Assembly: GCA_965226195.1 (NCBI GenBank)
Contig: OZ245333.1
Location: 2,344,275 to 2,408,274 of the forward strand
Reading direction: 5' to 3'
Length of the DNA: 64,000 nucleotides
Source: Oligoflexales bacterium
GTDB lineage: Bacteria; Bdellovibrionota_B; Oligoflexia; Oligoflexales; JAPPIL01
In this document: positions 1 through 64,000 of the stretch, in pieces
How the letters are laid out: each line of letters starts with the position of its first letter
How positions within the stretch are numbered: the stretch's first letter is position 1
Made by a program: the position numbers and the translations under genes
The notes under the pieces: generated by a model
What the model was told of the DNA's origin: nothing
Database searches by the model: none
The model's input: only the letters and a program-made list of their open reading frames with translations

Positions 1-494
1 ATCAGAAGGATACTGCCATTGGTGTGGCTGCGAGGAAAATTGCAGAAATAGACACGATCCTCTCAGAAATGGCAGCCAAGCGTGAAAGTATCGACAAACG
101 CTTGAGCTTCTTGCTTGAGGGTGACAACCTGGAGATGGCACAATCGTTCAGAGACGAGTATAGCAAACAGTTTATGATTTTGAGGGACAAGGAGCGGGAG
201 CTTGGCAGTACGAAGAGGCAGCTTCAACTAATGCACAAGCACTTTTTGGAGGCGCAACCTTCCCGCAAAGGTGGAGGGCTGGAGTTTATCAACGAGGCAA
301 TCAACTACATCAAGAAAGATGATTTGACCTCGCTCAAGTCTGTATACCGAAGGATGTTTCAGAAGGTCGTCATCCGTCCACTTGAGGGGAAGAGAGTTCA
401 GCTGGAGTTCATTTTCAAAGACATGACCACACCACCTAACGGGGGTGTGGTCGCATATTGCACAGCGGTGGGCAAGCCTCCCCTCCCCATATAA
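1..494 (+). CDS. Large serine recombinase-like protein, C-terminal fragment (5' end outside the window)
   Basis: The frame is open from nt 3 to the TAA at 492-494, so the listed GTG at 24 is not the real start. A long helical heptad-like stretch (KIAEIDTILSEMAAKRESIDKRLSFLLEG...RDKERELGSTKRQLQL) is followed by VYRRMFQKVVIRPLEGKRVQLEFIFK. This resembles the coiled-coil and terminal tail of large serine recombinases. The family call is by recall; the catalytic domain is not visible. Confidence 0.5.
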   Translation, partial: QKDTAIGVAARKIAEIDTILSEMAAKRESIDKRLSFLLEGDNLEMAQSFRDEYSKQFMILRDKERELGSTKRQLQLMHKHFLEAQPSRKGGGLEFINEAINYIKKDDLTSLKSVYRRMFQKVVIRPLEGKRVQLEFIFKDMTTPPNGGVVAYCTAVGKPPLPI

Positions 495-530
495 AAACAA
501 AATGCAAAAGCAAATGACAAAAAACCAAAC

Positions 531-1817
531 TTACATGTCGAAAATTTTGCCAGGATTGAGGATACCAACGGGGTCGAGTAGTTTCTTAATGTTTCGCATC
601 AGATCGATTTCGGCTTCAGTGCGAGTCAGATGTAGGAATGGCTTCTTGAGGAGGCCGATGCCGTGTTCGGCGCTGATACTGCCGTTGTATTCGCTGACCA
701 GTTCGTGTTGTTGCCGCTCTAGGTTGAGAATTTTCTCCAGGTCCGACTCTTCGTTACTGATGTAGTCGATGTGGAAGTTGCCGTCTCCGACGTGTCCATA
801 GGAGATGATGCCGATGCTTTGGGGTCTGGTCTCGAAGCGCTGCATCATGTCGCTGAGGAATTCACCCATTTTGGGTATTGGTAGCGATACGTCGGTGCGT
901 TTGGCACACTTGTAAGCACCGACGGCTTCGACGATCATGTCGCGGTAAGTCCAGATGGTTAGGTAATCGTCAAGCGATTGGGCAATGAGGCCATCGTTGG
1001 CTAGCTCCGTGCTAAACATTTCTTCGATAAACGAGTCGATGCGATCTTGGCTACCCTCTAGGACGATTAGCATGTAGCAGTTACCATCTAACAGCGGCTT
1101 GAGGTTTTTGAGTTTCTTGACTGCATCGTAGCTGGTGCGGGAAAAAAACTCTAATGTATTGACTTTCAGTGACTTGAGATGACACAACTCCAGTGTGCGC
1201 AGCACCTTGTCGAAGGTGTCGGTGACGCAGCACATGGTGGTCATTTTTTCAGGACGTGTCATCAGTCTGACAGTTGCTTTGGTGACGATACCGAGTGTGC
1301 CTTCTGCGCCAATGAAGAGTTCTTCCAACGCATAGCCGGTGTTGTCCTTGCGTAGCGAGCCTTTGAGGTTGAAGACCTGCCCGTTAGCGAGTACCACCTC
1401 AAGTCCAAGCACTTGTTGGCGCATGCCGCCGTTGCGGATGAATTTTTTGCCCGCGGCATTGGTGGAGATGTTGCCGCCGATGAGCGAACTGCCTGCAGAG
1501 CCGAGATCGAGTGCGAACATTACGCCGCGCTTTTCGGCTGCTTCTTGCAGCACCTGTGTGTTGACACCCGCTTCGACCACGGCAAACATGCCGATACTGT
1601 CTATTTCGACGATTTTGTTCATGCGTTGCAGCGACAACACGACTTCGCCGTTGACTGCCATTGCTCCGCCGACCAAGCCTGTGCGTCCTCCATTGGGTAC
1701 GACCTTGATGTTGTGCTCGTTGCAGTAGCTGAGTATCTTGCTGACTTCATCGGTGCAGATGGGTAGAAGAATGGCTGCGGGGTTGGGGTTGGGGACGGTG
1801 CTCCAATCCTTGCCCAT
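531..1817 (-). CDS. FAD-linked oxidase, GlcD / D-lactate dehydrogenase family
   Basis: 428-aa ORF. FAD-binding half (VVPNGGRTGLVGGA, GSAGSSLIGGNISTNAAG) and C-terminal ISAEHGIGLLKK...LDPVGILNPGKIF are typical of FAD/FMN-containing dehydrogenases. The ATG at 1817 lacks a well-placed SD. The conserved family N-terminus continues upstream in frame beyond a TAA (see 1824-1907). Confidence 0.85.
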   Translation of the reverse strand: MGKDWSTVPNPNPAAILLPICTDEVSKILSYCNEHNIKVVPNGGRTGLVGGAMAVNGEVVLSLQRMNKIVEIDSIGMFAVVEAGVNTQVLQEAAEKRGVMFALDLGSAGSSLIGGNISTNAAGKKFIRNGGMRQQVLGLEVVLANGQVFNLKGSLRKDNTGYALEELFIGAEGTLGIVTKATVRLMTRPEKMTTMCCVTDTFDKVLRTLELCHLKSLKVNTLEFFSRTSYDAVKKLKNLKPLLDGNCYMLIVLEGSQDRIDSFIEEMFSTELANDGLIAQSLDDYLTIWTYRDMIVEAVGAYKCAKRTDVSLPIPKMGEFLSDMMQRFETRPQSIGIISYGHVGDGNFHIDYISNEESDLEKILNLERQQHELVSEYNGSISAEHGIGLLKKPFLHLTRTEAEIDLMRNIKKLLDPVGILNPGKIFDM

Positions 1818-1823
1818 GTGTTA

Positions 1824-1907
1824 GAGATCGTTCTCCGACTGCCGCACGTTCCTTTCGCCGACAATTTCTTGAAAACGGACGACTGCTTCGGGGCTCAATG
1901 TTTGCAT
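1824..1907 (-). other. Detached 28-codon N-terminal segment of the FAD-oxidase gene (same frame, separated by TAA 1821-1823)
   Basis: ATG 1905-1907 is preceded by GGGAGG with an 8-nt spacer. It encodes MQTLSPEAVVRFQEIVGERNVRQSENDL, the usual beginning of GlcD-type proteins, then TAA-CAC-ATG(1817). Confidence 0.6.
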
Positions 1908-2026
1908 AACTGTGACCTCCCTGTTGACAACTATTCCAGTCTATCTATTAAAACAGATTTTTGCTGGTTATACTTACCATAACCATGTATAAGATCTGTA
2001 AAAAGTAAAGCCCAAAAAAATCTCAC

Positions 2027-2797
2027 TCAAACAATAAGTTTATCGCTAACACCTTCAGAAGAAGGAAGGTGACTTCTTGGTGGAGGACGCACTAAGTTGA
2101 ACCACAAAATCAAGTAAGCGACAGCGATGCCATCTCGCCAGGTTATTTTTTTGCCTTCGTCATAAGTGCGTGGTCGATAGGAAATAGGGAATTCTTTAAT
2201 ACGCACACCTCGCATACGGGCAAGGTTGGCAATAATCTCAACATCAATACTGAAGCGAGATGAAGACAGACGTAAATTTTTCAGCACTGCAGCACGAAAA
2301 AATTTGTAACATGTTGAGGCATCGGTGACGCGCAAATCTGAACAGATGTTGCTCAAAAAAGTTATGGCACTGTTCTTCAAATAATGCCTTGTGCGATATA
2401 CTTGGCACGTTGCCTGATGAAAGCGTGAACCAAATGCAACATCTAACTCTCCCGCTATAACTGGCTTAATTAATTTAGGGATGTCATCAAAATCATATTC
2501 AAAATCACAGTCCTGAATGCCAATAATATCACCACTAGCCATAGCAATGCCTTTACGCACACAACTGCCCTTGCCTTCGTTTCTGTCATTAATAAGAATC
2601 TTATGCTCACTGCGGAAGGGAAAAGATTGCAGAATTTCCAACGAGTTGTCGCTTGACTTGTCATCAATAAAGACCAGTTCCAACTTTACACCATCAAAAC
2701 GCAACTCGTCTATTTTTTGCAAAAATTCCAACAAATGTTGTGATTCACAGTAGATTGGAACTATCAGGCTCAACCGCGCTTGCTTCTCTTGCTTCAT
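2027..2797 (-). CDS. Family-2 glycosyltransferase (polyprenol-phosphate glycosyltransferase-like)
   Basis: 256 aa. LSLIVPIYCESQHLLEFLQKI, LVFIDDKSSDNS and IIGIQDCDFEYD match the GT-A/GT2 N-terminal strand and acidic (DD, DxD-like) motifs. Hydrophobic C-terminal helix (GIAVAYLILWFNLV). Confidence 0.8.
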   Translation of the reverse strand: MKQEKQARLSLIVPIYCESQHLLEFLQKIDELRFDGVKLELVFIDDKSSDNSLEILQSFPFRSEHKILINDRNEGKGSCVRKGIAMASGDIIGIQDCDFEYDFDDIPKLIKPVIAGELDVAFGSRFHQATCQVYRTRHYLKNSAITFLSNICSDLRVTDASTCYKFFRAAVLKNLRLSSSRFSIDVEIIANLARMRGVRIKEFPISYRPRTYDEGKKITWRDGIAVAYLILWFNLVRPPPRSHLPSSEGVSDKLIV

Positions 2798-2800
2798 AAT

Positions 2801-4492
2801 TTACACCCTACGGCGCAGTAGCACTGTTAATAAAGGCAACGCCAATAACACACATAAGAAACCCGTGGCGTTGCTTTGAGAGCCAACAACCGCACAACGA
2901 CTGCGCTCCACTTGCTCTTCATCACTGCCTAAGGGCAATGATTCGGTGAGGCGCGGGTTGGGTTGAAAACTCTCACAATCAAGGTCATGCAACATGCCAC
3001 GTTCATGAAACTCACGGATAATTGCACAGCTGTAATCACCATGTGACAGTGCTACATGCAGCAGCGTCAGCGCAAAGGCACGAAAATCACTATCTACCCC
3101 AAGTGACTCAACAGTATCAAAAACAATACGCAGTACCTTTGTGGCGGGTATATTCCACTGCGCGTGCAAATCCCACAATAGTGCGGAGATAACTTGTCCC
3201 TTAGTATGCTGGCCTTGACCTGTTTCAATCTGTAAATCATTCTCGGCAGTGCGCAAACACTGACCATCAACATAACAGATAGGTGAGCCAAGTGGACATA
3301 TCGATTCCCCTAAACAGCTGTCCCCAGTAGCTGAGTAAGTAAAATAATCAGCAAGACCCTCATGTAATGCAATTGCTTGCTCATGTCGTGCCTTCAAGGT
3401 GCGGTAGACAACATGATGTGAAAATTCGTGCGCAACAACATCAAAATCAAGTGGAAGATTCTGCAGTGTGTGGTTATCACCGTCTGCAATGAGAATACGT
3501 GCTCCCCTAGTCGTATTCGCTGGCTCATAGCTAGCATTGTTACTCAACCGCTTTGTGTTGATGTTCTGTGCATGCACAGATAACTGCACGGGATGACTAT
3601 CCTCCCATCGATAGCCAAGTCCCTGAAAAAATTCTAACATGCGATTCACAAAAGCGTAAGCAGCAAGTTCTGCGTAGCGGCGATCATCAGGTAAAAATCG
3701 CACCGCCTCACTGTCAATCATTAATGGCTCTTTCCCATAAGGCAAGGAATGAAAACAACAATTGCGCAAAAAACCATCTGCATCAGTATCTATCGATACC
3801 ATCTCACCTTCTCCGTTGATGTTAGGATAATACACAAAAGCCTCTTTTGTCGCGTGTAGGGTGTTGTTGATTAGATAGTAAACTCTGTTGGCATCAGCTT
3901 GTGCAAACCACCGCCGCGTGCCACGTTTGAGCTGCACCTCCCATACCAGCTGCGGCTCACCGTCAACTATTTTCCAGCAATCATCAGCACTAATTAGCTC
4001 AGTGCTGGCAAGCTTGTTGGGAAAATACTGTTCAATTCTCGCTAACACAACAGACAAATCAGGTAACTCACCTGCAGCACCAATCCCAAAACGAATTTCA
4101 AGCTGTGGCAAATTGCCATTAACGTAAAAAAACTTTTCGCTCTGCAGCGCATTCACAAAATAATCATGACACAACCGCTTGCCATTAAGACTAAATTGCC
4201 AGCGATAAACATCGAAATTTCGGAGAGATTTTTTTGTAACTTGTAGCGAAAGAAAAGGATGTAATCTTTCACGATAAAGAAAATTTTCTAGTCCAACAAC
4301 ATCTCGCAACCTACTGTATCTAGTTGCCATGTGAACTTCTAGCTGCCTGTATTCATGTGGCACTGTCACCAATAATGGCCACTGCTGATTAAAGTAATTT
4401 GAGGTAAATGCAAAGGCTAATTCAGCTCTAAAAAAAATAAATATGAAAAAAATAAAAAACAGTTTAAGGTTTTTCTGCATGACCTGCCACAA
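2801..4492 (-). CDS. Secreted zinc metalloprotease (gluzincin, HEXXH...E) with C-terminal Cys + TM + RRR tail
   Basis: 563 aa. N-terminal signal-like KNLKLFFIFFIFIFFRAELAFA. VVAHEFSHHVVY followed about 19 residues later by ALHEGLADYFTY, i.e. thermolysin/M4-M36-like spacing. The C-terminus is RSRCAVVGSQSNATGFLCVLLALPLLTVLLRRRV. The start is uncertain (TTG 4492 or ATG 4480). A 3-nt gap to the downstream GT2 gene suggests an operon. Confidence 0.7.
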   Translation of the reverse strand: MWQVMQKNLKLFFIFFIFIFFRAELAFAFTSNYFNQQWPLLVTVPHEYRQLEVHMATRYSRLRDVVGLENFLYRERLHPFLSLQVTKKSLRNFDVYRWQFSLNGKRLCHDYFVNALQSEKFFYVNGNLPQLEIRFGIGAAGELPDLSVVLARIEQYFPNKLASTELISADDCWKIVDGEPQLVWEVQLKRGTRRWFAQADANRVYYLINNTLHATKEAFVYYPNINGEGEMVSIDTDADGFLRNCCFHSLPYGKEPLMIDSEAVRFLPDDRRYAELAAYAFVNRMLEFFQGLGYRWEDSHPVQLSVHAQNINTKRLSNNASYEPANTTRGARILIADGDNHTLQNLPLDFDVVAHEFSHHVVYRTLKARHEQAIALHEGLADYFTYSATGDSCLGESICPLGSPICYVDGQCLRTAENDLQIETGQGQHTKGQVISALLWDLHAQWNIPATKVLRIVFDTVESLGVDSDFRAFALTLLHVALSHGDYSCAIIREFHERGMLHDLDCESFQPNPRLTESLPLGSDEEQVERSRCAVVGSQSNATGFLCVLLALPLLTVLLRRRV

Positions 4493-4601
4493 GCTGTCTC
4501 GCTTAGCTCTCGGCAGGAAGGGGAAATATGATTAAGGTAAAAAAAAGCAACCGATAAGATACATAGAAGATGGTCTTGGTTTTTACATAAGGGGGGCGGA
4601 T

Positions 4602-5018
4602 ATGAAGGCTTTGTGCCTTGTAATAATTTTTGCCTGTGCAGCATGCAAACCTATTACTAGGCAAGAAGAGCCAGTTAGTGATAACAAGAAATTTATTGTC
4701 ATGAAGAATTTGCTGCAGCGTATCTTTTCTCCCATCAGAAAACAGGAGGCTAAAGTGCTTTCGATAGCTAAGCGCATGTCAAAGCAGAAAAACTACGGCA
4801 GTTTAGTGGAGCAATTGGAGAATGTTAGATTTCAAGTACTCGATGTGCGTAGAGATTACGAACTTGTTGCTAGTCAACTACCACCAGCACGAGGCTGGTG
4901 GCTTGCGGCTGTTCAGGCAACAAGCCTGAACGCTGCATGCGGCCGATTGACTGCGGCCTGCCCTTGCCTTAGGTTAGACAGGGATTGGATGTTCAAAGCG
5001 GCATTGATGTCGGCATGA
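4602..5018 (+). CDS. Small putative lipoprotein whose 3' end runs into the IS right end
   Basis: ATG 4602 is preceded by AAGGGGGG. The N-terminus MKALCLVIIFACAAC is signal/lipobox-like. From about 4873 onward the ORF reads through IS-derived sequence, so the native C-terminus is probably replaced. Confidence 0.35.
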   Translation: MKALCLVIIFACAACKPITRQEEPVSDNKKFIVMKNLLQRIFSPIRKQEAKVLSIAKRMSKQKNYGSLVEQLENVRFQVLDVRRDYELVASQLPPARGWWLAAVQATSLNAACGRLTAACPCLRLDRDWMFKAALMSA

Positions 5019-6105
5019 TTGGCATACGCACAACTACCACAACGATAGAAGCTACCCTTACGGTTCGACTTCTTCACTTTACGGCACACAAAACAACGCG
5101 GTGACGTATACCTCGCATCCACCTTCTCAACCGTCTTGCCCTCTTGTTCAGCCTTGTATGACAAAAAATTATAGAACTGTGAAAACGGCCATTGCGACAA
5201 ACGACGATTGAATCTCCGTCCTCGACCTCGCTGGCGAATACCAACCAAGTCCTCAACCACAAAATGTCGCACATTACACTCACCTACTACCACCTTTGTC
5301 ACACAATGCAGAGTGTTCGTCGTAAACCGTCTCTCTCGACCAGCAAGCTCCTTAAGCTTACGCTTCACTGAACGAGTGCACCCTACGCTGATAATTATAC
5401 CGCCGCCTGATCGCATTCAGACGGCTTGCTGCATATATCTTGCCATTAGACAAAGTCGCTATGTTCCTCAAACCCAAATCAACACCGCGGCTCTCCCCCT
5501 CACTTTGTTCAGGCGGGGCTGCGTGCTCAAACACAACGCATGCCCACCACCTACCAGATGCATATTTGACCACCATGCTCTTCACCGGCCCTTGCACCCA
5601 TCGTGCTTGAAAAGGAAACACCGTTATGCTTTCTTCCTTAACACCGTTAGGGGTAGAATACTTGATCGACGTACCCTTGAAACTGAAACAACGCTTGTCA
5701 ACACGCATCGACAGTGTCCTGCGACTGGCGAGTTTCTTGTTGCCTTTGTGCAAGCTGTGGCGTTTGGCAACCTCTACCGCATGGTCGCGGATAGACTGCA
5801 CCTGGGCGGATTTTAAGGTTGGAAACAACTCTCTTGCTTCCCGATAAGTCTCTCGGTGTAGAGCTGACTTGCTGCATGTCTTGAGCTTAATGATGCGCTT
5901 GATATACCAATTGAAAAGCTTCGTCCCATCCTTGATCATGCTGGAGTCGCTGAAGTCTTTGAGTTCAAATTTAACTGACCTAGTCATACATATATTTTAC
6001 CAACAAAATGCAATATACCCAACATCTTACCAATTTTTTGAAAAATTCTCAGCGCAATTCATCCCACGCCACAAGGCCGTGGGTTTTCTTGCAAAAACTT
6101 AATAA
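4873..6105 (-). mobile_element. IS200/IS605-family element, tnpB-only (IS1341-like), no tnpA
   Basis: It contains a TnpB gene. The right-end hairpin is CCACCAGC-acgag-GCTGGTGG (4881-4901). A second hairpin, GTTCAGGC-aacaa-GCCTGAAC (4911-4931), spans the tnpB stop. The left-end imperfect hairpin is CCCACGCC-acaa-GGcCGTGGG (6063-6083). The right boundary comes from where similarity to the second copy at 48900-48999 ends (GTCAAC 4873-4878). The left boundary is approximate. Confidence 0.7.
4913..5987 (-). pseudogene. tnpB: tnpB (RNA-guided RuvC-like nuclease of IS605 family), split by a frameshift near 5377-5392
   Basis: Two overlapping ORFs (5358-5987 and 4913-5416) together give a full TnpB. 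RuvC-I is GVDLGLRNIAT and RuvC-II is FVVEDL. The zinc finger is CFVCRKV...CGSCAYANH and RuvC-III is HADINAALNI. The junction ...RRRYNYQRR(VH) / (GC)TRSVKRKLKELAGRERRF requires a +1 shift. Confidence 0.8.
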
Positions 6106-6374
6106 AAATATCGAGAGAATGGTATCTGATACATCTTCACCCCTTCCCCCCAAGATATTTCACATTTTAAGCACGAGTTACTTAACAACTATAGGAAGTG
6201 GAGTGAAGAGGTATCAGAGGAGTTAAAGCAATCTCTACGCGTAAATAAACTTTTTAGACCTGAAAAACCTGAATTAGAGCTTGGTGCTGAGTTAAAAGTG
6301 CTAACGGCCCAAAGTACCTCAAAACTATTTCCTTACCTATAGTCAGGTTTTAGATTGTGTCACCATGATACTTG

Positions 6375-6383
6375 TGGTATAAT
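6375..6383 (+). promoter_or_regulatory. Extended -10 promoter element (TGgTATAAT) for the downstream membrane-protein gene
   Basis: TGGTATAAT lies 22 nt upstream of the ATG at 6405, whose SD is GGGAGGA. No transcript data. Confidence 0.4.
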
Positions 6384-6404
6384 GGTAGCTTTAGGGAGGA
6401 TTTG

Positions 6405-7223
6405 ATGAAACTACGCCAAGGCATCGCGTTGTTGCTGTTAATGCAAGGTGGGATAGTTTTAGCTGATAGTTCAGCTACGAGTGATGCTGATGGCAGGATT
6501 GGTGTGGAGCGTTATGTTGCTGGTGGTGTAGTTGGCACAACGTTGGGACTGGGTATTGGGCATGCCATACAAGGACGTTATTGGCGTGACTACGGTTGGG
6601 CCTTCACTGCTGGTGAAATTATAACGTTTTTGGGCGCGGCGACGGCAGGAGGAGGGCATCATCATCCCCCCCGGTGCGTCGACCCGCATAGCACGCAGTG
6701 TAAGGAGGATAGTGATAGTAAGGAGGAGGAAAACCTGAGCAACTGGGCTATCAGTTTTTTTCTGGTCAAGGCTGCTGAAACTGTAGCAGTATGGTGGCCA
6801 CGTAATGTGAATTTTAAGACAATTGATGCAAAGAACCACGCGGTGGACAGTAGCCTTATTCCTATTACCCAGCAAAAATTTCTTCTAGGCGGTTTACTAG
6901 GAACTGTTGTTGGTTTTGGCACTGGACATGCCGTGCAAGGTCGTTGGCGACGTGAAGGTTGGAAGGGCACCGCATGGCAGGCAGGGGCAGTTGCTTTCAC
7001 TGTGTATAGTGCCACTGGGGATGAGGAATTTTTAAAGTGGTTTTTTGTTTCTGTAGGAGCATCTCTGTGGGCGGCGTTAAAAATTGTCGAGATCGCCAGC
7101 GTTTGGTGGCCTAGTCCTGATTATTATCGTATCGTCACAACCAAAAACCAACCGCCATCACTGGCTATCGTGCCGCTGCTCAACACTAAACAAGTGGGAG
7201 TGCAGCTGGTGCTGAGGATTTAG
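6405..7223 (+). CDS. Membrane protein with an internal two-fold repeat (glycine-zipper GxGxGHAxQGRW modules), unknown function
   Basis: Start chosen at ATG 6405 (SD GGGAGGA). Signal-like MKLRQGIALLLLMQGGIVLA. The first repeat is GGVVGTTLGLGIGHAIQGRYWRDYGW...VWWPRNVNFK. The second is GGLLGTVVGFGTGHAVQGRWRREGW...VWWPSPDYYR. Confidence 0.6.
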   Translation: MKLRQGIALLLLMQGGIVLADSSATSDADGRIGVERYVAGGVVGTTLGLGIGHAIQGRYWRDYGWAFTAGEIITFLGAATAGGGHHHPPRCVDPHSTQCKEDSDSKEEENLSNWAISFFLVKAAETVAVWWPRNVNFKTIDAKNHAVDSSLIPITQQKFLLGGLLGTVVGFGTGHAVQGRWRREGWKGTAWQAGAVAFTVYSATGDEEFLKWFFVSVGASLWAALKIVEIASVWWPSPDYYRIVTTKNQPPSLAIVPLLNTKQVGVQLVLRI

Positions 7224-7272
7224 TTAGCTTGCGTTTAGAGACGTGGAAGATTGCGCACGTCTGGGTAGCTTC

Positions 7273-8757
7273 TCAGCCCCCCTGTGGATCGGGGATACTG
7301 TCACTGAGAGCTGAATCTTTGCCCTTCTCGGAAGACATCGTATAACCTTCGAGTAGACTGCGTGCAGCCACATATACTTGTTCGCTATCGTTGTGCGAAA
7401 CATAGTAGTGTTCTTCGTTCTGGGGATGAGTGTGGAAAGAAATCTCCAGCTTGCTAGCTGCGCTAGACTCTTTGCCGCTTCCTCGCTCCGCGGGCTGATC
7501 CTTCTCCTTGCTCGCACGCTCTAGCTGTATAGTTATGCGTCGTGCTGGTGGTTGGGTGAGGATTTGTGCTACCTTTTTGCGGTCAGCGAACTCTATTGCC
7601 TCTGCAGTTTCTAAACTGTCAAGCAACAGATCAACCGAATCATTCGGTACTGGCTTGTTCTCCTCAGGCAACTTGCCTTCGGCATCAAGCTCGGCACTGC
7701 GATACCAATCATTAGCTACACGCCGATAACTCTCCCCATCGACATCAATCTCGACAACTTCCGCCGCGGCAAAAGTAAAAATACTGTGATCGCGGAAGTT
7801 CTCACTCAAATCACGCACCTTCTCCTCAAAGCTAGCAGGTAAGCCAAAGACAAGCTTGTCCGCGGCAAAAGCAGCCAGCAACTCACCTCGATCGCGCACA
7901 AAAGTAAGCTCCTTACTCTCGCCAGAGCTGAATTCAAACACGGCACTCATCACAATCTTACTCGCTGTCTTGAATTTTTTGATCAACTCCACATCTGGTG
8001 TGTTGATAAACTTTTCCGCCCGCACTTGATCGAAAGCCTCAACGTACTCGCTAACCTTCTGCTGTGCCGTTTTGAAAGGTTCAGGTCTGACCAACTGAAA
8101 CCTGCCATCCTGCCGTGTTAACTCATACGCTTGCGACTCACGATGCCAAAACGTCACGCCTGCCACTTTCTCTACATCAAGAGCAATCAACTGCTTGTCA
8201 CGAAAATTAAACAAACCCTTCTGCGTTGAATTCAACACATACTGACTGCCAAGATATATCTGTTCCTGACCACCAATTTGAAAATAGGTGCTGTAGCCAA
8301 CTGGTGCATTGTTGCCCAGCCGCAACTCATAACTACCTCCATCCTCTGCCCGCAACGTGATCAAACGCCGCGGTTTTTGCAAGCCAAATTCCTCCAACTT
8401 TACATTTTTGACCTCAGCACTAACAACTATTTCCTCATACTTATACTCCAGCACCGTCCTGATAAAATCACTCACCTCCCGCTGATCAGCAGCAGTCTCA
8501 AGCGGAGCAACAACACGCCACACACCATCAACCTGCTCCAATTCAACTACCTCAGCCTTGTTTTCCTCAGTTTTTGCTGCCTTTGCGCGGTCTACCAACG
8601 TAATCTTGCGCACTTGCTTTGCATCAAGATTGGCAAGCTTGCTTGCCTCCGCCTTCTCCTTTTGCTCTTTATCTGTCTGCCACTCGTCCCATGTTGCCAG
8701 ACCACCGAGCACAAGCAACAGCGCCGCCAGAATAAGCGGCGTGCGGATAAACTTCAC
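7273..8757 (-). CDS. DUF4340-like protein, last gene of the GldG-type ABC operon
   Basis: 494 aa. Single N-terminal TM (LILAALLLVLGGLATW), beta-rich repeats. The start overlaps the upstream GldG-like stop by 4 nt. The position after a GldG-like gene is typical for this family (recall). Confidence 0.6.
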   Translation of the reverse strand: MKFIRTPLILAALLLVLGGLATWDEWQTDKEQKEKAEASKLANLDAKQVRKITLVDRAKAAKTEENKAEVVELEQVDGVWRVVAPLETAADQREVSDFIRTVLEYKYEEIVVSAEVKNVKLEEFGLQKPRRLITLRAEDGGSYELRLGNNAPVGYSTYFQIGGQEQIYLGSQYVLNSTQKGLFNFRDKQLIALDVEKVAGVTFWHRESQAYELTRQDGRFQLVRPEPFKTAQQKVSEYVEAFDQVRAEKFINTPDVELIKKFKTASKIVMSAVFEFSSGESKELTFVRDRGELLAAFAADKLVFGLPASFEEKVRDLSENFRDHSIFTFAAAEVVEIDVDGESYRRVANDWYRSAELDAEGKLPEENKPVPNDSVDLLLDSLETAEAIEFADRKKVAQILTQPPARRITIQLERASKEKDQPAERGSGKESSAASKLEISFHTHPQNEEHYYVSHNDSEQVYVAARSLLEGYTMSSEKGKDSALSDSIPDPQGG

Positions 8758-10394
8758 ATCGCCCTCCGTTTCAACCAGCTAATCACACCACTGCCCATAA
8801 AAAGGAAAGGATAACAAAAACAAATTAACATCAATATCAACTGACTCATGCTTGTAGTCAGAGCAATTGAACTCTTCTGTAAATCTCTTGGGCGCAGTGA
8901 AATAAAATCCTCGTCCTTCAACAGAAAGTTTGTCATGTTAACAAACATATCACGATGTTCGACGGAAGCCTGCACTCCCTGATTGCGAGCAAAATGTGAA
9001 GAACCAGTGACAATCAAACGCACTTGCTTTTCCTCCGCGGTTGGCAAGGCCTTGTTGTCAACGTCCTTTGCCTCTTCTTTGTTATGCTCTGTGCCTGCAT
9101 CAGCCAACTGTGGTGTCTTGGTCTTGCCTGTCGCTACCGCAATCACGGCAAACTTGCCTGCCGTCACCCGATCCTGCGTAATGTCACCGAGATCCGACTT
9201 GTCAGTGACATTATCAACCTTGACGATCGAATCAGAAGTCTTGGCAACCAACTCAACGTTCATGCCCTGCTTATTACCCTCTACCTTAGCCAGCGAACGC
9301 ACATTCGGCATCAACAATGTTGCTGCACTCTGCCGAGCAAAATCCTTTGTCACGCTGTGAAAATCATCAAAATCAGTCACCAACGCATTGTTCTGACCGA
9401 GCAACAACGCCCGCGGATCGTCAGGTGGTAATAACAGCAGGTCGTTGTTAATTTTCACACCAAATTCAGCCGTGAACGCGGCGAGATTGTCCACCCGTGT
9501 CACCGCATCAAACATCACTAACAATGCCCCACCGCCTTGCAAATACGTGCGCAAAAAATCAATTTCCTCCTTGCGCAAATCGTAACGCGGCCCCGCAACA
9601 ACAAGCAAGTCAGCATCAGTAGGCACTTTTCCCGTTTCCAGCAACATCAACGTTTCAGTGCTGTATTTGTTGTTCTCCAACTCCTGCACGACGAAATCAT
9701 AGCCAAGCGGACTCTTCGCCTTCAGCTCGCCCTCACCATGCCCGCGAGTGAAATAAATTTTCTTCGACTTGTCCTTCAATACTTTGACCAATGCATTGGT
9801 GAGCTTCTCCTCCGTAAACGTGGCAATGCGTGCCTCCAACTTGCCACGCCGAAAAATTACCGTGTTGGCAGAGGTCAACTTGTCAGCCATCGCCTGCATG
9901 GGCTTCATGCGGGGGGCAAACCAACTGACGTTCAACTCCGCCCCCTCAACTTCATAAAGGGACAGTAAATTTTTGAAGTTCTCCTTCGCTCCCTGATCCT
10001 GAAACCACGCCGTAACCTTGAGTGGTTCTTCGCTCTCCTTGACCTTCGCAATAATCTTCAGCGATTGATCGGACAAAGTATTGGTCTGCGAACGGGTCAC
10101 ATCAAAGCTCTTGTTGAAGCGTGCTCGCGATGACAGCAACGCCACCGCAACGATGATGGCAATGCCAAGCACAACCGTCAAACTTGAACTTGCACCGAAC
10201 TTTGCCCCCTTGCGGCGCACGAATTTTTTGAAATTCTCGATGTCCAAAGAAATCCAAAAAACCAGCAGTGCACCCGCCAGCACCAAACTAGAACTGCCAA
10301 TCCACACCAAACCAGGATAAGAAGACTTGATAGCCGCACCAATCGCAGCCACCAGTACTGCCAAAAAAGGCAAAATAAAAAGTCCTGACCTCAT
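8754..10394 (-). CDS. GldG-like auxiliary component of an ABC-type transport system
   Basis: 546 aa. N-terminal TM helices, central KKIYFTRGHGEGEL motif and a C-terminal TM helix, as in the GldG / ABC-type uncharacterized transport system family. 6-nt gap after the ABC-2 permease gene. Confidence 0.7.
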   Translation of the reverse strand: MRSGLFILPFLAVLVAAIGAAIKSSYPGLVWIGSSSLVLAGALLVFWISLDIENFKKFVRRKGAKFGASSSLTVVLGIAIIVAVALLSSRARFNKSFDVTRSQTNTLSDQSLKIIAKVKESEEPLKVTAWFQDQGAKENFKNLLSLYEVEGAELNVSWFAPRMKPMQAMADKLTSANTVIFRRGKLEARIATFTEEKLTNALVKVLKDKSKKIYFTRGHGEGELKAKSPLGYDFVVQELENNKYSTETLMLLETGKVPTDADLLVVAGPRYDLRKEEIDFLRTYLQGGGALLVMFDAVTRVDNLAAFTAEFGVKINNDLLLLPPDDPRALLLGQNNALVTDFDDFHSVTKDFARQSAATLLMPNVRSLAKVEGNKQGMNVELVAKTSDSIVKVDNVTDKSDLGDITQDRVTAGKFAVIAVATGKTKTPQLADAGTEHNKEEAKDVDNKALPTAEEKQVRLIVTGSSHFARNQGVQASVEHRDMFVNMTNFLLKDEDFISLRPRDLQKSSIALTTSMSQLILMLICFCYPFLFMGSGVISWLKRRAM

Positions 10395-10400
10395 AAGTTA

Positions 10401-11177
10401 CTATCTCCAGCGTTGCGAATCTAAAACAACATTTGTAAAAAACAAAAATAAAGATGTGAAACATATAAAATAAAAAATGTCCTTGACGGTAATCATGCCC
10501 TTCATCATATTTTCAAGATGTTGCATTGAAGCAAGATACTTGAGCACTTCCTCCGTTAGCCCCCCACCGGGAAGGTTAGGAGCGAGCCAGTTCAGAATCA
10601 ACAACAGAAACAGGCCAAACATCGTGAACAAAAAGGCAAGGAATTGGTTCTTGGTCATCGAAGAAATCCAAATTCCGAGGGCCAGCTGTGAGCTAATCAA
10701 CAGAAACAGACCTAAATAAGCACTCAAAATAATGCCGATATCAGGGTTGCCATACTTGATCGTGAACAGCGGAAAAATTGTCGAAGCTAGCAATACTAGC
10801 GTCATCATCAGCAACGTGGCGAGATACTTGCCCAACACAATGTGCAGCGGTCGAATCGGTGCAGTGTGCAGCAACCGAATTGAGTGGTTCTTGATTTCTT
10901 CCGAGAAAGAAGCCATCGTCACCGCAGGTACGATCAAAATCAAAATGAAATGCAGATTGTGAAACAAGGCCGTCAGCAACTGCTCAAGCGTTGGAGCTTG
11001 TCCGCCCATCGCGGGAGCGCGCTGCTGCATCTCAAAAAAAGTCTGCATGAAACTGTTGAAGAAAACGCCCATGAAAGCAAGAAAGAAAAAGAAAATCGCC
11101 ATGCCCTTCGGCGAAGTGAAGAAAGCCGCTAAATCACGGCGGGCAATTGTCCATGTGATACTAAAGCTGGGTCGCAT
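10401..11177 (-). CDS. ABC-2 type permease (GldF-like)
   Basis: 258 aa, about six hydrophobic helices, located between the ATPase and the GldG-like gene. Confidence 0.7.
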   Translation of the reverse strand: MRPSFSITWTIARRDLAAFFTSPKGMAIFFFFLAFMGVFFNSFMQTFFEMQQRAPAMGGQAPTLEQLLTALFHNLHFILILIVPAVTMASFSEEIKNHSIRLLHTAPIRPLHIVLGKYLATLLMMTLVLLASTIFPLFTIKYGNPDIGIILSAYLGLFLLISSQLALGIWISSMTKNQFLAFLFTMFGLFLLLILNWLAPNLPGGGLTEEVLKYLASMQHLENMMKGMITVKDIFYFICFTSLFLFFTNVVLDSQRWR

Positions 11178-11192
11178 TTTTCCTCCGTAAAA

Positions 11193-12116
11193 TCAGTGTG
11201 TAACCTGAAAGAACACATCTTCCAGACTCTTGGTTTTGACGTTCAGTTCGCGCAAACCATAACCACCCTTGACCACTTGCATCGCAACCTTGTCGATCGT
11301 GTCGTCGGGAGCATCCTTGCGCAAGGCAAATTCAATCACATTAGTAGAGGCGGCATGAGGTGGGGTCAAGGCAGGAAACGTCGCCAACTCGTTGGCAAGG
11401 CGAGCTGCATTCTCTCCCACTCGTAACGTATAGACACGATCGGTGTCGAGGCGTTCGATCAACTCCCCATACGTGCCCTCTTCGACAATCTTGCCCTTGT
11501 CGATGATGATAATTTTCTCACACATTTGCTCCACTTCCGAGAGGATGTGCGAACTCAAAATAATCGTGTGCTGACCTGCCAATGACTTGATCAGCTCACG
11601 AATATGCACGATTTGGTTGGGGTCAAGCCCTTCCGTCGGCTCGTCGAGTACCAGCACCTTCGGATCATGCACGAGCGCCTGTGCCAACGCCACCCGCTGC
11701 CGATAACCCTTCGACAAATTGCCGATAACGCGCCTGCCGACATCGTGTAACTCAAGCTTGGTGAAGACCTCGTTCATCCGCCCCTGAATACGTGTCTTCG
11801 GCACGCCTCGCAGCCGTGCAGTGAAGGCCACATAGTCAGCTACCCGCATCTCGGTATGCAGCGGCGGCACGTCAGGCAAGTAGCCAAGCATGCTCTTCGC
11901 TTCCAGCGGGGCATCGGTAATGTCACACCCGAAAATGCGAGCATTGCCACTGTCAGCTCCGATATAGCCACAGAGGATGTCCATCGTCGTCGTCTTGCCA
12001 GCCCCGTTAGCGCCGAGAAAGCCGACAATCTGCCCCTCATCCACCTTGAAACTAATGTCAGTCAACACTTGCACGTTGCCGTAGGACTTCGACAACCCGT
12101 TGATTTCAATCATCAT
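11193..12116 (-). CDS. ABC transporter ATP-binding protein (GldA-like)
   Basis: Walker A GANGAGKTTTM, signature LSKGYRQRV, Walker B VLVLDEPTEGLD. Start placed at the MMIEINGLSK methionines (12116), not the upstream ATG 12179, because ABC ATPases normally begin just before this strand. Confidence 0.85.
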   Translation of the reverse strand: MMIEINGLSKSYGNVQVLTDISFKVDEGQIVGFLGANGAGKTTTMDILCGYIGADSGNARIFGCDITDAPLEAKSMLGYLPDVPPLHTEMRVADYVAFTARLRGVPKTRIQGRMNEVFTKLELHDVGRRVIGNLSKGYRQRVALAQALVHDPKVLVLDEPTEGLDPNQIVHIRELIKSLAGQHTIILSSHILSEVEQMCEKIIIIDKGKIVEEGTYGELIERLDTDRVYTLRVGENAARLANELATFPALTPPHAASTNVIEFALRKDAPDDTIDKVAMQVVKGGYGLRELNVKTKSLEDVFFQVTH

Positions 12117-12255
12117 TGCTCCAACCTGTTCCTGAAACGTTACCGAATAAGCAACAGCTGATATTTTGACAAAAGCCACTGCCGTTGTCTACACCTTTGT
12201 GTGCCTTGCTTGAGTAAGGGGAGTTGGCGGGGGAGACTCCACACCCATCATGTCG

Positions 12256-13422
12256 CTAATCAATGACGATAGAGTCTCTGGATGGCTTAGGCAAAACACT
12301 CATATATCCAAGTTCGATGAAAGCTTCGATCACTTGTTGTTCGCCTAGCTGTGTAGCAAGAGACATGATATCCTCTCCATCTTCATTGGTGATGGCAAAG
12401 TTTGCCCCCGCCTCAGCTAGAATTTTAATCATCTCACCGTCTCCGTTACGAACTGCATAGAATAATCCCGTTTCTTTGGCAAAAAAATTTTGTGCATCGA
12501 TGTCTGCTCCAGCATTTTGCAAAATTTCTATCACTTGCCTGTAGTTATCGCTGTCAGTGATATGGTCGCCAAAGCCCGTTATATTGCTAAACGACGAATG
12601 ACCATCAACCGCAAGCAGTATCGGTGTAGTACCGAGGACTTCACTTCTTGCATTGACATCCGCCCCTTTCTCAACCATAGCCGATACCATTCTTACTTTT
12701 CCCATTGCAGAAGCCATTATCAACGCTGTATGACCCGCATCATAACCGCCATAGGTAGCATGAACATTTGCCTCAGCTCGCAGTAGTTTCTCACTTATGC
12801 TGTCTTTGCCACTTCGCAAGCTCCACATCAGGGCACTCCAGTCATCGTTGTGAGCATCACTGTTGGCATTGGCATTAACATCGGCACCATTTGCAATCAG
12901 CCAATTAACTGCAACATATTTATTCCTCCGCGATGCCTCAATCAATGGTGTGTAGTTAAACTTGTTTCTAGCGTCGATGTTAGCTTTGTTGTGCAGCAGG
13001 ACTGCCATTGCTGCAACGTGCCCATGCGCTGCGGCAACAATTATTGGTGATGCTTTCCGATACCCGCTTTTTATTTCAACATCAGCATCATTGTCAAGCA
13101 GCCACTGCATTATTTTGACCTTGTTGTGCTTTGCCGCAAGGTGCAGCATGGCATAGCCGTAGTGCTTATCTATCGCTTTGTTGATCCCAAAGCCAGTGTG
13201 CTCCAGCAGAAGAGCAAGCCCGCGTGTATCATCTCTTTGCAAGACACTCATAAACGGTGCGGGAACTTTAGCGAACAACGACGTTGCCATCAGACAGCTG
13301 ACTACAGAGCCACCAAAAGCATACATAACAGCCGCCTCGCAGGCATTTTGAATGCGATACATCTCGTTATCAGTGTGGGCAACCACTCCCACCGCTGCAA
13401 TGATTACTACAAGGCGTAGCAT
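12256..13422 (-). CDS. Secreted/membrane-anchored ankyrin-repeat protein
   Basis: 388 aa. Clear ANK repeats (GYAMLHLAAKHNKVKIMQWLLDNDADVE; SPIIVAAAHGHVAAMAVLLHNKANIDA; YTPLIEASRRNKYVAVNWLIANGADVNA; TALIMASAMGKVRMVSAMVEKGADVNA). Hydrophobic N-terminus MLRLVVIIAAVGVVAHT. Confidence 0.85.
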   Translation of the reverse strand: MLRLVVIIAAVGVVAHTDNEMYRIQNACEAAVMYAFGGSVVSCLMATSLFAKVPAPFMSVLQRDDTRGLALLLEHTGFGINKAIDKHYGYAMLHLAAKHNKVKIMQWLLDNDADVEIKSGYRKASPIIVAAAHGHVAAMAVLLHNKANIDARNKFNYTPLIEASRRNKYVAVNWLIANGADVNANANSDAHNDDWSALMWSLRSGKDSISEKLLRAEANVHATYGGYDAGHTALIMASAMGKVRMVSAMVEKGADVNARSEVLGTTPILLAVDGHSSFSNITGFGDHITDSDNYRQVIEILQNAGADIDAQNFFAKETGLFYAVRNGDGEMIKILAEAGANFAITNEDGEDIMSLATQLGEQQVIEAFIELGYMSVLPKPSRDSIVID

Positions 13423-13680
13423 GTAATGTCAAGATGAAAGTCAAATGCCCGCAGCACAAGGTGGTGGCAACCCAATAAACACGGGGATCAATCCTTCTTG
13501 CCGTTTGTTTTGCCCTTCCGCCATAGCTTCAGCCTTGGTGATGCTTTTTGAACCCACCGCCTATCATCCCCCCCCAACAGTTTTTTGTGGATTATCTAAA
13601 AACACCATCTGAAAATATAGAGATTTTCTTCATCTACTGCAAATTACAATCACAGTAATTGGTAATAGCATCCCCCAACT

Positions 13681-15003
13681 TCAGCGTATTCGTTCCAGTA
13701 TTTGCGCATCGATTAGCTGCTCAAAGTGCTCGATATATTCCTTGTTGCCCAAGTTTTTCAGCCCGGTATAGATCATCTTTAGGTTGTCTGTGCTAGTATT
13801 ACTTCCGCTAATATGAAGCCCCAGAGCATATTCCACCGCAGCATCGATACCACTCTTACCAGTTTTCTTTAGTTTAACAGCCATCAGCTTAGGATTGGCT
13901 ATCACTGGAGTAAACTCGGCAAAGTCCAGCAAAAGCTCATCTAGCTCTTCCCCATCAGCTCCCTCTTTTTTCAGCGTGTTGGCAATTGCTTCTATTTTGG
14001 AAAAGTCTAGTTGTATTAGCAATCCACGTTTAATAGAAACATCAGATACAGTAACAATTTTGTGTTTTTCTTTAAATTTCCAACCTGCAAATTCCTCACC
14101 CGCGTTTCTACTGGCAATAGCTAACAAATTTTGCCACAGTTCTTCAATCTCTTTAGATAATTTCGAAAGTTTTATTTTTCTTTTTGATGGAACATTTCTG
14201 GGTGCTGAAGCAGGTGTAGCTGTAGGTATAACATTACCTATTCGGGCTATTGTTTTGGCTAAGTTCCTGTAGAGTTGGCCTACCTCAATATCTTCTGCTA
14301 GCGAAATTGCTTTACTAATGGTAGGTGCATCATGCATTGGTCTCATTTCTGGAGGTAGATTGGCAAGGTATTCCTTCGTAGTAGCTGAAAGTTGCCACGA
14401 AATTATAGTATCTACTACCGCCAATTCTTTGCTTTTCAAGGCAGTAAGCATTGCTGCGTCTAGTATTTTCTTGGCTAGTAGACGTTTGTCTCTATCTTCA
14501 CCTACCTCTTCAAAATTGCTCAGAAAGTTTTGTATCAAGTCTATATCTCCACTTACTGCTGCAGCTGAGATGGATTTTTCATCAAGAAAGTTTTGTGACA
14601 ATCTAATCTTGATACCTTCGAGAATGGCTGCTATGCTTTTGTTTCCCGATATATTGGCAAAATTGATAAGAGTGTCCTTGTATTTTACCCCACTTGGATG
14701 CCAGTTGACATCTATGAGTTCTGCTCCTTGCTCTGCTAGATAGCGAACGATATTTACTTTTCTATTCATCGCAGCAAAAACCAGCATGCTGGTTTTTTTG
14801 CTGTCGTGTAGTACGATGTCATTCACGCTCAAGTTGCTTTTGTTGAGTAGATTCGCGAGCATTCTCGTGTTATCATAGAGGATTGCCCTCTCGATCTGCC
14901 TACTTATGGCCGGTGATAGTGTGTTTTTAGCCATCCTTGCTGGGGCAGCAGCGGCCAACTGGCTAGATACTAAAACTGATAGTAACATGCTAAAAATACC
15001 CAT
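13681..15003 (-). CDS. Secreted protein with N-terminal ankyrin-like repeat(s), remainder unknown
   Basis: 440 aa. Signal peptide MGIFSMLLSVLVSSQLAAAAPA. TSMLVFAAMNRKVNIVRYLAEQGAELI fits an ANK repeat. The rest is helical with no motif I recognise. Confidence 0.5.
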   Translation of the reverse strand: MGIFSMLLSVLVSSQLAAAAPARMAKNTLSPAISRQIERAILYDNTRMLANLLNKSNLSVNDIVLHDSKKTSMLVFAAMNRKVNIVRYLAEQGAELIDVNWHPSGVKYKDTLINFANISGNKSIAAILEGIKIRLSQNFLDEKSISAAAVSGDIDLIQNFLSNFEEVGEDRDKRLLAKKILDAAMLTALKSKELAVVDTIISWQLSATTKEYLANLPPEMRPMHDAPTISKAISLAEDIEVGQLYRNLAKTIARIGNVIPTATPASAPRNVPSKRKIKLSKLSKEIEELWQNLLAIASRNAGEEFAGWKFKEKHKIVTVSDVSIKRGLLIQLDFSKIEAIANTLKKEGADGEELDELLLDFAEFTPVIANPKLMAVKLKKTGKSGIDAAVEYALGLHISGSNTSTDNLKMIYTGLKNLGNKEYIEHFEQLIDAQILERIR

Positions 15004-15088
15004 TATTCTACCTCCTATACGTTATGTAAGATGTGTGTTTTCTACATCTCGTTGTAGTAGCAAAAATGGCTAACGGCACTACTCCTGG

Positions 15089-18000
15089 CTATCGGACTTC
15101 AACACCGTGCTCTTTAGCGATACTAACTATACTGTTGGCAAGATGGTAGCGTTGGTTTTTTAGTGATCTTTTATATGCATACCTGAAATATTCTGCGGGA
15201 ATCGCAACATCTTGCTCTTTAGCAATCTGGACAATTCGAACCACACTGTTTGCAGCATTGGATAACACTACTGCATCTTGCAGTGCCTGTCCGAAATATT
15301 CTGCTGGAATCTCAGCACCTTGCTCTTTAGCAATTCGAGCCACGTCGTTTGCAACATCGAGTCGATTGCTTTGTAGAGTTGCCTGTAGCAATTCTCCGAA
15401 ATACTTCATGTCTATTTCAACGCCACGCTCTTCAGCAATCCGAATTACATTGGTTGTTGTAGTAGCAGATTTATTGTTTTTTACTAATACTGTTTGCAAC
15501 GCTTTGCTGAAATATTCTGCTGGAATCTCAACACCTTGCTCTTTAGCAATTCGATCCACACTGCTTGCAACAGTGGGTAGGTCGTGTTCTACTGCTGCCA
15601 GTAGTGACTCTCCAAAATGCTTTGCATCTATTTCAGCGAAATATTCTGCTGGAATCTCAACACTTTGCTCTTTAGCAACCCGAATAACCCGAACTACGCT
15701 GCTTGCAATATCGAGTCGATTACTTTTTAGAGTTGCCTGTAGTAACTCTCCAAAATACTTCGTGTCTATTTCAACGCCATGCTCTTTAGCAATCCGAATT
15801 ATATAGGCTATTGTAGTATCAGAAATTTGGTTGTTTTTTTCTAGTTCTAACACTGTTTGCAATGCTTTGCTGAAATATTCTGGATGGATTTCAACATCTT
15901 GCTCTTTAGCAATCTTAACAACCATATCCACATTGTTTGAAATATAGAATTGATTGCTTTTTACTGCTGCCAATAGCGATTCTCCGAAATACCTTGTGTC
16001 GATCTTAATGCTATGTTCATTGGCAAACTTGGCAACTTGGTCTATTGTGTCGGCATCATTAGCTCTCGATGTTTCATACACTAATGCCTTACCAACATGT
16101 TTTGCATCGATCTTAACACCGTGATTATAGGCAAATTTAAGCAGTTGAGCTGTGGTATATTGACTACCCCTCAATGCTTTCTGTAATGCCTTTTCAAAAT
16201 GTTTCATCTCGATATTAGAGCCGTGTTTTTCAGCAAGTTTAACCAGCTGGCTTACTGTGTCGGAATGATCATCAATAGATGCAATTGCAGCTGCAATTGC
16301 ATCTATAAAAAAATTCATATTGATCTTAATTTCACGCTCATCAGCAAGTGCAACCAGTTGTTCTATAGCGTCGGAATAACGACCTTTCGATGCATCTAGT
16401 AATGCCTGTTCAAAGTGTTCTGCATCGATTTTTACTCCATGATTTTCAGCAAGTTTAACTAGTTGTTCTATAGTGTCAGAGTGACCAGCTTTTGATGCAT
16501 CTAACAGTGCCCGTCCGAAATATTCTGCACCGATGCTAACACCATAATTGTCAGCAAGTTTAACTAGTTGTTCTATAGTGTCAGAGTGACCAGCTTTTGA
16601 TGCATCTAACAGTGCCCGTCCGAAATATTCTGCACCGATGCTAACATCATAATTGTCAGCAAGTTTAACTAGTTGTTCTATAGCGTCAGAGTGACCAGCT
16701 TTTGATGCATCTAACAGTGCCCGTCCGAAATATTCTGCATCGATTTTTACTCCATGATTTTCAGCAAGTTTAACTAGTTGTTCTATAGCGTCAGAGTGAC
16801 CAGCTTTTGATGCATCTAATAGTACCCGTCCGAAATATTCTGCATCGATTTTTACTCCATGATTTTCAGCAAGTTTAACTAGTTGTTCTATAGCGTCAGA
16901 GTGACCAGCTTTTGATGCATCTAATAGTACCCGTCCGAAATATTCTGCATCGATGCTAACACCATAATTGTTAGCAAGTTTAGCTATTTCACCTATTTTG
17001 TTGTATTGACCAGCTTTTGATGCATCTAATAGTACCCGTCCGAAATATTCTGCACCGATGCTAACATCATGATTGTCAGCAAGTTTAACCAGCTGGCTTA
17101 CTGTGCTGAAATGCTTGCCTTCCGATGCAGTTTGCAATGCCTGCTCGAAGTGTTTTGCACCGATAGTAACGCCGTGATTGTCAGCAAGTGCAACCAGTTG
17201 TTCTATAGCGTTGGAATAACGACCTTTCGATGCAGCTTGCAGTGCCTGTCCGAAATATTCTGCACCGATGCTAACATCATAATTGTCAGCAAGTTTAACT
17301 AGTTGTTCTATAGTGTCAGAGTGACCAGCTTTTGATGCATCTAACAGTGCCCGTCCGAAGTATTCTGCACCGATTTTTACTCCATGATTTTCAGCAAGTT
17401 TAACCAGTTGTTCTATGGTGTCAGAATGGCCAGCTTTTGATGCAGCTTGCAATGCCCGTCCGAAGTATTCTGCACCGATGATAACACCATAATTGTCAGC
17501 AAGTTTAACCAGTTGTTCTATAGTGTCAGAATGGCCAGCTTTTGATGCAGATACCAATACCCGTCCGAAATATTCTGCATCGATGCTAACACCATAGTTG
17601 TCAGCAAGTTTAGCTATTTCACCTATTTTGTTGTATTGACCAGCTTTTGATGCATCTAACAGTGCCCGTCCGAAATATTCTGCACCGATGCTAACATCAT
17701 GATTTTCAGCAAGTTTAACCAGTTGTCCTATTACATTGGAATGGCCACCTTCTAATGCAGCTTGCAATGCCTGTCTGAAGAAATATTCTGCACCGATGAT
17801 AACACCATAATTGTCAGCAAGTTCAACCAGTTGTTCTATAGTGTCAGAATGGCCAGCTTTTGATGCATCTAACAGTGCCTGTCTGAAATATTGTGCACCG
17901 ATGCTAACATCATGATTTTCAGCAAGTTTAACCAGTTGTTCCACTGTGCTGAAATTCTTGTCTTCCGATGCAGCTACCAATGCCCGTCCGAAGTATTCTG

Positions 18001-19210
18001 CACCGATTTTAACTCCATGATTTTCAGCAAGTTTAACCAGTTGTTCTATGGTGTCAGAATGGCCAGCTTTTGATGCAGCTTGCAATGCCCGTCCGAAGTA
18101 TTCTGCACCGATGATAACACCATAATTGTCAGCAAGTTTAACCAGTTGTTCTATAGTGTCAGAATGGCCAGCTTTTGATGCATCTAACAGTGCCTGTCTG
18201 AAATATTGGTCACCGATTCTAACATCATGATTTTCAGCAAGTTTAAGCAGTTGCTTTGCTGTGTTGATATGACCATGGGTTAATGTTACCTGCAGTGTCT
18301 GTCCTAAATACCCTGTACCGATCATAATGTTGTTTTTCTCAGCAAGCTTAACCAACTGTTCTATTATCTCTGGATGATTGCTTTCCGGCACAGTTTTCAA
18401 TGCTCTACCTAAATATTCTGCACCAATGTCAATACCGTAGTTGTCAGCAAGCTTAGCTAGTTGTTTTATTTTGTCGGGGTCGTCATTGTCTGATGCAAGT
18501 TGCAATGACTCGCCTAGATATTCTGCACTGGCCCTGAGCTTAAATTGTCTATAGTTAGCTCTGTGTTCATCATTATCGATCCTAATCAGTTGCTCCACTG
18601 TGCTAAAATGACTGCCCTCCGATGCTCTATGCAATGCCAGCACAAGATTAGTGTTGCTGATCTTAATGTTACGCTTATCAGCAAGTTCAACCAGTTTTTC
18701 TGCTGTGTCGGTGTGACCATAGGCTGATGCTTCCTGTAGTGACATACCGAAATGTTTTGGAATGATCGTAACACCGTAATTGTCAGCAAGTTCAACCAGT
18801 TTTTCTGCTGTGTCGGTGTGACCATAGGTTGATGCTTCCTGCAGTGACATAGCGAAATATGGAACGATCGTACCACCGTGAATGATCGTAACACCTTGAA
18901 TGTAGGCAAGTTCAAGCAGCTTTTCTATTATGTCGGGGTGACCATTTTTCGACGCGTCTTGCAATGCTTCACCGAAAGTAACTGCATCGATCTTGATATT
19001 CTCGTCTCGCAATGCTTCACCGAAAGTAATTGCATCGATCTTGACATCGTACTGAGCAGCAAGTTTAGCTATTTCACCTATTCTGTTGTAGTGGCCAGCT
19101 TTTGATGCAGATATCAGTATATTAGCAATGTTAGAACGCATTGCATTGTGTTTAACACCATAGCATGGGGCAGACACTAATGTAATGAGAGAGATTATGA
19201 TGATTTTCAT
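15089..19210 (-). CDS. Giant secreted tandem-repeat protein (about 39 copies of a 35-residue helical-hairpin repeat, ankyrin-/Sel1-like)
   Basis: 1373-aa uninterrupted ORF. Signal peptide MKIIIISLITLVSAPCYG. Repeat consensus: GAEYFGRALLDASKAGHSDTIEQLVKLA(D/E)N(Y/H)GV(S/K)I. The AxxxGHxxxIxxLVxLA core resembles the ankyrin helix pair. The GVxID...A...AS..G spacing also resembles Sel1-like repeats. Confidence 0.85.
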   Translation of the reverse strand: MKIIIISLITLVSAPCYGVKHNAMRSNIANILISASKAGHYNRIGEIAKLAAQYDVKIDAITFGEALRDENIKIDAVTFGEALQDASKNGHPDIIEKLLELAYIQGVTIIHGGTIVPYFAMSLQEASTYGHTDTAEKLVELADNYGVTIIPKHFGMSLQEASAYGHTDTAEKLVELADKRNIKISNTNLVLALHRASEGSHFSTVEQLIRIDNDEHRANYRQFKLRASAEYLGESLQLASDNDDPDKIKQLAKLADNYGIDIGAEYLGRALKTVPESNHPEIIEQLVKLAEKNNIMIGTGYLGQTLQVTLTHGHINTAKQLLKLAENHDVRIGDQYFRQALLDASKAGHSDTIEQLVKLADNYGVIIGAEYFGRALQAASKAGHSDTIEQLVKLAENHGVKIGAEYFGRALVAASEDKNFSTVEQLVKLAENHDVSIGAQYFRQALLDASKAGHSDTIEQLVELADNYGVIIGAEYFFRQALQAALEGGHSNVIGQLVKLAENHDVSIGAEYFGRALLDASKAGQYNKIGEIAKLADNYGVSIDAEYFGRVLVSASKAGHSDTIEQLVKLADNYGVIIGAEYFGRALQAASKAGHSDTIEQLVKLAENHGVKIGAEYFGRALLDASKAGHSDTIEQLVKLADNYDVSIGAEYFGQALQAASKGRYSNAIEQLVALADNHGVTIGAKHFEQALQTASEGKHFSTVSQLVKLADNHDVSIGAEYFGRVLLDASKAGQYNKIGEIAKLANNYGVSIDAEYFGRVLLDASKAGHSDAIEQLVKLAENHGVKIDAEYFGRVLLDASKAGHSDAIEQLVKLAENHGVKIDAEYFGRALLDASKAGHSDAIEQLVKLADNYDVSIGAEYFGRALLDASKAGHSDTIEQLVKLADNYGVSIGAEYFGRALLDASKAGHSDTIEQLVKLAENHGVKIDAEHFEQALLDASKGRYSDAIEQLVALADEREIKINMNFFIDAIAAAIASIDDHSDTVSQLVKLAEKHGSNIEMKHFEKALQKALRGSQYTTAQLLKFAYNHGVKIDAKHVGKALVYETSRANDADTIDQVAKFANEHSIKIDTRYFGESLLAAVKSNQFYISNNVDMVVKIAKEQDVEIHPEYFSKALQTVLELEKNNQISDTTIAYIIRIAKEHGVEIDTKYFGELLQATLKSNRLDIASSVVRVIRVAKEQSVEIPAEYFAEIDAKHFGESLLAAVEHDLPTVASSVDRIAKEQGVEIPAEYFSKALQTVLVKNNKSATTTTNVIRIAEERGVEIDMKYFGELLQATLQSNRLDVANDVARIAKEQGAEIPAEYFGQALQDAVVLSNAANSVVRIVQIAKEQDVAIPAEYFRYAYKRSLKNQRYHLANSIVSIAKEHGVEVR
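15150..19100 (-). repeat. 105-bp coding tandem repeat array (central block about 16400-18230 nearly identical at DNA level)
   Basis: The period was measured directly. TTTGATGCAT at 16491 recurs at 16596, which gives 105 bp = 35 codons. Outer copies are progressively more diverged. Confidence 0.9.
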
Positions 19211-19488
19211 GGCAATCTCCTAATAAAAGGCAATAATTTGGTATAACAAAATATGTTAATGTGTCAAGGTTTAAATTTTTAGGTGATGCAGTTCGCCATA
19301 GCCCATAAATTTGTAACATCCAAATATCAAAGCTTTATTTGTGTAATAATTAGCTGAGCAAAAAAGATAGTACCTGGTGGTAGTCACTCACCTAGTATTT
19401 AAACTCACGGTGTTAGCGATTAAACGGTGTAAGTAGTGTATATGTATGGTTTTTGTCTGTTCGCAGGTATTACAGAGCTAGTGCACCC

Positions 19489-19805
19489 GGCTTTGTTGCA
19501 TAAGTTCCGTTGATTATAACATGCTGTTATCATAGCACTTTTATGTGGGGAGCGTTCCCCTCCCCTGCGTGTTCGCAGACTTCTCGTTTGGGTCAGGCGC
19601 AATCATCCTGCTGCACCATGTCTCATGCTAAAGCATTCGCGTGAAATGGTTTGCAGGTCTGCTTGCACCTGACCATTGTCAACTTCTGTGGACACTATGG
19701 GCTTGTGCGTGGTGCAGGCATTACCTTTGCAACACCTATAAAATTCTTACTGCTATAAGGGTTATAGGATATAAACATGCCTGCCCTGAGTTATGCAACA
19801 AAGTC
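19489..19805. mobile_element. MITE-like non-autonomous element, copy A (317 bp) with about 15-bp terminal inverted repeats and a 9-bp target-site duplication
   Basis: Ends are GGCTTTGTTGCATAAG... and ...AGTTATGCAACAAAGTC. It is flanked on both sides by AGTGCACCC (19480-19488 and 19806-19814). The interior is rich in nested inverted repeats. An inverted second copy lies at 57681-58029. Confidence 0.75.
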
Positions 19806-19951
19806 AGTGCACCCTGAACGAAATATAAAATTACAAAATATCAAATAGTTAAAATCAAACTCTAGGCACAGAGAATGGGAAAAACGGGTGGGGTTTGGTA
19901 TGATTAATGATGGCATCAGGAAGGTACAAAATTAATCGGTGGAGATGGGCT

Positions 19952-21766
19952 ATGATAACGAGGTGTTGGTCTTTTTTTGCATTATTTATCATTTTGTTGA
20001 TGTCTGGAGGGTGTAGCAAACACGAAGCAGAGCCGGTTGTTATTGATAGCATCACCACTGGTGGTGGGGTGTGTTCATTACTTTGCGACCCCGTGGAGGT
20101 GTCGCAAGCCTTTGTTTCAGAGTGGAAGGTTGATGCTGGCGATACTATTTTTCTACCCTTGCTGGAAAAAACAGCCGACATGGAAGATAGAGATAAACCT
20201 TATCCTCACACAATAACTCTCCCCGCGGGTGTAAAGAGAGTTAATTACAAATATGATTTTACCGTTGACTGGGGCGACGGTTCAACATCGAAAATCACTG
20301 CTTTTGATGACCCTGATAACAAGCATACCTACCAAAAGGCTGGTACCTATACCGTCCAGATCACAGGTGTGATGGAAGCTATGCGTGGCCACTTACACGA
20401 TGATGAGATAGATATCTCCAATAAAATGATCGCTGTTTCCGATCTCGGTGATGTTGGTTGGAAAGCTTTGTTCTATACCTTCTCCGAATCCTTCAACCTC
20501 AATGCTGTTGCTGGCGGTGATACCTCAGAGGTCGAGGTTATGGCTGGGGTGTTCTATGAAGCTACCCTTCTCAAGCCTGATATTAGCAGTTGGGACACCT
20601 CAAAGGTGGTCAGCATGACGGAGCTTTTTTCTAGGGCTTACTCGGCCAACCCTGATGTCAGCAAGTGGGATACCTCTAATGTCACCGACATGGCTGGTAT
20701 GTTCAGGAACGCAATCTCAGCCGACCCCGATGTTAGCAGGTGGAACACCACCAGTGTTACCGATATGAGCAGCATGTTTGCAACTGCAATATCGGCCAAT
20801 CCCGATGTCAGTAAGTGGGATACTGCTAATGTCACTGATATGAGTGGTATGTTCATGTTGTCCGAGTCGGCCAATCCCGATGTCAGTAAGTGGGATACCG
20901 CCAACGTTACACACATGAGTGGTATGTTCATGTACGCAAGTTCTGCTAACCCTGATGTTAGCAAGTGGAATACTGCCAATGTCACCGACATGTGGGGCAT
21001 GTTCGGGTATGCAATTTCAGCCGATCCCGACGTTAGCAAGTGGAACACCTCCAAAATCAACTATATGTCTAGGATGTTTGAGGGAGCGGTTTCTGCCAAT
21101 CCCGATGTCAGTAAATGGGATATCGCTAACGTTACACACATGAGCGGTATGTTCAAGCAGGCAAAGAAAGCTCAGCCGGATATGTCCAACTGGAGTTTTG
21201 CAAAAGTTGAAAGCATGGATGAGATGTTTGCAGGTCATACGCTAAATCCTGCCAACTATGCAAATTTTCTGCAACGCCTCAGAGCTACGGCAACTACTAC
21301 TGAGAAGATAACCCTCGATGCCGGAAAGTCAGATACAGACAACAGCGATGCTATCGCTGCCAAGGCCTATCTCACAGGTGCAGCACCGCAAGGGAAAGGC
21401 TGGGTTATACATGATAACGATAACCTTGCTCCTTCTATCTGGGAAATAAAAATGGATGTGCTAATACGAGAATCTTCAGAGGGGGTGTTTGGTGTCACTG
21501 TGAAAGTAGAGGATGCTTGGGGTAATACGCCAGTCGGAAATGTAAAGGTAGCAGTTGCTCTTGATGGTGGTGATTTTTTGCAAGGCACTACGAGTATTGA
21601 TACCAATAGTGGTATCGCAGTGTTTAGTAATTTAAGACCAAAGTTGCCAGCTAGTATTTCCTTATCTGCGCCTGTAAAAATACCATGGAAGCTAGAGGTA
21701 TCAGCAACTCTTCCTGATGATAGTCGAATAAACTCCACTGCTGCAGTCTTGTTAACGTTTAAGTGA
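19952..21766 (+). CDS. BspA/DUF285-type repeat surface lipoprotein with C-terminal Ig-like region
   Basis: Start placed at MITRCWSFFALFIILLMSGGC (lipobox). Nine repeats of about 25 residues of the type NPDVSKWDTSNVTDMSGMF(x)A(x)SA. The C-terminal beta-rich segment (VFGVTVKVEDAWGNTPVGNVKVAVALDGG) is Big-like. Confidence 0.8.
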   Translation: MITRCWSFFALFIILLMSGGCSKHEAEPVVIDSITTGGGVCSLLCDPVEVSQAFVSEWKVDAGDTIFLPLLEKTADMEDRDKPYPHTITLPAGVKRVNYKYDFTVDWGDGSTSKITAFDDPDNKHTYQKAGTYTVQITGVMEAMRGHLHDDEIDISNKMIAVSDLGDVGWKALFYTFSESFNLNAVAGGDTSEVEVMAGVFYEATLLKPDISSWDTSKVVSMTELFSRAYSANPDVSKWDTSNVTDMAGMFRNAISADPDVSRWNTTSVTDMSSMFATAISANPDVSKWDTANVTDMSGMFMLSESANPDVSKWDTANVTHMSGMFMYASSANPDVSKWNTANVTDMWGMFGYAISADPDVSKWNTSKINYMSRMFEGAVSANPDVSKWDIANVTHMSGMFKQAKKAQPDMSNWSFAKVESMDEMFAGHTLNPANYANFLQRLRATATTTEKITLDAGKSDTDNSDAIAAKAYLTGAAPQGKGWVIHDNDNLAPSIWEIKMDVLIRESSEGVFGVTVKVEDAWGNTPVGNVKVAVALDGGDFLQGTTSIDTNSGIAVFSNLRPKLPASISLSAPVKIPWKLEVSATLPDDSRINSTAAVLLTFK

Positions 21767-21775
21767 TCCTATCAC

Positions 21776-23983
21776 CTACCCCCGTCTGAACTTGTGCCAG
21801 CGCTCAAGATAAGCAAGTGCATGTTCGGGAGCATGGGCTTTCTTCCAGTTGCCAGCAAGATACTTGTTGGCTTCAGCAAAGGTAGGGTAGATGTGAATCG
21901 TGCCGAGAATTTTGTTCAAGCCAATGCCGTGCTTCATGGCACTGACAAACTCAGTAATCAACTCGCCTGCCCGTGCGCCAACAATAGTCGCACCGAGCAC
22001 CTTGTCCTTCTTGGGCACAGTTAGCACCTTGACAAAGCCACGATCATCGCTGTCGGCAATAGCACGATCAAGATCATCAATCCCATACGTTGTCACCTCA
22101 TGCGCAATGCCAAGTCGCTCCGCCTCAGCAACACTAAGGCCAACATGTGCTACCTCTGGATCGGTAAAAGTACACCAAGGTACCACACGGTAATCAACCT
22201 TAAAGCTCACGGGCGCAAACAACGCATTGACCGCACAATACCACGCCTGATGCGCAGCCATGTGTGTAAACTGATACGGCCCCACAACATCACCACAAGC
22301 ATAGATGTTGGGATAATTAGTCTGCAAAAACTCATTGACATGCAACGTGCCACGCCCAGTCAACTCAAACTGCATCTTCTCACCGCAAAAGCCAGTCACT
22401 GTTGCCCTACGCCCCAACGCCAGCAATACCACGTCAAATTTTATTTTTTTCTCATGCTCGCCTGACTCTTTGCCGCTTTCTTGCTTCCCGTGCTGGCAGA
22501 GCACAAAACTCTCGCTGCCATCCTTACCAAAACTTAAGGCTCGATGCTCCGTCAACACCTCAATGCCCTCATCACGGAACACCTGCATCATAAAGTCAGA
22601 TACATCCACGTCCTCACGCGGCAACAGCCGTGCCCCCTGCTCCAACTGCACCACCTGCACACCAAGCCGAGCAAAAGACTGCGCCAACTCACAACCAATC
22701 GGCCCACCCCCCAACACCAACAGGCGCTGTGGCCTCTCCCGCAACTGCCAAATTGTCTCAGCCGTGTAGTAAGTCACCTGCTCAAGTCCCGGCAACTTAG
22801 GCACAAACGGAGTCGCCCCACTAGCTATAATAATATTACGCGTTGTGACCGTCCGCCCACTCGCTTCACTCGTGGGGTCTATTTGCCGCTTTCTCGCTCC
22901 CCTAACCTGCACCGCATACGGCGAGATAATCGTTGCCTCACCCTGCTCACAATCAACGCCAAGACCACGGTACCTCTCAACCGAATCATGCGGCTCAACC
23001 TTAGCAATCACCTGCTGCACCCGCTCCATCACCTCACTAAAGCGATACGACAACTCGATCTTATCAAAACCATATTGCCGTGCCTTGCGTTCTAAAGCAG
23101 CAATCTGTGCCGACTTAAGCAATGCCTTGCTCGGCACACAACCTGTGTTGAGGCAATCACCACCCATCTTATGTTTCTCAATCAACAGTGTCTTTGCCTT
23201 CACCGTTGACCCAATGTAAGAGCTGACCAATCCCGCGGCACCCGCACCAATAACAACAAGGTTGTAATCATACTGTCGCGGCCGCGTAAAATTACGATAA
23301 ACACGCCGCGCCTTGAACATATCTATTACCCTCTTCGCCAACAAAGGAAAAATACCAAGCAAAGCAAACGACAACAACAACCTCCACGACAAAATATCCG
23401 CAGGCGATTGCAATTGGCTCAACTGTGCTCCCGCATTTACATAAAGTACCGTGCCGAGTAGCATTGCCACCTGACTAACGAGAAAGAAGTGCCATGTCTT
23501 GATCTTGGTCAAGCCCATCACCATGTTAATCATGAAAAACGGGAAGATAGGCACTAGCCTCAACGTGAATAAATAAAACACGCCGTTTTTTTCCATGCCC
23601 GCGTTGATCGTCTGCAACTTCGCGGCAAATTTATTTTGCACAAAATCTTGCAAAATGAAACGCGCGGCCAAAAAAGCCAACGTTGCCCCAATCGTCGAGG
23701 CAAACGAAACAATTATTGTGCCATATACCGCCCCGAAAATCGCCCCGCCTGCGATTGTCATCACCAACGCACCGGGCAACGACAACGCAGTAACTAACAC
23801 ATAGATGAAGAAATAAACCAACGCCGTCAACAACGTATGCTGTGCGTAATACTCCCTAAATTCAAGATGCCGTGCCTTCAGATAAGCAAAATTTAAAAAC
23901 TGCTGCAAATCAAAAACAAAAAAAGCAACGATTGCTGCGCCAAGCACAAACAATAACAGCCATTTAAGATAAGTTTTGTTCAC
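21776..23983 (-). CDS. Fusion protein: DedA/TVP38-type membrane domain + pyridine nucleotide-disulfide oxidoreductase (mercuric reductase / dihydrolipoamide dehydrogenase-like)
   Basis: 735 aa. N-terminal polytopic region of about 220 aa. Then VVIGAGAAGL (FAD), the redox-active GGDCLNTGCVPSK, GGGPIGCELA (NAD) and the C-terminal dimerisation motif TIHIYPTFAE. Confidence 0.85.
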   Translation of the reverse strand: MNKTYLKWLLLFVLGAAIVAFFVFDLQQFLNFAYLKARHLEFREYYAQHTLLTALVYFFIYVLVTALSLPGALVMTIAGGAIFGAVYGTIIVSFASTIGATLAFLAARFILQDFVQNKFAAKLQTINAGMEKNGVFYLFTLRLVPIFPFFMINMVMGLTKIKTWHFFLVSQVAMLLGTVLYVNAGAQLSQLQSPADILSWRLLLSFALLGIFPLLAKRVIDMFKARRVYRNFTRPRQYDYNLVVIGAGAAGLVSSYIGSTVKAKTLLIEKHKMGGDCLNTGCVPSKALLKSAQIAALERKARQYGFDKIELSYRFSEVMERVQQVIAKVEPHDSVERYRGLGVDCEQGEATIISPYAVQVRGARKRQIDPTSEASGRTVTTRNIIIASGATPFVPKLPGLEQVTYYTAETIWQLRERPQRLLVLGGGPIGCELAQSFARLGVQVVQLEQGARLLPREDVDVSDFMMQVFRDEGIEVLTEHRALSFGKDGSESFVLCQHGKQESGKESGEHEKKIKFDVVLLALGRRATVTGFCGEKMQFELTGRGTLHVNEFLQTNYPNIYACGDVVGPYQFTHMAAHQAWYCAVNALFAPVSFKVDYRVVPWCTFTDPEVAHVGLSVAEAERLGIAHEVTTYGIDDLDRAIADSDDRGFVKVLTVPKKDKVLGATIVGARAGELITEFVSAMKHGIGLNKILGTIHIYPTFAEANKYLAGNWKKAHAPEHALAYLERWHKFRRG

Positions 23984-24000
23984 AAAAAATTACTCTTATC

Positions 24001-25179
24001 TCAAGTCAGCAAGTATTTTTTTATATCTGGATTGCTGAATCGCCAAACTACATTGTCGATAAAATAGTGATGGATGTTGATAAAAATGTGAGAGGCGGCT
24101 GTAAAATACCAAACGTTCATTATACCAATAGTGTTAAGACTGAGATCAAGACGTTCTGGCACGAAATTAAAGCTTAGCCAGCCAGTAATGATCAACAGAA
24201 TAATAATGGCAGCACTGCGGAGATTGCGCTTCACCTGGCCGTAGTGCGCTGGCGTTTGCCGCGTTTCAAAACGATAGACAAATGGCAAATACTGCAATGA
24301 GTGGAAAAACGGCACCGCGGTCATATAAAAAAAGGGTTGATTGAACGGCGGCAACCACCAGATGACCAACGACACGTAGGGAATAAGAAAGTTGGCTGAA
24401 GGCAGTCTCCCGTGTGCGCGGTAGTTCTTAAAAATAATGAAATAAAATAGCGCGACAAGGGTCACCGCAAACGAACCATAGCCAAAGTACGTGCCATAAG
24501 AGGTGAAATCTAGCGGGTACTGACTGATGCCATAGAAATTACTCGAAGTGTAACCGCGGTGATAAGCAAAATAATTGGCAAACCAGACACTGAACAAACT
24601 CCACTTAACGAAGCGGCGTTGCCAGAGGTCAAGACGATAGCCATCATAATAGCTGTATACCATCATACAGCCGTAGGCTTGCTTGCTGTAGTGCCAACCA
24701 ACGGTGAGATACAGCAATACCAACAGCACTGACATGCTCTCTGTGCCGTGCCTGTTGGATAAGGCTTGAAACGATGTATCGATGCCGACGATACTCAGCG
24801 ACTCATTGAGCAACTGTGTCCAAAATGCAGGCAGGTCCGCGTAGAAAAAAGCATGCACGATCAACCCAATTAACAACAACGGCACGAGCAGAAGCTGAAA
24901 CCAATTGCGGAAAATAAAGCGCAATCCCATGCCGTAAGCGAGCTTATAGGAGGCCATAAAGTGTGGATAATTGACTAGCAAGAAGCAAGTGACAAAGAAG
25001 CCAGCAGCGTTGTCGAGGTAAGTGTTTACCGTTGAGGATGACTCACGAAAAGGAGTCAATAACATTAGCAGTGTCCAGAGAACGAGGCTTGCACCGCCTA
25101 GAAGCCAGAAATCAATGTAACGGCTGGTAATTGCTTGCGGCCGTGCTGCTTGTTGTGTATCACTTGCCGCTGTTGTCAT
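24001..25179 (-). CDS. Polytopic integral membrane protein, unknown function
   Basis: 392 aa, about 10 hydrophobic helices. Conserved-looking His motifs (NYPHFMASYKLAY, FHSLQYLPF, NIHHYFIDNVVWRF). No family recognised. Confidence 0.55.
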   Translation of the reverse strand: MTTAASDTQQAARPQAITSRYIDFWLLGGASLVLWTLLMLLTPFRESSSTVNTYLDNAAGFFVTCFLLVNYPHFMASYKLAYGMGLRFIFRNWFQLLLVPLLLIGLIVHAFFYADLPAFWTQLLNESLSIVGIDTSFQALSNRHGTESMSVLLVLLYLTVGWHYSKQAYGCMMVYSYYDGYRLDLWQRRFVKWSLFSVWFANYFAYHRGYTSSNFYGISQYPLDFTSYGTYFGYGSFAVTLVALFYFIIFKNYRAHGRLPSANFLIPYVSLVIWWLPPFNQPFFYMTAVPFFHSLQYLPFVYRFETRQTPAHYGQVKRNLRSAAIIILLIITGWLSFNFVPERLDLSLNTIGIMNVWYFTAASHIFINIHHYFIDNVVWRFSNPDIKKYLLT

Positions 25180-25243
25180 TAGTTGTCAACTCGTGACAAT
25201 TTACTGTTCAGTTTAGGGTCGATATCTGTTACCATAGTATATC

Positions 25244-26764
25244 ATGACAAGTGGCCTGACAATCCCATTAATTTTATTTTTTTGCCTCGTTTGTGGCTGC
25301 ACTATTTTTGCGCAAGGCGTTCCCACACCAGAAGCATCTCTCAAGGAAGGCTTACAGCTCACCTTGCCGCTGATTTTGAAGGGAGTGCTCAATACTGCAC
25401 AATTTAAAAAATTGCAGCTCGAACTGCTGGTCAAGGACAATGCCCGGGAACGTGTCGCGGCACAGCTTGATGCACAAGTCGGAACGAATGTCTCGTTGTT
25501 GAGCAGTCACGCTCAGACTGCGGCGGGGCCGTTTGGTATTGACAACTCGCAGCGTTATCAGCTCAAGCTTTTTCATAACAAGTTGCTCAAGACAGGCACG
25601 TCACTGAGCAGCGAGTGGCTGCTAGAACATCAAGCAACTAAGTTTAGTAGTGAACAGTTACCTGATAGCAACAACTACCAGTCGCAACTTGCTTTCACCG
25701 TCAAGCAGAGTTTGGGACGCAACCGTTTTGGCAAGGCTTTTGCCGCACAGCTGGAAGCAGCACGCACACAGGCACAGGCGACCGAGCATCAGGTAGAGGC
25801 AAAGATGGAGGAGATGCTGTTTGGCATTGTACAGGTTTACTACAGAGCCTGGTTGTTGCGGGAGCAGCTCAGTGCCGCACAACGTTATCTTGCCATGCAG
25901 TGGCGTTTGCACAAGGTCACAATGGCAAAGCACGAGCTAGGCACGGCCGAGACCACCGACCTGCTGCAGAGCAAGAATGCACTGGCCGCGGCACGGCAAC
26001 GCGTGCGTGATACCGAAAAGATGCTGAAGGACATCTGGTATCAGCTTGTCATTCCGCTGCATTTGCCTAGTGCCTATCTCAACATCGAGATGGCGAAGCT
26101 AACGCTTGCTCTTGAGCGTGATATTGACTTTACTACCGCTGCTTGCAAGGATTGGCAGGTGCGCAGCTACAAAAACTTGAGTTCAGCGCAGTTGGATTTT
26201 TTACATGCCACACAAGATGCCATGCGTCAGTATTTGGCAGTGCAGAAGGATAAATTGCAACCAGATATTTTCGTGTCGTTGCGTTTGGCCAACAACGGGC
26301 TGGATGAGTCTTTTGTCAAAAGTTTCAACAACAGTTTTATTTCTGCCAACCTAGCACTCTCGCTCAACGCGGGCATTGCTATGACACTTGGCAATCATGC
26401 AGCACTAGCTGACCTTAAGGACACTTTGCAGCAGCAGCACATGACTGAGTTGAGCATTGAGCAGGCGAAAGACAGCTTGCGTCTTACGGCTCTGACTGTA
26501 TGTGAGCGGGTACAACGCTTATTTACGAAGGAGAAGATCATGCGGCGTGTGTTGTATAACAACAAGGAACGTGTTGCCTTGCTGGAGGAACGTTTTAATC
26601 TTGGACAGGTTGATGTCCTGAGTGTCATTCAGGCGGGAGGGAGTGTGGTTGACACTGAAATGCAACTGCAAGAGATGGTGCAAGATATGGTCATTAGTGA
26701 GTGGAAAATTCGCAGAAGTGCGGGTAATTTTATGGATTATTTGAAAAATATGATTAAAAAATGA
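25244..26764 (+). CDS. TolC-family outer-membrane efflux protein
   Basis: 506 aa. Signal peptide MTSGLTIPLILFFCLVCGCTIFAQG. Long heptad-rich helical halves typical of outer-membrane factor proteins. The stop overlaps the RND start (ATGA). Confidence 0.65.
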   Translation: MTSGLTIPLILFFCLVCGCTIFAQGVPTPEASLKEGLQLTLPLILKGVLNTAQFKKLQLELLVKDNARERVAAQLDAQVGTNVSLLSSHAQTAAGPFGIDNSQRYQLKLFHNKLLKTGTSLSSEWLLEHQATKFSSEQLPDSNNYQSQLAFTVKQSLGRNRFGKAFAAQLEAARTQAQATEHQVEAKMEEMLFGIVQVYYRAWLLREQLSAAQRYLAMQWRLHKVTMAKHELGTAETTDLLQSKNALAAARQRVRDTEKMLKDIWYQLVIPLHLPSAYLNIEMAKLTLALERDIDFTTAACKDWQVRSYKNLSSAQLDFLHATQDAMRQYLAVQKDKLQPDIFVSLRLANNGLDESFVKSFNNSFISANLALSLNAGIAMTLGNHAALADLKDTLQQQHMTELSIEQAKDSLRLTALTVCERVQRLFTKEKIMRRVLYNNKERVALLEERFNLGQVDVLSVIQAGGSVVDTEMQLQEMVQDMVISEWKIRRSAGNFMDYLKNMIKK

Positions 26765-29700
26765 ACAAACTAATAGAATATTTTGTTAATCAGGGTGCGT
26801 TCGTCAACATTGTCACGGTGATGGTTTTTTTGGCGGGGGTGTGGTCACTATTCAACATCAATCGCGAAGTTTTTCCCAACATTCAGTTTGATGTTATCAC
26901 AGTAACAACTGCTTATCCCGGTGGTGCGGCGGAGTCTCTTGAGCGCTTGGTGACTAATCCGCTGGAGCAGGCTTTGCGTGAGGTCGATGGTATCAAGAAA
27001 ATGACCTCGTATTCGGTCGAGGGGCAGAGTGTCATCGCCTTGCAGCTTGACTCTGACCAGACGACAGCCAACAAAGCAAAGGTAGACATCGACGATGTGA
27101 TCAGCAATGTAACTACATTGCCTGAGGGAGCGAAAGACCCGAAGGTGACGATTATGGAAAGCAAACGCCGTCCTGTTATCGATGTCTCGTTAAGTGGTGA
27201 TGTTGACGAAGCCAAGCTACGCAAGACGGCAAAATTTTTGGAGCGAGAGTTTGAAAAAATCAGCGAGGTAGCACAGGTTGATTTCAGTGGCATGCGTGAC
27301 CTTGAGATAAGGATTGAGGCACATGTTGACAAACTGAAAAAATTCCGCATTTCTTTGCCAGAGCTTATTAATGCCATACAGAAGAACAACATTAACATTC
27401 CCGGTGGTGTGTCAGCTGCTAATGCGGAGCGCAGCAAAGAAATAATTATTCGCACCATCGGTGAATATCAAGGTGTTGAAGATGTTGAAAACACAGTTAT
27501 CCGCGCTAATTCGTTGGGGCGCAGTATTAGGGTAAAGGATATCTGCACAGTAACGATGACTTTTGCCAAAGAAAAGTATCGGTATAGAACCAACGGCTCG
27601 CGTTCGTTGAATCTCAAGGTGTTGCGCAAGGTGAACAGTGATGCGATCAACTTGGTCAATAAGGTGCGGCAGACTATTGACGAGCAGCAGAGTAGACTTG
27701 ATCCTGCTATCAAGGTAAGTTTTATCAATGATGTTTCTTATTATGTCAAGCGGCGCTTGCATGTCTTAACCAACAATATGCTCATCGGTCTTGTGTTGGT
27801 ATTAATAATTCTTGCTTTCATTTTACCATTGCCGATCGCATTGGTGACGGTGTTTGGTATTCCATTTGCTTTTTTGGCGGTGGTGGCTATTTTTCATTTT
27901 GGCAACATTAGTTTAAACCTCGTCTCGATGATGGGCTTGATTATAGTTGTCGGAATGTTGGTCGATGATGCCATTGTCATTACCGAGAATGCGCAGCGTT
28001 TTATTGAAGACGGTCTCGATCCACATGAGGCAGCGATTAAGGGCACGCAGCGAATTTGGGCACCGGTGACGGCTTCGGTGATGACGACGGTCATTGTTTT
28101 TGCCCCGATGATGTTTATGACGGGAATTTTTGGCAAGTTCATCTACTTTATTCCGTTGGCAGTAGTTATCTCGCTGTTGGTGAGTTTGTGGGAATGTTTT
28201 TTTATTCTTCCACATCACATCGCCAGTTGGGTAAAAACTAACAAACTACGCAACGGCAAGTCATTTTTTAACGAAAAAATTTGGCAACCGCTGGTGGCTC
28301 GCCCCTACATGTATGTGCTTAACGGGATTTTGAAACTGCGCTATCTGGTAATTTTATTAGCACTGGGTTTATTTGGTGGCATGGTTTATCTGGCGAAGGA
28401 GCATGTTGGTTTTGTGTTGTTTCCGCCGGGCAGTGTCTACATGTTTTCGATTAGTTTACAGGCAGAGACGGGTGTTTCTTTAGATGAGACAGCGCGGTTG
28501 TTGCGTCCTTATGAGGAGTACCTTGCCTCTTTGCCTGACACTGAAGTGGAAGATTTTATCAGCATTATTGGCAAGCAGGGATTGGGAAACCCGCGTAGTA
28601 TGAAGCGTGGGGCTGAGTACGCACAGATCATGGTTTATTTGACTGATGCTTTGACGCGTGAGCGTGACACGCTGAATATTATTGAGGATATGCGCAGCAG
28701 CGTTAAGCAGCCGGAGGGGTTAGAGGTCGTTAGTTTCAAGCAGATTTCTGGGGGGCCACCCGTTGGCAAGGCGGTCAGTATAAGTGTGCGGGGTGATGAG
28801 TATGTGAAGATTTTGCCTGCAGTGCAGCAATTAGAGGATGAGCTGCGAGCAGTTAAGGGCGTGACTGATGTGGAGAACAGTCATGTGACGGGCAAGGAGG
28901 AGATTCAGGTACGGGTCAAGCAAGAGGCTGCGGCAGCAGCATTGTTATCGTTGCAGGACATTGGCATTGCCGTGCGAGCGGCGTTTGAGGGTATCGTGGC
29001 GACGGCAATCAGGAATCTTGATGAGGAGATTGATTTGCGGGTCACGTTACATCGAGAGCAGCAGCATGGGGTGCAGGCGTTAGCAGATATTGAAATACCT
29101 AATCGTCGCGGGCAGCTTATCCCATTACCAAAGACGGCAGAATGGACAACCACGAGTGGCATATCGGTATATGAGCATGAGGATAATCAGCGTCAGGTGA
29201 CGGTGATGGCTGAGATTGACAGCAGGGTGACTGATTCGCTCAAAGTCAACAAGTTGATGCGGAAGAAGACCAAAGCGATAGCTGATCAACATCCAGAATT
29301 GTCTTTTCACTTTGGTGGTGAGGATCGCGACACGAAGGAGAGCATGGAATCGCTCAAGACGACTTTTATTTTTGCGTTGTTGGGCATTATTTTTCTGCTT
29401 ACGTTACTGTTCAAAAACTTATATCAGCCCTTCATTATTGCCACGACTATTCCGCTGGGAATTTTGGCAACGATTTTTACTTTCTATGTGCATGGCATGA
29501 CGCTAAGTTTTCTGGCAATGATTGGTATCATTGCTTTAGCAGGTGTGGTAGTTAACAATGCCATTGTGTTTGTCGATTTCATCAACGGAGCACGGCAACG
29601 TGGTTTAGAGAAGGTGGAGTCAATCAAAGATGCAGCGCAGCGGCGGTTGCGTCCGATTTTTTTGACAACGATCACAACATCGGCGGGAATTTTGCCAACG

Positions 29701-29886
29701 GCATATGGTTTTGGCGGTCTTGATCCATTTGTTGTGCCTATTGCGTTAGCATTGGGTTGGGGTATTCTTGGCGGTGCGTTATTGACGGTGTTGGTGTTGC
29801 CCGCGGTGGTGAGAGTTAGTGATGATGTCGCCAGTATTTTCTGGAAAATTTTTAGACGAAGAGGAGTTAGTAATGCGAGTGTCTAA
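26761..29886 (+). CDS. RND efflux transporter, AcrB/CzcA family
   Basis: 1041 aa. 12-TM / two-large-loop layout. TM4 motif GLIIVVGMLVDDAIVITEN and the pseudo-repeat GIIALAGVVVNNAIVFVD. Confidence 0.9.
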   Translation: MNKLIEYFVNQGAFVNIVTVMVFLAGVWSLFNINREVFPNIQFDVITVTTAYPGGAAESLERLVTNPLEQALREVDGIKKMTSYSVEGQSVIALQLDSDQTTANKAKVDIDDVISNVTTLPEGAKDPKVTIMESKRRPVIDVSLSGDVDEAKLRKTAKFLEREFEKISEVAQVDFSGMRDLEIRIEAHVDKLKKFRISLPELINAIQKNNINIPGGVSAANAERSKEIIIRTIGEYQGVEDVENTVIRANSLGRSIRVKDICTVTMTFAKEKYRYRTNGSRSLNLKVLRKVNSDAINLVNKVRQTIDEQQSRLDPAIKVSFINDVSYYVKRRLHVLTNNMLIGLVLVLIILAFILPLPIALVTVFGIPFAFLAVVAIFHFGNISLNLVSMMGLIIVVGMLVDDAIVITENAQRFIEDGLDPHEAAIKGTQRIWAPVTASVMTTVIVFAPMMFMTGIFGKFIYFIPLAVVISLLVSLWECFFILPHHIASWVKTNKLRNGKSFFNEKIWQPLVARPYMYVLNGILKLRYLVILLALGLFGGMVYLAKEHVGFVLFPPGSVYMFSISLQAETGVSLDETARLLRPYEEYLASLPDTEVEDFISIIGKQGLGNPRSMKRGAEYAQIMVYLTDALTRERDTLNIIEDMRSSVKQPEGLEVVSFKQISGGPPVGKAVSISVRGDEYVKILPAVQQLEDELRAVKGVTDVENSHVTGKEEIQVRVKQEAAAAALLSLQDIGIAVRAAFEGIVATAIRNLDEEIDLRVTLHREQQHGVQALADIEIPNRRGQLIPLPKTAEWTTTSGISVYEHEDNQRQVTVMAEIDSRVTDSLKVNKLMRKKTKAIADQHPELSFHFGGEDRDTKESMESLKTTFIFALLGIIFLLTLLFKNLYQPFIIATTIPLGILATIFTFYVHGMTLSFLAMIGIIALAGVVVNNAIVFVDFINGARQRGLEKVESIKDAAQRRLRPIFLTTITTSAGILPTAYGFGGLDPFVVPIALALGWGILGGALLTVLVLPAVVRVSDDVASIFWKIFRRRGVSNASV

Positions 29887-30568
29887 CAAAAAGTCTTTCG
29901 AACGTAGCGAGCTAGAAAGGGGCATAAAGTCATATGCACGCGACGAGCTAGAAAAATACTGCGAAGCACACAGCACGTCACCTTCGGCGTTATGTGTGGA
30001 AATTGATAATTATACACAGCAGAATTTTGAATTAGCGCGCATGATTATTGGCTCGTGGCAGGCGAGTTTTTTGCAGTTTTTGGTCATGACGACAAAAGCC
30101 AAGCGAGTGTTGGAGATTGGCACGTTCACTGGTTATTCGGCTTTAGCTATGGCAGAGGCTCTGCCTGCGGATGGGGAGTTGATTACTGTTGATGTCAATG
30201 TCGAGACAACGCAACTAGCGCGTTCTTTTTGGGACAAGAGCGCAGCTGGCAAGAAGATTAAGACAGTGACCAAGCCTGCACTTGAAGCGTTGGAGGAGTT
30301 GGCGGGTGAATTTGATCTTGTCTTCATCGATGCTGATAAGGAAAACGTCAAAAACTACTGCGAGCGTGCACTTGCGTTGCTAAGTCGGCATGGTATTGTT
30401 GCCGTTGACAATGCCTTCATGGACGGCGAGGTGCTTAACAGCAGCAATGCATCGAGCGATAGCGTGCGGGCGATGTCTGCATTCAACGATTACATTGCCA
30501 CACGCAAGGATTTACACAAGGTACTCGTCAATATTCGTGATGGGGTTTATCTTATTACTAAAGTTTAG
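29873..30568 (+). CDS. Class I SAM-dependent O-methyltransferase (caffeoyl-CoA OMT-like, family 3)
   Basis: Start at ATG 29873 (SD GAGGAG, 6-nt spacer), overlapping the RND stop by 14 nt. VLEIGTFTGYSALAMAEAL is SAM motif I. Also FDLVFIDADKENV and AVDNAFMDGEV. Confidence 0.8.
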   Translation: MRVSNKKSFERSELERGIKSYARDELEKYCEAHSTSPSALCVEIDNYTQQNFELARMIIGSWQASFLQFLVMTTKAKRVLEIGTFTGYSALAMAEALPADGELITVDVNVETTQLARSFWDKSAAGKKIKTVTKPALEALEELAGEFDLVFIDADKENVKNYCERALALLSRHGIVAVDNAFMDGEVLNSSNASSDSVRAMSAFNDYIATRKDLHKVLVNIRDGVYLITKV

Positions 30569-30577
30569 ATTTATTGT

Positions 30578-30625
30578 GCGGCGGGCAGGCGTATTGCTCA
30601 TTAGCCCGCCGCTGTCTTTCTTTCT
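30578..30625 (+). terminator. Rho-independent terminator between convergent genes
   Basis: GCGGCGGGC (30578-30586) pairs with GCCCGCCGC (30604-30612), followed by TGTCTTTCTTTCT. Confidence 0.55.
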
Positions 30626-31604
30626 ACTTGTTGTAAGTGTCTCGCAGTGCTCCCCTTTTCAACGCTCCCCAAGTTGTGACTAGCTTGTCTCTTGCTTCGA
30701 CTAGGGTTGCATTGCCGCCAATAGTGTTGGCAAAATCAACTGCTGATTGTGGAATACCAGCTGCAAGCCATGTTCGCTGGTCTCGCCTGCCTGTTGGTCG
30801 GCTCTGCACGGCGACTGCGACATCGTTGTGAAAAATAATAGAGCCGAGCGCAACGTGGCCAACGGGGTTACCGCAGGTGGTGAAGCCTACGTTTACCACG
30901 GCAGCTTTTGCATTTGGTTCATGGTTACAAGCCTGCCAGCGCAAGGTGAAGTTATCCGCGGCGATTTCTCCCTCGTTCAAAAGCGAGAGGTAGACAAGGC
31001 GGTAGGTCAATAGCTCCAAATCTACCGCACTGTCGTAAGGATATGCACCGTCCACAGCTATCGAAGGATAAGTGTCGGTCAAGTCCAAGCCTTCAACAGT
31101 TAGGGCAACGACGTTGAAGATACCATCGGTGCTGTCTTCAAAAACCTCTGTAACATTAACGGTGAGATTGTCGGCAATCATGCCATCCCAGCCATAAAGC
31201 GAGACATTATTACCTTCGCCCAGAAATGTTGCCACGAGGGTATTGAGTGCTAACTCACGTCCAATCAAAACGGCATTATTATCTGCATCGCTGCCAACAT
31301 GAATAAAGTGAAAAGCAACATCAGTGCCTGTTTCAGGATTACTTGAGTGCAACAGAACCACACCATGTCGATAGGCTGGGTCTTCCGCGGTAACTTGGCT
31401 GAAGTGTTCCTCACCCCCGACTGCTACTTGTGGTGTGGTCAATGCCAGTCCTGCACCTATAAGCACGCCCATGCCGAAGCGTTGCAGTTTGCTGACGAAT
31501 TCCTTGTTGACCAAACTACGCACACCGTTTTTAACATTGAGGGGGGCTTGTGCGGCCAACTGCACACTGCCCAACAACAACGCTGCTATCATTAATTTAC
31601 GCAT
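30624..31604 (-). CDS. Secreted protein of unknown function, paralogue A (tandem-signal leader, C-terminal TTWGALK motif)
   Basis: 326 aa. SD AGGAGC 7 nt before the ATG. The leader is MRKLMIAALLLGSVQLAAQA, then a linker containing SKLQRF, then MGVLIGAGLALTTPQVAVGG. Alignable with the next gene. Confidence 0.7.
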   Translation of the reverse strand: MRKLMIAALLLGSVQLAAQAPLNVKNGVRSLVNKEFVSKLQRFGMGVLIGAGLALTTPQVAVGGEEHFSQVTAEDPAYRHGVVLLHSSNPETGTDVAFHFIHVGSDADNNAVLIGRELALNTLVATFLGEGNNVSLYGWDGMIADNLTVNVTEVFEDSTDGIFNVVALTVEGLDLTDTYPSIAVDGAYPYDSAVDLELLTYRLVYLSLLNEGEIAADNFTLRWQACNHEPNAKAAVVNVGFTTCGNPVGHVALGSIIFHNDVAVAVQSRPTGRRDQRTWLAAGIPQSAVDFANTIGGNATLVEARDKLVTTWGALKRGALRDTYNK

Positions 31605-31635
31605 AACTAATGCTCCTATGATACAAAATTAAAAA

Positions 31636-32583
31636 CTAATGCCCTGCTTTGATTGTTCCCCAAGTTGTGGACAACTTGCCTCTGCTACTCACAGCAGTTG
31701 CCCCAGTCTGTTGTCCGCTGCTGTATTCTGTGAATGCCTCATGCTGTAACGCAACGTAGCCAGCACGTGCTGCTTCACCATAGAAAGCAACCATCTTGCC
31801 AGTTTCAGGATTAAAGATCGGTGCACCGTGAATAGAATGTATAACATCTGCAGGTGGAGCACAGGTGCTCATGCCTATACCCACATTCCCCCAGCCTTTG
31901 GGGTCGGTAACCTTGCATGTGCGTTGTCGTCGCACCAAGCTGAATAAACTTTCTGGATGTGCTTCGTTTACACCATAAGCCACCATGTTCAGCTCTTTGC
32001 CGAATTCATCGATGGGGTATGGCACTACCATGATCGGTGTGTATCCCTCTCCTAATTCAAGCCCCTCGATAGTGAAGAGGTTGACGACAGTAAAATCATT
32101 GAATGGATCTGGAAAAACCTCGATGTCTGTTCTTTCCACACCATCTGCGAACAGCTGACCGTTGCTACCATATAAGCGCAAATCACCCTGCCATGCGTCG
32201 AGAAAATACATGTAAAGCCCAGCGAAAATGTGCTCGCCCTCAGGGGTATCCCCGATATACAACACGTGCCTTAGTGTAGTGCTGTCCTCCTGATTAGGAG
32301 TCATGTAGAAGACCGAGTTGTAAGACTCCTGCGTCATCTCCTCAGTCCATACCTGCGGTGCGTCAGCTTCGCCCTGTGCCTGCGCGGGCAACTGCTGTGC
32401 TCCTAGCAGCACACTACCAGCGAGCAGCAAGACAGACGCATGTTTCTGCAGCACCGTTCCGATTCCCGCTATACGCACATCAGTGGTCAAAAAACCCGTC
32501 AGCTGCGCCTTAGCCGACACCGCTGTCCCGCCGCCCAACAATGCAGCCAGCACAGCAACTTGCAACACCAGAAACCTGCTCAT
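31636..32583 (-). CDS. Secreted protein of unknown function, paralogue B (tandem-signal leader, C-terminal TTWGTIK motif)
   Basis: Start placed at ATG 32583 (SD GGAGGT, 4-nt spacer), giving MSRFLVLQVAVLAALLGGGTAVSA. Shares LYG..G...A......(V/I)EVF.D....F.VV.L...EGL.L with paralogue A. Confidence 0.7.
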   Translation of the reverse strand: MSRFLVLQVAVLAALLGGGTAVSAKAQLTGFLTTDVRIAGIGTVLQKHASVLLLAGSVLLGAQQLPAQAQGEADAPQVWTEEMTQESYNSVFYMTPNQEDSTTLRHVLYIGDTPEGEHIFAGLYMYFLDAWQGDLRLYGSNGQLFADGVERTDIEVFPDPFNDFTVVNLFTIEGLELGEGYTPIMVVPYPIDEFGKELNMVAYGVNEAHPESLFSLVRRQRTCKVTDPKGWGNVGIGMSTCAPPADVIHSIHGAPIFNPETGKMVAFYGEAARAGYVALQHEAFTEYSSGQQTGATAVSSRGKLSTTWGTIKAGH

Positions 32584-32865
32584 CGATACCTCCGTAGGAG
32601 AAATTAAACCCGACAGACCTGTGTGTTTACATAAACAACACGTGTATGGCAACAGCTAACTTAGGGCGAAAATTAAATTTTATACGGAACAGCACTCATA
32701 ACAAGTGGGAGGAAATTTTTGCCGAGCAAGGCTCGTAGTTAGAGGGTGGGGCAACACAGTAAAAGTGCTGCTATTATCTGTATACGCTAAAGAAATGTGT
32801 GTATTTTATCGATAATATAAGTGTTGTTCGTAAATTTTAGAGGAGGCCACGATAGATAATCTAGC

Positions 32866-33573
32866 GTGGAAGTAAAGTTGATAAAGATACCCGCATGGCT
32901 GAATGAAATTATTATCACTATTACGAGTACTCTCGGTATCGAGCCAAGCCGACTGGTGAAGTTCATAATTACTTCAGTGTTACTAGTAGCAGCTATTGCA
33001 GCTGTTGTTGTGATAATATCTGTGCTGCGATCCTTGCTAAACCGCGACAAGCAGCCTAGCGATTACAACGCCGAAGCAAAGGCACGTGCTCTTAGTGAAG
33101 CCATTAAACCTACCAGTTCTGAATATGAACGCATGATCAACGATGCCATCGAGAATGCTTTGTTCCCTGTATTTAGACATATTAAACGTTTAGAAAATAA
33201 GGTTTTTCCCAAGTCCGAAGATACACAGCAAACAGGGATAGCACAGCATCACGAAGCTGTTTCACCATCAGTAAATACCGCGGCAGCATCGCAACTCTAT
33301 GACGATGTTCAGGATGTTGTATTGCCACAGAAAGAAGCTGTTGTTGAGGAAAGCCAAGCTCAAGACACTGGCTTACATGTAGTGCCACCACCAGAAGAAG
33401 AGGTGGAGCACACAACTATAGCTCCAATTCAAGACAGCGAGCAACAAGAAGCATCACCATCAGAGGGAGATGCTGATACAATCGAAGACCAAGACACTAG
33501 TCAGCATTCTATGTCTTCACCAGAAGAAGATGAGGAACACACAACTATAACTCGCATTCAAGATGCAGGCTAA
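32866..33573 (+). CDS. Membrane-anchored acidic protein with C-terminal direct repeats, unknown function
   Basis: 235 aa from a GTG start. TM helix FIITSVLLVAAIAAVVVIISVL. Acidic tail with repeats EEEVEHTTIAPIQD / EEDEEHTTITRIQD. No good SD seen. Confidence 0.4.
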   Translation: MEVKLIKIPAWLNEIIITITSTLGIEPSRLVKFIITSVLLVAAIAAVVVIISVLRSLLNRDKQPSDYNAEAKARALSEAIKPTSSEYERMINDAIENALFPVFRHIKRLENKVFPKSEDTQQTGIAQHHEAVSPSVNTAAASQLYDDVQDVVLPQKEAVVEESQAQDTGLHVVPPPEEEVEHTTIAPIQDSEQQEASPSEGDADTIEDQDTSQHSMSSPEEDEEHTTITRIQDAG

Positions 33574-33590
33574 CATGCAGTGCCGCTCAG

Positions 33591-33891
33591 TCATATCTTT
33601 AGCCAATAGGTGGCTGGTTGGTGCAGAAACGTCTCAAGCTCAATACCATCACCACCAACTAATAGTGTGCGGGTAGGCTTGAATGTGTCGGTGAAGGCTG
33701 CCATGCCTGCCAACTTACCTTGACGTAATTGGTGACAGATCAGACCGCAACGCTGCATGCGCTGCCAGCGTAGTTTTGCCTACCTGCCGTGCCCCCGCTA
33801 CGACTTGAAGGAAACGACGCGGCTCATTGAGGCGACGCACTAACTCATGCATTTGAGGGCGAGCGTAAGGCATTTCTTGTAATTTACTCAT
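33591..33891 (-). pseudogene. Internally deleted remnant of an AAA+ ATPase gene (DUF4143/AAA_14-type)
   Basis: ATG 33891 opens MSKLQEMPYARPQMHELVRRLNEPRRFLQVVAGARQVGKTTLAAH (Walker A) and stops after 58 codons. In another frame immediately after, KLAGMAAFTDTFKPTRTLLVGGDGIELETFLHQPATYWLKI* matches the usual C-terminus of this family. The middle roughly 300 codons are missing. Confidence 0.6.
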
Positions 33892-33985
33892 CATATTGAG
33901 TAAATTACCTCAATACTTTGAGTAGTGCAAGGAAGCATGCAGCTTCTGCTAAAAATTACAATTGCAGTGTCTACTGCACGTAAGA

Positions 33986-34849
33986 TTAGAGGCGATGTTT
34001 TTCTATCTGGTAGCCATTTTGCCGCAAAATTGTGGCAAAACTGTCGGGATAGTCAAAGAGATGTGCCGCTCCAACGTATATCAAGCACGTTTGGCCATGC
34101 TTACATTTGTTTTGCACAATTCCACTATCGAACCAAGCTTGATCGCGAATAAATTTTTTCATACGACCACCTTCAGTGACAATTTTATCCAGTTGGTCAA
34201 GATCACCCTGTAACCAAGCTGTGCGCATATCTGCTATCTTAGTTTGCAGGCAAGGGACACCACCACAGAGAATGGCTTTTTTTAGATCGTTTATATCTCC
34301 GATTAAAGCTAGTATCGCCTCCCTTAGGAGTCTTGGTGGTATATGCTCGTCAAGCCCGATCATCCTTTTGCCACTATACTCTCCAAAAAGATTGATCTGA
34401 AGGTCTAGTGCTAGCTTTTCCTCCTCTGTGTTAGTAGCGACCAGCTCCAGCATTTTTGTGCTGACATCTTCGACTGTCATGCGATCGAGTTTTTCCTCAC
34501 TGACAGCGGGCAATTGTTGACGTAGTGCCAACCAGTACTGCTCTCCCAACTTGCTGGCCAAGCTGTGACCTGTTGGAGCATTGCTTTTTTCCTCCTCTTG
34601 CAGCTTACGCATCATTGCTTCCGTCGTCATTTCCCCCACATAGATATCTGCTGCTGCAAAGGCGGTGATGACTTCCTGACTAAGATCAGCAAGACCAACT
34701 CCAATATGCATTGTCCCTAACATATAGTGCTTACTGCCATCAGGAGCGGTAACATCGTAAAACGGCGGGCTGCTAACTTCATCGTGATTAGCACCACACT
34801 GCAGCAAAACAGAAGCAATTACCAAAATAAAAAACATTGACCTAATCAT
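33986..34849 (-). CDS. TraB/GumN family protein (lipoprotein-type signal)
   Basis: 287 aa. MIRSMFFILVIASVLLQCG signal/lipobox. HYMLGTMHIGV near the N-terminus and LIYVGAAHLFD near the C-terminus are the family hallmarks (recall). Confidence 0.7.
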   Translation of the reverse strand: MIRSMFFILVIASVLLQCGANHDEVSSPPFYDVTAPDGSKHYMLGTMHIGVGLADLSQEVITAFAAADIYVGEMTTEAMMRKLQEEEKSNAPTGHSLASKLGEQYWLALRQQLPAVSEEKLDRMTVEDVSTKMLELVATNTEEEKLALDLQINLFGEYSGKRMIGLDEHIPPRLLREAILALIGDINDLKKAILCGGVPCLQTKIADMRTAWLQGDLDQLDKIVTEGGRMKKFIRDQAWFDSGIVQNKCKHGQTCLIYVGAAHLFDYPDSFATILRQNGYQIEKHRL

Positions 34850-35654
34850 CTTAAAACCTCACAAACAAAATACATTTTTGATATTATATAAAAAATAAAA
34901 TATTAGTCAACACTTAATTTTGTTTGTATATTGTAATAAGTTATTAACATATTGATTTTAAAGTGTTTTATGCGCAAGAGGCCAAATTAGCACTTCACCT
35001 TAGGTAACTTAGGATAGCGAAATACTCCCAAAAATCGTGAGTAGGATCATATTCCCTGTTGATCTATACTACCATCTGGCTTGGTGGATGTGATGAGCAA
35101 ACATGTTACGAACAGTTTGCCTGTATCGTCATCTTCACCCTTGCAAGCGATTTCCTGAACGTCATCAGGTCAACGATACGTATGTTTTTTCGTAATCACC
35201 GAACGCGGCATAGACATATGCACGGTCAGCAGTTGTGGGGTTGTGTCCCCTGTCAACATGTGCATAAAACGAGCACTAGGCAAATACAGGTGCTCAAGCG
35301 TTCATAAAACCCCTCTAAAACACACTAAAGCTTACTCTACCAACGACCACAGCAGTTTTATGCCGTCGTTCATTTAACTAATGTTTTATGAACGCTGTTC
35401 CGCTTCTAATGCCGTCTACAGAGGCTATACAGGTTACCTCTGGTATTTCTTAATAACACAACAACAGCAAAAAGAGTGCTGTTGTTTCTTAAATAATAAC
35501 ACAACAGTAAAATTGTTGCTGTTGCTTGATTAAAATTTGTGCAATTAGCCTTGATGCAGTGAATTACGCGGTATGATGTAGCACATGGTGGAGTCCCCGT
35601 GTGTCTTTGTGTTATCTTGTTGTTTTACCTGCTTGACTTTAATGGGATAGTTAT

Positions 35655-36629
35655 ATGGCTAGGAAGAAAGGGGCGATGCAGCGCAGGCGTGTGAGTGGGC
35701 ATCCGCATGATGATATTTTTCAAAAAATCTACAAAAATAAGGAATTTGTCAGGGAAATTGTTGCAATAGCTTTTGATGCTGAGGATCTGAAGAAGCTTGA
35801 CTTGTCCAGTGTGAGAATCAAGGAAAGTGCGGCGAGGAACATTGCTGGCAAAAGTCGCAGGCCTGACCTCGTTATTTCTGTTGAACTAAAAGGAAAAGCA
35901 GATGAACCACCTGTTACCATCTGTATAGTTTTTGAGTTCAAGGCGCATAGAGCACATGACGTTATCTTACAGATCAAGGAATATCACACTGAGCTGTGTC
36001 GTCGCACGGGTGGCATCGTCATTCCTATCGTTTTGCTGTGTTGCGAGGACGAGAGTTTCGACCCACCAAGTGACTACAACAGCTGGGTATTCAGAAACAG
36101 AGGGATACCTGCAGCAGTGCAGTCGCTCTCACATCTCAATCCTAATTTTTTCTGTAAAATCATAAACTTACACAAATTACCCGAAAGTGTTCTGCGGAGA
36201 GCCAAGTCTACCGCTGTTGTTATCGAGGCTATCCGCCGTTTTTGGCGGGCAACCGAGGACGATGTAGTATTATTGTTGGAAAAAGCAAGGCAAATTCCAG
36301 CTGTACATAAAGGTATTGTGATGATTCCATTAATAGATTATTATGAACATACCGATAAGGGATTTGGAAGGAAGGCGTTTGACCGAATTGAGCGAGAACA
36401 CTGGCCAAACCTACACGAAAAGGAGAGGCTTATGCCAACAATAGAGTTTAGCCTCGACAAGGCGGAGAAGCGTGGCATCGAACAGGGGCTTACTGAAGGC
36501 ATCGAGCAGAAGCAGCGGGATGCTGCCGAGCGAATGTTGGCACGGGGCATGCCTGATGACCAGATTTGTGATGTTCTACAGCTCAGTGCAAAAGAGCTAG
36601 CCGATATCAAGCGTGAGTTGAAGCGCTGA
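35655..36629 (+). CDS. Rpn-family recombination-promoting nuclease / putative transposase (YhgA-like, PD-(D/E)xK)
   Basis: 324 aa. N-terminal HPHDDIFQKIYKNKEFVREIV. The nuclease core is RRPDLVISV...ICIVFEFKAH (D...ExK). The C-terminal helical module is EQGLTEGIEQKQRDAAERMLARGMPDDQICDVLQLS. Confidence 0.75.
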   Translation: MARKKGAMQRRRVSGHPHDDIFQKIYKNKEFVREIVAIAFDAEDLKKLDLSSVRIKESAARNIAGKSRRPDLVISVELKGKADEPPVTICIVFEFKAHRAHDVILQIKEYHTELCRRTGGIVIPIVLLCCEDESFDPPSDYNSWVFRNRGIPAAVQSLSHLNPNFFCKIINLHKLPESVLRRAKSTAVVIEAIRRFWRATEDDVVLLLEKARQIPAVHKGIVMIPLIDYYEHTDKGFGRKAFDRIEREHWPNLHEKERLMPTIEFSLDKAEKRGIEQGLTEGIEQKQRDAAERMLARGMPDDQICDVLQLSAKELADIKRELKR

Positions 36630-36900
36630 CTTTGCCGCCAGCAAGAGATTTTAGCTCTACAGCGCTACTACGAGTTGCAAACCTGCCAGCTTGTCATTCA
36701 GTAAAGGCATGACAGAGAACGGCAGCTTAGTTTGTTTGGCAGTGATTCCAGTGATACGGTAGTGAGCAGAGCTTGGAGTCACTATTTCTGCAAAAGATGT
36801 GGCATTTGCCATGACTAAAACAATAGACCCTTATAGGAGTGTGTGACCAGCCATCACGTGCCTCCGGCAAAGCAAAGTAAGCCTGTGATTAAATCTTTCA

Positions 36901-37200
36901 CTATATATCTCCTTCTCCTTCTTTTAGGCACAGATAGATGACTGCCCTAATTTGTTGTTGATTGAGGTAAACGTGAATTGTATGCGTTGATAGATTCTCA
37001 ACGTAGATATTCACTTTTCCATTGTCCACTACCCGTCTTAACCGCTCGCATACCTCCCTATTGCTGTTGGCGAACAGGTATTGTGGGTGGCGGGGGAAGA
37101 CAGAGCCAGCTACCCAGTCATGGATCTGCCGTGGCCCCGGCATGGCGAAGTAGGCGATCCAGATGAAGCTAAACATCACGATTACACGCTTGGTACGCAT
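36901..37200 (-). CDS. Small secreted partner protein of pilin cassette A
   Basis: 99 aa. Its ATG shares one nucleotide with the pilin TGA (TGATG), implying translational coupling. Signal anchor VIVMFSFIWIAYFAMPGP. Homologous to 38517-38819 (YFA.PGP, LFANS, two conserved Cys). Confidence 0.65.
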   Translation of the reverse strand: MRTKRVIVMFSFIWIAYFAMPGPRQIHDWVAGSVFPRHPQYLFANSNREVCERLRRVVDNGKVNIYVENLSTHTIHVYLNQQQIRAVIYLCLKEGEGDI

Positions 37201-37853
37201 CAGTTATCGCAACCCTCGACGATATCCCAGTAGTTGTCGAGATTTCTTCCATGATCCATGCACCAAGCGTCTCCTTCGCCCCCGGCGGGTTTTGTTACGT
37301 CGGTAGCACCGGCTACACCAGCTGGATCTACGCAAGGGTTAACTGCGGAGGTAGCTACGCCATCCGCTGGTTGTCGAGCATCTCTGCTAACAAGTGTGCC
37401 ATTGCAGCCGGGAAAGATGCGTTTGCCCGCTGTTATGTCGGAAGGAGCATAAGAAATTGCTAGAAAATCATTTTCCCGCCCGCCAGCCATCCAATAGCTG
37501 TAGCGTGCTTTGCCGCAGTTAGCTAAGCGAAAACCAAGCTTGTTTACCCCGCAACTGCCAGCTCCAACGCCCTTGTGATAACCATCCGACGATGACAAGT
37601 CCTTCATGTCAGAGCCGCCCCACTTAACTTTATCTCCGTCATAATAGCTTTCATATTCAATAGAAAAAGATTCTTGCAAAGTAAAGATAACCCCCAGATT
37701 AGTCTTCGCCTCCGCCTGTCTTGCGCGCGCCCGGAAGATGTTAAAGCGAGGCACTGCGACAGTTGCCAAAATGCCGAGGATGGCCACCACGACCATCAGT
37801 TCTAGCAGCGAGAAGCCAAGCGGCTTTCTCATCCAATTTTTATAAGCACTCAT
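37200..37853 (-). CDS. Type IV pilin-like protein, cassette A
   Basis: Start placed at ATG 37853, because GGTGGAGGA lies inside the longer listed ORF. Class III signal MSAYKNWMRKPLG/FSLLELMVVVAILGILA (G-1, F+1, E+5). Six Cys in the C-terminal domain. Confidence 0.85.
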   Translation of the reverse strand: MSAYKNWMRKPLGFSLLELMVVVAILGILATVAVPRFNIFRARARQAEAKTNLGVIFTLQESFSIEYESYYDGDKVKWGGSDMKDLSSSDGYHKGVGAGSCGVNKLGFRLANCGKARYSYWMAGGRENDFLAISYAPSDITAGKRIFPGCNGTLVSRDARQPADGVATSAVNPCVDPAGVAGATDVTKPAGGEGDAWCMDHGRNLDNYWDIVEGCDN

Positions 37854-38030
37854 TTTATCCTCCACCATTTATGAAGATTTACATAAGTCACTAACTTTAG
37901 TTCTCTATAAAACAGTTCGGCGTTTTTTTTTTGCCATTAGCTTTTTTTTAAGTACTAAAAATCTCAACAGGTTATGGCTTGTTTTTATCTGATCCTATAG
38001 CGGCATAAGGGTAGGCAACTGGTGTGGTTT

Positions 38031-38065
38031 CTTCCCCGTACTGTTGATAGGAACACACGGGGAAG
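38031..38065. repeat. Conserved hairpin element upstream of pilin cassette A (CTTCCCCGT-15 nt-ACGGGGAAG)
   Basis: 9-bp stem, 15-17 nt loop. The same element with a 10-bp stem lies at 39637-39671. A half copy with an inverted loop lies at 58176-58197. Confidence 0.7.
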
Positions 38066-38146
38066 GCAGGTGTGTAGTGCTGACTACTGGAAAAGGTGGA
38101 GATTTATGGCATGAAGGCAGGCAGGAGCACCTATACTACCAGCTAT

Positions 38147-38255
38147 CTACCACCTAACAATGCCACCGGGAAAGCTTTCAAGCTCAAGTGCTTCCAGCAG
38201 CTCTGCGTGCAAATTTGGTTTGATAAGGTCTTGACACTCGTGCCACAAGAGGCGG
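38147..38255 (-). pseudogene. 3'-terminal remnant of a paralogue of the 257-aa gene (40204-40977)
   Basis: The reverse strand reads ...ECQDLIKPNLHAELLEALELESFPGGIVRW*. The intact gene reads ...HEYQDLIKPSLQTELLEALELDSLPGGILGN. No upstream coding continuation. Confidence 0.65.
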
Positions 38256-38516
38256 TCATCCTTAGTCCATCAGGACTTTTTTTAGTGGATAACCGTTTCG
38301 GGACGCAGAAAAACACGTCATAATTGACGTGATCAACAACTGCAAATCCCACGGAGGTTTATTTTATTCACATTTTGTTTACAATATGTAAGCTTTTTGT
38401 GCCCTAATTAAACTAGGGAGTGGAAGGTTGAATCGTGGCTGGAAAAATTTCAACAAAAAAAGACCGAGCAACTAAGATTAATGCTTTCATGACTTCTCCT
38501 TGTTTAATGTTTTTAT

Positions 38517-38819
38517 TTATTTTGGTTTTAATCCGTCTGCTGTTAACGATCTACAGACGCGAATCAAGTTGTCTGTTTGATGTGGTGTGAAACTAATCTG
38601 CAATTCATACTGATCTGAATTATCGATAAATATACGATTACCGATATTGTCATCGACATAGCGCAACAGTATGCGACGACAAGCCTGCCATTCAGAATTT
38701 GCGAACAGGCTGTGCGCAGGTGACGCGCCGTTGAACAACAACTCCGGGCCAGGACAGGCAAAGTAGGTAAGCCATGCAAGGCCTACCCACAGAGACTTGC
38801 GTTGCAGCGCATCATTCAC
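38517..38819 (-). CDS. Small secreted partner protein of pilin cassette B
   Basis: Start placed at GTG 38819, overlapping the pilin stop (GTGAATGA), which gives about 100 aa. LWVGLAWLTYFACPGPE...SLFANSEWQACRRIL is homologous to 36901-37200. The listed 133-aa ORF start lies inside the pilin gene. Confidence 0.6.
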   Translation of the reverse strand: MNDALQRKSLWVGLAWLTYFACPGPELLFNGASPAHSLFANSEWQACRRILLRYVDDNIGNRIFIDNSDQYELQISFTPHQTDNLIRVCRSLTADGLKPK

Positions 38820-39459
38820 AGAATTCCGTAATGTCCCGGTAGTTGAACAGATTGCGAGCTTCCTCCATACACCACGCGTCGCCATCAGGAAAAGAATCAG
38901 CCCCGGAAGTATAACCATTTTGTGTTAGATCGCACTTGCCTTGAATACTGGTTGCGCCAGGTGTATCTGGGGCTTTCGGGTCTGGGGGAGTGTTTCCATT
39001 GCAGCCGGGAAAAACCCTCTTGTCACCCACCACATCAGAAGGGCCATAAGCAATAGAGAGAAACCCGTTCTCAGTTGCGCTAGATATGTAGTAACCATAG
39101 CGTGCTTTTACGCAGTTAGCGAGTCGAAATCCGAGTTTATTGTTGGCATCAGCGGGGAGACATTTGCTAGAACCACCACTGAAATAACCGTCCCTTTCAG
39201 CGGCAGAGTTCATATCTGTGCCGCCCCACTTTGTCCCGTCGCCATCGTAATAGTTTTCGTGCTCGATCGAGAAGCTTTCCTGCAATGTAAAAATCATGCC
39301 AAGATTAGTCTTCGCCTCCGCCTGTCTTGCGCGCGCCCGGAAGATGTTAAAGCGAGGCACTGCCACAGTTGCAAGTACGCCAAGGATGGCGACCACGACC
39401 ATCAGTTCTAGCAGCGAGAAGCCAAGCGGCTTTCTCATCCAATTTTTATGAGCACTCAT
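38812..39459 (-). CDS. Type IV pilin-like protein, cassette B
   Basis: MSAHKNWMRKPLG/FSLLELMVVVAILGVLA. The first 80 or so residues are almost identical to cassette A. The C-terminal domain is divergent but keeps the six Cys. Confidence 0.85.
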   Translation of the reverse strand: MSAHKNWMRKPLGFSLLELMVVVAILGVLATVAVPRFNIFRARARQAEAKTNLGMIFTLQESFSIEHENYYDGDGTKWGGTDMNSAAERDGYFSGGSSKCLPADANNKLGFRLANCVKARYGYYISSATENGFLSIAYGPSDVVGDKRVFPGCNGNTPPDPKAPDTPGATSIQGKCDLTQNGYTSGADSFPDGDAWCMEEARNLFNYRDITEFCE

Positions 39460-39636
39460 TTTATCCTCCACCATTTATGAAGATTTACATAAGTCACTAA
39501 CTTTAGTTCTCTATAAAACAGTTCGGCGTTTTTTTTTTGCCATTAGCTTTTTTTTAAGTACTAAAAATCTCAACAGGTTATGGCTTGCTTTTATCTGATC
39601 CTATAGCGGCATAAGGGTAGGCAACTGGTGTGGTTT

Positions 39637-39671
39637 CTTCCCCGTGCTGTTGATAGGAACACACGGGGAAG
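39637..39671. repeat. Conserved hairpin element upstream of pilin cassette B (CTTCCCCGTG-15 nt-CACGGGGAAG)
   Basis: Perfect 10-bp stem inside the near-identical ~235-bp leader shared with cassette A. Confidence 0.7.
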
Positions 39672-39735
39672 GCAGGTGTGTAGTGCTGACTACTTGACGG
39701 CAGGAAGGCAGGCAGGAGCACCTATTACCCGCTAT

Positions 39736-39853
39736 CTATCGCCTAACAATGCCACCGGGAAAGCTTTCGAGCTCAAGTGCTTCCAGCAGCTCTGCTCGCA
39801 AATTTTGCTTGATAAGGTCTTGATACTCGTGCCACAAGAGGCATCCCCTTGCT
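39736..39853 (-). pseudogene. Second 3'-terminal remnant of a paralogue of the 257-aa gene
   Basis: The reverse strand reads ARGCLLWHEYQDLIKQNLRAELLEALELESFPGGIVRR*. About 35 codons are alignable with the C-terminus of 40204-40977. Confidence 0.65.
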
Positions 39854-39902
39854 TTGTGCCACCTTCTGTGGTAAGGTGACGGTGGTCGACAACGAGGACA
39901 TA

Positions 39903-40187
39903 ATGAAAAAGATACTTCTGCTTACCATCATCCTTCTCTTCTGCAGTGCCTCCAAATTTCCGTCGTCACACTCCATCGCCGAGCGAATAGCTAGAAAGGT
40001 AATATTGGGTCTCGATCCTAAAAGGATTCTCCGTTATAAAATGGAAGTGATATTTGACCTTTACCCCCTAAACAGACCGACGAATGCACTGGAATCAGAT
40101 GATATCCCTGCAAACGTGCGGAAGATATGGCGGAAGGCAAAAGTTGACTACCTGAAGGAGATGGTAGAAGATTTGCCGTTAGATTAG
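39903..40187 (+). CDS. Small secreted protein, unknown function
   Basis: Start at ATG 39903 (SD GAGGA, 4-nt spacer). Signal peptide MKKILLLTIILLFCSAS. 94 aa. Confidence 0.5.
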   Translation: MKKILLLTIILLFCSASKFPSSHSIAERIARKVILGLDPKRILRYKMEVIFDLYPLNRPTNALESDDIPANVRKIWRKAKVDYLKEMVEDLPLD

Positions 40188-40203
40188 GGCTGCCTCGCCT
40201 CAC

Positions 40204-40977
40204 TCATTCGTTGCTCCCAATGCTCTGCGCAGTAATCCCGCTATTTATATTACCCAAAATTCCGCCGGGGAGGCTATCAAGCTCAAGTGCTTCCAGCAGC
40301 TCTGTTTGCAAACTAGGCTTGATAAGGTCTTGATACTCGTGCAGCAAAAGGCGAGTGGCTTCAATAAGATCGTGTTCAGAAATATCTTCAGCTGAGTACT
40401 GGGCGAACAACATTCCTTGTTTTGTTGCCATTGCCGTTGCGTGCACAAACTTTTCTGCCTGTTCAAAGTCAATTTCCAGTATAAACTGTGTCTTTAGTAT
40501 AGTATCTACATAGAGCTCGTCAAAATGCTCCTCGTCGTTGCGCAAAGAACTAACAATATCTGCATGTATATCAAATACAGCATAGATCTTGGCATTAAGT
40601 AAATTATTATTCAGGTCGGCAAAAATTTCCTCATACTCTTCGTTTTGTTCAGCTTCCATTAGCGCAGAGGCAGTCATAGCTTTATATGCAAAAACACCAT
40701 TATCTTGGCTTTCTAGTTCCGCATCTATACCATCACTTGCTTCTGGATCAGCTAAAGACATGATATTAGCAGCACCGAATATCTTCTCAAGAGCACCTGC
40801 ATCAAGGCCAGCCTTCTCCCCCGCAACCTTGAAGTGCTGATAAAGCACAGGAGCAAGGCTATTATACAGATAGAGCTGCAACGACAACTTACCCTCTCTC
40901 AATAACTTAAGTTGCATTTGTGCAGCAAACACGGGCGCAGACGCTGACATTGCCAACAAAAAAACTAACAATTTCAT
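40204..40977 (-). CDS. Secreted acidic helical protein, unknown function (parent of the two 3' remnants)
   Basis: 257 aa. Signal peptide MKLLVFLLAMSASAPVFAA. Its own TTGACA-17-TAAAAC promoter lies upstream. Confidence 0.6.
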   Translation of the reverse strand: MKLLVFLLAMSASAPVFAAQMQLKLLREGKLSLQLYLYNSLAPVLYQHFKVAGEKAGLDAGALEKIFGAANIMSLADPEASDGIDAELESQDNGVFAYKAMTASALMEAEQNEEYEEIFADLNNNLLNAKIYAVFDIHADIVSSLRNDEEHFDELYVDTILKTQFILEIDFEQAEKFVHATAMATKQGMLFAQYSAEDISEHDLIEATRLLLHEYQDLIKPSLQTELLEALELDSLPGGILGNINSGITAQSIGSNE

Positions 40978-41009
40978 TTAATTACCTCATAAAAGCAAAC
41001 AAAGTATAG

Positions 41010-41038
41010 TTTTATTACATTTATTTACAATTGTCAAG
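41010..41038 (-). promoter_or_regulatory. Sigma70-like promoter of the 257-aa gene
   Basis: On the minus strand: TTGACA (41033-41038), a 17-nt spacer, then TAAAAC (41010-41015). Two TATAGTTTTAT direct repeats are nearby. Confidence 0.35.
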
Positions 41039-41101
41039 CTATAGTTTTATAACTATGTAGACTTACAATAGAATTAGGGACAAACCACCCTTGCCATGAC
41101 T

Positions 41102-41887
41102 TTAGCCAAACCGCCCGGTAACATAGTCTTCCGTAGCACGAATGCGGGGTGCGGTAAACATGATGTCGGTCTTATTGTATTCAACCAGCTTGCCTTCGTA
41201 GAAGAAAGCGGCGCAATCAGAAATGCGTGCTGCCTGTTGCATGTTGTGGGTGACGATGACAATCGTATACTGTTCACGCAGAGTGGTGATTAGTTCCTCA
41301 ATTTTTTTAGTCGAGCGGGGGTCAAGGGCTGAACAAGGCTCGTCCATCAAAATAATTTCCGGCTCCATAGCGATTGCCCTTGCAATGCAGAGACGCTGAT
41401 GTTGTCCGCCCGACAAGGCAAGGGCTGATTGTTGCAGTTTGTCCTTGACCTCATCCCATAATGCCGCTTTGCGCAGCGAAGTCTCCACCGCCGCGTCGAT
41501 TTCGCTGCGCCGCCGCACACCTAGAATACGCAAGCCATAGGCAACATTTTCGTAGATCGATTTGGGGAACGGCGTTGGTTTTTGAAACACCATGCCCACC
41601 CGGCGGCGTAGCGAGATAACATCAAGTGTTTCTTGATTAATTTCAAGTTCATTAAGCTTAATACTGCCCGTCACCCGTGCCTGTGGCACGTTGTCGTTCA
41701 TGCGATTGAGACAGCGCAAAAACGTTGATTTGCCACATCCCGACGGCCCGATTAAGGCAGTTACCTGATGGCGCGGCATGGCAAAAGAAATAGCGAACAA
41801 GACCTGATTTTGACTGTAAAAAAAGTCTAAATCTTTGACATGCAAAATCCAATCGTCAAGTTCCATAACGTAAGCGTCTTTTTTCAT
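41102..41887 (-). CDS. pstB: Phosphate ABC transporter ATP-binding protein
   Basis: [40 protein letters not shown]-terminal [10 protein letters not shown]. Start placed at [12 protein letters not shown] (41887), 1 nt after the pstA stop. Confidence 0.9.
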
Positions 41888-41888
41888 G

Positions 41889-43436
41889 CTAAAACCCACT
41901 GCTGACACTGTATTTTTTGCGCAAATAACTTCGCAACCACACCGAACTGCCAGTCATCAATAAGACAATTACTACTAACAGAAGGGTAGAAGCATACACC
42001 AACGGCTTGGCAGCCTCAATGTTTGGTGATTGACAAGAAATATCGTAAATATGAAAGCCAAGATGCATAAACTTACGATCGAGATGCAAAAGAGGAAACG
42101 TGCCATCGATCGGCAAACTCGGTGCAAGCTTCACTACACCTGTAATCATCAGCGGCGCAACCTCACCCGCAGCACGTGCCATCGCTAAAATAAAGCCCGT
42201 TAAAATACCCGGTGATGCCGCCGGCAACAACACCCGCCACAGTGTCTGCAAGCGTGTTGCCCCAAGTGCCAGCGACGAGTCACGAAATGCACTCGGAATA
42301 GCACGCAGTGCCTCTTCCACCGCCACAATCACCACTGGCATAGTGAGCAGACCGAGACTGAGGCTTGCCCATAGCAGACCTCCCGTGCCAAAGGTTGGCT
42401 CTGGCAACGTCTTGGCAAAAAACAATTCATCAATGCCACTACCCAAACCATAAATAAAAAAGCCCAATCCAAAAATACCAAACACAATCGATGGTATGCC
42501 GGCAAGATTATTCACAGCAACCCGCACCAATTGCAAAAAAAATCCGTGTCCAGCATAAACACCGAGATATATTCCCGCCAGCACCCCAAAGGGAAAAGAC
42601 GTAATGCTCATAATAAAAACTAACAATACCGTGCCAAAAGCTGCAGGGAACACACCCCCTTCCATGTTTGCCTCACGTGGCTCGTCGAACAACAACTCAC
42701 CAACTTTTTTCGCATAATGCACAGTTTTAGCAAAAATACTCATACTGCTAGGCTGATAGAAGCGAATTATGTCAGAAAGACGAATGCTTTTTTCCTTACC
42801 ATCTGTGGTAATAAACAAAGCACGATAAGTGTCGAGTTCCTGCTCCAATGTCGCCACCTGCTTGTTTTGTGCCTCAATCAGATATTGGTAACGACTAATG
42901 CTCTCCTGATTGACAGGCGTATTTTTTTCTTCAGCCCACAGTTGATCGTTATACGTACCCACCAACGTGTGTATTTGATCAATACGCTCAGACAATTCTT
43001 CTATTTCGGGATGCAGCTCTTCGGTAACAAAATAGTTCTTGATGTGAGATGGGTTATTTTCAGCAAGATACCCGATAAAATTACCGTATTCAACTCGCTC
43101 AATGACATAGATGTCAGGTGGATAAGAAGTTTCATCCACTGTGTCGGCAGTTATCCACTTGAAATCATGACCGCTGACATCGCGATTCGCAGTCTTGAGT
43201 TGCAAGCGATACAACTTGTCGTTACGCCATTCTTTTTTGATAATCTCGCCAGCAATAACATCACCGCTAGTAGTCACAATACGAACAACATCACTTGGCC
43301 ACAAAGCACTCAAGCCATTGATAACAATGATGGCGAAGAAGCCCACTGTCATCAGCATTACCAACGTCATACCTGCAGCAGTTACCCATACCCAAGGTTC
43401 GCCGGCACCCCAGAATTTTTTTTTACAAATTGCCAT
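41889..43436 (-). CDS. pstA: Phosphate ABC transporter permease, long form
   Basis: 515 aa. N-terminal TM, then a large extracytoplasmic insert, then the PstA core ([40 protein letters not shown]). Confidence 0.85.
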
Positions 43437-45615
43437 AGCGCTTTCTCAAACCAGTGCGCACCAATTCCGCCACGGTGTTGAACATAAAAGTTAACACGAA
43501 CAACACCACCGCACACAAGAACAGCGTGCGATACAGCGTGCTGTTGACAGGTGCTTCGGGCACTTCTACGGCAATGTTTGCTGCTAGTGTGCGCATGCCG
43601 TTGAACGGACTAAAGTCAATGATGGGTGTGTTGCCTGTCGCCATCAGCACAATCATCGTTTCGCCCACTGCACGTCCAAAACCAATGATTGCCGCGGCAG
43701 CAATGCCCGGACTTGCCGACGGCAACACCACACGCCAAATTGTCTGCCAGCGGCTTGCACCAAGTGCCAACGATGATAACGGCAAGGCTTTGGGAATGTT
43801 GTCGAGACTGTCTTCTGAAATAGAAAAGATTATCGGAATTACGGCAAAGCCAAGCCCAAAAGCTATGATAATACTGTTGCGTTGATCGTATTGCATTCCT
43901 ACTACATCGTAAAGCCACGTGCTGAAATCGCCACGAAAAAAATAATTTTCCACTGGAGGAGTCAAGTAATAAGCACACAGTGCCGCTACTGCGACGACTG
44001 GCACAAGAATCATAAACTCACGCTGTCGTTCAAAACGTTCTACAAAAGTAAAATTACGCAGCTGTGCCCACAAAAATAAAAACAGCAAAAAAACTAGCGG
44101 TAAGGTTATGATACTCAATAAAAAAGTGACGAGAAAATTTTGCAAAAAAGGCGCAAGCCATAACACAGCAAGAAATCCAATTACCACAGAAGGCAACGAA
44201 GCGAGCACCTCTATAGCAGGCTTGATGAAGGCTTTGAAGGCTTTGGAAGCAAACTGACTGGTGTAAACCGCGGCAGCAATCGACAGTGGCAACACTAGCA
44301 GCAGGGCATACAGAGTGCCCTTGAATGTGCCAAAAATCAGAGGCACAAGGCTTAGCTTAGGCTCGAAATCATCTGTGCCACTCGAAGACTGCCACACGTA
44401 AGCAGGCTGAACGTAGCCCTCATACCAGACGCGCTGCATCAAGGTGGCAAAGCTGATTTCTGCGTGCGGTGCGTCTATACCCCACAGAGCAGCGGTTTTG
44501 AAGGCATTAACTGTTACCAACGCATTGTCACGCGGAGACAAGGCAAGCGTGTGCCGCAGTCCTTCTGTTGCAGGAATATAACGCACCGTTGCCGCATTGG
44601 TGAGAACGTGCAGTGCCAGCCCGCCACGAGCATCGAGGGCGGCAAAAAATTTGCTGCGTCCTGCTTTGCTGAATGCTTGCACCGCTGCTGGTAGCGAGGC
44701 GAAAGTTTTGAACCGCACCAGCTTATTGCCCTTTGCCGCTTGCCATGCAGACAGCTGTCCTTCTGTGTCACCGACAATGAAGGAGTTGTCGCCATAGACG
44801 AACTTAAGTGCCGTCACCGCGGTAGCACTAACTTTATTACTAGTCATGGTGCTGCCGCCGTCTGTGTTTATCTTGATGAAGGTGACTTCACCCTGGGCGT
44901 TGCCTGCTACTACTTTTGTAGCATCAGCACTAACATCGAGTGCCGTCACCGCGGCGAGACGGAAAGATAGGTCGAGTTGCTGCTGCTGCTGTTCGTCGTC
45001 GCTGACACTGAAAATATCGTCGGCTTCCTCCTCTTGCACATCTTCTGCAGGAGGAGGGGAGGTGATGGTAAGTCGATCGTTATCAACTGCGAACAGAATG
45101 TTTTTCTTTCTAATGGCTGCAAATTGTGGTGAGCGGAGAAGCTGCCGTTGATACAAGAGCACAGGCGTGGCATTAACATCAATTGAACTGATCACACCGT
45201 CGCTCCACACTAGAGTGTGTTGTGCCGCGCGCTCGCTTTCCACTGCCGTGATGGTGGCATTGCTGGCAGGACGCAAGCGATAAGTGCTCTGCACGCTGTG
45301 CCCGTCGATGTTATGCACCGTGACACGACCATGTGTTTCGATGCTGTATATCGTCTGGAGGTGCTCGTCACTACCAGCGGCAAGCACTGCAGACGAGGTG
45401 GAGAGGCGCTGTTCAGCTAACTGCTGCACACCCGCGGAATAGAACAGCGGCAATGCCACTGTGGTTATCAGCAACAAAATGCCAACGGTAGCGGCAATCA
45501 CCAATAAACCACCGCCCTTGATGACCCACGTGGCACACGCGTCGGCAAGGTGCGCAATACGTGTGCGGCGACCAGTATAGTTAGCAACTGTTCCCATACC
45601 GCAAGTATCTTTCAA
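43423..45615 (-). CDS. pstC: Phosphate ABC transporter permease, long form with ~400-aa N-terminal extracytoplasmic domain
   Basis: 730 aa. C-terminal PstC core (SLDNIPKALPLSSLALGASRWQTIWRVVLPSASPGIAAA). The N-terminal domain has repeated strand motifs (VVAGNAQGEVTFIKI, FIVGDTEGQLSAWQ, AALDARGGLALHVL) suggesting a beta-propeller. Overlaps pstA by 14 nt. Confidence 0.85.
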   Translation of the reverse strand: MKDTCGMGTVANYTGRRTRIAHLADACATWVIKGGGLLVIAATVGILLLITTVALPLFYSAGVQQLAEQRLSTSSAVLAAGSDEHLQTIYSIETHGRVTVHNIDGHSVQSTYRLRPASNATITAVESERAAQHTLVWSDGVISSIDVNATPVLLYQRQLLRSPQFAAIRKKNILFAVDNDRLTITSPPPAEDVQEEEADDIFSVSDDEQQQQQLDLSFRLAAVTALDVSADATKVVAGNAQGEVTFIKINTDGGSTMTSNKVSATAVTALKFVYGDNSFIVGDTEGQLSAWQAAKGNKLVRFKTFASLPAAVQAFSKAGRSKFFAALDARGGLALHVLTNAATVRYIPATEGLRHTLALSPRDNALVTVNAFKTAALWGIDAPHAEISFATLMQRVWYEGYVQPAYVWQSSSGTDDFEPKLSLVPLIFGTFKGTLYALLLVLPLSIAAAVYTSQFASKAFKAFIKPAIEVLASLPSVVIGFLAVLWLAPFLQNFLVTFLLSIITLPLVFLLFLFLWAQLRNFTFVERFERQREFMILVPVVAVAALCAYYLTPPVENYFFRGDFSTWLYDVVGMQYDQRNSIIIAFGLGFAVIPIIFSISEDSLDNIPKALPLSSLALGASRWQTIWRVVLPSASPGIAAAAIIGFGRAVGETMIVLMATGNTPIIDFSPFNGMRTLAANIAVEVPEAPVNSTLYRTLFLCAVVLFVLTFMFNTVAELVRTGLRKRYGNL

Positions 45616-45764
45616 TAACGATTACATGCTGATCGGGCGGATTCTAGCGCAATGCTCGTATGGCGTCAATTTGTTTTTCCAAATTTCTAGGTGATTGCGT
45701 ATACCATACCTAAAGTTTATTTGGTAAATACCGATAGTATGGGTAGCAGAAAGTGGTGGTGACA

Positions 45765-45956
45765 ATGGACAACGCTGAAGAAATCGGTAGGAGCATACAG
45801 CTGCTAGTAGAATGGGTACATCACTACGGCGGTACTATTGGGCTGGCGGTATTGTTAGCCACGATAGCATTACTTCACGCGTTGGCCGTTTTCGGTATAT
45901 TTTATGCGATATTTAGGCTAGTCCTCTCTGCAAGGAGCACAAAAAAACGGGTGTAG
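45765..45956 (+). CDS. Possible small membrane protein
   Basis: MDNAEEIGRSIQLLVEWVHHYGGTIGLAVLLATIALLHALAVFGIFYAIF. One or two TM helices, no clear SD. Confidence 0.25.
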   Translation: MDNAEEIGRSIQLLVEWVHHYGGTIGLAVLLATIALLHALAVFGIFYAIFRLVLSARSTKKRV

Positions 45957-46102
45957 TCTACGCTGCTGTGTCGCTGCTGACCAAATCAAGTGCTGAGGAG
46001 ATGGCAGATTGGAAACTAGGTTATGGCACTGACAAGGATGGAGTTAGTCGCAACAGATACAGAGCTGTCTATGTGCGGTACTAAAGAAGAAAATAGGTCA
46101 GC

Positions 46103-47533
46103 CTAACTAGCCTCTGGTTCTGGAATTTTGTTGATTGTCGTGGGCACGCTCTCGATCGCCGGCGTTGCTGGCTGTTCTTTAGTCACAGGCACTTCGAGTT
46201 CTTTGAAAGCCAGTACTTTAGGCATGACGCGGCTGTCCCATGAACTGTTGGCTCTGTTATAGCGCTCGACGGTCTGATGCAATGATTTGCCTATCGATAC
46301 GTAGTGCTCGGCAAAAACAGCAAGACGATCGTGCAACTCCTTGCCAAGTTCGCTGATTTCACGTGCCTTCTCGACTACTCGCACCTGCTTCCACATCAAC
46401 GCAATCGCTTTCAGCAATGCTAACAAAGTCGGTGGAGTGACAATTACCACCTTCTTGTTAAGTGCCCACTCGATCAAATCAGTGTCGCGTTCCAGCGCCG
46501 GCAAAAAAGCAAACTCTGGCAATACCATTACTACAAGATCGGTGGTGTTCAGTAATTGCCAGTATTCCTTGCTTGACAGGTCTTTGACATGTCCTTTGAC
46601 CTGTTCGACGTGACGGATGAGTGCTTGCTCCTTTTGCTCCTCGTTGTCCGTATCGAAGGCCTCCATCAGCGCGGTAAGCGATACTTTGGAGTCAAGAATG
46701 ACACGGCGATCTTCGGGCATATTGACGATGACATCGGTGCGCAAACGCTGACCTTCAACATCGAAGCTGTCCTGCACACTGTAGTCAATGTCTTTGCGCA
46801 ACCCTGATAGCTCCAGCACACGTTCCAGCTGTATCTCTCCCCAACGACCTCGCACGCTTGGTTTGCGCAGAGCAGATGCTAGCGCCTGTGCTTCCTTGCC
46901 CAAGTAGCGGCTTTCCTCAATCATCTTCGCCATCTGTTCCTTGAACATCGAGGCATTGGCAATACTGTCACGGTCAAGGTGTTCGATTTTTTCCTTCAGC
47001 GGGCGCACAATCTTGTCAATTTCTTCTTGTCCCAGCTTGAATAGCTTGTCAGCATTGCTTTGAAAATTATCACCCTGTGTCTTCAGTGTGTCGGCTGAGA
47101 GGGAACGGAAAGCATCCTTGAAGCGCTGCTCTAGAGTGTCACGCTCATTAAGCTGCTGCTGTGCGGTGTCAAGCTTGGTTAGCAGCTCGCTCTTCTCCGC
47201 CATCAACCCCTGTATCTTCTGCTGGAGCTCGTCGCTACGCTCCTTCCACGTTGTCTTCTCTCGCTCGATGCGCAAGTTCAAGTCACGTGCCGCGGCGAGG
47301 CTTTCCTTGAGACCTGCGCATTCATCACGCACACGGCCAAGTGGTTCAAGCTGATCCTGCAGGCGTGCTAGATTGCGTTGGTTATGGTCGAGATTGCTCT
47401 GCAGCGTGGCATTAACTGCCGTCAGTTTCGCCAACCGTGCTGGGCTGTCCGACTTACGCCACAACGCCAGTGCTGCCACCAATATCAGCATCATCGCAAT
47501 GACTATAAGCAACAATGCCGTCATCATCTCCAC
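46103..47533 (-). CDS. rmuC: DNA recombination protein RmuC
   Basis: 476 aa. N-terminal TM, long coiled coil, and a C-terminal nuclease-like domain (RTDVIVNMPEDRRVILDSKVSLTA...VVMVLPEFAFLPALE) typical of RmuC. Confidence 0.85.
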   Translation of the reverse strand: MEMMTALLLIVIAMMLILVAALALWRKSDSPARLAKLTAVNATLQSNLDHNQRNLARLQDQLEPLGRVRDECAGLKESLAAARDLNLRIEREKTTWKERSDELQQKIQGLMAEKSELLTKLDTAQQQLNERDTLEQRFKDAFRSLSADTLKTQGDNFQSNADKLFKLGQEEIDKIVRPLKEKIEHLDRDSIANASMFKEQMAKMIEESRYLGKEAQALASALRKPSVRGRWGEIQLERVLELSGLRKDIDYSVQDSFDVEGQRLRTDVIVNMPEDRRVILDSKVSLTALMEAFDTDNEEQKEQALIRHVEQVKGHVKDLSSKEYWQLLNTTDLVVMVLPEFAFLPALERDTDLIEWALNKKVVIVTPPTLLALLKAIALMWKQVRVVEKAREISELGKELHDRLAVFAEHYVSIGKSLHQTVERYNRANSSWDSRVMPKVLAFKELEVPVTKEQPATPAIESVPTTINKIPEPEAS

Positions 47534-47683
47534 ATCTCTCTCCTCTTGCAGCTACCTACTCATTATCGCACAGGTTGAAGCTTTTAGTAATCCGAAAATG
47601 GTTGCATCGCTGCTCATGGAGGTATAGAAAGCACGATGTGTTTGGTTTTTTTGTTTAATTTCATTGATAAGGAGTCTAAGGTA

Positions 47684-48529
47684 ATGAAATTTTTGATTTT
47701 GCTAATGTTGATGTTTTCCTTCCAGCGTGTTGAGGCAGGGGGGATTGAGAAGGTTGCTGTGTCAAAGACACGCTGGCTGCAACGTTTTGCCTCATCAAAC
47801 AGCGTGGTGCAGAAAGCACTAGAGGGTGGCTCGATGCTCACACTGTGCCTTAGCTTGGTCTTGTCATCATGCTCATTACCCGACTACTACAATCCCAATC
47901 GCAACCCTGAGGCAGCAGAAAGTCAGTCCCTCAACAGCAAGCCAGTCGAAGTTGCCCCGCCTATCGAGCTTGCTCCCCCCGAAGCTTTTCAGCCTGCAGA
48001 AAGGGAGAATCCATATAGAATAGATGTTCACTACCTGAAAGGCTTTGGTGGTATCAGCCAAAGTGACATAGATGACTACATGTTGGCAAAGGACAGCTTG
48101 CCTGCTAGCTTTTACAAGGATGTGTTGATTCACTACCGAAGTGGGGATAACAATTTCGTTGGTGTCGCCCAGCTCAACAGCCACGCTGACAATACGGTGC
48201 GTGTTATCGACCTCGGTACTGGCAAGGTGCGGGACACCATCAGCACTGAACGCATCGAGGGCATCTACGTCTTTATGCACGAAAACTACGGCGACCACTT
48301 CATTAAATTTTCCGCCATGCACCTGCAAGAACTGGAGGGTGACAGCTTTGGAGAGCTAGGTTGGGCAACCATCTACGCCAAGACCCGCATTATCTTCAGC
48401 AGTGACTATCAAGCAGTGCGGGTCTATGGGGTGCAAAAATCTCCCGGCAAAATTTTCAAGCTGTCTGATGCACAAAGATTCCGGGGATTTGTGCATAGCG
48501 ACCATATCATCAATCTAGATGGTAACTGA
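47684..48529 (+). CDS. Tandem-signal secreted beta-rich protein, family member P1
   Basis: Start at ATG 47684 (SD AAGGAG). The leader is MKFLILLMLMFSFQRVEAGG, then TRWLQRF, then MLTLCLSLVLSSC. The C-terminal region is homologous to P2-P5. Confidence 0.7.
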   Translation: MKFLILLMLMFSFQRVEAGGIEKVAVSKTRWLQRFASSNSVVQKALEGGSMLTLCLSLVLSSCSLPDYYNPNRNPEAAESQSLNSKPVEVAPPIELAPPEAFQPAERENPYRIDVHYLKGFGGISQSDIDDYMLAKDSLPASFYKDVLIHYRSGDNNFVGVAQLNSHADNTVRVIDLGTGKVRDTISTERIEGIYVFMHENYGDHFIKFSAMHLQELEGDSFGELGWATIYAKTRIIFSSDYQAVRVYGVQKSPGKIFKLSDAQRFRGFVHSDHIINLDGN

Positions 48530-48626
48530 GATAAGAGCTTATCTGGAGCATCTCGTGACCAGCTGTACCTGTCACGAGTGCGTTTGAAACTGAAATATGT
48601 AGATGCGGTATTCCTACTGCCATCTA

Positions 48627-48809
48627 TTAATTGGGAGGAGACGGTGACCGCTGAGGAGACGTGAGCTGCTCAACGTAATTTTTTAGTGTTACGGCAGATT
48701 CTTGTATCGAGATCAGCTCTTTCTCCACCGATTGCCTTAGGGATTTTTCTAATGCCGCAAACTTGTCTTCCAACATTTTAACGAGGACGGCAAATTGCTC
48801 ATCACTCAT
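48627..48809 (-). CDS. Small coiled-coil protein, unknown function
   Basis: Start at ATG 48809 (SD GGAGGA, 5-nt spacer). 60 aa: MSDEQFAVLVKMLEDKFAALEKSLRQSVEKELISIQ... Confidence 0.45.
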   Translation of the reverse strand: MSDEQFAVLVKMLEDKFAALEKSLRQSVEKELISIQESAVTLKNYVEQLTSPQRSPSPPN

Positions 48810-48899
48810 AACTGTCCTCCGTCTATGGTCACAAACCATGCAATCTGAACCTTACCATCAGGCTACCTCAATGCACATAAAGCGAACGTTGAGGAAATC

Positions 48900-48999
48900 G
48901 AACCGCAAGGGCAGGCTGTAGTCAATCGACCGCATACAGCGTTCAGACTTATTACCTGAACAGCCGCAAGCCACCATGCTTGTCATGGTGGCAGTTGAC
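48900..48999 (+). mobile_element. Orphan IS200/IS605 right end (tnpB 3' tail + RE hairpin), potential stand-alone omega-RNA scaffold remnant
   Basis: About 95 nt align with the reverse complement of 4873-4975. It still encodes QGQAVVNRPHTAFRLIT*, against QGQAAVNRPHAAFRLVA* in the full copy. The hairpin is GCCACCATG-cttgt-CATGGTGGC. It ends in AGTTGAC exactly as the full copy does. Confidence 0.7.
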
Positions 49000-49029
49000 A
49001 GTTTGGTACCTCACCTAGACAAGATTATG

Positions 49030-49057
49030 TTGACAGCACGCACCACCTTGAGATAAA
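49030..49057 (+). promoter_or_regulatory. Sigma70-like promoter of P2
   Basis: TTGACA (49030-49035), a 16-nt spacer, then GATAAA (49052-49057). The SD AAGGGAGGGGG lies before ATG 49100. Confidence 0.35.
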
Positions 49058-49099
49058 AGCCCCGCAACGTTATCTGCGTTTAAATTAAGGGAGGGGGTT

Positions 49100-49768
49100 A
49101 TGTTGACACGTGGTGTGGTGCTTGTTGCCGTTGCTGCCTTTATGTTTACGTTACCTGCTCGTGAGTTAAGTGCCACTTCGCATCCATCGCGATGGGGGCA
49201 AAGGCTCAAGAGTGTTTTTGACCTGCGGGACGCGAGTCCGCTGGACAAGTTGAGAAAATTGAGCATTGGCACGGCACTTGTTGCTATGCTAGGGTGCTCG
49301 GCGCTTGTGATTCATGATTTCGTTAGTGATAATCGTGTAGTGCAGTCAGATGTCATGCTCGACACAATTATCAGGTTTGATGATGATATTCTCGGACGCA
49401 CCTTCCACTACAGCGTCGGTGATAGTCATTACTATGGTGAAGCACTGGAGTGGAATTATCCGTATAATAAAATGCTGCTGTCTTACTTCTACGAGAATAG
49501 GAAGGTACTCGTTCCAGTGGAGTATCTGCAAGGTAAAGCCATCATGTGGCACGATCATAGCCACGCAAGGGTAGCTTTCATCGACCCTGACCCTAACAAC
49601 TATCTTATGCATGGCAAGGTGATGAAGGTTTTCGACAGTGACTACTACTATGTCATTGCTGATGCACAAGAGGATCGTGATGGGGTTGTATCATCTCTTG
49701 ACGAGCGCCGCATGGTCTTCGTGCCGAAGAAACTCATTACCGCTATTGAGCCACCGCCGATGTATTGA
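49100..49768 (+). CDS. Tandem-signal secreted beta-rich protein, family member P2
   Basis: 222 aa. The leader is MLTRGVVLVAVAAFMFTLPARELSA, then SRWGQRL, then KLRKLSIGTALVAMLGC. Family C-terminal region (GRTFHYSVGDSHYYGEA...HGKVMKVFDSDYYYVI). Confidence 0.7.
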   Translation: MLTRGVVLVAVAAFMFTLPARELSATSHPSRWGQRLKSVFDLRDASPLDKLRKLSIGTALVAMLGCSALVIHDFVSDNRVVQSDVMLDTIIRFDDDILGRTFHYSVGDSHYYGEALEWNYPYNKMLLSYFYENRKVLVPVEYLQGKAIMWHDHSHARVAFIDPDPNNYLMHGKVMKVFDSDYYYVIADAQEDRDGVVSSLDERRMVFVPKKLITAIEPPPMY

Positions 49769-49810
49769 AGTGGCGGGTGCATAGATGAGTATTATTGTGT
49801 TGGATTGGTA

Positions 49811-50566
49811 TCAGTAATAAACCATTTCCAAAGCCTCGCTTGAGTATTGAGCGATGAAGCGGTCGAGGGTTGTGGCTTGTTGGTTGGATAGCGAGGTAAA
49901 TTTTACCCCGATGCCCTTATCTCTTTGTGTTGCTACGCGGACGAATTCACCTTCAATCACTAGTGGCTGGTGTGCTTTATCGAGAAAAATGTTCATGCTG
50001 ACGATTGTGCCTTTCTCGAAGTTAATTCTTGTTGCCAGTAAAACTCCGCTGCGAGAGATGTTGGCAATGCCACACTGGTAGCGCGTATTTTCCCAGACAA
50101 ATTCAACCCGACCAGCAATTTTTACCCGCTCATCCACACGTGACTGCTGTTTGAGCAACGTCCTGATTTTTTTGATGAAAATTTTGCGTGGCAGCGGCTG
50201 AAGCACGAACAAGTCAGCACCAGCTTCCAGCACACGCTTCTCTGGCACACCTTCCACCTGCACGCTGGTTGCGACCAGCAAGATGTCTGCAGTCGAAGAA
50301 CGGCGACGAAACTGATGGATGAGATGGAGGGCATCGACAACGTTTGTGTCAAGGTTGATGATGATGAGGCTGATGTTCTCTTTGATCGCTAAAGCTGCAA
50401 TAATTTCAACAGCTTCTTGCTTATCGGCAGCATGCAGCAATGCCTGTGCCGATGCATAGCTGTGCAGTGCTTCGGCTCGAAAGCCCATCTCGCGAAAGCC
50501 TTTTAAATCAAGGTGTTGTGCAACATCACGCCCGTCGATATTCAAGATTCCGATCTGCTTACTCAT
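49811..50566 (-). CDS. Receiver-like domain + PilZ domain protein (c-di-GMP binding predicted)
   Basis: 251 aa. SD GGGAGGGG. The N-terminal CheY-like fold has LIIINLD but lacks the usual conserved Lys (LQP instead of KP). PilZ motifs are RVDER (RxxxR) and NISRSG (D/NxSxxG). Confidence 0.7.
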   Translation of the reverse strand: MSKQIGILNIDGRDVAQHLDLKGFREMGFRAEALHSYASAQALLHAADKQEAVEIIAALAIKENISLIIINLDTNVVDALHLIHQFRRRSSTADILLVATSVQVEGVPEKRVLEAGADLFVLQPLPRKIFIKKIRTLLKQQSRVDERVKIAGRVEFVWENTRYQCGIANISRSGVLLATRINFEKGTIVSMNIFLDKAHQPLVIEGEFVRVATQRDKGIGVKFTSLSNQQATTLDRFIAQYSSEALEMVYY

Positions 50567-50631
50567 AGCTAGCCCCTCCCAGTCAACATTCGGCAGTTGA
50601 CGGAATTGCTTTAGTTTGCCAAAAAACTATC

Positions 50632-51369
50632 ATGGGTACGGAACGAGTAAGAATTGACCAGTTGCTGTTAGAACAAGGCATGATTGCCTCGTTATCGCTG
50701 GCACACGCCAAAATTATGGCGGGGCAGGTCTTCGTCGAAGAGGTCAAGGTTACCAGTCCTGCGCTACGAGTCTCACGTTCAGCCACACTGCGTGTCAAGG
50801 CAAGCAAGCGATACGTCAGTCGTGGCGGCAAAAAACTTGAACTCGCCCTCAAAGACTTGCGGGTGCAAATAAAGAACAAGCAGGTGCTCGACATCGGCTC
50901 TTCGACAGGAGGCTTCACCGACTGCTGTTTGCAACATGGCGCAGCAACAGTGATCGCAGTCGATGTCGGTACAAATCAACTGGCGTGGAACTTGCGCATT
51001 GACCCGCGGGTGCAAGTTTTTGAAAAAACCGACATCCGCACTTTTGCGGGGCAAAATTACCAACATAGCGACCTCGTGGTCGCTGATGTCAGTTTCATTT
51101 CGCTGACTTCAATCTTGCCATCAGTATTTGCCAACCTGCCGCACGCGGAATTTTTAGTGCTCGTCAAGCCGCAGTTTGAGTTGCCACGCCACCTAGTGCC
51201 ACGTGGCGGTGTTGTGCGTGATAATAAGCTTCGCAATTATACACTGTTGAGAATTAAAAATTTTTTCAAACAACACGGCTATGGAAATTTTGTTTCTATT
51301 GATTGCAGTATCTGTGGTACTAAGGGCAATCGGGAAATTTTTTGTCACGCTAAAATGGTTGCAAAATGA
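50632..51369 (+). CDS. tlyA: 16S/23S rRNA (cytidine-2'-O)-methyltransferase TlyA
   Basis: 245 aa. S4-like N-terminus (RIDQLLLEQGMIASLSLAHAKIMAGQVFV), YVSRGGKKLELAL, and the SAM motif VLDIGSSTGGFTDCCLQHGA. Confidence 0.85.
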   Translation: MGTERVRIDQLLLEQGMIASLSLAHAKIMAGQVFVEEVKVTSPALRVSRSATLRVKASKRYVSRGGKKLELALKDLRVQIKNKQVLDIGSSTGGFTDCCLQHGAATVIAVDVGTNQLAWNLRIDPRVQVFEKTDIRTFAGQNYQHSDLVVADVSFISLTSILPSVFANLPHAEFLVLVKPQFELPRHLVPRGGVVRDNKLRNYTLLRIKNFFKQHGYGNFVSIDCSICGTKGNREIFCHAKMVAK

Positions 51370-52388
51370 CAATGTTCTCTCAAAACAAGCCGAAGGTTAT
51401 TGTTATTCACACGGGTGGCACGATTGGCATGGTGCAGGGCAAGGATGGCGTGTTGCGCCCTCTGCAAGACCCACAGACGCTGTTGCGCTCTCTGCCTGAA
51501 CTTGCTGACATCGCCGAGCTTGAGCTGCGTGTGCCGTTCAACCTTGACAGCAGCAACATTCAACCGTCGCATTGGCTACAGCTGGCACAAATTGTGCGTG
51601 CAGAGCAAAATAACTGCGTTGGTTTTGTGATTTTGCATGGCACTGACACGATTGCCTATACTGCTGCGGCACTCTCATTCTTGCTTGCCGACGTGACGCG
51701 GCCTATTATTATCACTGGTGCACAGCGACCGCTACGCATGTTACGCACCGATGCCCGTACTAACATCATTGATGCGGTGGAACTGGCAACCAGAGATATT
51801 CCTGAAACTGTGGTGCTGTTCAACAACAAGCTATTGCGCGGCAATCGTGCTCAAAAAATTAGCAATGATCGCTACAGTGCTTTCCACTCGCCTAACTATC
51901 CGCCACTCGGACAGCTTGGCTTGCACGTGTCACTCAATCACGAACATATGCAACGAGAACGCAAAATTTTTTTCCCCACACCGCATTTTGAAACAAAGGT
52001 GTTATGCCTAAAACTGCATCCTGGCTTTGATGAGACACTCTTTGATATTCTGCCACCTGCAAACTTCAAAGCTATGATCCTGCAAGGCTTTGGTGCGGGC
52101 AATATCCCTCTCTGTCCCCGCATGTTGAAATGGCTTGAAGCACATAGCAAAAGCGGTCTCGTTATTGCCATTGCCAGTCAGTCACCCCGCGGTTGTGTTG
52201 ACCTATCTCTCTACGAAGGCGGACGTGAAGCACAGGCACGTGGGGCTATTTCCTGCCGCGACATGACTATCGAGACCAGCCTCATTAAAATGATGCTGCT
52301 ACAGGGCACACGTTCCGATCGCACAGAAATTGAAAAATTGTTTACGACATCGCTGGCAGGTGAACTCAATGAACAACGAGCGCACTGA
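51366..52388 (+). CDS. ansA: Type I L-asparaginase
   Basis: 340 aa. VIVIHTGGTIGM with the catalytic Thr motif, VILHGTDTIAYTAAALSF. The ATGA overlaps the tlyA stop. Confidence 0.85.
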   Translation: MTMFSQNKPKVIVIHTGGTIGMVQGKDGVLRPLQDPQTLLRSLPELADIAELELRVPFNLDSSNIQPSHWLQLAQIVRAEQNNCVGFVILHGTDTIAYTAAALSFLLADVTRPIIITGAQRPLRMLRTDARTNIIDAVELATRDIPETVVLFNNKLLRGNRAQKISNDRYSAFHSPNYPPLGQLGLHVSLNHEHMQRERKIFFPTPHFETKVLCLKLHPGFDETLFDILPPANFKAMILQGFGAGNIPLCPRMLKWLEAHSKSGLVIAIASQSPRGCVDLSLYEGGREAQARGAISCRDMTIETSLIKMMLLQGTRSDRTEIEKLFTTSLAGELNEQRAH

Positions 52389-52706
52389 AAATTCTTCCGA
52401 TGACTGCCCTCTTCTGTATTTTCTTCAGTTTTGTTTTAGAATATTGTGCAAAACTGAAGAAAATGGCAGTGATGTTGATACTTTTAAAGTAAAAAAACCT
52501 TTGCTGGTTATGGTAAGTATGTGGCTCGAAGACCCATCCCTTGCGTATTTTAGTTCTTCGTCTTCAGTTCACAAGAATTCATATGGTTATGGTAAGTATA
52601 AGGAAACACTCGACGCTACTCTAAAAAATCGTTGACAAGCTATGCAGACTGAATTAGATCACTCCTACTGTCTATTAGGCTAACCACTTTTGTGTGAGGG
52701 TATCCT

Positions 52707-53381
52707 GTGATGCGAAATCTGTTTCTGGCTGTGTTTCTAGCACATGTTCTGTCGCTGGCAAGTGCCAGCGCTACACCAACCAAACTGCCAATTTTGCGCA
52801 CAACTGCCAAAAACCTGTCATCGTCAACTAATAATGTCGGGGCCTGGCTACAGAAACTACCCCAGAAAGCACTGAAGGGTAGCACCGCAACAGCTGCTGC
52901 TACCCTCATCGCTTGCAGCAGCTTGATGATGATTGGCTGTGATCAAGGCACGCGATTGCTTGAGGTTACCGATACAGAATACGTCGATCCCATAGATGAA
53001 AACGCGGGGCAATATGTCACCTTCTATATCGATGACATTCTCTACGAAGGCTACTGGGAGCTTACCCCCGACGGTCAGCTACTAATTGAAATCGATGATG
53101 GCTACGACAAACTTGTGCTGCTTGAACATATGACCGGCCAAGTGATTAACAATCACCACGACATTGGTGCTGAAGTGCGCGTGTATGGCTTAAGAAATGG
53201 ACACGAAGTCGACAAATATGGAGAAGTAGTCGAGGTCTACGACAACGGATTCTACATTATCGAGATCGATAAGATAGTATATGTCCATAACAATCAAACC
53301 GTCTATACTACTGAAATCTTGCTCGTTAACAAAGCTGTTTTGCTAGAGGACGGTGGGTTTGAGTTTACTGACGATATCTAA
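52707..53381 (+). CDS. Tandem-signal secreted beta-rich protein, family member P3
   Basis: GTG 52707 / ATG 52710 after SD GAGGGT. The leader is MRNLFLAVFLAHVLSLASASA, then GAWLQKL, then ATLIACSSLMMIGC. Family region: GQYVTFYIDDILYEGYWE...HHDIGAEVRVYG...GEVVEVYDNGFYIIEI. Confidence 0.7.
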   Translation: MMRNLFLAVFLAHVLSLASASATPTKLPILRTTAKNLSSSTNNVGAWLQKLPQKALKGSTATAAATLIACSSLMMIGCDQGTRLLEVTDTEYVDPIDENAGQYVTFYIDDILYEGYWELTPDGQLLIEIDDGYDKLVLLEHMTGQVINNHHDIGAEVRVYGLRNGHEVDKYGEVVEVYDNGFYIIEIDKIVYVHNNQTVYTTEILLVNKAVLLEDGGFEFTDDI

Positions 53382-53398
53382 TGGTAGCCTAGACTAAC

Positions 53399-54334
53399 TT
53401 GAAACCACCAGCACTTAAGGTTGAAAACCTTACTAAGGTTTACGCATCCAAAACTGTAGCCTTGCAAAACATAAGTTTTGAGATTGCCGAGGGGAGTTTC
53501 TTTGCTCTCCTCGGCCCCAACGGTGCGGGCAAATCAACCACCATCGGTATCATCACCAGTCTCGTCACCCGCACTGCGGGACAAGTGAGCGTGTTCGGCT
53601 ACGACCTCGACCATGACCGCACAAAAGTGAAAGAAATGATCGGTGTCGTGCCACAGGAGTTTAATTTTAACATTTTTGAAAAAGCTGAAGATGTCGTAAG
53701 AAATCAAGCCGGCTACTTTGGTCTGTCCCGCAACGAAGCTAGTGAACGCAGTGCCGAACTGCTGAAAAAACTCAAACTATGGTACAAGCGCCATGCCACC
53801 TCACGCAGTCTTTCAGGCGGCATGAAGCGCCGCCTGATGCTCGCCCGCGCCCTTGTCAACCGCCCCCGCTTGCTAATTCTCGACGAACCAACCGCTGGTA
53901 CAGACATCGAAATACGCTACCAAATGTGGGACTTTCTCAAAGAGCTGAACGACAGTGGCACAACCATTATCCTCACCACCCACTACCTCGAAGAAGTTGA
54001 AAAACTATGCGATCACGTCGCCATCATCGACAAAGGACATATCATCGAAAACGCCAGCCTTAACAACCTGCTCGCAAAACTACGCAGCCAATCGTTCCTC
54101 GTTACCGTTGAAAATGGCTTCACAGAAAAAAACACACGACCACTGCCCAATGGCACAGAGGCATATAAAATAACCAAAATTGACGATCATACACTGGAAA
54201 TAAACATTACCGCCGTTGATATGCTCGGTGATGCCCTTAATAAGCTGAGTGCAGCTGGCATCAAAATTAAAAATATCACCAACAAAACTAACCGCGTCGA
54301 ACAATTATTCCTCAACATAACCAGGGGGCAATAA
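53399..54334 (+). CDS. ABC transporter ATP-binding protein (ABC-2 exporter type)
   Basis: GPNGAGKSTTIG, LSGGMKRRLMLARAL, LLILDEPTAGTD. TTG start 17 nt after the P3 stop. Confidence 0.85.
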   Translation: MKPPALKVENLTKVYASKTVALQNISFEIAEGSFFALLGPNGAGKSTTIGIITSLVTRTAGQVSVFGYDLDHDRTKVKEMIGVVPQEFNFNIFEKAEDVVRNQAGYFGLSRNEASERSAELLKKLKLWYKRHATSRSLSGGMKRRLMLARALVNRPRLLILDEPTAGTDIEIRYQMWDFLKELNDSGTTIILTTHYLEEVEKLCDHVAIIDKGHIIENASLNNLLAKLRSQSFLVTVENGFTEKNTRPLPNGTEAYKITKIDDHTLEINITAVDMLGDALNKLSAAGIKIKNITNKTNRVEQLFLNITRGQ

Positions 54335-54339
54335 CGACG

Positions 54340-55113
54340 ATGGGATTCAAGCGCCAATGCTTCGCCCTCTACACCTTGATGCGCAAGGAATGCGTGCGTA
54401 TCATCAGAATCTGGAGTCAATCGATCATTCCACCTGCCATCACTATGACGCTGTATTTTATCGTCTTCGGCAAGCTTATCGGCAACAAAATCAGCATGGC
54501 AGAAGGCTTCTCCTATATGCAGTTTATTACGCCGGGACTGATTATGATGAGCATTATCTCCAACTCCTACATGAACGTCTGCTCCTCCTTCTTCAGCCTC
54601 AAATTCCAAAAAAGCGTCGAAGAATTGCTGGTCGCCCCCATCAACAACTTCTGTATCGTGCTCGGTTTCGCAGGCGGTGGGGTTTTTCGCGGCCTGCTAA
54701 CGGGCACAACCGTCTGCATCATCTCTCTGCTGTTCACCAAAATACAAATCCATAGCTGGCTCATCATCATCACCTTCTCCGTCCTCGCAGCCCTGACCTT
54801 CTCACTCGGCGGCTTCCTCAACGCCCTGTTCGCCAAAAAATTCGACGATATCAGCATCATACCAACCTTCATCCTCATCCCCCTGACCTACCTCGGCGGC
54901 GTGTTCTACAGTATCAACTCCCTGCCCGAAATATGGCAAAAAGTTTCCCTTGCTAACCCCATTCTCTACATGATAAGTGGTTTTCGTTACGGCTTTCTCG
55001 GTGTCAGTGACATGAGTGTCTACACCGGCTTCGCTATTCTTGCTTCCTTTGCCGTTGCGCTGTTCCTCCTCGATGTTTTTCTGCTACACAGAGGCACCGG
55101 CACCAGAACTTAA
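54340..55113 (+). CDS. ABC-2 type transporter permease
   Basis: 257 aa, six hydrophobic helices, directly after the ATPase (5-nt gap). Confidence 0.8.
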   Translation: MGFKRQCFALYTLMRKECVRIIRIWSQSIIPPAITMTLYFIVFGKLIGNKISMAEGFSYMQFITPGLIMMSIISNSYMNVCSSFFSLKFQKSVEELLVAPINNFCIVLGFAGGGVFRGLLTGTTVCIISLLFTKIQIHSWLIIITFSVLAALTFSLGGFLNALFAKKFDDISIIPTFILIPLTYLGGVFYSINSLPEIWQKVSLANPILYMISGFRYGFLGVSDMSVYTGFAILASFAVALFLLDVFLLHRGTGTRT

Positions 55114-55132
55114 CTACATAGAGGACACCACC

Positions 55133-55819
55133 ATGAGAAATTTTATCCTCACGCTACTGCTCTGCATCACCCTTGCCTTCAACAGCACCAATGCCTTGCA
55201 CGCACAGGGCAACAAGGGCAATCGCATTGCCAAAGTTTTGGGGATCAAAGAGAGTAGCTACACCTTGTTCCAACAACTACTGCTGACAACAGTGTTTGCC
55301 TGCACTACATTTTCCTGTGGCACAGTGAAGCCACATCTCTATACAATCGGCATTCTCAACCCCAGCAGTGCCATGCAAGCTGAGACCGTCGCTGACGAAA
55401 TGCTTGCCATCCAGCGTGATTTTGATTCAGAAGTAGAAGACGACCAGCAAGTCATTCGTAACCACGTCTATGTCGTCAAGCCAATCGAGCATAAGATTAT
55501 CCTCGCTGAAGTCGTCAAAGAAGCGGATAGAACTATTAACATACAAGGCTACGCCGATAAATACGAACTGACCATCGACCCTGAGGCAATCGAAGGCTAT
55601 CTCATCGATGACCACCCCAACGTCGGTCGCGTCGTGAAACTAACGAGTAACGCGGTCGGCATCTCTCATCTCAACGGGATCGTCTTCGCCGTCTACAACA
55701 ATGGTATCCATGCCATCAAAATTACCGGCAAAACTGACCTTGACGGCAAGCAAGAAAAACTACACGAAAAAGACGATGCTCCGCACGTTCGCTATGCCTA
55801 CGAATATCAGCTGCAATAA
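55133..55819 (+). CDS. Tandem-signal secreted beta-rich protein, family member P4
   Basis: Start at ATG 55133 (SD AGAGGA), 19 nt after the permease stop. The leader is MRNFILTLLLCITLAFNSTNALHA, a basic linker, then LLLTTVFAC. Family region: NHVYVVKPIEHKIILAEV...DHPNVGRVVKLT...NGIVFAVYNNGIHAIKI. Confidence 0.7.
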   Translation: MRNFILTLLLCITLAFNSTNALHAQGNKGNRIAKVLGIKESSYTLFQQLLLTTVFACTTFSCGTVKPHLYTIGILNPSSAMQAETVADEMLAIQRDFDSEVEDDQQVIRNHVYVVKPIEHKIILAEVVKEADRTINIQGYADKYELTIDPEAIEGYLIDDHPNVGRVVKLTSNAVGISHLNGIVFAVYNNGIHAIKITGKTDLDGKQEKLHEKDDAPHVRYAYEYQLQ

Positions 55820-55822
55820 AAC

Positions 55823-55851
55823 TTGACACTGCTTGCTCGATGTTTTAAACC
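55823..55851 (+). promoter_or_regulatory. Sigma70-like promoter of P5-surE
   Basis: TTGACA (55823-55828), a 17-nt spacer, then TAAACC (55846-55851). Confidence 0.35.
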
Positions 55852-55897
55852 CACCCCATCGAGATTTCATCTATAAACTAGGGTAGGAGCTATGCAG

Positions 55898-56560
55898 ATG
55901 AGAAGCAGTGTTTTGGTGCTCGCATTAGTGGCGTTGTTCGGCCTAACTACGGTAGGTCACGGCAAAAATGTGCGTCTGCTCGACGCAGCTCAAAAGCGAA
56001 TAGCAAGCCTGTCGCACGGGGCAAAGCGGCTATTTGTCAATGGAGATGGTGATTACGCCTTGTTGAAAAAACTCTACGTAGGTGCAAGTCTTGCGATAAT
56101 CGCTTGTACCCAAATGTCCTGCGGTGGTGGTGCTGCCTTGCAAGGAGTCACACAACAACAGCAATATGTCCGCAGCCCTGAAGAAATTCTCGGTCGCCAT
56201 GTACATTTTGTCGCTGATGGACGTGACTATGTTGGTCAAGTGGCAGAGTCCACCAACACCAATACAGTCGAGATCGACCTCTACGACGGCAGCATCATGG
56301 AGATAAAGACGAGCGAAGTGCGGGGCCTGCATATCGAGGAACATCACGATGAGGGGAGGCAGGTAAAACTTAACAGTGCCGAAGAAGGTCAAACATTTCT
56401 GCATGCTTATGTAGTTAAAGTCTACGACAGTAATTATTATGAACTTTTCGTCGGTGCATATTATGATAATGCTGGCGAACTGCAGTTCACGGAATTTCCC
56501 TATGTAATTGTCACACATTTTGACAATATTGTTGAGGTCTTTGGAGAACCATTCGATTGA
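55898..56560 (+). CDS. Tandem-signal secreted beta-rich protein, family member P5
   Basis: ATG 55898 has better spacing from AGGAGC than ATG 55892. The leader is MRSSVLVLALVALFGLTTVGHG, a basic linker, then LLKKLYVGASLAIIAC. Family region: GRHVHFVADGRDYVGQVAE...HHDEGRQVKLNS...AYVVKVYDSNYYELFV. Confidence 0.7.
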   Translation: MRSSVLVLALVALFGLTTVGHGKNVRLLDAAQKRIASLSHGAKRLFVNGDGDYALLKKLYVGASLAIIACTQMSCGGGAALQGVTQQQQYVRSPEEILGRHVHFVADGRDYVGQVAESTNTNTVEIDLYDGSIMEIKTSEVRGLHIEEHHDEGRQVKLNSAEEGQTFLHAYVVKVYDSNYYELFVGAYYDNAGELQFTEFPYVIVTHFDNIVEVFGEPFD

Positions 56561-57312
56561 AAATTTTACTGACCAACGACGATGGTATCAATGCTGAAGG
56601 TCTGGCCACCGCAATTGCGGTGGCCGAAGCGCGTGGTAAATTTCTTGCCGTCGCCCCATTCACAGAGCAATCTGGCAAGAGCCACTCGATTACCAAAGAC
56701 GAACCACTGCGCTTGCGCAAGATACGAGAACATGTCTACGCTCTTGGCGGCACACCCGCTGATTGCGTCAAGTTTGCCCTGCACGAACTGCTAGCAGGCA
56801 CAAGCCCTGACCTTGTCATTAGCGGGATCAATCACGGTGCAAATCTCGGTCAAGACACCATTTATTCAGGCACAGTCGCCGCAGCAATCGAGGCTGCCAT
56901 GAACAATCTGCCTGCCATAGCGCTGTCACTCTGTGGTCTACCACCCTATCACTTCGACACTGCAGAGGCGGTGCTACGTCGTATTATTGAGAAGTTTGCC
57001 ACCAGCGTGCCTGAAGGACGTGTCCTCAACGTCAACATTCCCAACATTCCCGTCGATGCTATTAAAGGCATGCGCTTCGCCACGCTCGGCACGCGCCACT
57101 ACGAGAAAAAATTCTACCAAGCACCCAACCCGCGCAACATTCCCTACTACTGGATGGGCTGGACTTTCGGTGGCTTTGACGCAAAAACCCACGGCAGTGA
57201 CTGCGTCATCGTCGATGGCGGCTACGTCAGCCTCTCAATTCTCAAGCCATCAATGCTCGATCGCACTATGAACGAAAAATTTACCAACAAGCATAGCTTG
57301 ATCGATTTTTGA
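56557..57312 (+). CDS. surE: 5'/3'-nucleotidase SurE
   Basis: MKILLTNDDGINAEGL...VISGINHGANLGQDTIYSGTVAAA is the SurE signature. The TTG start overlaps the P5 stop (TTGA). Confidence 0.9.
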   Translation: MKILLTNDDGINAEGLATAIAVAEARGKFLAVAPFTEQSGKSHSITKDEPLRLRKIREHVYALGGTPADCVKFALHELLAGTSPDLVISGINHGANLGQDTIYSGTVAAAIEAAMNNLPAIALSLCGLPPYHFDTAEAVLRRIIEKFATSVPEGRVLNVNIPNIPVDAIKGMRFATLGTRHYEKKFYQAPNPRNIPYYWMGWTFGGFDAKTHGSDCVIVDGGYVSLSILKPSMLDRTMNEKFTNKHSLIDF

Positions 57313-57680
57313 CAGCACTAAGCTACACACGATGCCAAAAAAAGAAATCCCGTATTAAGGCTAGCGTTTGTTTGTATACGTGGAGGTCGTTCCCAGCGTT
57401 GTTGCAAATAATTTCTGGCGTTGAGTGAGAGAGATGCTAGATATTGCTGTTGACCATTTCTCAACATCCCAGTGGGGAATTATTTTTCGGAAACTCTTAC
57501 TAGATTTGGTTCGGATTACCTTTTTTTCTAAACGACGCTGTGTTTGAAAGAAGATGCTGCTGTTTTTCAATCTCAGGCAGCAACCGACCTCCGAGTGGGT
57601 GATTGTTGTGACCCCCTTATTCACTTGCACGAACTATATTCAAGGACGGGGTTAGCACCGTGTGCATGGGGGCACGAAGC

Positions 57681-58029
57681 GGCTTTGTTGCATAACTCAG
57701 GGCAGGCATGTTTATATCCTATAACCCTTTAGCAGTAAGAATTTTATAGGTGTTACAAAGGTAATGCCTGCACCACGCACAAGCCCATAGTGTCCACAGA
57801 AGTTGACAATGGTCAGGTGCAAGCAGACCTGCAAACCATTTCACGCCAATGCTTCAGCTGGAGCTAGGAAGCGACAAAGAGCATGCACACATGTGTGCAT
57901 GGTGCAGCAGGATGATTGCACCTGACCCAAACGAGAAGTCTGCGAACATGCAGGGGAGGTGAACGCTCCCCACATAAAAGTGCTATGATAACAGCATGTT
58001 ATAATCAACGGAACTTATGCAACAAAGCC
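57681..58029. mobile_element. MITE-like element, copy B (349 bp), inverted relative to copy A
   Basis: It is the reverse complement of 19489-19805 almost throughout. It has perfect ends GGCTTTGTTGCATAA...TTATGCAACAAAGCC and an extra internal segment of about 32 bp containing the palindrome TGCACACATGTGTGCA. No flanking direct repeat is visible. Confidence 0.75.
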
Positions 58030-58141
58030 GGTTTCACCCCCAACACCCCCACCAACTTTTTATAAAAAGTTGGATCAAAATTTTTTAGTTATTTATTAGG
58101 ATAACAAGATATAATCATTGATAAAATAATGACAAAAGCAG

Positions 58142-58156
58142 TTATGCAACAAAGCC
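58142..58156. repeat. Solo terminal-repeat copy of the MITE-like element (TTATGCAACAAAGCC)
   Basis: Exact 15-nt match to the element end, 112 bp beyond copy B. It is directly followed by AGGCAACTTGGTGTGGTTTCTTCCCCGTG, which matches the pilin-leader hairpin flank. Confidence 0.6.
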
Positions 58157-58202
58157 AGGCAACTTGGTGTGGTTTCTTCCCCGTGTGTTCCTATCAAAAG
58201 CT

Positions 58203-58238
58203 AACAAAAAGCAGGACAGCTGCTACAAGCAGCTGTCC
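58203..58238 (-). terminator. Rho-independent terminator-like hairpin (minus strand)
   Basis: GGACAGCTGC-tacaa-GCAGCTGTCC (58214-58238). On the minus strand it is followed by TGCTTTTTG. Confidence 0.5.
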
Positions 58239-58337
58239 AAAAATACACTCCCGGAAGGGAGTGACGGTGAAAGACAAGTTTTATAGGGAGGGGCAAATAG
58301 ACTTGAAGATCACCGTCACTTCCACCGGAAGCGACAC

Positions 58338-58368
58338 AGAAAGAAGGGTCGCAAAAGCGACCTTCTTT
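58338..58368 (-). terminator. Terminator-like hairpin immediately downstream of the lipoprotein gene
   Basis: GAAGGGTCGC-aaaa-GCGACCTTC with T-rich flanks on both strands, about 20 nt after the stop at 58386. Confidence 0.5.
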
Positions 58369-58385
58369 CTGAAGCCTTTAATAAA

Positions 58386-59177
58386 TCAATATAATGATGT
58401 TGTTCGGTAATTGTTTGGGCAGTAAACAAAATACCTGTATTTGCTGGGTTGGTAGTAGGTGTTGTTGAAGCGATAGTTACCCCACCACAGGTTGGGAGAG
58501 TGAGCGGAACGATAATACGGCCGATAGTAGCTGCGCCAATAGGTAACCGGAGAGGAGGAGCTATAGTTGTTATAGCCGTAAAGGAGCGGGCGATTGTTGT
58601 TATAGCGATATCCACCACGATTGTTGTTATAGCGATATCCACCACGATAGTGCCTATAATGGCGGCGATGATGCTTGCCATAACGGTAGCCATACTTGTT
58701 ATTACCATGACGGTAGCCATGATAACGCTCACGTTTTCCATAGCCACCATAACTATAACCATCTAGGTCATGCTGGGTTGAACGACGACGACCATACTTA
58801 TGGTCTCTCGCAATGTGACGCAGATTGTGCGCTAAACGAGCACGATCAGAGCGTCTGCCCTCGCCCCACACGGAAGCCATCCGCTCACCACTGAGCTGCT
58901 CTTGAGCAAGATCTTGGTCAAAGTGCCTGACTTCCGCCTTAGCACCCGCACGTAGCTCACCCTTTTTATCGACTGGCACGCGCACCACCATGCTGCTAGG
59001 GAGGCTTTCATGCTCTGCCTTAAGTTGCCGTCTGTCATCGCTGGGAAAACGATCAACATCGTTGAGATCATCAAGGAAAACCGGATGATCACGCCGTTCA
59101 TCGGAACAACCGACCATTACCAACATCGCCAGTGCAACAGCACTGGTAAGATTCCTTACAGAAAAAATAACACACAT
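58386..59177 (-). CDS. Lipoprotein with Tyr/Arg/Gly/Asn-rich low-complexity C-terminal half
   Basis: Start at ATG 59177 (SD AAGGAGGA, 7-nt spacer). MCVIFSVRNLTSAVALAMLVMVGC lipobox. The tail reads GYSYGGYGKRERYHGYRHGNNKYGYRYGKHHRRHYRHYRGGYRYNNNRGGYRYNNNRPLLYGYNNY... Confidence 0.7.
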   Translation of the reverse strand: MCVIFSVRNLTSAVALAMLVMVGCSDERRDHPVFLDDLNDVDRFPSDDRRQLKAEHESLPSSMVVRVPVDKKGELRAGAKAEVRHFDQDLAQEQLSGERMASVWGEGRRSDRARLAHNLRHIARDHKYGRRRSTQHDLDGYSYGGYGKRERYHGYRHGNNKYGYRYGKHHRRHYRHYRGGYRYNNNRGGYRYNNNRPLLYGYNNYSSSSPVTYWRSYYRPYYRSAHSPNLWWGNYRFNNTYYQPSKYRYFVYCPNNYRTTSLY

Positions 59178-59294
59178 AACCAAATCCTCCTTCGTTAATA
59201 GGTAACAATACCACAAGTTGAGTAAATAACAGAATCAAACAAGGTTTTTCAAGTAAAAAATTAAATTATTTTTTAACTATTTATTAATATTGAA

Positions 59295-60482
59295 CTATTT
59301 TTTCTGATTATTAATGTTGACCAGATAGCCAACCATGTCACTGTAATCAATAGCATTGTAGGAGTCGATACTCGCAGCAAGAGAGGGTATGTCGTTGTTT
59401 GTGCTACCGTTTATCCGTATTTGGGCAGCGATGATACGCAGCCTGTTCCAGCGGTACTTCTCTTGTGAATAGGCAAGGAGTGGGGTGCGGCGGGCGGTTT
59501 TGAGGATACGACGGCAGGCATCGAGGGTTTTCAGGTCAGTGCTCTGCTCCATGCAGTTCCAGACGAGCAGCGGACTGGCAGAAGAAGGATATATCGTGCG
59601 GTGGTTGTCGGTGGTAGAAGCCAGTGCCCGTGCCTGCCACATGATACGCTCACGAATGACAGTCGCAAGAGGGTTGTCCGGCAAAGACAGGCCAATGAAG
59701 GCATTGTAGGCCGACAGAAAGCAGCCGTGCTCGTAGCTGTTAGGGTAGTGCCAATGAGGGACAGTTCTCTCTCGCAACCAAAGGGTATCCCATGATAGCA
59801 AGAGACTCCAGTGGGCACTAACAAGTTTCTGTTGGGTAAGTAACTCCTCCCAGCTAGACATACTGGCACGCCAAATCTTGCGCCAGCTAGCTTGGCTGCA
59901 GTTGGCAGGAGTCTTAACAGCAGACTGTTCCCTAATCGCAGCCATTAAGGATGGCTTGAGCTTGGTGTCGTCCCAAAAAGCGAAGGTTCTTAACACTGGC
60001 AACCACTTTTTGGAGGAGGCAAGTGAAACACTCATCTTGTCTACCAACGCTGCATCAGCACGCATAATTTCCATCGCGCGAGAGTAGTCCTGATTACGAT
60101 GATATTTCATAACACTTCGCAAAGCGTCGCTTTGATGACGGTGATATAGATAGTAGCCCGCGGCTGCCACACCAAGAAAAACAACCGCGAAGAGCATAAA
60201 GGTCAGTGGCGAAGAACTCTTGCGTGGCTTGGATTCATACTTTTCGTAAGCACTAATGAGGTTTTCCTTCGCTACTGTGCTGTGAAAGATGCCGACCATC
60301 TCTGGATAGTGTTTCTTAAGCTCGTCACGGCGGCGCAAGTAAACCCAAGGCCCTGTATTGCCGCTGATTTCGTCGTTGGTGCTGCATTTCTTGTTCTGAT
60401 ATAAACTGACGATCTCAGCTAAGTTGTGCGGGCCGAGAAGTGTCTCTTGGTTACGACGCAGCAGATAATACTTGTTGCTCAT
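59295..60482 (-). CDS. GYF-like (DUF4339-type) N-terminal domain + single-TM protein, unknown function
   Basis: Start at ATG 60482, 2 nt after the PP2C stop. KYYLLRRNQETLLGPHNLAEIVSLYQNKKCSTNDEISGNTGPWVYL resembles the GYF_2 domain. TM helix LTFMLFAVVFLGVAAAGYYLY. Confidence 0.5.
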   Translation of the reverse strand: MSNKYYLLRRNQETLLGPHNLAEIVSLYQNKKCSTNDEISGNTGPWVYLRRRDELKKHYPEMVGIFHSTVAKENLISAYEKYESKPRKSSSPLTFMLFAVVFLGVAAAGYYLYHRHQSDALRSVMKYHRNQDYSRAMEIMRADAALVDKMSVSLASSKKWLPVLRTFAFWDDTKLKPSLMAAIREQSAVKTPANCSQASWRKIWRASMSSWEELLTQQKLVSAHWSLLLSWDTLWLRERTVPHWHYPNSYEHGCFLSAYNAFIGLSLPDNPLATVIRERIMWQARALASTTDNHRTIYPSSASPLLVWNCMEQSTDLKTLDACRRILKTARRTPLLAYSQEKYRWNRLRIIAAQIRINGSTNNDIPSLAASIDSYNAIDYSDMVGYLVNINNQKK

Positions 60483-60484
60483 AC

Positions 60485-61216
60485 CTAAGCTACCTCGCAA
60501 ATAAGAACCGTGACGTTGTCACGCCCTCCACGGGCGCAAGCCTCTTCGATAAGGAGAGAGGGGAGATGATGCACAGTGCGTTTGTTGTCACGCAAAATTT
60601 TCAAAATCTTGTGATCATCGACCATGTCCGATAAGCCATCGCTGCAGAGCAAGAAAATCTGCCGTGCTGCGACGGGAAGACGATAAATATCAATCTCAAT
60701 GGTGCGTGCTAACCCAACTCCTCTGGTTAACACGCTCTTCTTAGTATTCTGAGGTACAGCAGATGGATCAAGCCAACCGTGATGAATAGAACTGGACACG
60801 TTGTGATCGATAGTCAGCTGAAACAGGTGGTCATGAGTGAATAGGTAAGCCCTGCTATCACCACAGTGAGGAATAAATACTTGTTGCCCAACAAATTGAA
60901 TCGCAGTCGTAGTTGTACCCAAGCCACTTATCTCGCGGTAGCGTTCGCCAAAGGAAAAAATCTTGGTGTTGATGTCCTCCAACAAAGTGGCATATAGATC
61001 AGGCACTAGCGCCGCCTTCATGCGTGCTTTGCGTCCTTGAATAAAACGAGCAAATTCCTGAATGACAATACCAGAAGCAACATCACCACCCTTACGCCCT
61101 CCGATACCGTCAGCAACAACCCCTGCCTGTGCCCGCTCGTCGTAAAAAATACTATCCTGATTGTTCTTCCGCACCAAACCAACTGAGGTCTCTCCGAACA
61201 TTGTGACGGTAGTCAT
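60485..61216 (-). CDS. PP2C-family Ser/Thr protein phosphatase
   Basis: 243 aa. GLVRKNNQDS, VVADGIGGRKGGDVAS, LLCSDGLSDMV and ARGGRDNVTVLI are PP2C/Stp-type motifs. Confidence 0.85.
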   Translation of the reverse strand: MTTVTMFGETSVGLVRKNNQDSIFYDERAQAGVVADGIGGRKGGDVASGIVIQEFARFIQGRKARMKAALVPDLYATLLEDINTKIFSFGERYREISGLGTTTTAIQFVGQQVFIPHCGDSRAYLFTHDHLFQLTIDHNVSSSIHHGWLDPSAVPQNTKKSVLTRGVGLARTIEIDIYRLPVAARQIFLLCSDGLSDMVDDHKILKILRDNKRTVHHLPSLLIEEACARGGRDNVTVLICEVA

Positions 61217-61320
61217 AAGTAGATGTCCTGAAAATTGGCTTTCGTGCAGAAATTGTTTCCAATTGGGAACATTTTTGCGTACACTCTAACTGTATCCTCA
61301 AGTTACGCAGGTCGCTCAGT

Positions 61321-63186
61321 ATGGCAGCAACACAAGCTAAGGCAGCGGAGACAGCCACGTGCGCGCAATGCACCATGATGTCTGCTCTTGCCGACCATGT
61401 ACATACTATAGTCCATCGGAAAACTCTGGCGATAATCGGCATTGTCTTGATTACACTTTCTCCTTTATATGGTACGGCAATTGCCCAAGAGAGTATACAC
61501 AAAAAGGCATTAAAATACTCGAAAAGCCTCAAAGCAGGCAAAAAAGCCTTTCAGAACAAGGATTATGTCCGAGCACAGAAACACTTTCGTCACCATCTAC
61601 GCCGCTACAAGAAAGACTACGACTCGTGGAACTACTTGGCTGCATCCTACTATCATCTTGGCTTACCAAAAAAAGCATTGAGATATTTAAAATATATTTA
61701 TAAGAAGACAAAATTAAAATCTTTCAATCTTCTTTACCGCGGTTTGGCTTTGAAGACCTTGAAAAAAAACCCTCTAGCCATCAAAACGCTGAAGCGAGCG
61801 ATTGATTTTCATGACAGCTACAGCGAGCTTGCTACTTTTGAGCTAGCACTGCTACACTACCATGCTGGCAATATCAGTGAAGCTCGTAAGTGGGGTAAGA
61901 TATACCGCAAGCGTCATAGCAAGGGCATGTATGCTGCCAAAGCCAAACAAATGCTAGACAGCATCGATTTGGGTCAGCAGCTGAAGGATTTGGAGGGTGT
62001 TGAGAAACCCAACTTGACGGAGTCAAAGTTCAAATACCACCATCTATCGCTGTTTAATTTTCCGCATTTTTGGATGCTACAGGTCGGTAACGAGGCTTTT
62101 GATTTCACAGGTAAGCGTCCTGATTCGGGGCGCAAATTAACTGACCATCGCAATCAAGTGTTTGGCCTTTTATCTAACTTTGGTCTGGGTCTAGGGCCAT
62201 TTCGTTCTAATCTTCTCTCGTTCTGGACTGCTTACACTTACATGCAAAAATGGCTGACCAATACTGGACGGGTGCGGCTCTTTCTCGACAAGCCTTCGGA
62301 CATCAAGTATTTTCCTTTTCGTTTTGATTTGCTGGAACGCACACATAGGTTATCGAGTGCGCTAACCTTTAAACCACACGCACAGGCAAATCTCGGTCTT
62401 TATGGGGAGATGTCTTATCGGGTAATGGGCAGCAATCAGTTCTCTGACCCTGACGGATTTGAGGCGTTAAAGGGCACGATCCCGCTCTCTTACTCGATTC
62501 TGATGATCCCGTGGATCGGTGTTTCATACCTCACATACTTCAGAAGCTTCGTCTACGCCTACATAGAAAAGACCGTTGACATGTCTGACTCCGATTTCAG
62601 CAACGTAACTTTCGGTCGCTCTGGGTCAAGCTTGCTCGATTATTTTTACCTTAGCTGGGGGGGACGACAGATTTTTACACTAAAAAAATACGACCTTTCA
62701 CTAGAGCTGGATGTGTTCATGACACAGTATCTGTTCAACGACTACTGGCTTGACTTTACCCGCTTAGGAGGCGCAGCGAAACTCAAAATGGGCATCCTAT
62801 CAAAAATCTATTTAGCAGGAAGATTTGGCTACATGAAGGATACATACGCAACTGATATTATTAAACTTGGTGAATGTGGCCATGTAACCGGTGAAGATCG
62901 TATCCTTAACAAAAAGAGTCCAATGACATGCGATAGAATTGACACTGCCATAATGTTTGAGTTCAGCGGTAGTTTTGACCTTTCTCCCACCAAACGAATC
63001 GAACTGCAAGTTGTGCGAGTAGAAAACGTGAACTACATACTGCAAGAATATCAAAGACGAGAGACAAAATTCAAACTACATCTTACTTTTGCTTTTCCTT
63101 CAGCACAAAAGACACTTAGTTACGTGGATAAATTTTCCGATGCAGTTTATTTAATTGGAAAGGAAGACTATGGCTATATCAGGTAA
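61321..63186 (+). CDS. TPR-repeat N-terminal domain + beta-rich C-terminal domain (possible outer-membrane protein)
   Basis: 621-aa ORF. The start is possibly ATG 61375 (MMSALADH...TLAIIGIVLITLSPLYGTAIAQE). TPR-like helices (KKAFQNKDYVRAQKHFRHHL...WNYLAASYYHLGLPKKALRYL). The C-terminal half has alternating-pattern strands. Confidence 0.5.
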   Translation: MAATQAKAAETATCAQCTMMSALADHVHTIVHRKTLAIIGIVLITLSPLYGTAIAQESIHKKALKYSKSLKAGKKAFQNKDYVRAQKHFRHHLRRYKKDYDSWNYLAASYYHLGLPKKALRYLKYIYKKTKLKSFNLLYRGLALKTLKKNPLAIKTLKRAIDFHDSYSELATFELALLHYHAGNISEARKWGKIYRKRHSKGMYAAKAKQMLDSIDLGQQLKDLEGVEKPNLTESKFKYHHLSLFNFPHFWMLQVGNEAFDFTGKRPDSGRKLTDHRNQVFGLLSNFGLGLGPFRSNLLSFWTAYTYMQKWLTNTGRVRLFLDKPSDIKYFPFRFDLLERTHRLSSALTFKPHAQANLGLYGEMSYRVMGSNQFSDPDGFEALKGTIPLSYSILMIPWIGVSYLTYFRSFVYAYIEKTVDMSDSDFSNVTFGRSGSSLLDYFYLSWGGRQIFTLKKYDLSLELDVFMTQYLFNDYWLDFTRLGGAAKLKMGILSKIYLAGRFGYMKDTYATDIIKLGECGHVTGEDRILNKKSPMTCDRIDTAIMFEFSGSFDLSPTKRIELQVVRVENVNYILQEYQRRETKFKLHLTFAFPSAQKTLSYVDKFSDAVYLIGKEDYGYIR

Positions 63187-63766
63187 GCACCAAAAAGTTA
63201 TCCGCGATGCTTGGCAAGATGAGCGTTATGTCTATCTAACGGGCGACGGTCTCGATATTCGTTTTCAAACCAGAATCGTCGATGTTCAAGACGAGCGTCT
63301 TGTTCTCAACAACAATGTAACACCTGAACACCTCAAACAATTTCTCAAATCGCGCAACTTCTATGTGCAAATTTTTTTGGTAAACTTCAGAGCTGACTCT
63401 ATCGATACAGACGGCAAAAACATTTTGATTCCACTCAAAGAATCTCTCAACATTAAGGAAACAAGACAGAGTGTGCGTAACGAATTCTTCCCCCATCGCA
63501 AAGAATTCTGCAAGTTTATCAATCCATTCGACAATAAAACACCGCTGCGTAAGCGACTAATGGATCTCTCCGAAGATGGCTTCTCGCTTGTAAGCTTTGT
63601 CGAGACCAACCTGTTTAGTCTCGGCTTAGTAATAAAAGATATTGCTTTTTTTAGCGAAAAAAAAGACACAAAGATGACACGCAATGCCGAAGTCAAATAT
63701 ATCAAGACTCTGGTGGACATCAACGGCAAGCGTCACGTGCAAGTCGGTTTTGAATTTCTGAAATAA
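63170..63766 (+). CDS. PilZ domain protein (YcgR-like two-domain layout)
   Basis: Start at ATG 63170 (SD AAGGAAGA). PilZ motifs RQSVR (RxxxR) and DLSEDG (DxSxxG). Confidence 0.6.
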   Translation: MAISGKHQKVIRDAWQDERYVYLTGDGLDIRFQTRIVDVQDERLVLNNNVTPEHLKQFLKSRNFYVQIFLVNFRADSIDTDGKNILIPLKESLNIKETRQSVRNEFFPHRKEFCKFINPFDNKTPLRKRLMDLSEDGFSLVSFVETNLFSLGLVIKDIAFFSEKKDTKMTRNAEVKYIKTLVDINGKRHVQVGFEFLK

Positions 63767-63787
63767 ATTTTGTTTTTAAGAGTAAAA

Positions 63788-64000
63788 TCAAGGTGATGAT
63801 TGGCGATAGAAACGCTCGACATCTATGAGCAGATGGATTTTTTCGTTTTCACGAGCATAGAGCTGTAGCAGTGCTTCCAGTGATTCTATTTCTTTGAGCG
63901 AAGGAATTTGTAACTCTGTGTCAGTTACCGCACTGATCTTCCACGGTTCACGATATTCGTCGAGATTAAGATCGGCAAACGCTTCAAAAAAACTCTTATC
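63788..64000 (-). CDS. Hypothetical protein, C-terminal 70 codons (5' end outside the window)
   Basis: The minus-strand frame is open from the window edge to TGA (63788-63790): ...DLNLDEYREPWKISAVTDTELQIPSLKEIESLEALLQLYARENEKIHLLIDVERFYRQSSP*. No family recognised. Confidence 0.35.
   Translation of the reverse strand, partial: DKSFFEAFADLNLDEYREPWKISAVTDTELQIPSLKEIESLEALLQLYARENEKIHLLIDVERFYRQSSP

What the first reader, a model, noticed from the sequence alone, without database searches (positions are those of the whole stretch)
15089..19210. 1373-aa secreted protein built from about 39 copies of a 35-residue repeat, with a central block of near-identical 105-bp units
It is a single ORF with a signal peptide and an almost pure array of GAEYFGRALLDASKAGHSDTIEQLVKLADNYGVSI-type units. 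Units between about 16400 and 18230 are nearly identical at DNA level and occur in a few recurring flavours that look shuffled: ADNYGV(S/I)I against AENHGVKI, and LLDAS against LQAAS. This indicates recent expansion and unequal recombination. Units toward both ends are old and diverged. The 35-residue period fits neither canonical ankyrin (33) nor Sel1 (36+), although the AxxxGH...LVxLA core is ankyrin-like. Such arrays are prone to copy-number variation and to assembly collapse or expansion. A secreted solenoid of this size suggests a host- or prey-interaction scaffold.
Basis: partly seen in the sequence, partly recalled or inferred. Interest (0 to 1): 0.6.

Follow-up and report, generated by a model that had tools for sequence, protein, structure and literature searches.

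The report
Giant exported ankyrin-like 35-residue repeat protein
This is a real 1373-residue exported protein built from 37 copies of a divergent, ankyrin-related 35-residue helical repeat; it is the oversized, recently amplified member of an unnamed protein family in uncultured Oligoflexales-like bacteria, and its length differs sharply between assemblies.

Summary
ORF 15089-19210 (-) encodes 1373 aa. A unit HMM finds 37 units of about 35 aa, plus two fragments. A central block (16427-18214) has units 62-100% identical at DNA level and is visibly mosaic.

The repeat is not a new class. Its sequence is a very divergent ankyrin-type repeat with two extra residues in helix 2, scoring only about 3 bits per unit against Pfam Ank_2. 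A 35-residue period is compatible with ankyrin: fungal 35-residue arrays score 400-500 bits. A striking similarity to TAL-effector repeats is confined to the amplified consensus unit and vanishes at family level. AlphaFold models show two 13-14-residue helices per unit and resemble PPR hairpins more than solved ankyrins.

The protein belongs to an unnamed bacterial family: a signal peptide plus about 12 such units, 417-565 aa. A paralogue occurs in the same sample.

The gene lies in a low-GC island with two other ANK genes and a DUF285 lipoprotein gene. The island is absent from the closest genome, an Oligoflexales MAG.

Short-read contigs break at the array. A strain about 98% identical carries an in-frame 171-aa version.

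The function, a protein-binding scaffold outside the cytoplasm, is inferred.

The parts
15089..19210 (-). Complete gene: 1373-aa repeat protein with stop codon at 15089-15091
   Evidence: ORF list. The unit HMM finds 37 units over residues 32-1371.
19157..19210 (-). Signal-peptide-like N-terminus MKIIIISLITLVSAPCYG. The only Cys of the protein is C16, so it may be a lipoprotein, although Pro at -1 is atypical.
   Evidence: Hydropathy and Cys count. Family members start with canonical signal peptides such as MKIALILAFLLLAAEVEA|A.
19217..19221 (-). Shine-Dalgarno AGGAG, 6 nt upstream of the ATG
   Evidence: Read directly from the sequence.
19240..19267 (-). Promoter-like site TTGACA-16 nt-TATACC. 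This is only a consensus match.
   Evidence: Read directly from the sequence. It did not pass the scanner's rule for the second hexamer.
18215..19117 (-). Eight older, diverged N-terminal units (residues 32-332). The first is homologous to the first unit of family members.
   Evidence: Comparison with N-termini of P0050/P0195.
18947..19042 (-). 48-bp (16-aa) tandem duplication KIDAITFGEALRDENI | KIDAVTFGEALQDASK. Only one copy is present in the related strain L084.
16427..18214 (-). Young amplified block of 17 units (residues 333-928), 62-100% identical at DNA level and mosaic
   Evidence: TRF, identity matrix, four-gamete test. AlphaFold model of residues 333-753 has pLDDT 87.
15092..16426 (-). 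Twelve older, diverged C-terminal units (residues 929-1373), colinear with the whole repeat domain of the ~500-aa family members
   Evidence: Alignment A2 at 16-26% identity. AlphaFold with the family alignment gives pLDDT 78.
15301..18859 (-). Segment missing, in frame, from the 171-aa version of the gene in the related strain or assembly L084 (ERZ25068966 ctg500584_3x_l)
12256..21766 (.). Variable low-GC island holding four genes: a canonical ANK protein (12256-13422, -), a signal + weak-ANK protein (13681-15003, -), the 1373-aa array, and a DUF285/PKD lipoprotein (19907-21766, +)
   Evidence: Pfam and NCBIfam. GC is 0.40 against about 0.47 elsewhere. There is no counterpart in the closest genome L004.

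Best explanation
The gene encodes a Sec-exported alpha-solenoid, possibly lipid-anchored, made of 37 helix-turn-helix units of about 35 residues.

**Repeat type.** The units are a very divergent offshoot of the ankyrin repeat: the A-S-x-x-G-H turn is kept, TPLH is lost, helix 2 is two residues longer and the hairpin loop is short.

**Origin.** The protein is the expanded member of a lineage-specific family (signal peptide plus about 12 units) found in uncultured Oligoflexales-like bacteria. Its two ends keep the ancestral diverged units. An internal unit was amplified recently to 17 copies. Those copies are being homogenised and reshuffled by unequal recombination or gene conversion, and the same process can delete most of the array.

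**Likely function (inferred).** It is an elongated protein-binding scaffold displayed in the envelope or released. Its ligand surface is the ridge formed by the variable loop and helix-end residues (unit positions 10-11, 14-20, 29-34). Copy number and residue 'flavours' would tune avidity and specificity toward host or prey proteins.

**Shown:** gene, units, mosaicism, family membership, island context, length difference between assemblies.
**Inferred:** export route, binding function, target.
For: **Gene and units.**

**Ankyrin relationship**
- Pfam Ank_2 scores 112 bits with 13 stretches.
- BLASTP gives 33% identity over 784 aa to a fungal ANK array, with a regular 2-residue gap per unit.
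- The family profile against PDB sequences hits almost only ANK domains, led by Kidins220 at E=2e-12, then MIB1, TRPA1 and DARPins.
- Ank_2 is the only repeat family recurring among family members, in 8 of 20.

**Predicted structure.** The unit is a 14-residue helix, 2-residue turn, 13-residue helix and 6-residue loop. pLDDT is 87 for the single-sequence model and 78 with the family alignment.

**Family**
- Sixteen or more signal-peptide proteins of 417-565 aa are colinear with the C-terminal 445 aa.
- A paralogue, P0195, occurs in the same sample. Three tandem paralogues occur in a related MAG at a conserved locus beside CoaE, RRF and EF-Ts.

**Recombination.**

**Length polymorphism.**

**Expression signals.**

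**Island.** Three ANK-type genes plus a DUF285 lipoprotein gene, low GC, absent from the closest genome.

**Precedent.** Highly conserved ANK arrays with repeat-number polymorphism and variable sites on the binding face are described for fungal NLRs (PMC4986451).
Against: - The ankyrin signal is weak. It is about 3 bits per unit, against about 30 for true ANK arrays of similar size. Four-unit segments only just pass the Pfam cut-off (29-33 bits against 27.3), at the level of obviously spurious hits such as LamB_YcsF and SCD. The C-terminal third matches no ANK model.
- Both AlphaFold models match PPR proteins first in Foldseek (E 1e-11 to 1e-7).
- No signal-peptide predictor was available. Pro at -1 of the Cys is not a canonical lipobox.
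- No ligand, expression or localisation data exist.
- The two most distant relatives (P0069, P0184) carry a J-domain and a membrane helix, which hints that some repeat domains of this type may face the cytoplasm.
Confidence: 0.55

Rival explanations
1. It is an envelope-internal (periplasmic) ankyrin-type protein that serves the bacterium itself. It might act as an inhibitor or immunity scaffold for the cell's own secreted hydrolases, or as a chaperone-like holder, rather than facing a host or prey.
For: - The Sec-type signal has no recognisable further secretion signal.
- The organism belongs to Bdellovibrionota. In that phylum a periplasmic ankyrin protein, Bd3460, protects Bdellovibrio from its own DD-endopeptidases (own knowledge, Lambert et al. 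2015, not checked here).
- A family paralogue sits in a conserved core-genome locus next to CoaE, RRF and EF-Ts.
Against: - Size (150 kDa, 37 units), rapid amplification and strain-level presence/absence of most of the array are unusual for a housekeeping partner protein.
- The gene lies in a variable island with a DUF285/BspA-like surface lipoprotein gene and two further ANK genes.
Confidence: 0.2
2. The array length in the window is an assembly artefact, and the true gene is short, like the 171-aa version.
For: - A 13.5-kb contig from another assembly (ERZ25068966, 3x) carries the same locus with a 171-aa in-frame gene.
- Short-read contigs cannot cross the array.
- The exact 1373-aa product is not on record in the gene index.
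Against: - The longest exact repeat inside the gene is only 171 bp, and all but two of the 37 units are distinct, so any read over a few hundred bases places them uniquely.
- About 60% of the gene is diverged, unique units that an assembler cannot invent.
- An uninterrupted 4.1-kb reading frame is kept throughout.
- The short version comes from a different strain (92-98% identity in flanks) at 3x coverage. Its junction, TTCCA-AA-ATATTTCGG, is not a simple join of the window's sequences, and it looks like a genuine deletion allele.
Confidence: 0.07
3. It is a modular nucleic-acid-binding array of the TALE or PPR kind, reading one base per unit through the variable NY/NH residues in the loop.
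For: - The best sequence hits in the PDB for the whole protein are TALE arrays (E 3e-27). The NCBIfam AvrBs3 model scores 165 bits.
- The central consensus aligns with the TALE repeat at z of about 7-8, placing N-[Y/H] at TALE positions 12-13.
- It has a 35-residue period and PPR-like predicted hairpins.
Against: - TALE similarity is confined to the amplified consensus unit. Older units and family units give z of 2.9 or less, and the family profile hits no TALE.
- For the TALE-like motif V7/G14/L29 (PMC4787788), Leu29 is never present.
- TALE phosphate-contact positions 16-17 are S/K/I plus an invariant Ile.
- The protein is acidic: pI 5.5, 189 D+E against 140 K+R.
- There are no Pfam TAL_effector or PPR matches.
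- PPR code positions are R/Q and A.
- It has a Sec-type signal, not a type III one.
Confidence: 0.03
4. It is a functionally decaying or neutral gene whose repeats expand and contract by slippage, with no selected role for the amplified block.
For: - Codon differences among central units are 1186 non-synonymous against 451 synonymous, roughly the neutral ratio.
- Most of the array is dispensable in a related strain.
- The gene lies in a variable island.
Against: - A 1373-codon frame at 40% GC with no stop or frameshift, plus a good Shine-Dalgarno site.
- Hydrophobic core positions are invariant or nearly so (L9, L27, A28 and I35 at 19/19), while variation is concentrated in loop and turn positions.
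- The deletion allele also preserves frame and repeat register.
Confidence: 0.12

Closest known systems
Ankyrin-repeat (ANK) proteins, in particular exported 'eukaryote-like' ANK proteins of host-associated bacteria
   Same: Stacked helix-turn-helix units with an A-[AS]-x-x-G-H turn. Pfam Ank_2 passes its threshold and the family profile hits solved ANK domains. It has a signal peptide and neighbours canonical ANK genes. ANK proteins with signal peptides are described in sponge symbionts and their phages (bioRxiv 10.1101/608950, listed but not read in detail).
   Different: The unit is 35 residues, not 33, with the 2-residue insertion in helix 2. There is no TPLH motif. The predicted helices are 14 and 13 residues with only a 6-residue loop, and no beta-hairpin is predicted. 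The score is about 3 bits per unit. The C-terminal third is invisible to ANK models. Foldseek prefers PPR.
Fungal NLR-associated ANK arrays with high internal repeat conservation (Dyrka et al. 2014, PMC4986451)
   Same: These are the best sequence matches: 33% identity over 784 aa, with YFG-ALQAAS-GH-I-QL shared and consensus z of about 9-10. The evolutionary regime is the same: near-identical units, repeat-number polymorphism and variable sites in loop and helix-end positions. Some of these arrays also have a 35-residue period.
   Different: Those are cytoplasmic eukaryotic receptors with NACHT or NB-ARC domains, and their extra residues lie in the loop. This one is a bacterial exported protein with no other domain. 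The similarity may be convergence of consensus-like units rather than orthology.
TAL effector / TALE-like repeats (TALE, RipTAL, Bat, MOrTL)
   Same: The period is 33-35 residues with two helices per unit. The central consensus unit aligns as T-x-EQ-x-V-x-x-A-x-N-x-G...E...R-LL...H. Val7 and Gly14 of the TALE-like motif are mostly present.
   Different: Leu29 is absent. There is no basic stripe and the protein is acidic. The similarity is absent from older units and from the family. No TALE appears among the top 50 structural matches. It carries a Sec signal.
Pentatricopeptide repeat (PPR) proteins
   Same: Exactly 35 residues per unit. The predicted helix lengths and turns are the same, and PPR proteins are the top Foldseek matches for both models.
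   Different: There is no PPR HMM match. The consensus z is 1.6. TM-scores are only 0.2-0.44. The code positions do not fit, and the protein is exported and acidic.

Membership tests
Ankyrin repeat superfamily | Significant match to curated ANK profile HMMs | tested here: met
   The whole protein scores 112.3 bits against Ank_2 (cut-off 27.3) with 13 stretches. Four-unit segments score 29-33 bits and N-terminal units score 24.9 bits against Ank (cut-off 21.1). The match is marginal: the C-terminal 187-445 aa match no ANK model.
Ankyrin repeat superfamily | Profile of the protein's own family recognises solved ANK domains | tested here: met
   The A2 profile against PDB sequences hits Kidins220 at 2e-12, MIB1 at 5e-7, TRPA1 at 1.6e-6, plus designed ANKs, DARPins and AnkX. 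Only LRPPRC and dPPR10 are non-ANK hits.
Ankyrin repeat superfamily | 33-residue unit with TPLH motif at the start of helix 1 | tested here: not met
   The unit is 35 residues. The TPLH position reads G-R-A-L. A 35-residue period alone is not disqualifying.
Ankyrin repeat superfamily | G-H tight turn between the two helices preceded by A-A/S-x-x | tested here: met
   A12 and S13 are each present in 17/19 units, and G16 and H17 each in 14/19 central units.
Ankyrin repeat superfamily | L-shaped unit with beta-hairpin/long loop, and a 3D match to solved ANK stacks | tested here: inconclusive
TALE-like repeats | Consensus motif X6-V-X6-G-X13-L-X4-6 (Val7, Gly14, Leu29; de Lange et al. 2015) | tested here: not met
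   In the TALE register, Val7 is V25 (16/19) and Gly14 is G32 (12/19). Position 29 is A/S and never Leu.
TALE-like repeats | Similarity shared by all units and relatives (homology rather than coincidence) | tested here: not met
   z is 6.6-7.9 only for the amplified consensus. Older units and family units give z of 2.9 or less. There are no TALE hits with the family profile and no Pfam TAL_effector hit.
TALE-like repeats | Electropositive stripe (positions 16/17) and DNA-compatible charge | tested here: not met
   The equivalent positions are S/K/I and an invariant Ile. pI is 5.5 with net charge about -49.
Pentatricopeptide repeats | Match to PPR profile HMMs | tested here: not met
   There is no PPR family at E<=1 for the whole protein or E<=10 for segments.
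Pentatricopeptide repeats | 35-residue antiparallel helical hairpin, with structural similarity to solved PPR | tested here: met
   PPR proteins are the Foldseek top hits for both models (E 3.5e-11 and 4.6e-8). TM-scores are only 0.2-0.44. The query is a predicted structure.
Pentatricopeptide repeats | Base-specifying residues at positions 5 and 35 (T/N with N/D/S) | tested here: not met
   The equivalent positions are R/Q and A. The code itself is from established knowledge.
Sel1/TPR repeats | HMM or consensus match | tested here: not met
   There are no Sel1 or TPR families in Pfam output apart from a sub-threshold TPR_ZFYVE26 hit. Consensus z is 0.8 and -0.5.
Sec-exported protein / lipoprotein | N-terminal signal peptide with cleavage site or lipobox | tested here: inconclusive
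   The n-h-c layout is present and the sole Cys (C16) directly follows the hydrophobic core, but the sequence is S-A-P-C. Relatives have canonical AxA-type signals. No SignalP or LipoP tool was available.

The most novel reading that the evidence does not exclude
The family may be a structurally distinct solenoid class. It would have ankyrin-derived sequence refolded into PPR/TALE-like long helical hairpins with a 35-residue period. The recently amplified units, with their di-residue 'flavours' (N-Y/N-H, then S/K/I), would then act as a modular, code-like reader of a polymeric ligand: a nucleic acid, a glycan, or a repetitive host or prey protein. That would make it an evolutionary bridge between ANK and the one-unit-per-monomer binders.
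Probability: 0.05. Interest if true: 0.75.

Novelty: new variant of a known kind. Interest (0 to 1): 0.35.

Why it matters
If the reading is right, there is an unnamed family of exported ankyrin-like proteins in uncultured, probably host-associated Oligoflexales (Bdellovibrionota). No Pfam model beyond marginal ANK matches and no NCBIfam model covers it.

One member shows, within a single gene and between near-identical strains, how a solenoid is lengthened from about 12 to 37 units and cut back to 5.

It is a practical warning for annotation: short-read assemblies lose the gene, and whole-protein E-values on such arrays are inflated enough to suggest TAL effectors.

It also gives structural biologists a natural 35-residue ANK derivative whose predicted geometry departs from solved ankyrins.

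It does not open a long-standing question.

Tried and rejected
**TALE-like reading.** The NCBIfam AvrBs3 hit (2e-48) and PDB TALE hits (3e-27) looked exciting. I rejected them after the motif test, charge, unit-by-unit z-scores and the family profile.

**Spurious Pfam hits.** LamB_YcsF and SCD score 1e-17 to 1e-18. These are short local matches multiplied by the repeats.

**Self-alignment trick for AlphaFold.** Sliding 12-unit windows failed because MAFFT staggered the rows. I used a single sequence instead.

**Genome scan.** A scan of 185,579 species genomes with the protein found no relative.

**Exact-product look-ups.**
- The 1373-aa protein and the DUF285 neighbour (two start codons tried) are not on record.
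- Both flanking genes are on record, including on a contig over 1 Mb that the tool does not display.
- I cannot tell whether this is by design or reflects a different repeat content there.

**Other checks.** Rfam finds nothing in the window. Literature on Oligoflexales and ankyrin turned up nothing specific. MOON and STAR DNA-binding repeat families (PMC11417379) are unrelated.

Full report
**Observation**

- An AGGAG Shine-Dalgarno site lies 6 nt upstream of the start. A TTGACA-16-TATACC promoter-like site lies further up.
- Tandem Repeats Finder reports a 105-bp period over 16341-18253, with 18.2 copies and 82% matches.
- My manual parse and an HMM built from the units both give 37 units covering residues 32-1371. 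There are also two partial fragments. No other ORF in the window carries the unit.

The central 17 units (residues 333-928, window 16427-18214) are 62-100% identical at DNA level. Units 20 and 21 are identical, and several pairs are 96-99% identical.

Of 406 informative site pairs, 139 fail the four-gamete test, and single units are visible chimeras of others.
- Units at both ends are old, at 44-70% DNA identity.

**Anatomy**

The consensus unit is GAEYFGRALLDASKAGHSDTIEQLVKLADNHGVSI.

- L9, L27, A28 and I35 are invariant, and the other hydrophobic core positions nearly so (16-17 of 19).
- Variation concentrates at positions 10-11, 14-20 and 29-34.
- The protein is acidic (pI 5.5).
- Its single Cys is at position 16, directly after a 10-residue hydrophobic N-terminal core.

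**Which repeat family?**

Three known families compete.

*Ankyrin*
- Pfam Ank_2 scores 112 bits with 13 stretches.
- The closest proteins in 5.8 billion sequences are fungal NLR-type ANK arrays. BLASTP gives 33% identity over 784 aa, with a regular 2-residue gap in helix 2 of every unit.
- A profile of the protein's own bacterial family hits almost exclusively solved ANK domains, led by Kidins220 at 2e-12.
- Ank_2 is the only repeat family recurring among family members.
- A 35-residue period is not an argument against ANK. Eukaryotic arrays with that period score 400-500 bits on ANK models.
- The signal here is weak, however. It amounts to about 3 bits per unit. Four-unit segments barely pass the cut-off, alongside plainly spurious hits. 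The C-terminal third matches nothing.

*TAL effector*
- NCBIfam AvrBs3 (165 bits) and PDB TALE arrays (E 3e-27) are the best whole-protein sequence hits. In that register N-[Y/H] falls on the TALE base-specifying positions.
- This does not survive testing.
  - The TALE-like motif V7/G14/L29 (PMC4787788) lacks Leu29.
  - The phosphate-contact positions are S/K/I and Ile, and the protein is acidic.
  - The similarity exists only for the amplified consensus unit (z of about 7-8). It is absent from older units and family units (z of 2.9 or less).
  - The family profile hits no TALE.

*PPR*
- Both AlphaFold models give a 14-residue helix, a 2-residue turn, a 13-residue helix and a 6-residue loop per unit.
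  - Residues 333-753, single sequence: pLDDT 87.
  - Residues 929-1373, with the family alignment: pLDDT 78.
- Foldseek against the PDB ranks PPR proteins first for both models (E 3.5e-11 and 4.6e-8), but TM-scores are only 0.2-0.44.
No TALE appears in either top 50.
- There is no PPR HMM match, and the PPR code positions do not fit.

*Conclusion.* By sequence, this is a very divergent ankyrin-superfamily repeat. Its predicted geometry, with longer helices and a short loop, has drifted toward a generic PPR-like hairpin solenoid.

**Family and context**

An exhaustive HMMER scan of 1.84 billion representatives found a bacterial family of at least 16 proteins of 417-565 aa.

- Each has a canonical signal peptide and about 12 units of this type.
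- They are colinear with the C-terminal 445 aa of the query at 16-26% identity. Their first unit matches the query's first unit.
- Neither Pfam nor NCBIfam names the family.
- One paralogue, P0195 (565 aa), occurs in the same sample as the window's flanks, between a fatty-acid hydroxylase gene and CoaE/RRF/EF-Ts. A related MAG has three tandem paralogues at that locus.
- The 1373-aa protein is more than twice the size of any other member. It looks like a family member whose internal unit was amplified.

The organism is probably an uncultured Oligoflexales bacterium.

- The adjacent oxidoreductase is 77% identical to that of MAG OZ244057.1, and the flanks are syntenic at 78-80% nucleotide identity.
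- In that genome the oxidoreductase abuts the ABC-transporter operon (GldA/F/G-like), which is inverted there.
- Window 12256-21766 therefore has no counterpart in that genome. It has GC 0.40 and holds a canonical ANK gene, a signal + weak-ANK gene, the array and a DUF285/PKD lipoprotein gene.

**Assembly and copy number**

- Short-read (Logan) contigs from ERR14231557 and ERR14231558 match the window at 100% identity. They end at 15280, inside the last units, and at 20869, inside the DUF285 repeats.
- The longest exact repeat in the gene is 171 bp, and all but two units are distinct. Long reads would therefore place every unit, while 150-bp reads could not.
- A separate assembly (ERZ25068966, contig ctg500584_3x_l) carries the locus from a strain 92-99.8% identical in the flanks.
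  - There the gene is 171 aa, an in-frame fusion of unit 2 to unit 35 that lacks window 15301-18859. It also lacks one copy of a 48-bp duplication.
  - The junction, TTCCA-AA-ATATTTCGG, is not a simple join of the window's sequences.
  - I read this as a probable real deletion allele. An artefact at 3x coverage cannot be excluded.

**Mechanism**

*Shown.* The array grows, homogenises and shrinks by recombination between units.

*Inferred*
- The protein is exported through Sec and is possibly lipid-anchored.
- It forms an elongated solenoid whose variable loop and helix-end ridge binds protein ligands.
- Unit number and flavour would tune that binding.
- The same regime is documented for fungal NLR ANK arrays (PMC4986451).
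- Whether the target is a host, a prey cell or the bacterium's own envelope proteins is open.

**Verdict**

The finding is real and correctly described, and it is mostly explained as a divergent ANK-type family with one hyper-expanded, length-polymorphic member. Novelty is moderate and interest about 0.35.

Noticed in passing
window 19907-21766 (+): A DUF285 (BspA-like) + PKD protein with a canonical lipobox (LMSGGC) is transcribed divergently from the array. It is itself a tandem-repeat gene. Short-read contigs end inside it at 20869, and the related strain L084 has a shorter, frameshifted version at 85-92% nucleotide identity.
   Followed up: partly
window 12256-21766: A low-GC (0.40 against about 0.47) four-gene island of exported or ANK-type proteins. 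It is absent from the closest genome (L004, Oligoflexales MAG OZ244057.1), where the flanking ABC-transporter operon is inverted. No integrase, tRNA or IS element was looked for at the borders.
   Followed up: partly
window 18947-19042 (-): A 48-bp (16-aa) tandem duplication, KIDAITFGEALRDENI|KIDAVTFGEALQDASK, splits the second unit. The related strain L084 has a single copy.
   Followed up: yes
P0069, P0184 (distant family relatives; no locus fetched): Two relatives with the same unit type end in a DnaJ J-domain and have an extra membrane helix after an N-terminus ending FAPC/FSPC. That ending resembles the SAPC of the window protein. This suggests a membrane-anchored or effector-like subfamily and a possibly lineage-specific Pro-Cys signal motif.
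   Followed up: partly
L085 2958-4655; L086 4015-9276: A conserved core-genome locus (FA hydroxylase | family gene(s) | CoaE | RRF | EF-Ts | S2) holds one paralogue in the window's sample and three tandem paralogues (555, 484 and 480 aa) in a related 986-kb contig.
   Followed up: partly
L004 3898-4105 and 11152-11324: Two perfect (100%) 39-bp tandem arrays of 4-5 copies. The second lies inside the oxidoreductase ORF, making it 799 aa instead of 735. Their origin is unexplained.
   Followed up: no
window 13681-15003 (-) and 12256-13422 (-): The gene immediately downstream encodes a 440-aa protein with a signal-like N-terminus and only one sub-threshold ANK match. The next gene encodes a canonical 6-repeat ANK protein resembling Legionella Ank effectors only through the repeats.
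   Followed up: partly
window 15089-19210 and 19907-21766: The exact products of both repeat genes are not on record in the 153-billion-gene index. Both flanking genes are, including on a contig over 1 Mb that the look-up does not display. The reason is unknown.
   Followed up: partly

Follow-up and report, generated by a model that had tools for sequence, protein, structure and literature searches.

The window, meaning the whole 64,000-nucleotide stretch of Oligoflexales DNA analysed, encodes seven proteins that begin with a leader of the same three parts (Table 1), and all seven open reading frames were confirmed at the coordinates listed. From the N-terminus inward, each leader consists of a signal peptide of the SPase I type (H1), a basic linker and a second segment resembling a signal peptide (H2), with both hydrophobic segments within the first ~75 residues and a hydrophilic, net-basic stretch between them. 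H1 carries the full Sec/SPase I set of features: Lys or Arg at positions 2-4, a core of 11-16 residues and small residues at -3 and -1. H2 has a short h-core (about 10-15 aa) with no positive charges C-terminal to it; in five small proteins (P1-P5) it closes with a lipobox Cys, in the larger pair (L1 and L2) with an AxA-type site. The SD is strong in 7/7 cases, with an SD-like GGAG/GAGG core 5-9 nt from the upstream start. The tandem of two signal-like segments is really present at the N-terminus of these proteins, as the earlier note had described. The linker motifs TRWLQRF, SRWGQRL, GAWLQKL, SKLQRF and TVLQKH and the Cys sites VLSSC, AMLGC, MMIGC, VFAC and IIAC occur exactly as given there. 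The linkers are also basic as claimed, but their length, given there as 20-35 residues, is 23-37 aa for the window proteins and 13-58 aa across the family of the small proteins (the P family).

Table 1. Leader-bearing genes of the window and the parts of their leaders (window positions; a slash marks the end of a segment)
Feature	Positions	Strand	Residues	Description
P1	47684-48529	+	281 aa	P-family passenger, predicted beta-barrel domain with ~60-aa insertion
P1 H1	47684-47737	+	1-18	...RVEA/GG
P1 linker	47738-47833	+	19-50	basic; TRWLQRF, VVQKAL
P1 H2	47834-47872	+	51-63	Cys55; lipobox VLSSC63
P2	49100-49768	+	222 aa	P-family passenger
P2 H1	49100-49159	+	1-20	
P2 linker	49160-49264	+	21-55	SRWGQRL, DKLRKLS
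P2 H2	49265-49297	+	56-66	lipobox AMLGC66
P3	52707-53381	+	224 aa	GTG start, ATG at 52710; P-family passenger
P3 H1	52707-52772	+	1-22	ASA/T
P3 linker	52773-52883	+	23-59	GAWLQKLPQKALK, net +6
P3 H2	52884-52940	+	60-78	LIAC70; lipobox MMIGC78, then D
P4	55133-55819	+	228 aa	P-family passenger
P4 H1	55133-55204	+	1-24	LHA/Q
P4 linker	55205-55276	+	25-48	
P4 H2	55277-55318	+	49-62	VFAC57, TFSC62
P5	55898-56560	+	220 aa	passenger aa ~85-216, two predicted small beta-barrels
P5 H1	55898-55963	+	1-22	GHG/K
P5 linker	55964-56074	+	23-59	8 K/R
P5 H2	56075-56122	+	60-75	IIAC70, QMSC75, both Cys invariant
L1	30624-31604	-	326 aa	predicted chymotrypsin-fold passenger; C-terminal tail with KLVTTWGALK
L1 H1	31545-31604	-	1-20	
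L1 linker	31476-31544	-	21-43	SKLQRF
L1 H2	31413-31475	-	44-64	end PQVAVGG/EE, no Cys
L2	31636-32583	-	315 aa	L1 paralogue, 28% identity; predicted chymotrypsin-fold passenger; C-terminal tail with KLSTTWGTIK
L2 H1	32506-32583	-	1-26	AKA/Q
L2 linker	32434-32505	-	27-50	TVLQKH
L2 H2	32371-32433	-	51-71	end PAQAQG/E

The five small proteins are paralogues within one large family, which has 121 representatives at 50% identity and a passenger predicted to consist of tandem SH3/Tudor-like beta-barrels. In the AlphaFold model of P5 the passenger has a pLDDT of about 90 and the leader one of <50, and the best PDB folds for the passenger are the 53BP1 tandem Tudor domains (E 4e-3, TM 0.43). The dual leader is present in about two thirds of the family members examined (94/141), while a few are ordinary lipoproteins. 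In 90/94 dual-leader members H2 ends in Cys, usually within a PROSITE-type lipobox, and the residues that follow are neutral or acidic, with a net charge averaging -1.0 across 15 aa. The distance from the N-terminus to the lipobox Cys is 49-95 residues. Two Cys in the arrangement C-x4-8-C close H2 in 4/5 of the small window proteins and in 90/94 dual-leader relatives. The more canonical lipobox is often at the second Cys (MMIGC in P3, and likewise in its orthologues), but at the first (TIGC, VLGC) in two P2 orthologues (L005 and L006), which keep the leader and have gained a second Cys (TIGCTALFC, VLGCSALYC). H1 keeps its signal-peptide residues in the alignments. All seven P3 orthologues have A at -1 and A or V at -3, every row of the P4 alignment has A at -1, and every row of the P5 alignment (19 sequences) has G or S at -1, with G, A or S at -3 in nearly all. 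Position -2 is often large in these alignments.

Several relatives depart from this plan. H1 is degenerate or absent in P0045, P0055, P0065, P0104, P0120 and P0129, where the same H2 and lipobox form the sole signal, and in P0108 and P0149 the passenger stands behind a textbook 25-aa lipoprotein signal. Because of these two groups, the passenger would seem to be an exported lipoprotein domain for which H2 alone is probably a sufficient signal. In one subfamily (P0084, P0088, P0091, P0101, P0103, P0109, P0122 and P0147) H1 and the linker are followed by two transmembrane segments and then a basic flank. In P0036, H2 has no Cys.

The larger pair carries a different passenger. The L1 model exceeds pLDDT 90 across aa 70-295 and has 296 PDB matches at E<1e-3; among the matches listed, all are trypsin/chymotrypsin/HtrA-type proteases. 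The passenger has two invariant Cys, and a Cys occupies the position of the serine-protease nucleophile. Leader and tail of L1 are conserved in 12 homologues.

The earlier note had counted at least seven proteins of two unrelated families. The seven proteins and two families stand, and the passenger folds are indeed unrelated, but independent occurrences number only two, since P1-P5 belong to one family and L1 and L2 to another. Between the leaders of the P and L proteins hhalign detects no homology (probability 1%), a search of 5.8 billion proteins with a profile of the leader alone brought up nothing further, and no third passenger family with the leader occurs in the window or at nine other distinct loci from related genomes. 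For these reasons the 'portable module' and the 'dedicated route' of the earlier note are still hypotheses. An ankyrin protein (12256-13422, minus strand), proposed as a possible eighth case, was rejected. Its H1 ends at residue 16 and its H2 starts near 39; the loop of ~20 aa is net acidic with no Q(K/R) motif, and the Cys lies within a hydrophobic segment of ~22 aa.

Orthologues of P2-P5, L1 and L2 in 7-13 other genomes retain the leader, which stays in frame as a whole down to about 45% identity. In P5 it is conserved in 18 homologues (44-98% identity). In P4 the architecture is retained in six orthologues, one of which (L005) has an in-frame 11-aa linker deletion. In all orthologues the reading frame runs uninterrupted from a start codon preceded by an SD, and indels are in frame. 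Leader codons have pN/pS of 0.45-0.88 and those of the mature part 0.35-0.47, rough values with synonymous sites near saturation (pS 0.5-0.7); P3 gives 0.64 for H1, 0.61 for the linker, 0.45 for H2 and 0.35 for the mature part, and the P2 linker gives 0.31. Neither the orthologues nor the P1-type relatives conserve an internal start codon; four of the latter (P0061, P0072, P0077 and P0082) keep the dual leader and have no internal Met51. Since an internal start is never conserved and the leader is kept in frame with pN/pS below 1, the upstream start is genuine and the leader is translated and constrained, and initiation just before H2, which the earlier note had raised as a danger to its proposal, finds no support. 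The dual leader occurs in 7 of the ~50 largest non-overlapping reading frames of the window, with ordinary signal peptides and lipoproteins beside them. By this count, and by orthologue retention, pN/pS and family frequency, the pattern is more than chance.

The linker shows two further regularities. A Q(K/R) pair directly precedes H2 in 42/98 P-family representatives, against 6.8 expected from shuffled linkers, and is a conserved feature across the family. P5 orthologues carry it as ALWQKL or ALLQKL, and in P4 it is degenerate (LFQQL). The mean net charge of the P-family linker is +4.9. Within 18 aa of the H1 site the charge is +2 to +3 in 6/7 window proteins (0 in L2), compared with +0.7 in 13 proteins of this lineage that have ordinary signal peptides (Mann-Whitney p = 0.01). 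A strongly basic segment should stay cytoplasmic, both by the positive-inside rule and because positive charge is known to block Sec export. The linker is therefore expected on that side, which fits the n-region of H2 rather than an exported mature N-terminus.

Taken together, these features suggest, with a rough probability of 0.4, that H2 is the operative export and lipidation signal and that H1 and the basic linker serve as a pre-signal at the N-terminus, in loose analogy to the extended signal peptides of autotransporters. The n-region of H2 would be the basic linker end with its conserved phi-x-Q-K/R-phi motif, and the h-region would be short and rich in A, G, L and I. The processing and topology steps, all of which we infer, may form a relay. 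H1, whose very hydrophobic core makes SRP the probable route, would first target the nascent chain to membrane and translocon and be clipped by SPase I; the strongly basic linker would resist translocation and remain on, or slip back to, the cytoplasmic side, and H2 would insert N-in/C-out and drive export of the passenger. The Cys/lipobox ends and the relatives that use H2 alone argue for H2 as a signal. An extracytoplasmic L passenger also fits, given its predicted chymotrypsin fold and the bacterial relatives among its fold matches (DegP/DegQ, V8 and Spl), which are extracytoplasmic or secreted enzymes. However, to our knowledge a cleaved signal peptide whose next segment is left untranslocated has no precedent, and if H1 were N-in/C-out and uncleaved, H2 could not be N-in/C-out as well. 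The lipobox Cys is beyond the range known for lipoprotein signals, and the H1 site of L1-type proteins appears less canonical (Pro right after the best site, or Leu at -3). The relay would also place the homologous passenger of the two-transmembrane subfamily in the cytoplasm, which counts against it.

It is less probable, although worth serious weighing, that H1 is the sole functional signal and is cleaved, with linker, H2 and passenger all translocated. H2 would then lie within an exported pro-protein, and could be a tether or pro-segment dipping into the membrane from outside, perhaps lipidated or clipped later. In the L proteins linker and H2 would be a pro-peptide whose removal at the H2 site makes the mature N-terminus; their predicted fold is that of a protease, and secreted proteases are commonly synthesised as pre-pro-enzymes. 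H1 is a canonical N-terminal Sec signal with a conserved site, H2, with its short core and no positive charges after it, would be a poor stop-transfer segment that could pass through, and the passenger of the two-transmembrane subfamily is outside only if the linker is outside. However, positive charge of this kind after the H1 site is known to block Sec export and is normally selected against, and the relatives lacking H1 still use the same H2 as their only signal. The conserved lipobox and basic n-region of H2 would also have no role if presented from the periplasm, since the substrates of Lgt and LspA are signal peptides with a cytoplasmic n-region.

An uncleaved two-helix membrane anchor, with H1 and H2 as a hairpin (N-out/loop-in/C-out or N-in/loop-out/C-in), seems improbable. 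Two hydrophobic segments around a basic loop suit it, and the loop-in form obeys the positive-inside rule; the leader is predicted to be helical, though at pLDDT <50 (P5 and L1 models), and P0036 shows that H2 may have no Cys. Yet both cores have signal-peptide length, which is little for a stable transmembrane helix. An N-out H1 would be at odds with the conserved K/R near its start, and neither the conserved small residues at -3 and -1 nor the site that follows H2 (lipobox or AxA) would then have a function. The C-in form would put into the cytoplasm, with an acidic flank, a domain found elsewhere behind ordinary lipoprotein signals. The leader matches no family in Pfam or NCBIfam, two-transmembrane families included; a match to a described N-terminal domain or hairpin family was the other danger the earlier note had named. 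M13 procoat and Inc-type hairpins likewise have two hydrophobic segments in the N-terminal region with a hydrophilic loop, but the procoat loop is acidic and translocated where this one is long and basic, in Inc proteins the loop is very short and the transmembrane helices are full-length and begin well into the sequence, and here both segments end in peptidase-type sites.

Quite unlikely is a passage of two membranes, in which H1 crosses the bacterium's own inner membrane and, after secretion, linker and H2 target or insert into a second one, e.g. of a host or prey. It would parallel the bipartite presequences of mitochondria (cytochrome b2/c1), thylakoid-lumen proteins and complex plastids, in which one targeting signal follows another and the latter is a hydrophobic segment resembling a signal peptide, cut off by a peptidase of the SPase I type. 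The L passenger has a Cys at the nucleophile position, and cysteine peptidases generally favour reducing surroundings such as host cytosol, which would be suggestive by inference only. One P subfamily has a bilobed transmembrane pair resembling chlamydial Inc proteins, and the window also contains genes for three ankyrin-repeat proteins whose N-terminal segments are hydrophobic or signal-like, as well as for type IV pilin-like proteins. Members of the Oligoflexales have been reported in association with Aiptasia anemones and the anemones' algal symbionts, and one as a predator of the alga Nannochloropsis (PMC10701089, PMC12865303). However, both a delivery system and a host target are without evidence, the linkers are not significantly amphipathic, unlike a mitochondrial-type presequence, no function is known for a bacterial-type lipobox in eukaryotic membranes, and the charge block applies as it does to export by H1 alone. 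Organelle presequences moreover serve two successive eukaryotic membranes, with an amphipathic presequence or transit peptide as their first part, and we know of no second translocation step in these bacteria. Finally, an annotation artefact with the true start just before H2 and the H1 region not in the protein, as the in-frame ATG at the H2 start of P1 (47834, preceded by a GAGG-like sequence) and some TTG/GTG codons within linkers might suggest, can practically be dismissed on the conserved upstream frame, in-frame indels and pN/pS given above.

The earlier note knew of no pathway using such a leader, and no account of one was found in the literature searched, where the matches for two targeting signals in series were all of the organelle kind. 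The 'dual signal peptides' of myxobacteria also belong to exported proteins of predatory bacteria and combine a lipobox with SPase I sites, but these sites overlap, as alternatives a few residues apart on one hydrophobic core with no long linker (PMC13616975). The P-family H2 resembles an ordinary Sec/SPII lipoprotein signal in its basic n-region, short h-region and PS51257-type lipobox before neutral or acidic residues, and some members use it as a plain N-terminal signal; it differs in lying behind another signal peptide and in the second conserved Cys 4-8 residues upstream, inside H2. The closest likeness we would draw is to the ESPR of type V secreted proteins, with its N1-H1-N2-H2-C organisation, and to the 'NtraC' model of long signal sequences (PMC2805444). 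In both an N-terminal extension, charged and hydrophobic, precedes a segment that on its own looks like a complete signal peptide, the whole runs to well over 40 residues, and the extension is thought to modulate the targeting or timing of export rather than the destination. The Oligoflexales leader, in contrast, has no match to the Pfam ESPR model, its passengers are not autotransporters, its extension is by itself a full SPase-I-type signal whose -3/-1 site is conserved, its spacer is much longer and strongly basic, and its second signal can be of the SPase II type. With H2 as the operative signal, Lgt and LspA would act at the lipobox in the P family and yield lipoproteins, whereas SPase I would act at the AxA-type site in the L family and yield a soluble, secreted protease-like protein.

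Seven open reading frames, five for small proteins (P1-P5) and two for a larger pair (L1 and L2), are present as an earlier note had described them, each with a GGAG/GAGG-type Shine-Dalgarno core 5-9 nt upstream of its start codon. All seven proteins also begin with the three-part leader claimed there, which consists of a first, SPase-I-type signal (H1), a basic spacer (the linker) and a second signal-like segment (H2). When charge and hydropathy are mapped along the seven leaders and those of 94 relatives, these regions come in N1-H1-N2-H2-C order. Ordinary signal peptides and lipoproteins are also encoded in the same 64 kb, and the double leader is therefore no general trait of this organism's exported proteins. 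An ankyrin protein that had been put forward as an eighth case is excluded by its loop length, charge and Cys position.

Positions of the dual-leader genes and of other features of the window
Feature	Position	Strand
P1	47684-48529	+
In-frame ATG of P1	47834	
P2	49100-49768	+
P3	52707-53381	+
ABC ATPase	53399-54334	
ABC-2 permease	54340-55113	
P4	55133-55819	+
P5	55898-56560	+
Paired Cys of H2 (example)	56105-56122	
L1	30624-31604	-
C-terminal motif tail of L1	30624-30700	
L2	31636-32583	-
C-terminal motif tail of L2	31636-31700	
Ordinary signal peptides/lipoproteins (examples)	19907-21766; 33986-34849; 58386-59216	
Three ankyrin-repeat proteins	12256-19210	-
Ankyrin protein proposed as eighth case	12256-13422	-
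Membrane domain-oxidoreductase ORF	21776-23983	-
Type IV pilin/pseudopilin-like region	36901-39474	-
Pilin-like genes	37200-37868; 38812-39474	-
Small ORFs after pilin-like genes	36901-37200; 38517-38918	-
Phosphate ABC permease genes	41889-45615	-

The first segment has the sequence features of a Sec/SPase I signal (basic n-region, 7-16 residue core, polar c-region, small -3/-1 residues). K or R stands at positions 2-4 in all seven proteins, the core of 11-16 residues is very hydrophobic, and the polar end closes with small -3/-1 residues (VEA/G, ASA/T, LHA/Q, GHG/K, AQA/P and AKA/Q, the slash marking the site). The evidence for this pattern is taken from alignment columns, since a best-site-in-window statistic selects the best site and is biased. 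Overall, the -1 column is always small, -3 is small or aliphatic in nearly all rows, and -2 is variable and often large. Every row of the P5 alignment has G or S at -1, and almost every row has G, A or S at -3; P3 has A at -1 and A or V at -3 in all rows, and P4 has A at -1 throughout. The pattern is weaker in P2 and in L1-type proteins, which have Pro or Leu near the site.

The window linkers are hydrophilic and 23-37 residues long, with a net charge of +3 to +6 in six of the seven and about +1 in L2. H2 is shorter than H1 and rich in A, G, L and I. In P1-P5 its terminal Cys fits a PROSITE PS51257-type lipobox, [LVI][ASTVI][GAS]C after an uncharged h-region (5/5 by regular expression), and in L1 and L2 the segment closes with P-x-x-A-x-(A/G), after which acidic residues come next. 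The twin-arginine (Tat) motif S/T-R-R-x-F-L-K is not represented, as none of the seven leaders contains an RR dipeptide; the conserved motif is Q-K/R.

The small proteins P2-P5 find one another by tblastn, and a profile of P1-P5 and P5 homologues recovers 121 representatives (50% identity clusters), including P1-type sequences, among 1.84 billion proteins. The five are therefore paralogues of one expanded family (the P family). The passenger, that is the domain behind the leader, measures ~130 aa and consists of tandem small beta-barrels. The P5 model shows a confident all-beta passenger (residues 85-216, pLDDT about 90) whose nearest solved folds are tandem Tudor domains; this match is weak (E 4e-3, TM 0.43), and the predicted fold is read as no more than two SH3-like barrels.

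The complete arrangement of H1, linker, H2 and Cys is found in 94 of the 141 P-family sequences examined. In these 94 dual-leader members the linker has a median length of 32 aa (range 13-58) and a net charge of +4.9, the N-terminal flank carries +1.3, and the 15 residues past the last Cys carry -1.0. H2 is closed by two Cys, 4-8 residues apart, in 90 of them, and most match the lipobox pattern. P1, P3, P4 and P5 have the same Cys pair; in these proteins and the relatives both Cys often lie in a lipobox-like context (LIAC...MMIGC, VFAC..TFSC), and P2 has lost the second Cys in the window copy, although its orthologues retain it. The LQ(R/K) motif noticed earlier in the linker extends to phi-x-Q/K-K/R/Q-phi and is enriched across the family, occurring directly before H2 in 42 of 98 representatives versus 6.8 expected from shuffled linkers. 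The homologues of L1 and L2 (the L family) have KLQR/KLGx at the corresponding place.

Several relatives depart from this layout. H1 is truncated or absent in P0045, P0055, P0065, P0104, P0120 and P0129, where the same H2 with its lipobox is the sole signal, and the passenger of P0108 and P0149 follows a textbook 25-residue lipoprotein signal. These sequences suggest that the P passenger is an exported lipoprotein domain and that H2 can act alone. A further subfamily outside the window (P0084, P0088, P0091, P0101, P0103, P0109, P0122 and P0147) combines the P passenger with an H1 that strongly resembles a signal peptide and has a core of 11 residues. Behind H1 come a conserved LLEIRS(M/I)P motif, a basic region, two short-looped transmembrane segments, a basic flank and finally the passenger. 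This topology misfits the model that suits the lipobox members, and no single model fits cleanly.

The larger proteins L1 and L2 are paralogues of each other. The L1 model is a double beta-barrel of chymotrypsin fold with pLDDT above 90 over aa 70-295. At E<1e-3, a Foldseek comparison of its passenger with the PDB yields 296 matches, with probability 1.00 and a target TM reaching 0.68; chymases, granzymes, V8/Spl/Esp and DegP/DegQ/DegS are among them. Asp157 and Cys244 (in G-F-T-T-C-G) show no variation and His99 hardly any; the three have chymotrypsin-like spacing and are candidates for a His-Asp-Ser/Cys catalytic triad in the canonical order. Cys244 appears to stand in place of the serine-protease nucleophile, and the passenger may be a bacterial cysteine peptidase built on the chymotrypsin fold, similar to viral 3C proteases. 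The family has no sequence match in Pfam, NCBIfam or PDB; the L profile retrieved only eL43 entries from the PDB, which were rejected as spurious. The low-confidence C-terminal tail carries G-K-L-x-T-T-W-G-x-(I/L)-K in 14/14 proteins, with K307, T311, W312 and K316 invariant, and looks like a C-terminal sorting or interaction signal.

Pfam-A (E<=1) and NCBIfam scans of the proteins assign no family to any of the seven leaders or passengers, and give a match only for the ankyrin protein; in these two databases the leader matches no described N-terminal domain, whereas such a match was one of the outcomes that the earlier note had named as refuting its claim. Profile-profile comparison of the P5 family with the L family detects no homology in leader or passenger (probability 1%), and on this result a shared homologous leader module was dropped. 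What the two families share is therefore an architecture on two unrelated passengers, with no detectable shared sequence module. Among 5.8 billion proteins, a profile built from the leaders alone (48 sequences, alignment A6) finds one marginal 94-aa match (E 6e-3), and the leader holds too little sequence information for tracing by profile. When all ORFs of the window, and of nine further distinct loci taken from related genomes, are scanned for the dual pattern, only P and L members are returned, all other positives being false (multi-pass membrane proteins and spurious antisense ORFs), and no third passenger family carries the leader in these loci. A 152-aa protein of one related locus (L008, 12722-13180, minus strand) joins a signal peptide and a basic stretch to a full-length transmembrane segment, and its basic tail contains repeated IEGKNASIEKLEATHTKM units. 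It is treated as a different, type-I-like layout, with a superficial likeness to the dual leader. The architecture is thus real, conserved and found on two unrelated folds, while its description as a 'portable module' serving a 'dedicated route' is unproven.

Both H1 and H2 look like real signal peptides and bear an N-in/C-out signature; topology does not allow both orientations at once, except where H1 has been cut off or the linker switches sides. Within 18 residues of the H1 site, the linker charge is +2 to +3 in six of the seven window proteins, versus +0.7 in the same stretch of ordinary exported proteins of the lineage (p = 0.01, with a small hand-picked control, n=13). The positive charge, the acidic or neutral flank after H2 and the sufficiency of H2 in H1-less relatives point to a cytoplasmic linker, and together favour H2 as the working export signal. 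In the favoured reading, a relay, H2 would act as an SPase II type signal in the P family and an SPase I type signal in the L family, and H1 and the linker would form a pre-signal delivering the nascent chain to the translocon. H1 would probably be clipped by SPase I, and the basic linker would stay untranslocated. We know of no precedent for a cleaved signal peptide followed by a non-translocated segment. It seems unlikely that the leader represents an undescribed two-step Oligoflexales sorting process, in which two complete signal peptides would be consumed in sequence (by SPase I, then by LspA or SPase I). Such a process would be either a relay at the inner membrane of the cell itself, where the basic spacer would deliberately be non-translocatable, or a use of H2 at a second, host or prey membrane, with the Q-K/R motif and the paired Cys as recognition elements.

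The main rival to the relay makes H1 the sole signal, with the linker and H2 as a tether or pro-segment of the exported protein. This would account for the two-transmembrane subfamily and would suit a protease zymogen, but leaves the basic charge and the canonical lipobox unexplained. It is less likely that H1 and H2 form an uncleaved hairpin. A bilobed transmembrane pair does follow the linker in a minority subfamily of relatives; however, a hairpin or Inc-like bilobed anchor needs segments of at least 18 aa, a short loop and no peptidase sites, whereas here the cores measure only 10-16 aa, the loop spans 23-37 aa and each segment closes with a peptidase-type site. A two-membrane, host-directed signal is also less likely, as the hydrophobic moments of the linkers do not exceed those of shuffled linkers, contrary to a mitochondrial presequence or amphipathic helix.

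A mis-called start is likewise less likely, and translation from an internal start is rejected on open frames, the lack of a conserved internal start and constraint on the leader at the protein level. The earlier note had named an internal start with an unconserved upstream part as one outcome that would undo its claim, and the orthologues do not show it. In eighteen P5 homologues (44-98% identity) the alignment runs from the initial Met across H1, linker and H2, and the whole leader likewise aligns in P2, P3 and P4 orthologues from syntenic loci and in twelve L-family proteins. Every orthologue has an open frame back to a start preceded by a Shine-Dalgarno sequence, and leader length changes in frame, as in an 11-aa deletion in the P4 linker of related locus L005. 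No internal ATG, GTG or TTG is conserved among the orthologues examined, and the in-frame ATG of P1 is missing in P1-type relatives. Values of pN/pS are 0.59-0.88 for H1, 0.31-0.63 for the linker, 0.44-0.61 for H2 and 0.35-0.47 for the mature part. With synonymous sites close to saturation, they show no more than that the leader is coding and under a constraint weaker than that on the domain. Such a difference is common among signal peptides.

Among described systems, the leader comes closest to the extended signal peptide of type V secreted proteins (N1-H1-N2-H2-C; PMC2805444), which has the same order of regions. However, none of the seven leaders matches the Pfam ESPR motif, and ESPR passengers are type V proteins with a beta-barrel translocator, whereas the window passengers have no translocator domains in Pfam-A; the window leader therefore lies outside the ESPR family. 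Compared with Sec/SPase II lipoprotein signals, P-family H2 agrees in its lipobox but differs in position, its Cys being residue 62-78 in P1-P5 and residue 49-95 in relatives, outside the usual ~15-35 range. Organelle bipartite presequences and myxobacterial signal peptides with overlapping SPase II/I sites (PMC13616975) are analogies only. No natural tandem, double or bipartite bacterial signal peptide was found in the literature searched, most subscription journals lying outside its coverage; the matches were engineered Bacillus/Lactobacillus constructs, organelle presequences and the myxobacterial case. The dual leader is best classed with the extended or bipartite signal peptides, as a variant of them.

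The relatives of P5 occur on chromosomes of 2.2-3.2 Mb, including those of uncultured Oligoflexales MAGs (OY282434.1, OZ244057.1), and the region is ordinary chromosome with PstCAB, RmuC, TlyA/FtsJ, asparaginase, SurE, an AcrB-type pump, type IV pilin-like genes and three ankyrin-repeat proteins. P3 is followed by the ABC ATPase, the ABC-2 permease, P4, P5 and SurE. This order is conserved in most of the related loci fetched (L001 and L003-L008, of which L007 is without P4), which suggests a functional link of the lipoprotein-like P3, P4 and P5 with the ABC-2 exporter. The three ankyrin-repeat proteins (388, 440 and 1373 aa) are consecutive, each with an N-terminal hydrophobic or signal-like segment, and further ankyrin proteins occur in L008 and L011; these proteins fit a host-associated lifestyle. 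Elsewhere in the window, the pilin-like genes are tandem paralogues with N-terminal GFSLLELMVVVAILG, and a small ORF comes after each. Upstream of PstB, the phosphate ABC permease genes encode unusually long products (730 and 515 aa), both containing a large additional soluble region. In a single 735-aa ORF, a VTT/DedA-type membrane domain is fused with a pyridine nucleotide-disulphide oxidoreductase that includes its dimerisation domain.

If both signals are used, the leader would be a bacterial counterpart of organelle bipartite targeting sequences and an extreme case of the N-terminally extended autotransporter signal peptides. It would also mean that a lipobox can function 50-95 residues from the N-terminus, and that a strongly basic segment can deliberately be placed behind a signal peptide. 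The system is small and directly testable in E. coli with reporter fusions. Standard pipelines would probably read the leader as 'signal peptide plus one transmembrane helix' and the proteins as type I membrane proteins. Two families of little-known, host- or alga-associated Oligoflexales would thereby be assigned to the wrong compartment, one an expanded lineage-specific family of lipoproteins and the other protease-like.

What the first reader, a model, noticed from the sequence alone, without database searches (positions are those of the whole stretch)
36901..40977. Tandemly duplicated pilin + partner cassette: near-identical leader and N-terminal half, divergent C-terminal half, each preceded by a remnant of the same upstream gene
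Two units of about 1.6 kb lie at 36901-38255 and 38517-39853, with an offset of 1606 bp between the pilin starts. Each unit contains the following.
- A 3' remnant of a paralogue of the 257-aa gene at 40204-40977.
- A conserved hairpin.
- A leader of about 235 bp that differs between the two copies at only two positions that I can see.
- A type IV pilin-like gene.
- A ~100-aa secreted partner whose start overlaps the pilin stop (TGATG, GTGAATGA).

The pilins differ at about five positions in the first 80 or so residues (signal, alpha1 helix, LGxIFTLQESFSIE). After YYDGD they diverge strongly, while keeping six Cys and the blocks KLGFRLANC and DAWCM. The partners are also diverged but keep YFA.PGP, LFANS and two Cys.

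Conserved 5' halves with variable 3' halves fit gene conversion, or diversifying selection on an exposed pilin head together with a co-evolving partner. No pilus assembly genes are nearby. The shared leader carries T8 and T10 homopolymer tracts of identical length in both copies. A 25-codon ORF with a strong SD (38413-38490) lies between the units and may be another remnant.
Basis: partly seen in the sequence, partly recalled or inferred. Interest (0 to 1): 0.7.

Follow-up and report, generated by a model that had tools for sequence, protein, structure and literature searches.

The report
Tandem swappable pilin genes with partners
Two neighbouring genes for the main subunit of a bacterial surface filament (type IV pilus), each followed by a small helper gene, keep near-identical control regions while their exposed middle parts are exchanged by recombination; this is a new variant of a familiar way for bacteria to vary their surface.

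Summary
Two units lie 1606 bp apart on the minus strand. Each has a remnant of the 257-aa gene, a hairpin, a ~235-bp leader with 2 differences, a type IV pilin and an overlapping ~100-aa partner.

The interpretation needs correcting in three places.
- DNA-level identity runs only from the remnant to about pilin codon 52 (dS = 0 in codons 1-22). Residues 53-75 are conserved by purifying selection, with synonymous sites near saturation.
- Comparison with syntenic loci from related uncultured Oligoflexales shows concerted evolution of the 5' module within each genome. It also shows exchange of the pilin head between flanks that are 95-100% identical.
- The partner does not co-evolve with the head. 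Head and partner identities are uncorrelated (Spearman 0.13), and one partner type pairs with three heads.

The partner is a real gene (dN/dS about 0.2-0.4). It follows the pilin in 14 of 14 units first extracted, and in 16 of the 18 intact pilins examined overall. It belongs to a tiny clade-restricted family unrelated in size and topology to TfpY/FimB.

The pilins form a multicopy family (3-6 or more per genome) closest to Myxococcus PilA.

All units share a sigma-28-like promoter, CTAAT-N-GCCGAA, whose spacer is the A tract. The tract is 10 in 12 of 17 promoters and otherwise 9, 11 or 12. Phase variation through this tract is possible but untested.

The parts
40204..40977 (-). 257-aa secreted acidic protein ('p257'). 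Its 3' end is the source sequence of the remnants. It is conserved upstream of the pilin locus in four related genomes.
   Evidence: ORF. No Pfam or NCBIfam family. Orthologues at 79-96% identity in L008, L010 and L016. The family has only 4 clusters.
39849..40187 (+). Small signal-peptide protein on the opposite strand (94 aa from M19, about 39903). It lies between p257 and unit B and is not part of the duplication.
   Evidence: 81-93% conserved in L008, L010 and L016. A weak hit to Bd0108 (E = 0.018) is judged to be noise.
39745..39847 (-). Unit B: remnant of the 3' end of a p257-like gene. This marks the start of the duplicated segment.
   Evidence: Repeat family D2. tblastn to p257 residues 210-241, 75% identity. 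Alignment.
39637..39672 (-). Unit B: conserved hairpin with a 10-bp GC-rich stem, a 15-nt loop and no U tail.
   Evidence: Fold -25.6 kcal/mol, z = -4.2. The loop is inverted in both L008 copies.
39522..39555 (-). Unit B promoter-like block: A8 tract (39548-39555), CTAAT, spacer GGC-A10-C (A10 = 39529-39538), GCCGAA.
   Evidence: The flanking motifs are invariant in 17 homologous promoters from at least 6 genomes.
38812..39459 (-). Pilin B: type IV prepilin of 215 aa (13-aa leader, cleavage at G|FSLLE, six Cys).
   Evidence: Pfam N_methyl and TIGR02532 above cut-off. Equals P0004. 62% identical to pilin A.
38517..38819 (-). Partner B: 100 aa, GTG start inside GTGAATGA overlapping the pilin stop. 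N-terminal hydrophobic helix, then a Cys-containing domain. This is the divergent 'B class'.
   Evidence: Equals P0131. B-class relatives P0133 and P0138 each lie directly after a pilin.
38413..38490 (-). 25-codon ORF with an AAGGAG Shine-Dalgarno in the inter-unit spacer. Status unknown.
   Evidence: No homologue in any fetched locus. Followed by a terminator-like hairpin at 38314-38331.
38156..38256 (-). Unit A: remnant of the 3' end of a p257-like gene.
   Evidence: Family D2. tblastn at 76% identity to p257 residues 209-241.
38031..38066 (-). Unit A: conserved hairpin.
   Evidence: Fold -23.7 kcal/mol, z = -4.0.
37916..37949 (-). Unit A promoter-like block: A8 tract (37942-37949), CTAAT, spacer GGC-A10-C (A10 = 37923-37932), GCCGAA.
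37200..37853 (-). Pilin A: type IV prepilin of 217 aa.
   Evidence: Equals P0001. Best solved relative is M. xanthus PilA 8tj2, E = 1.5e-15 over the N-terminal 88 residues. AF2 model pLDDT 78, pTM 0.72; the top Foldseek hits are all type IV pilins.
36901..37200 (-). Partner A: 99 aa, with its ATG overlapping the pilin stop (TGATG). This is the 'A class'.
   Evidence: Ten homologues at 54-97% identity, with no Pfam domain. dN/dS about 0.2-0.4. In the AF2 model only the N-terminal helix is confident.
35655..36629 (+). Rpn/YhgA-like PD-(D/E)XK nuclease or 'transposase' gene, convergent with unit A. A link to the recombination is possible but unproven.
   Evidence: Pfam Transposase_31 and TIGR01784. 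PHROG transposase, E = 3.5e-12. The same family lies next to another pilin copy in L013.

Best explanation
**What it is**

The locus holds two complete, separately promoted genes for alternative type IV major pilins. They are large and resemble Myxococcus PilA. Each is translationally coupled to a small membrane-anchored accessory protein. They belong to a multicopy pilin family of uncultured Oligoflexales (Bdellovibrionota).

**Three modules in each unit**
1. A 5' module: p257 remnant, hairpin, promoter with the A-tract spacer, 5' UTR, signal peptide and alpha-1 N-terminus up to about codon 52.
2. The pilin head, roughly residues 55-205. It is hypervariable between the Cys residues at about 150 and 198.
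3. A 3' module: the pilin C-terminal tail plus the partner gene.

**Shown**
- The 5' module is homogenised between the paralogues of one genome by gene conversion.
- Heads are exchanged by recombination. In the clearest case (window unit A against L010 unit 2) both crossovers lie in the conserved 5' and 3' modules. As a result, heads and partners reassort.
- The partner is under purifying selection and is physically tied to the pilin.

**Inferred**
- The two genes give the cell alternative pilus surfaces. This could vary adhesion specificity, or allow escape from phage or host recognition.
- The partner is a generic assembly or stability factor rather than a head-specific one. It would act in the inner membrane or periplasm on the conserved part of the pilin or on the machinery.
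- Transcription starts at a sigma-28-like promoter, CTAAT-N15-CCGAAC.
- Slippage of the A-tract spacer could tune or switch individual copies.
For: **Pilin identity**
- N_methyl and TIGR02532 score above cut-off. The best NCBIfam match is typeIV_PilA_Myxo over the N-terminal 60 residues.
- The best solved relative is 8tj2. The AF2 model has a long alpha-1 helix plus a beta-sheet, and its top fold hits are pilins.

**Multicopy family**
- About 100 pilins at 45-71% identity. By contig-length fingerprint, there are 3 on the window's 2.95-Mb contig and 6 on the 2.84-Mb contig.
- Six pilin-partner loci lie in the MAG with accessions OY282434-OY282439.

**Partner linkage**
- In 14 of 14 units first extracted, the partner start lies within -8 to +17 nt of the pilin stop. 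Two more linked pairs were found later in L014 and L016.
- Partner dN/dS is about 0.2-0.4.

**Conversion of the 5' module**
- dS = 0 in codons 1-22, and near saturation in most segments after codon 46.
- The paralogues within a genome share their leader-peptide variant and their hairpin-loop orientation.

**Head exchange**
- Window unit A against L010 unit 2: 98-100% identity from 38083 to about 37810, 50-60% from 37683 to 37250, then mostly 95-100% again from 37209 to 36620, with short dips to 75-90%.
- Window against L008: 95.8% identity over 6 kb, ending at 39209 inside pilin B. Beyond that point the head is a different type.
- The 3' two-thirds of the partner in L008 unit 1 is 100% identical to the partner in unit 2.

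**Reassortment**
- Head and partner identities are uncorrelated.

**Promoter**
- CTAAT and GCCGA[AC] are invariant in 17 A-tract promoters. Both motifs are kept, with an unrelated 16-nt spacer, in two pilin paralogues that lack a partner.
- The Bdellovibrio FliA consensus is TTAAG-N16-CCGATA (PMC3627812).
- Tract lengths are 9, 10, 11 and 12 between otherwise identical flanks.
Against: - Assembly into a pilus and the choice of sigma factor are therefore inferred.
- The match to the sigma-28 consensus is partial: 3 of 5 bases at -35 and 4 of 6 at -10.
- Ten A's occur in 12 of 17 promoters, so the tract looks constrained rather than freely variable.
- Two of the deviant lengths come from a contig with 3x coverage (L008).
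- The partner model is poor (pLDDT 65) and has no fold match, so its role is assigned by position and analogy only.
- No expression data exist. One copy could be silent in practice.
Confidence: 0.7

Rival explanations
1. A recent tandem duplication was followed by fast diversifying point mutation of the head and partner, with no recombination between diverged copies.
For: The tandem arrangement and the 1606-bp register. The related genome L016 has a single unit at the same site, so a duplication did occur at some point.
Against: Synonymous sites are near saturation in most of the head, while dS is 0 in the leader and codons 1-22. The same head or partner types recur in other combinations in other genomes. 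The partners are only about 30% identical although the adjacent leader is 99% identical.
Confidence: 0.04
2. A Neisseria-type antigenic variation system, with one expressed pilin locus and one silent donor cassette that is copied into it.
For: Mosaic conserved and variable structure, plus evidence of conversion tracts.
Against: Both copies have the full promoter block, a Shine-Dalgarno, a start codon, a signal peptide and a partner. No promoterless pilin fragment exists in the window. Dispersed copies in other genomes are also complete.
Confidence: 0.07
3. The partner is a head-specific chaperone or assembly factor that co-evolves with its cognate pilin.
For: The window's two partners are as diverged as the two heads (about 30% against about 54%). 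TfpX, TfpY and TfpZ of Pseudomonas were originally proposed to be pilin-specific (PMC11841053).
Against: There is no correlation between head and partner identity across 14 pairs. Partners at 93-97% identity sit behind heads at 60% identity (L010), and a partner at 84% sits behind a third head type (L008 unit 1). A 78%-identical head sits in front of partners at 39% identity. Within OY282434 the partners are 70-100% alike whatever the head.
Confidence: 0.1
4. The proteins are pseudopilins or subunits of another type IV filament (type II secretion, competence or a Tad-like system), not major pilins of a motility or adhesion pilus.
For: Weak N-terminal hits to GspG, GspH and ComG models. No pil machinery in the window.
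Against: The mature length of about 204 aa is far larger than GspG. The best matches are major pilins (M. xanthus PilA, Geobacter, Thermus PilA4). High copy number and a hypervariable surface loop are typical of exposed major subunits.
Confidence: 0.08

Closest known systems
Pseudomonas aeruginosa pilin-accessory gene cassettes (pilin groups I-V with tfpO, tfpW/tfpX, tfpY, tfpZ) and Dichelobacter nodosus fimA-fimB
   Same: A major pilin gene is immediately followed by a dedicated accessory gene. Pilin alleles are highly divergent in the head and conserved in alpha-1. Cassettes are exchanged between strains at a fixed chromosomal site. TfpY can cross-complement heterologous pilins (PMC11841053), which parallels the non-specific pairing seen here.
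   Different: TfpY-like proteins are 235-245 aa with three transmembrane helices. The partner here is about 100 aa with one N-terminal hydrophobic helix and has no family hit. The Pseudomonas cassette has a terminator between pilin and accessory gene, whereas here the two genes overlap (TGATG, GTGAATGA). Pseudomonas has one pilA per genome, whereas here there are 3-6 or more complete units per genome and two in tandem.
Myxococcus xanthus PilA (large type IVa major pilin, PDB 8tj2)
   Same: Best sequence relative among solved structures (E = 1.5e-15). Best NCBIfam model over the N-terminal 60 residues. Similar mature size (about 204 against 208 aa), several disulfides and a leader longer than usual (from the alignment, and from my own knowledge of PilA).
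   Different: Similarity is confined to the first ~90 residues. The NCBIfam score is 67 bits against a cut-off of 400, so this is not an equivalog. The heads are unrelated in sequence. No partner gene is described for M. xanthus pilA (my knowledge, not tested).
Neisseria pilE/pilS gene-conversion antigenic variation
   Same: Conserved 5' pilin segment, variable head and non-reciprocal transfer between paralogous copies within one genome.
   Different: All copies here are complete and carry a promoter. No silent cassettes were seen. Here it is the conserved 5' part that is demonstrably homogenised within a genome, and head swaps are seen between genomes.
Promoter-spacer homopolymer phase variation (Bordetella fim2/fim3 poly-C; Neisseria opc/porA; Mycoplasma vlp poly-A). 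Recalled from established literature, not read here.
   Same: A family of alternative surface-filament subunit genes, each with its own promoter. Each promoter contains a homopolymer between the putative -35 and -10 elements. Tract length differs between copies (9-12).
   Different: No evidence of within-population length variation or of an effect on expression. The tract is 10 in 12 of 17 copies. The promoter type is sigma-28-like rather than sigma-70 with an activator.

Membership tests
Type IV pilin / prepilin (class III signal peptide proteins) | Leader ending in Gly, then F/M at +1, Glu at +5 and a hydrophobic alpha-1 N-terminus | tested here: met
   MRKPLG|FSLLELMVVVAILG. Pfam N_methyl E = 1e-7 (31 bits against a cut-off of 21). 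TIGR02532 at 29 bits against 16. G13, F14 and E18 are invariant in 59 relatives.
Type IV pilin / prepilin (class III signal peptide proteins) | Lollipop fold: long alpha-1 helix packed on an antiparallel beta-sheet, with C-terminal disulfide(s) | tested here: met
   AF2 model pLDDT 78, pTM 0.72, helix at 16-67 plus 4-5 strands. The eight best Foldseek PDB hits are all type IV pilins, although the E-values are weak (9.6e-3 at best). Six Cys in 53 of 59 members.
Type IV pilin / prepilin (class III signal peptide proteins) | Prepilin peptidase and assembly machinery (PilB/C/D/M-Q) in the same genome | not testable with these tools
   None found among the larger ORFs of the 64-kb window that were scanned. 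The rest of the genome could not be retrieved.
NCBIfam NF041775 typeIV_PilA_Myxo (equivalog of M. xanthus PilA) | Full-length match above the curated cut-off (400 bits) | tested here: not met
   67-68 bits, covering residues 17-77 only.
TfpY/TfpX/TfpZ/FimB pilin accessory proteins | [quoted passage not shown] | tested here: met
   14 of 14 units first extracted, plus two further pairs in L014 and L016.
TfpY/TfpX/TfpZ/FimB pilin accessory proteins | About 235-245 aa, with three N-terminal transmembrane helices and a periplasmic mixed beta-sheet domain (PMC11841053) | tested here: not met
   Partners are 92-118 aa. There is one N-terminal hydrophobic helix at residues 2-19. No Pfam, NCBIfam, PHROG or PADLOC hit.
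TfpY/TfpX/TfpZ/FimB pilin accessory proteins | Sequence homology to TfpY or FimB | not tested
   No TfpY or FimB sequence was compared directly. The profile search of 1.84 billion representatives returned only 12 proteins, almost all about 100 aa, so no link to a 240-aa family emerged.
Neisseria-type pilE/pilS system | Promoterless, 5'-truncated silent cassettes that donate to one expression locus | tested here: not met
   Both window copies and all 14 units first extracted are complete with a promoter.
Promoter-spacer homopolymer phase variation | Homopolymer located between the -35 and -10 elements | tested here: inconclusive
   The tract lies between the conserved CTAAT and GCCGAA motifs. 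These motifs persist with a non-A spacer in L013 and L015. The transcription start has not been mapped.
Promoter-spacer homopolymer phase variation | Tract length varies within a population and switches expression | not testable with these tools
   Only between-copy variation is seen: A9 in 3 promoters, A10 in 12, A11 in 1 and A12 in 1. Two of the variants come from a 3x contig.

The most novel reading that the evidence does not exclude
Host-associated Oligoflexales may run a previously undescribed pilus-variation system with three features.
1. A family of complete major-pilin genes whose heads are shuffled between fixed 5' and 3' anchor modules.
2. Individual control of each gene by slippage of a poly-A spacer in a FliA-type promoter. 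A10 or A11 would be on, and other lengths off.
3. Dependence of each gene on a new, universal ~100-aa pilin accessory protein that replaces the TfpY/FimB class.
Probability: 0.2. Interest if true: 0.7.

Novelty: new variant of a known kind. Interest (0 to 1): 0.5.

Why it matters
Pilin-plus-accessory cassettes and recombination-driven pilin diversity are known mainly from a few Pseudomonadota pathogens. This locus shows the same logic in uncultured Bdellovibrionota, with several differences.
- A new, very small accessory protein family.
- Several complete units per genome.
- Unusually clear natural 'experiments': syntenic loci with about 96% identical flanks carrying five different heads.

These loci map where recombination occurs. 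They also show that the accessory protein is not head-specific, which bears on the open question of what such accessory proteins do. If the poly-A spacer proves to be phase-variable, this would be, to my knowledge, a rare case of promoter-slippage control of type IV major pilins.

Tried and rejected
- **Retrieving the rest of the window's genome.** Exact-protein look-up of P0001 and P0012 was not on record. The third pilin copy (P0012) and the pilus machinery therefore could not be examined.
- **JGI metagenome scan.** A scan with the promoter pattern found nothing.
- **Rfam.** An E-value scan of 36500-41200 gave only one chance-level hit. The hairpin and 5' UTR are not a known RNA family, and the 5' UTR has no significant fold (z = -0.8).
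- **Sigma-54 reading of TGGC...GC.** Rejected because the GG-to-GC spacing would be 11-14 nt in every copy instead of the canonical 10.
- **Sigma-70 scan.** No promoter was found in the leader.
- **Defence-system and phage libraries.** Nothing for the partner or p257.
- **The 25-codon ORF as a remnant.** No homologue was found.
- **An intact p257 paralogue in the same genome.** Not found.

Full report
**1. What is in the sequence**

All genes of the finding lie on the minus strand. Reading 5' to 3' on that strand, the order is as follows.
- The 257-aa secreted protein p257 (40977-40204).
- A small signal-peptide ORF on the opposite strand (39849-40187).
- Unit B:
  - remnant, 39847-39745
  - hairpin, 39672-39637
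  - promoter-like block, 39555-39522
  - pilin B, 39459-38812
  - partner B, 38819-38517
- A 260-bp spacer with a 25-codon ORF and a terminator-like hairpin.
- Unit A:
  - remnant, 38256-38156
  - hairpin, 38066-38031
  - promoter block, 37949-37916
  - pilin A, 37853-37200
  - partner A, 37200-36901
- A convergent Rpn/YhgA-like gene (35655-36629).

The repeat finder gives a 300-nt family at 91% identity with spacing 1606. It also gives a 120-nt family with three copies at 100%, 92% and 74%, the third lying inside p257. In a global alignment, identity is 84-94% in the remnant and 98-100% through the leader. It is 88-98% in roughly the first 50 codons and 26-70% afterwards. The only corrections are the likely pilin start (the second ATG, behind GGAGGA, as in database calls P0001 and P0004) and the GTG start of partner B at 38819 (= P0131).

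**2. Identity of the proteins**

*Pilins*
- Both carry the prepilin cleavage and methylation motif above curated cut-offs (Pfam N_methyl, TIGR02532).
- Their best family model is the Myxococcus PilA equivalog, but only over residues 17-77 and far below cut-off (67 against 400 bits).
- The best solved relative is the M. xanthus pilus subunit 8tj2 (E = 1.5e-15, N-terminal 88 residues).
- An AlphaFold2 model built on 59 relatives (pLDDT 78, pTM 0.72) shows the long alpha-1 helix and a beta-sheet. Residues 160-190 are of low confidence.
- The eight best Foldseek hits in the PDB are all type IV pilins, though with weak E-values.

*Partners*
- They have no hit in Pfam, NCBIfam, PHROGs or PADLOC.
- A profile search of 1.84 billion representatives found only 12 proteins.
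- They have a confident N-terminal hydrophobic helix. The downstream domain is poorly modelled and has two invariant Cys. It has no fold match.
- Codon comparisons give dN/dS of roughly 0.2-0.4 at informative distances, so the ORFs are real genes.

**3. The wider family**
- The pilin search returned about 100 relatives at 45-71% identity. Almost all come from ENA or NCBI metagenome assemblies.
- A scan of species-representative genomes with the partner profile found six loci, all in one MAG labelled 'uncultured Oligoflexales bacterium' (OY282434-OY282439). In all six a family pilin lies directly upstream.
- With further loci fetched by exact protein look-up, 14 of 14 units extracted at that stage have a partner start within -8 to +17 nt of the pilin stop.
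- Four more pilins were fetched later. Two are followed by a partner (L014, L016). The other two (L013, L015) lack a partner.
- Overall, 16 of the 18 intact pilins examined have an adjacent partner.

**4. Recent identity versus old constraint**

Nei-Gojobori estimates between the two window pilins are as follows.

| Codons | Result |
|---|---|
| 1-22 | dS = 0 |
| 23-45 | dS = 0.30 |
| 46-75 | pS = 0.95, dN = 0.11 |
| most later segments | pS about 0.8-1.0 (0.60 at codons 151-200) |

The DNA-level identity therefore ends near codon 52. Beyond that point the protein conservation of the alpha-1 helix is ordinary purifying selection. Across the family, mean column entropy is 0.37 bits at residues 14-66 and 2.76 bits at residues 151-193. 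So the 5'/3' contrast is real, but it has two different causes.

**5. Concerted evolution and cassette exchange**

Three loci are syntenic with the window, sharing pstC-pstA-pstB-p257-small ORF-remnant: L008, L010 and L016.
- **L008** matches the window at 95.8% over 6 kb, up to window position 39209 inside pilin B. It then carries a different head (63-64% aa identity to either window pilin).
  - Its second unit is the orthologue of unit A (pilin 92%, partner 97%).
  - Both L008 pilins begin MITRENW, while both window pilins begin MSA[Y/H]KNW.
  - The 60-nt alignment window around the start codon is 98-100% identical within a genome but 88-90% identical between genomes.
  - The hairpin loop is reverse-complemented in both L008 copies relative to both copies of the window and of L010.
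  - These are signatures of intragenomic gene conversion of the 5' module.
  - The partner of L008 unit 1 is 100% identical to that of unit 2 over its 3' two-thirds but only 78% identical at its 5' end. Conversion therefore also acts at the 3' end.
- **L010 unit 2** against window unit A:

| Window positions | Identity |
|---|---|
| 38083 to about 37810 | 98-100% |
| alpha-1 region | 82-85% |
| 37683-37250 | 50-60% |
| 37209-36620 (end of pilin, partner, flank) | mostly 95-100%, with short dips to 75-90% |

  This is a clean replacement of the head alone.
- **L016** has a single unit at the site, with a fifth head type and a third partner type. It already has the remnant. The remnant therefore predates the tandem duplication.
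- **Between the units**, L008 and L010 carry an AbiEii/AbiEi pair that the window lacks.

**6. Heads and partners reassort**

Across the 14 pairs, head identity is about 50% for nearly every comparison. Partner identity instead follows the genome or clade. Examples are 70-100% within OY282434 and 82-97% for the A class in the window clade. The two measures are uncorrelated (Spearman 0.13, p = 0.23).

Striking cases:
- L010 against window A: head 60%, partner 95%.
- L009 against window B: head 78%, partner 39%.

This argues against a head-specific, co-evolving partner. It favours a generic role, as recently reported for TfpY, which can cross-complement heterologous pilins (PMC11841053).

**7. 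The promoter and the A tract**
- In 17 homologous promoters from at least six genomes, the block CTAAT-GGC-A(n)-C-GCCGA[AC] is invariant except for n. Tract length n is 10 in 12 promoters, 9 in three, 11 in one and 12 in one.
- The two pilin paralogues without a partner (L013, L015) keep CTAA[AT] and G[CG]CGAAAC, separated by unrelated sequence of 16 nt. This identifies the two motifs, rather than the tract, as the conserved elements and the tract as the spacer.
- The geometry resembles the FliA consensus mapped in Bdellovibrio, TTAAG-N16-CCGATA (PMC3627812). With A10 the spacing is N15, and with A11 it is N16.
- The same motif occurs once more in the window, 23 nt upstream of a PilZ-domain gene (0.39 matches expected by chance in total).
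- A sigma-54 reading fails on spacing, and no sigma-70 promoter was found in the leader.
- Whether tract slippage switches expression cannot be tested here. The predominance of A10 suggests constraint. Two deviant lengths come from a 3x-coverage contig. Three of the six copies in the chromosome-level OY282434 assembly deviate.

**8. Comparison with known systems**

The closest functional analogue is the pilin-accessory cassette of P. aeruginosa and D. nodosus. The partner fails the defining features of TfpY/FimB (about 240 aa, three transmembrane helices). The genes here overlap instead of being separated by a terminator.

It is not a Neisseria pilE/pilS system, because all copies are complete and carry promoters.

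It is best filed as a new variant of pilin diversification by modular recombination. Its distinguishing points are a new clade-restricted accessory family, several complete units per genome and a possibly slippage-prone promoter spacer.

**9. Limits**
- The rest of the window's genome could not be retrieved. The third pilin copy (P0012), the pilus machinery and fliA are therefore unexamined.
- No expression or population data exist.
- The function of the partner is inferred from position, topology and analogy.

Noticed in passing
window 39637-39672 and 38031-38066 (-); L008 5537-5584 and 9136-9182; L010 3407 and 9788: The 15-nt loop of the conserved hairpin is reverse-complemented in both L008 copies (CTATTGATAGGAACA) relative to both copies in the window and in L010 (TGTTCCTATCAACAG). 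This is a small hairpin-loop inversion that was then shared between paralogues.
   Followed up: partly
L008 7219-8915; L010 8083-9584: An AbiEii/AbiEi toxin-antitoxin pair sits between the two pilin units in two syntenic genomes. It is absent from the window, whose 260-bp spacer (38256-38516) matches nothing fetched.
   Followed up: partly
L010 3606-7883: The first pilin of the syntenic L010 locus is split (residues 1-100 and 174-220) by about 3.6 kb. The insert carries three further pilin-like ORFs at 27-37% identity and several unknown genes.
   Followed up: no
L008 6714-6938 and 10319-10543; L014 2548-2712: 5'-truncated partner-like remnants lie just after each intact partner in L008, and next to a 42%-identical p257-like gene in L014. 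They are probably footprints of earlier cassette replacements.
   Followed up: partly
window 35655-36629 (+); L013 5738-6745: An Rpn/YhgA-like (Transposase_31, recombination-promoting nuclease family) gene lies next to unit A. The same family lies next to another pilin copy in a different genome.
   Followed up: no
window 50589-50614 (-), upstream of 49811-50566: The only other CTAA-N14-17-GCCGAA match in the window lies 23 nt upstream of a PilZ-domain gene. This hints at a shared sigma-28-like regulon.
   Followed up: partly
window 39849-40187 (+): A small signal-peptide protein between p257 and unit B is conserved in L008, L010 and L016. It gives a weak NCBIfam hit (E = 0.018) to Bd0108, the Bdellovibrio host-interaction-locus protein. 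The hit is probably signal-peptide noise.
   Followed up: no
window 38413-38490 (-) and 38314-38331 (-): A 25-codon ORF with an AAGGAG Shine-Dalgarno is followed by a terminator-like hairpin (z = -4.0). No homologue was found in any fetched locus.
   Followed up: partly
L013 4001-4660; L015 4001-4675: Two family pilins lack a partner gene and lack the A tract, but keep the CTAA[AT]-N16-G[CG]CGAAAC motifs.
   Followed up: partly
window 12256-13422, 15089-19210, 19907-21766, 4913-5416, 43423-45615: Ankyrin-repeat proteins, a DUF285 protein and a TnpB/Cas12f-like fragment are present, as is a 730-aa PstC. Faint to weak beta-propeller family hits are on record for its L008 and L016 orthologues. 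The ankyrin and DUF285 content suggests a host-associated lifestyle.
   Followed up: no
L003-L006 flanks (OY282434): The flanks of the pilin units in this MAG are dense in interspersed repeats of about 150-400 bp at 65-90% identity.
   Followed up: no
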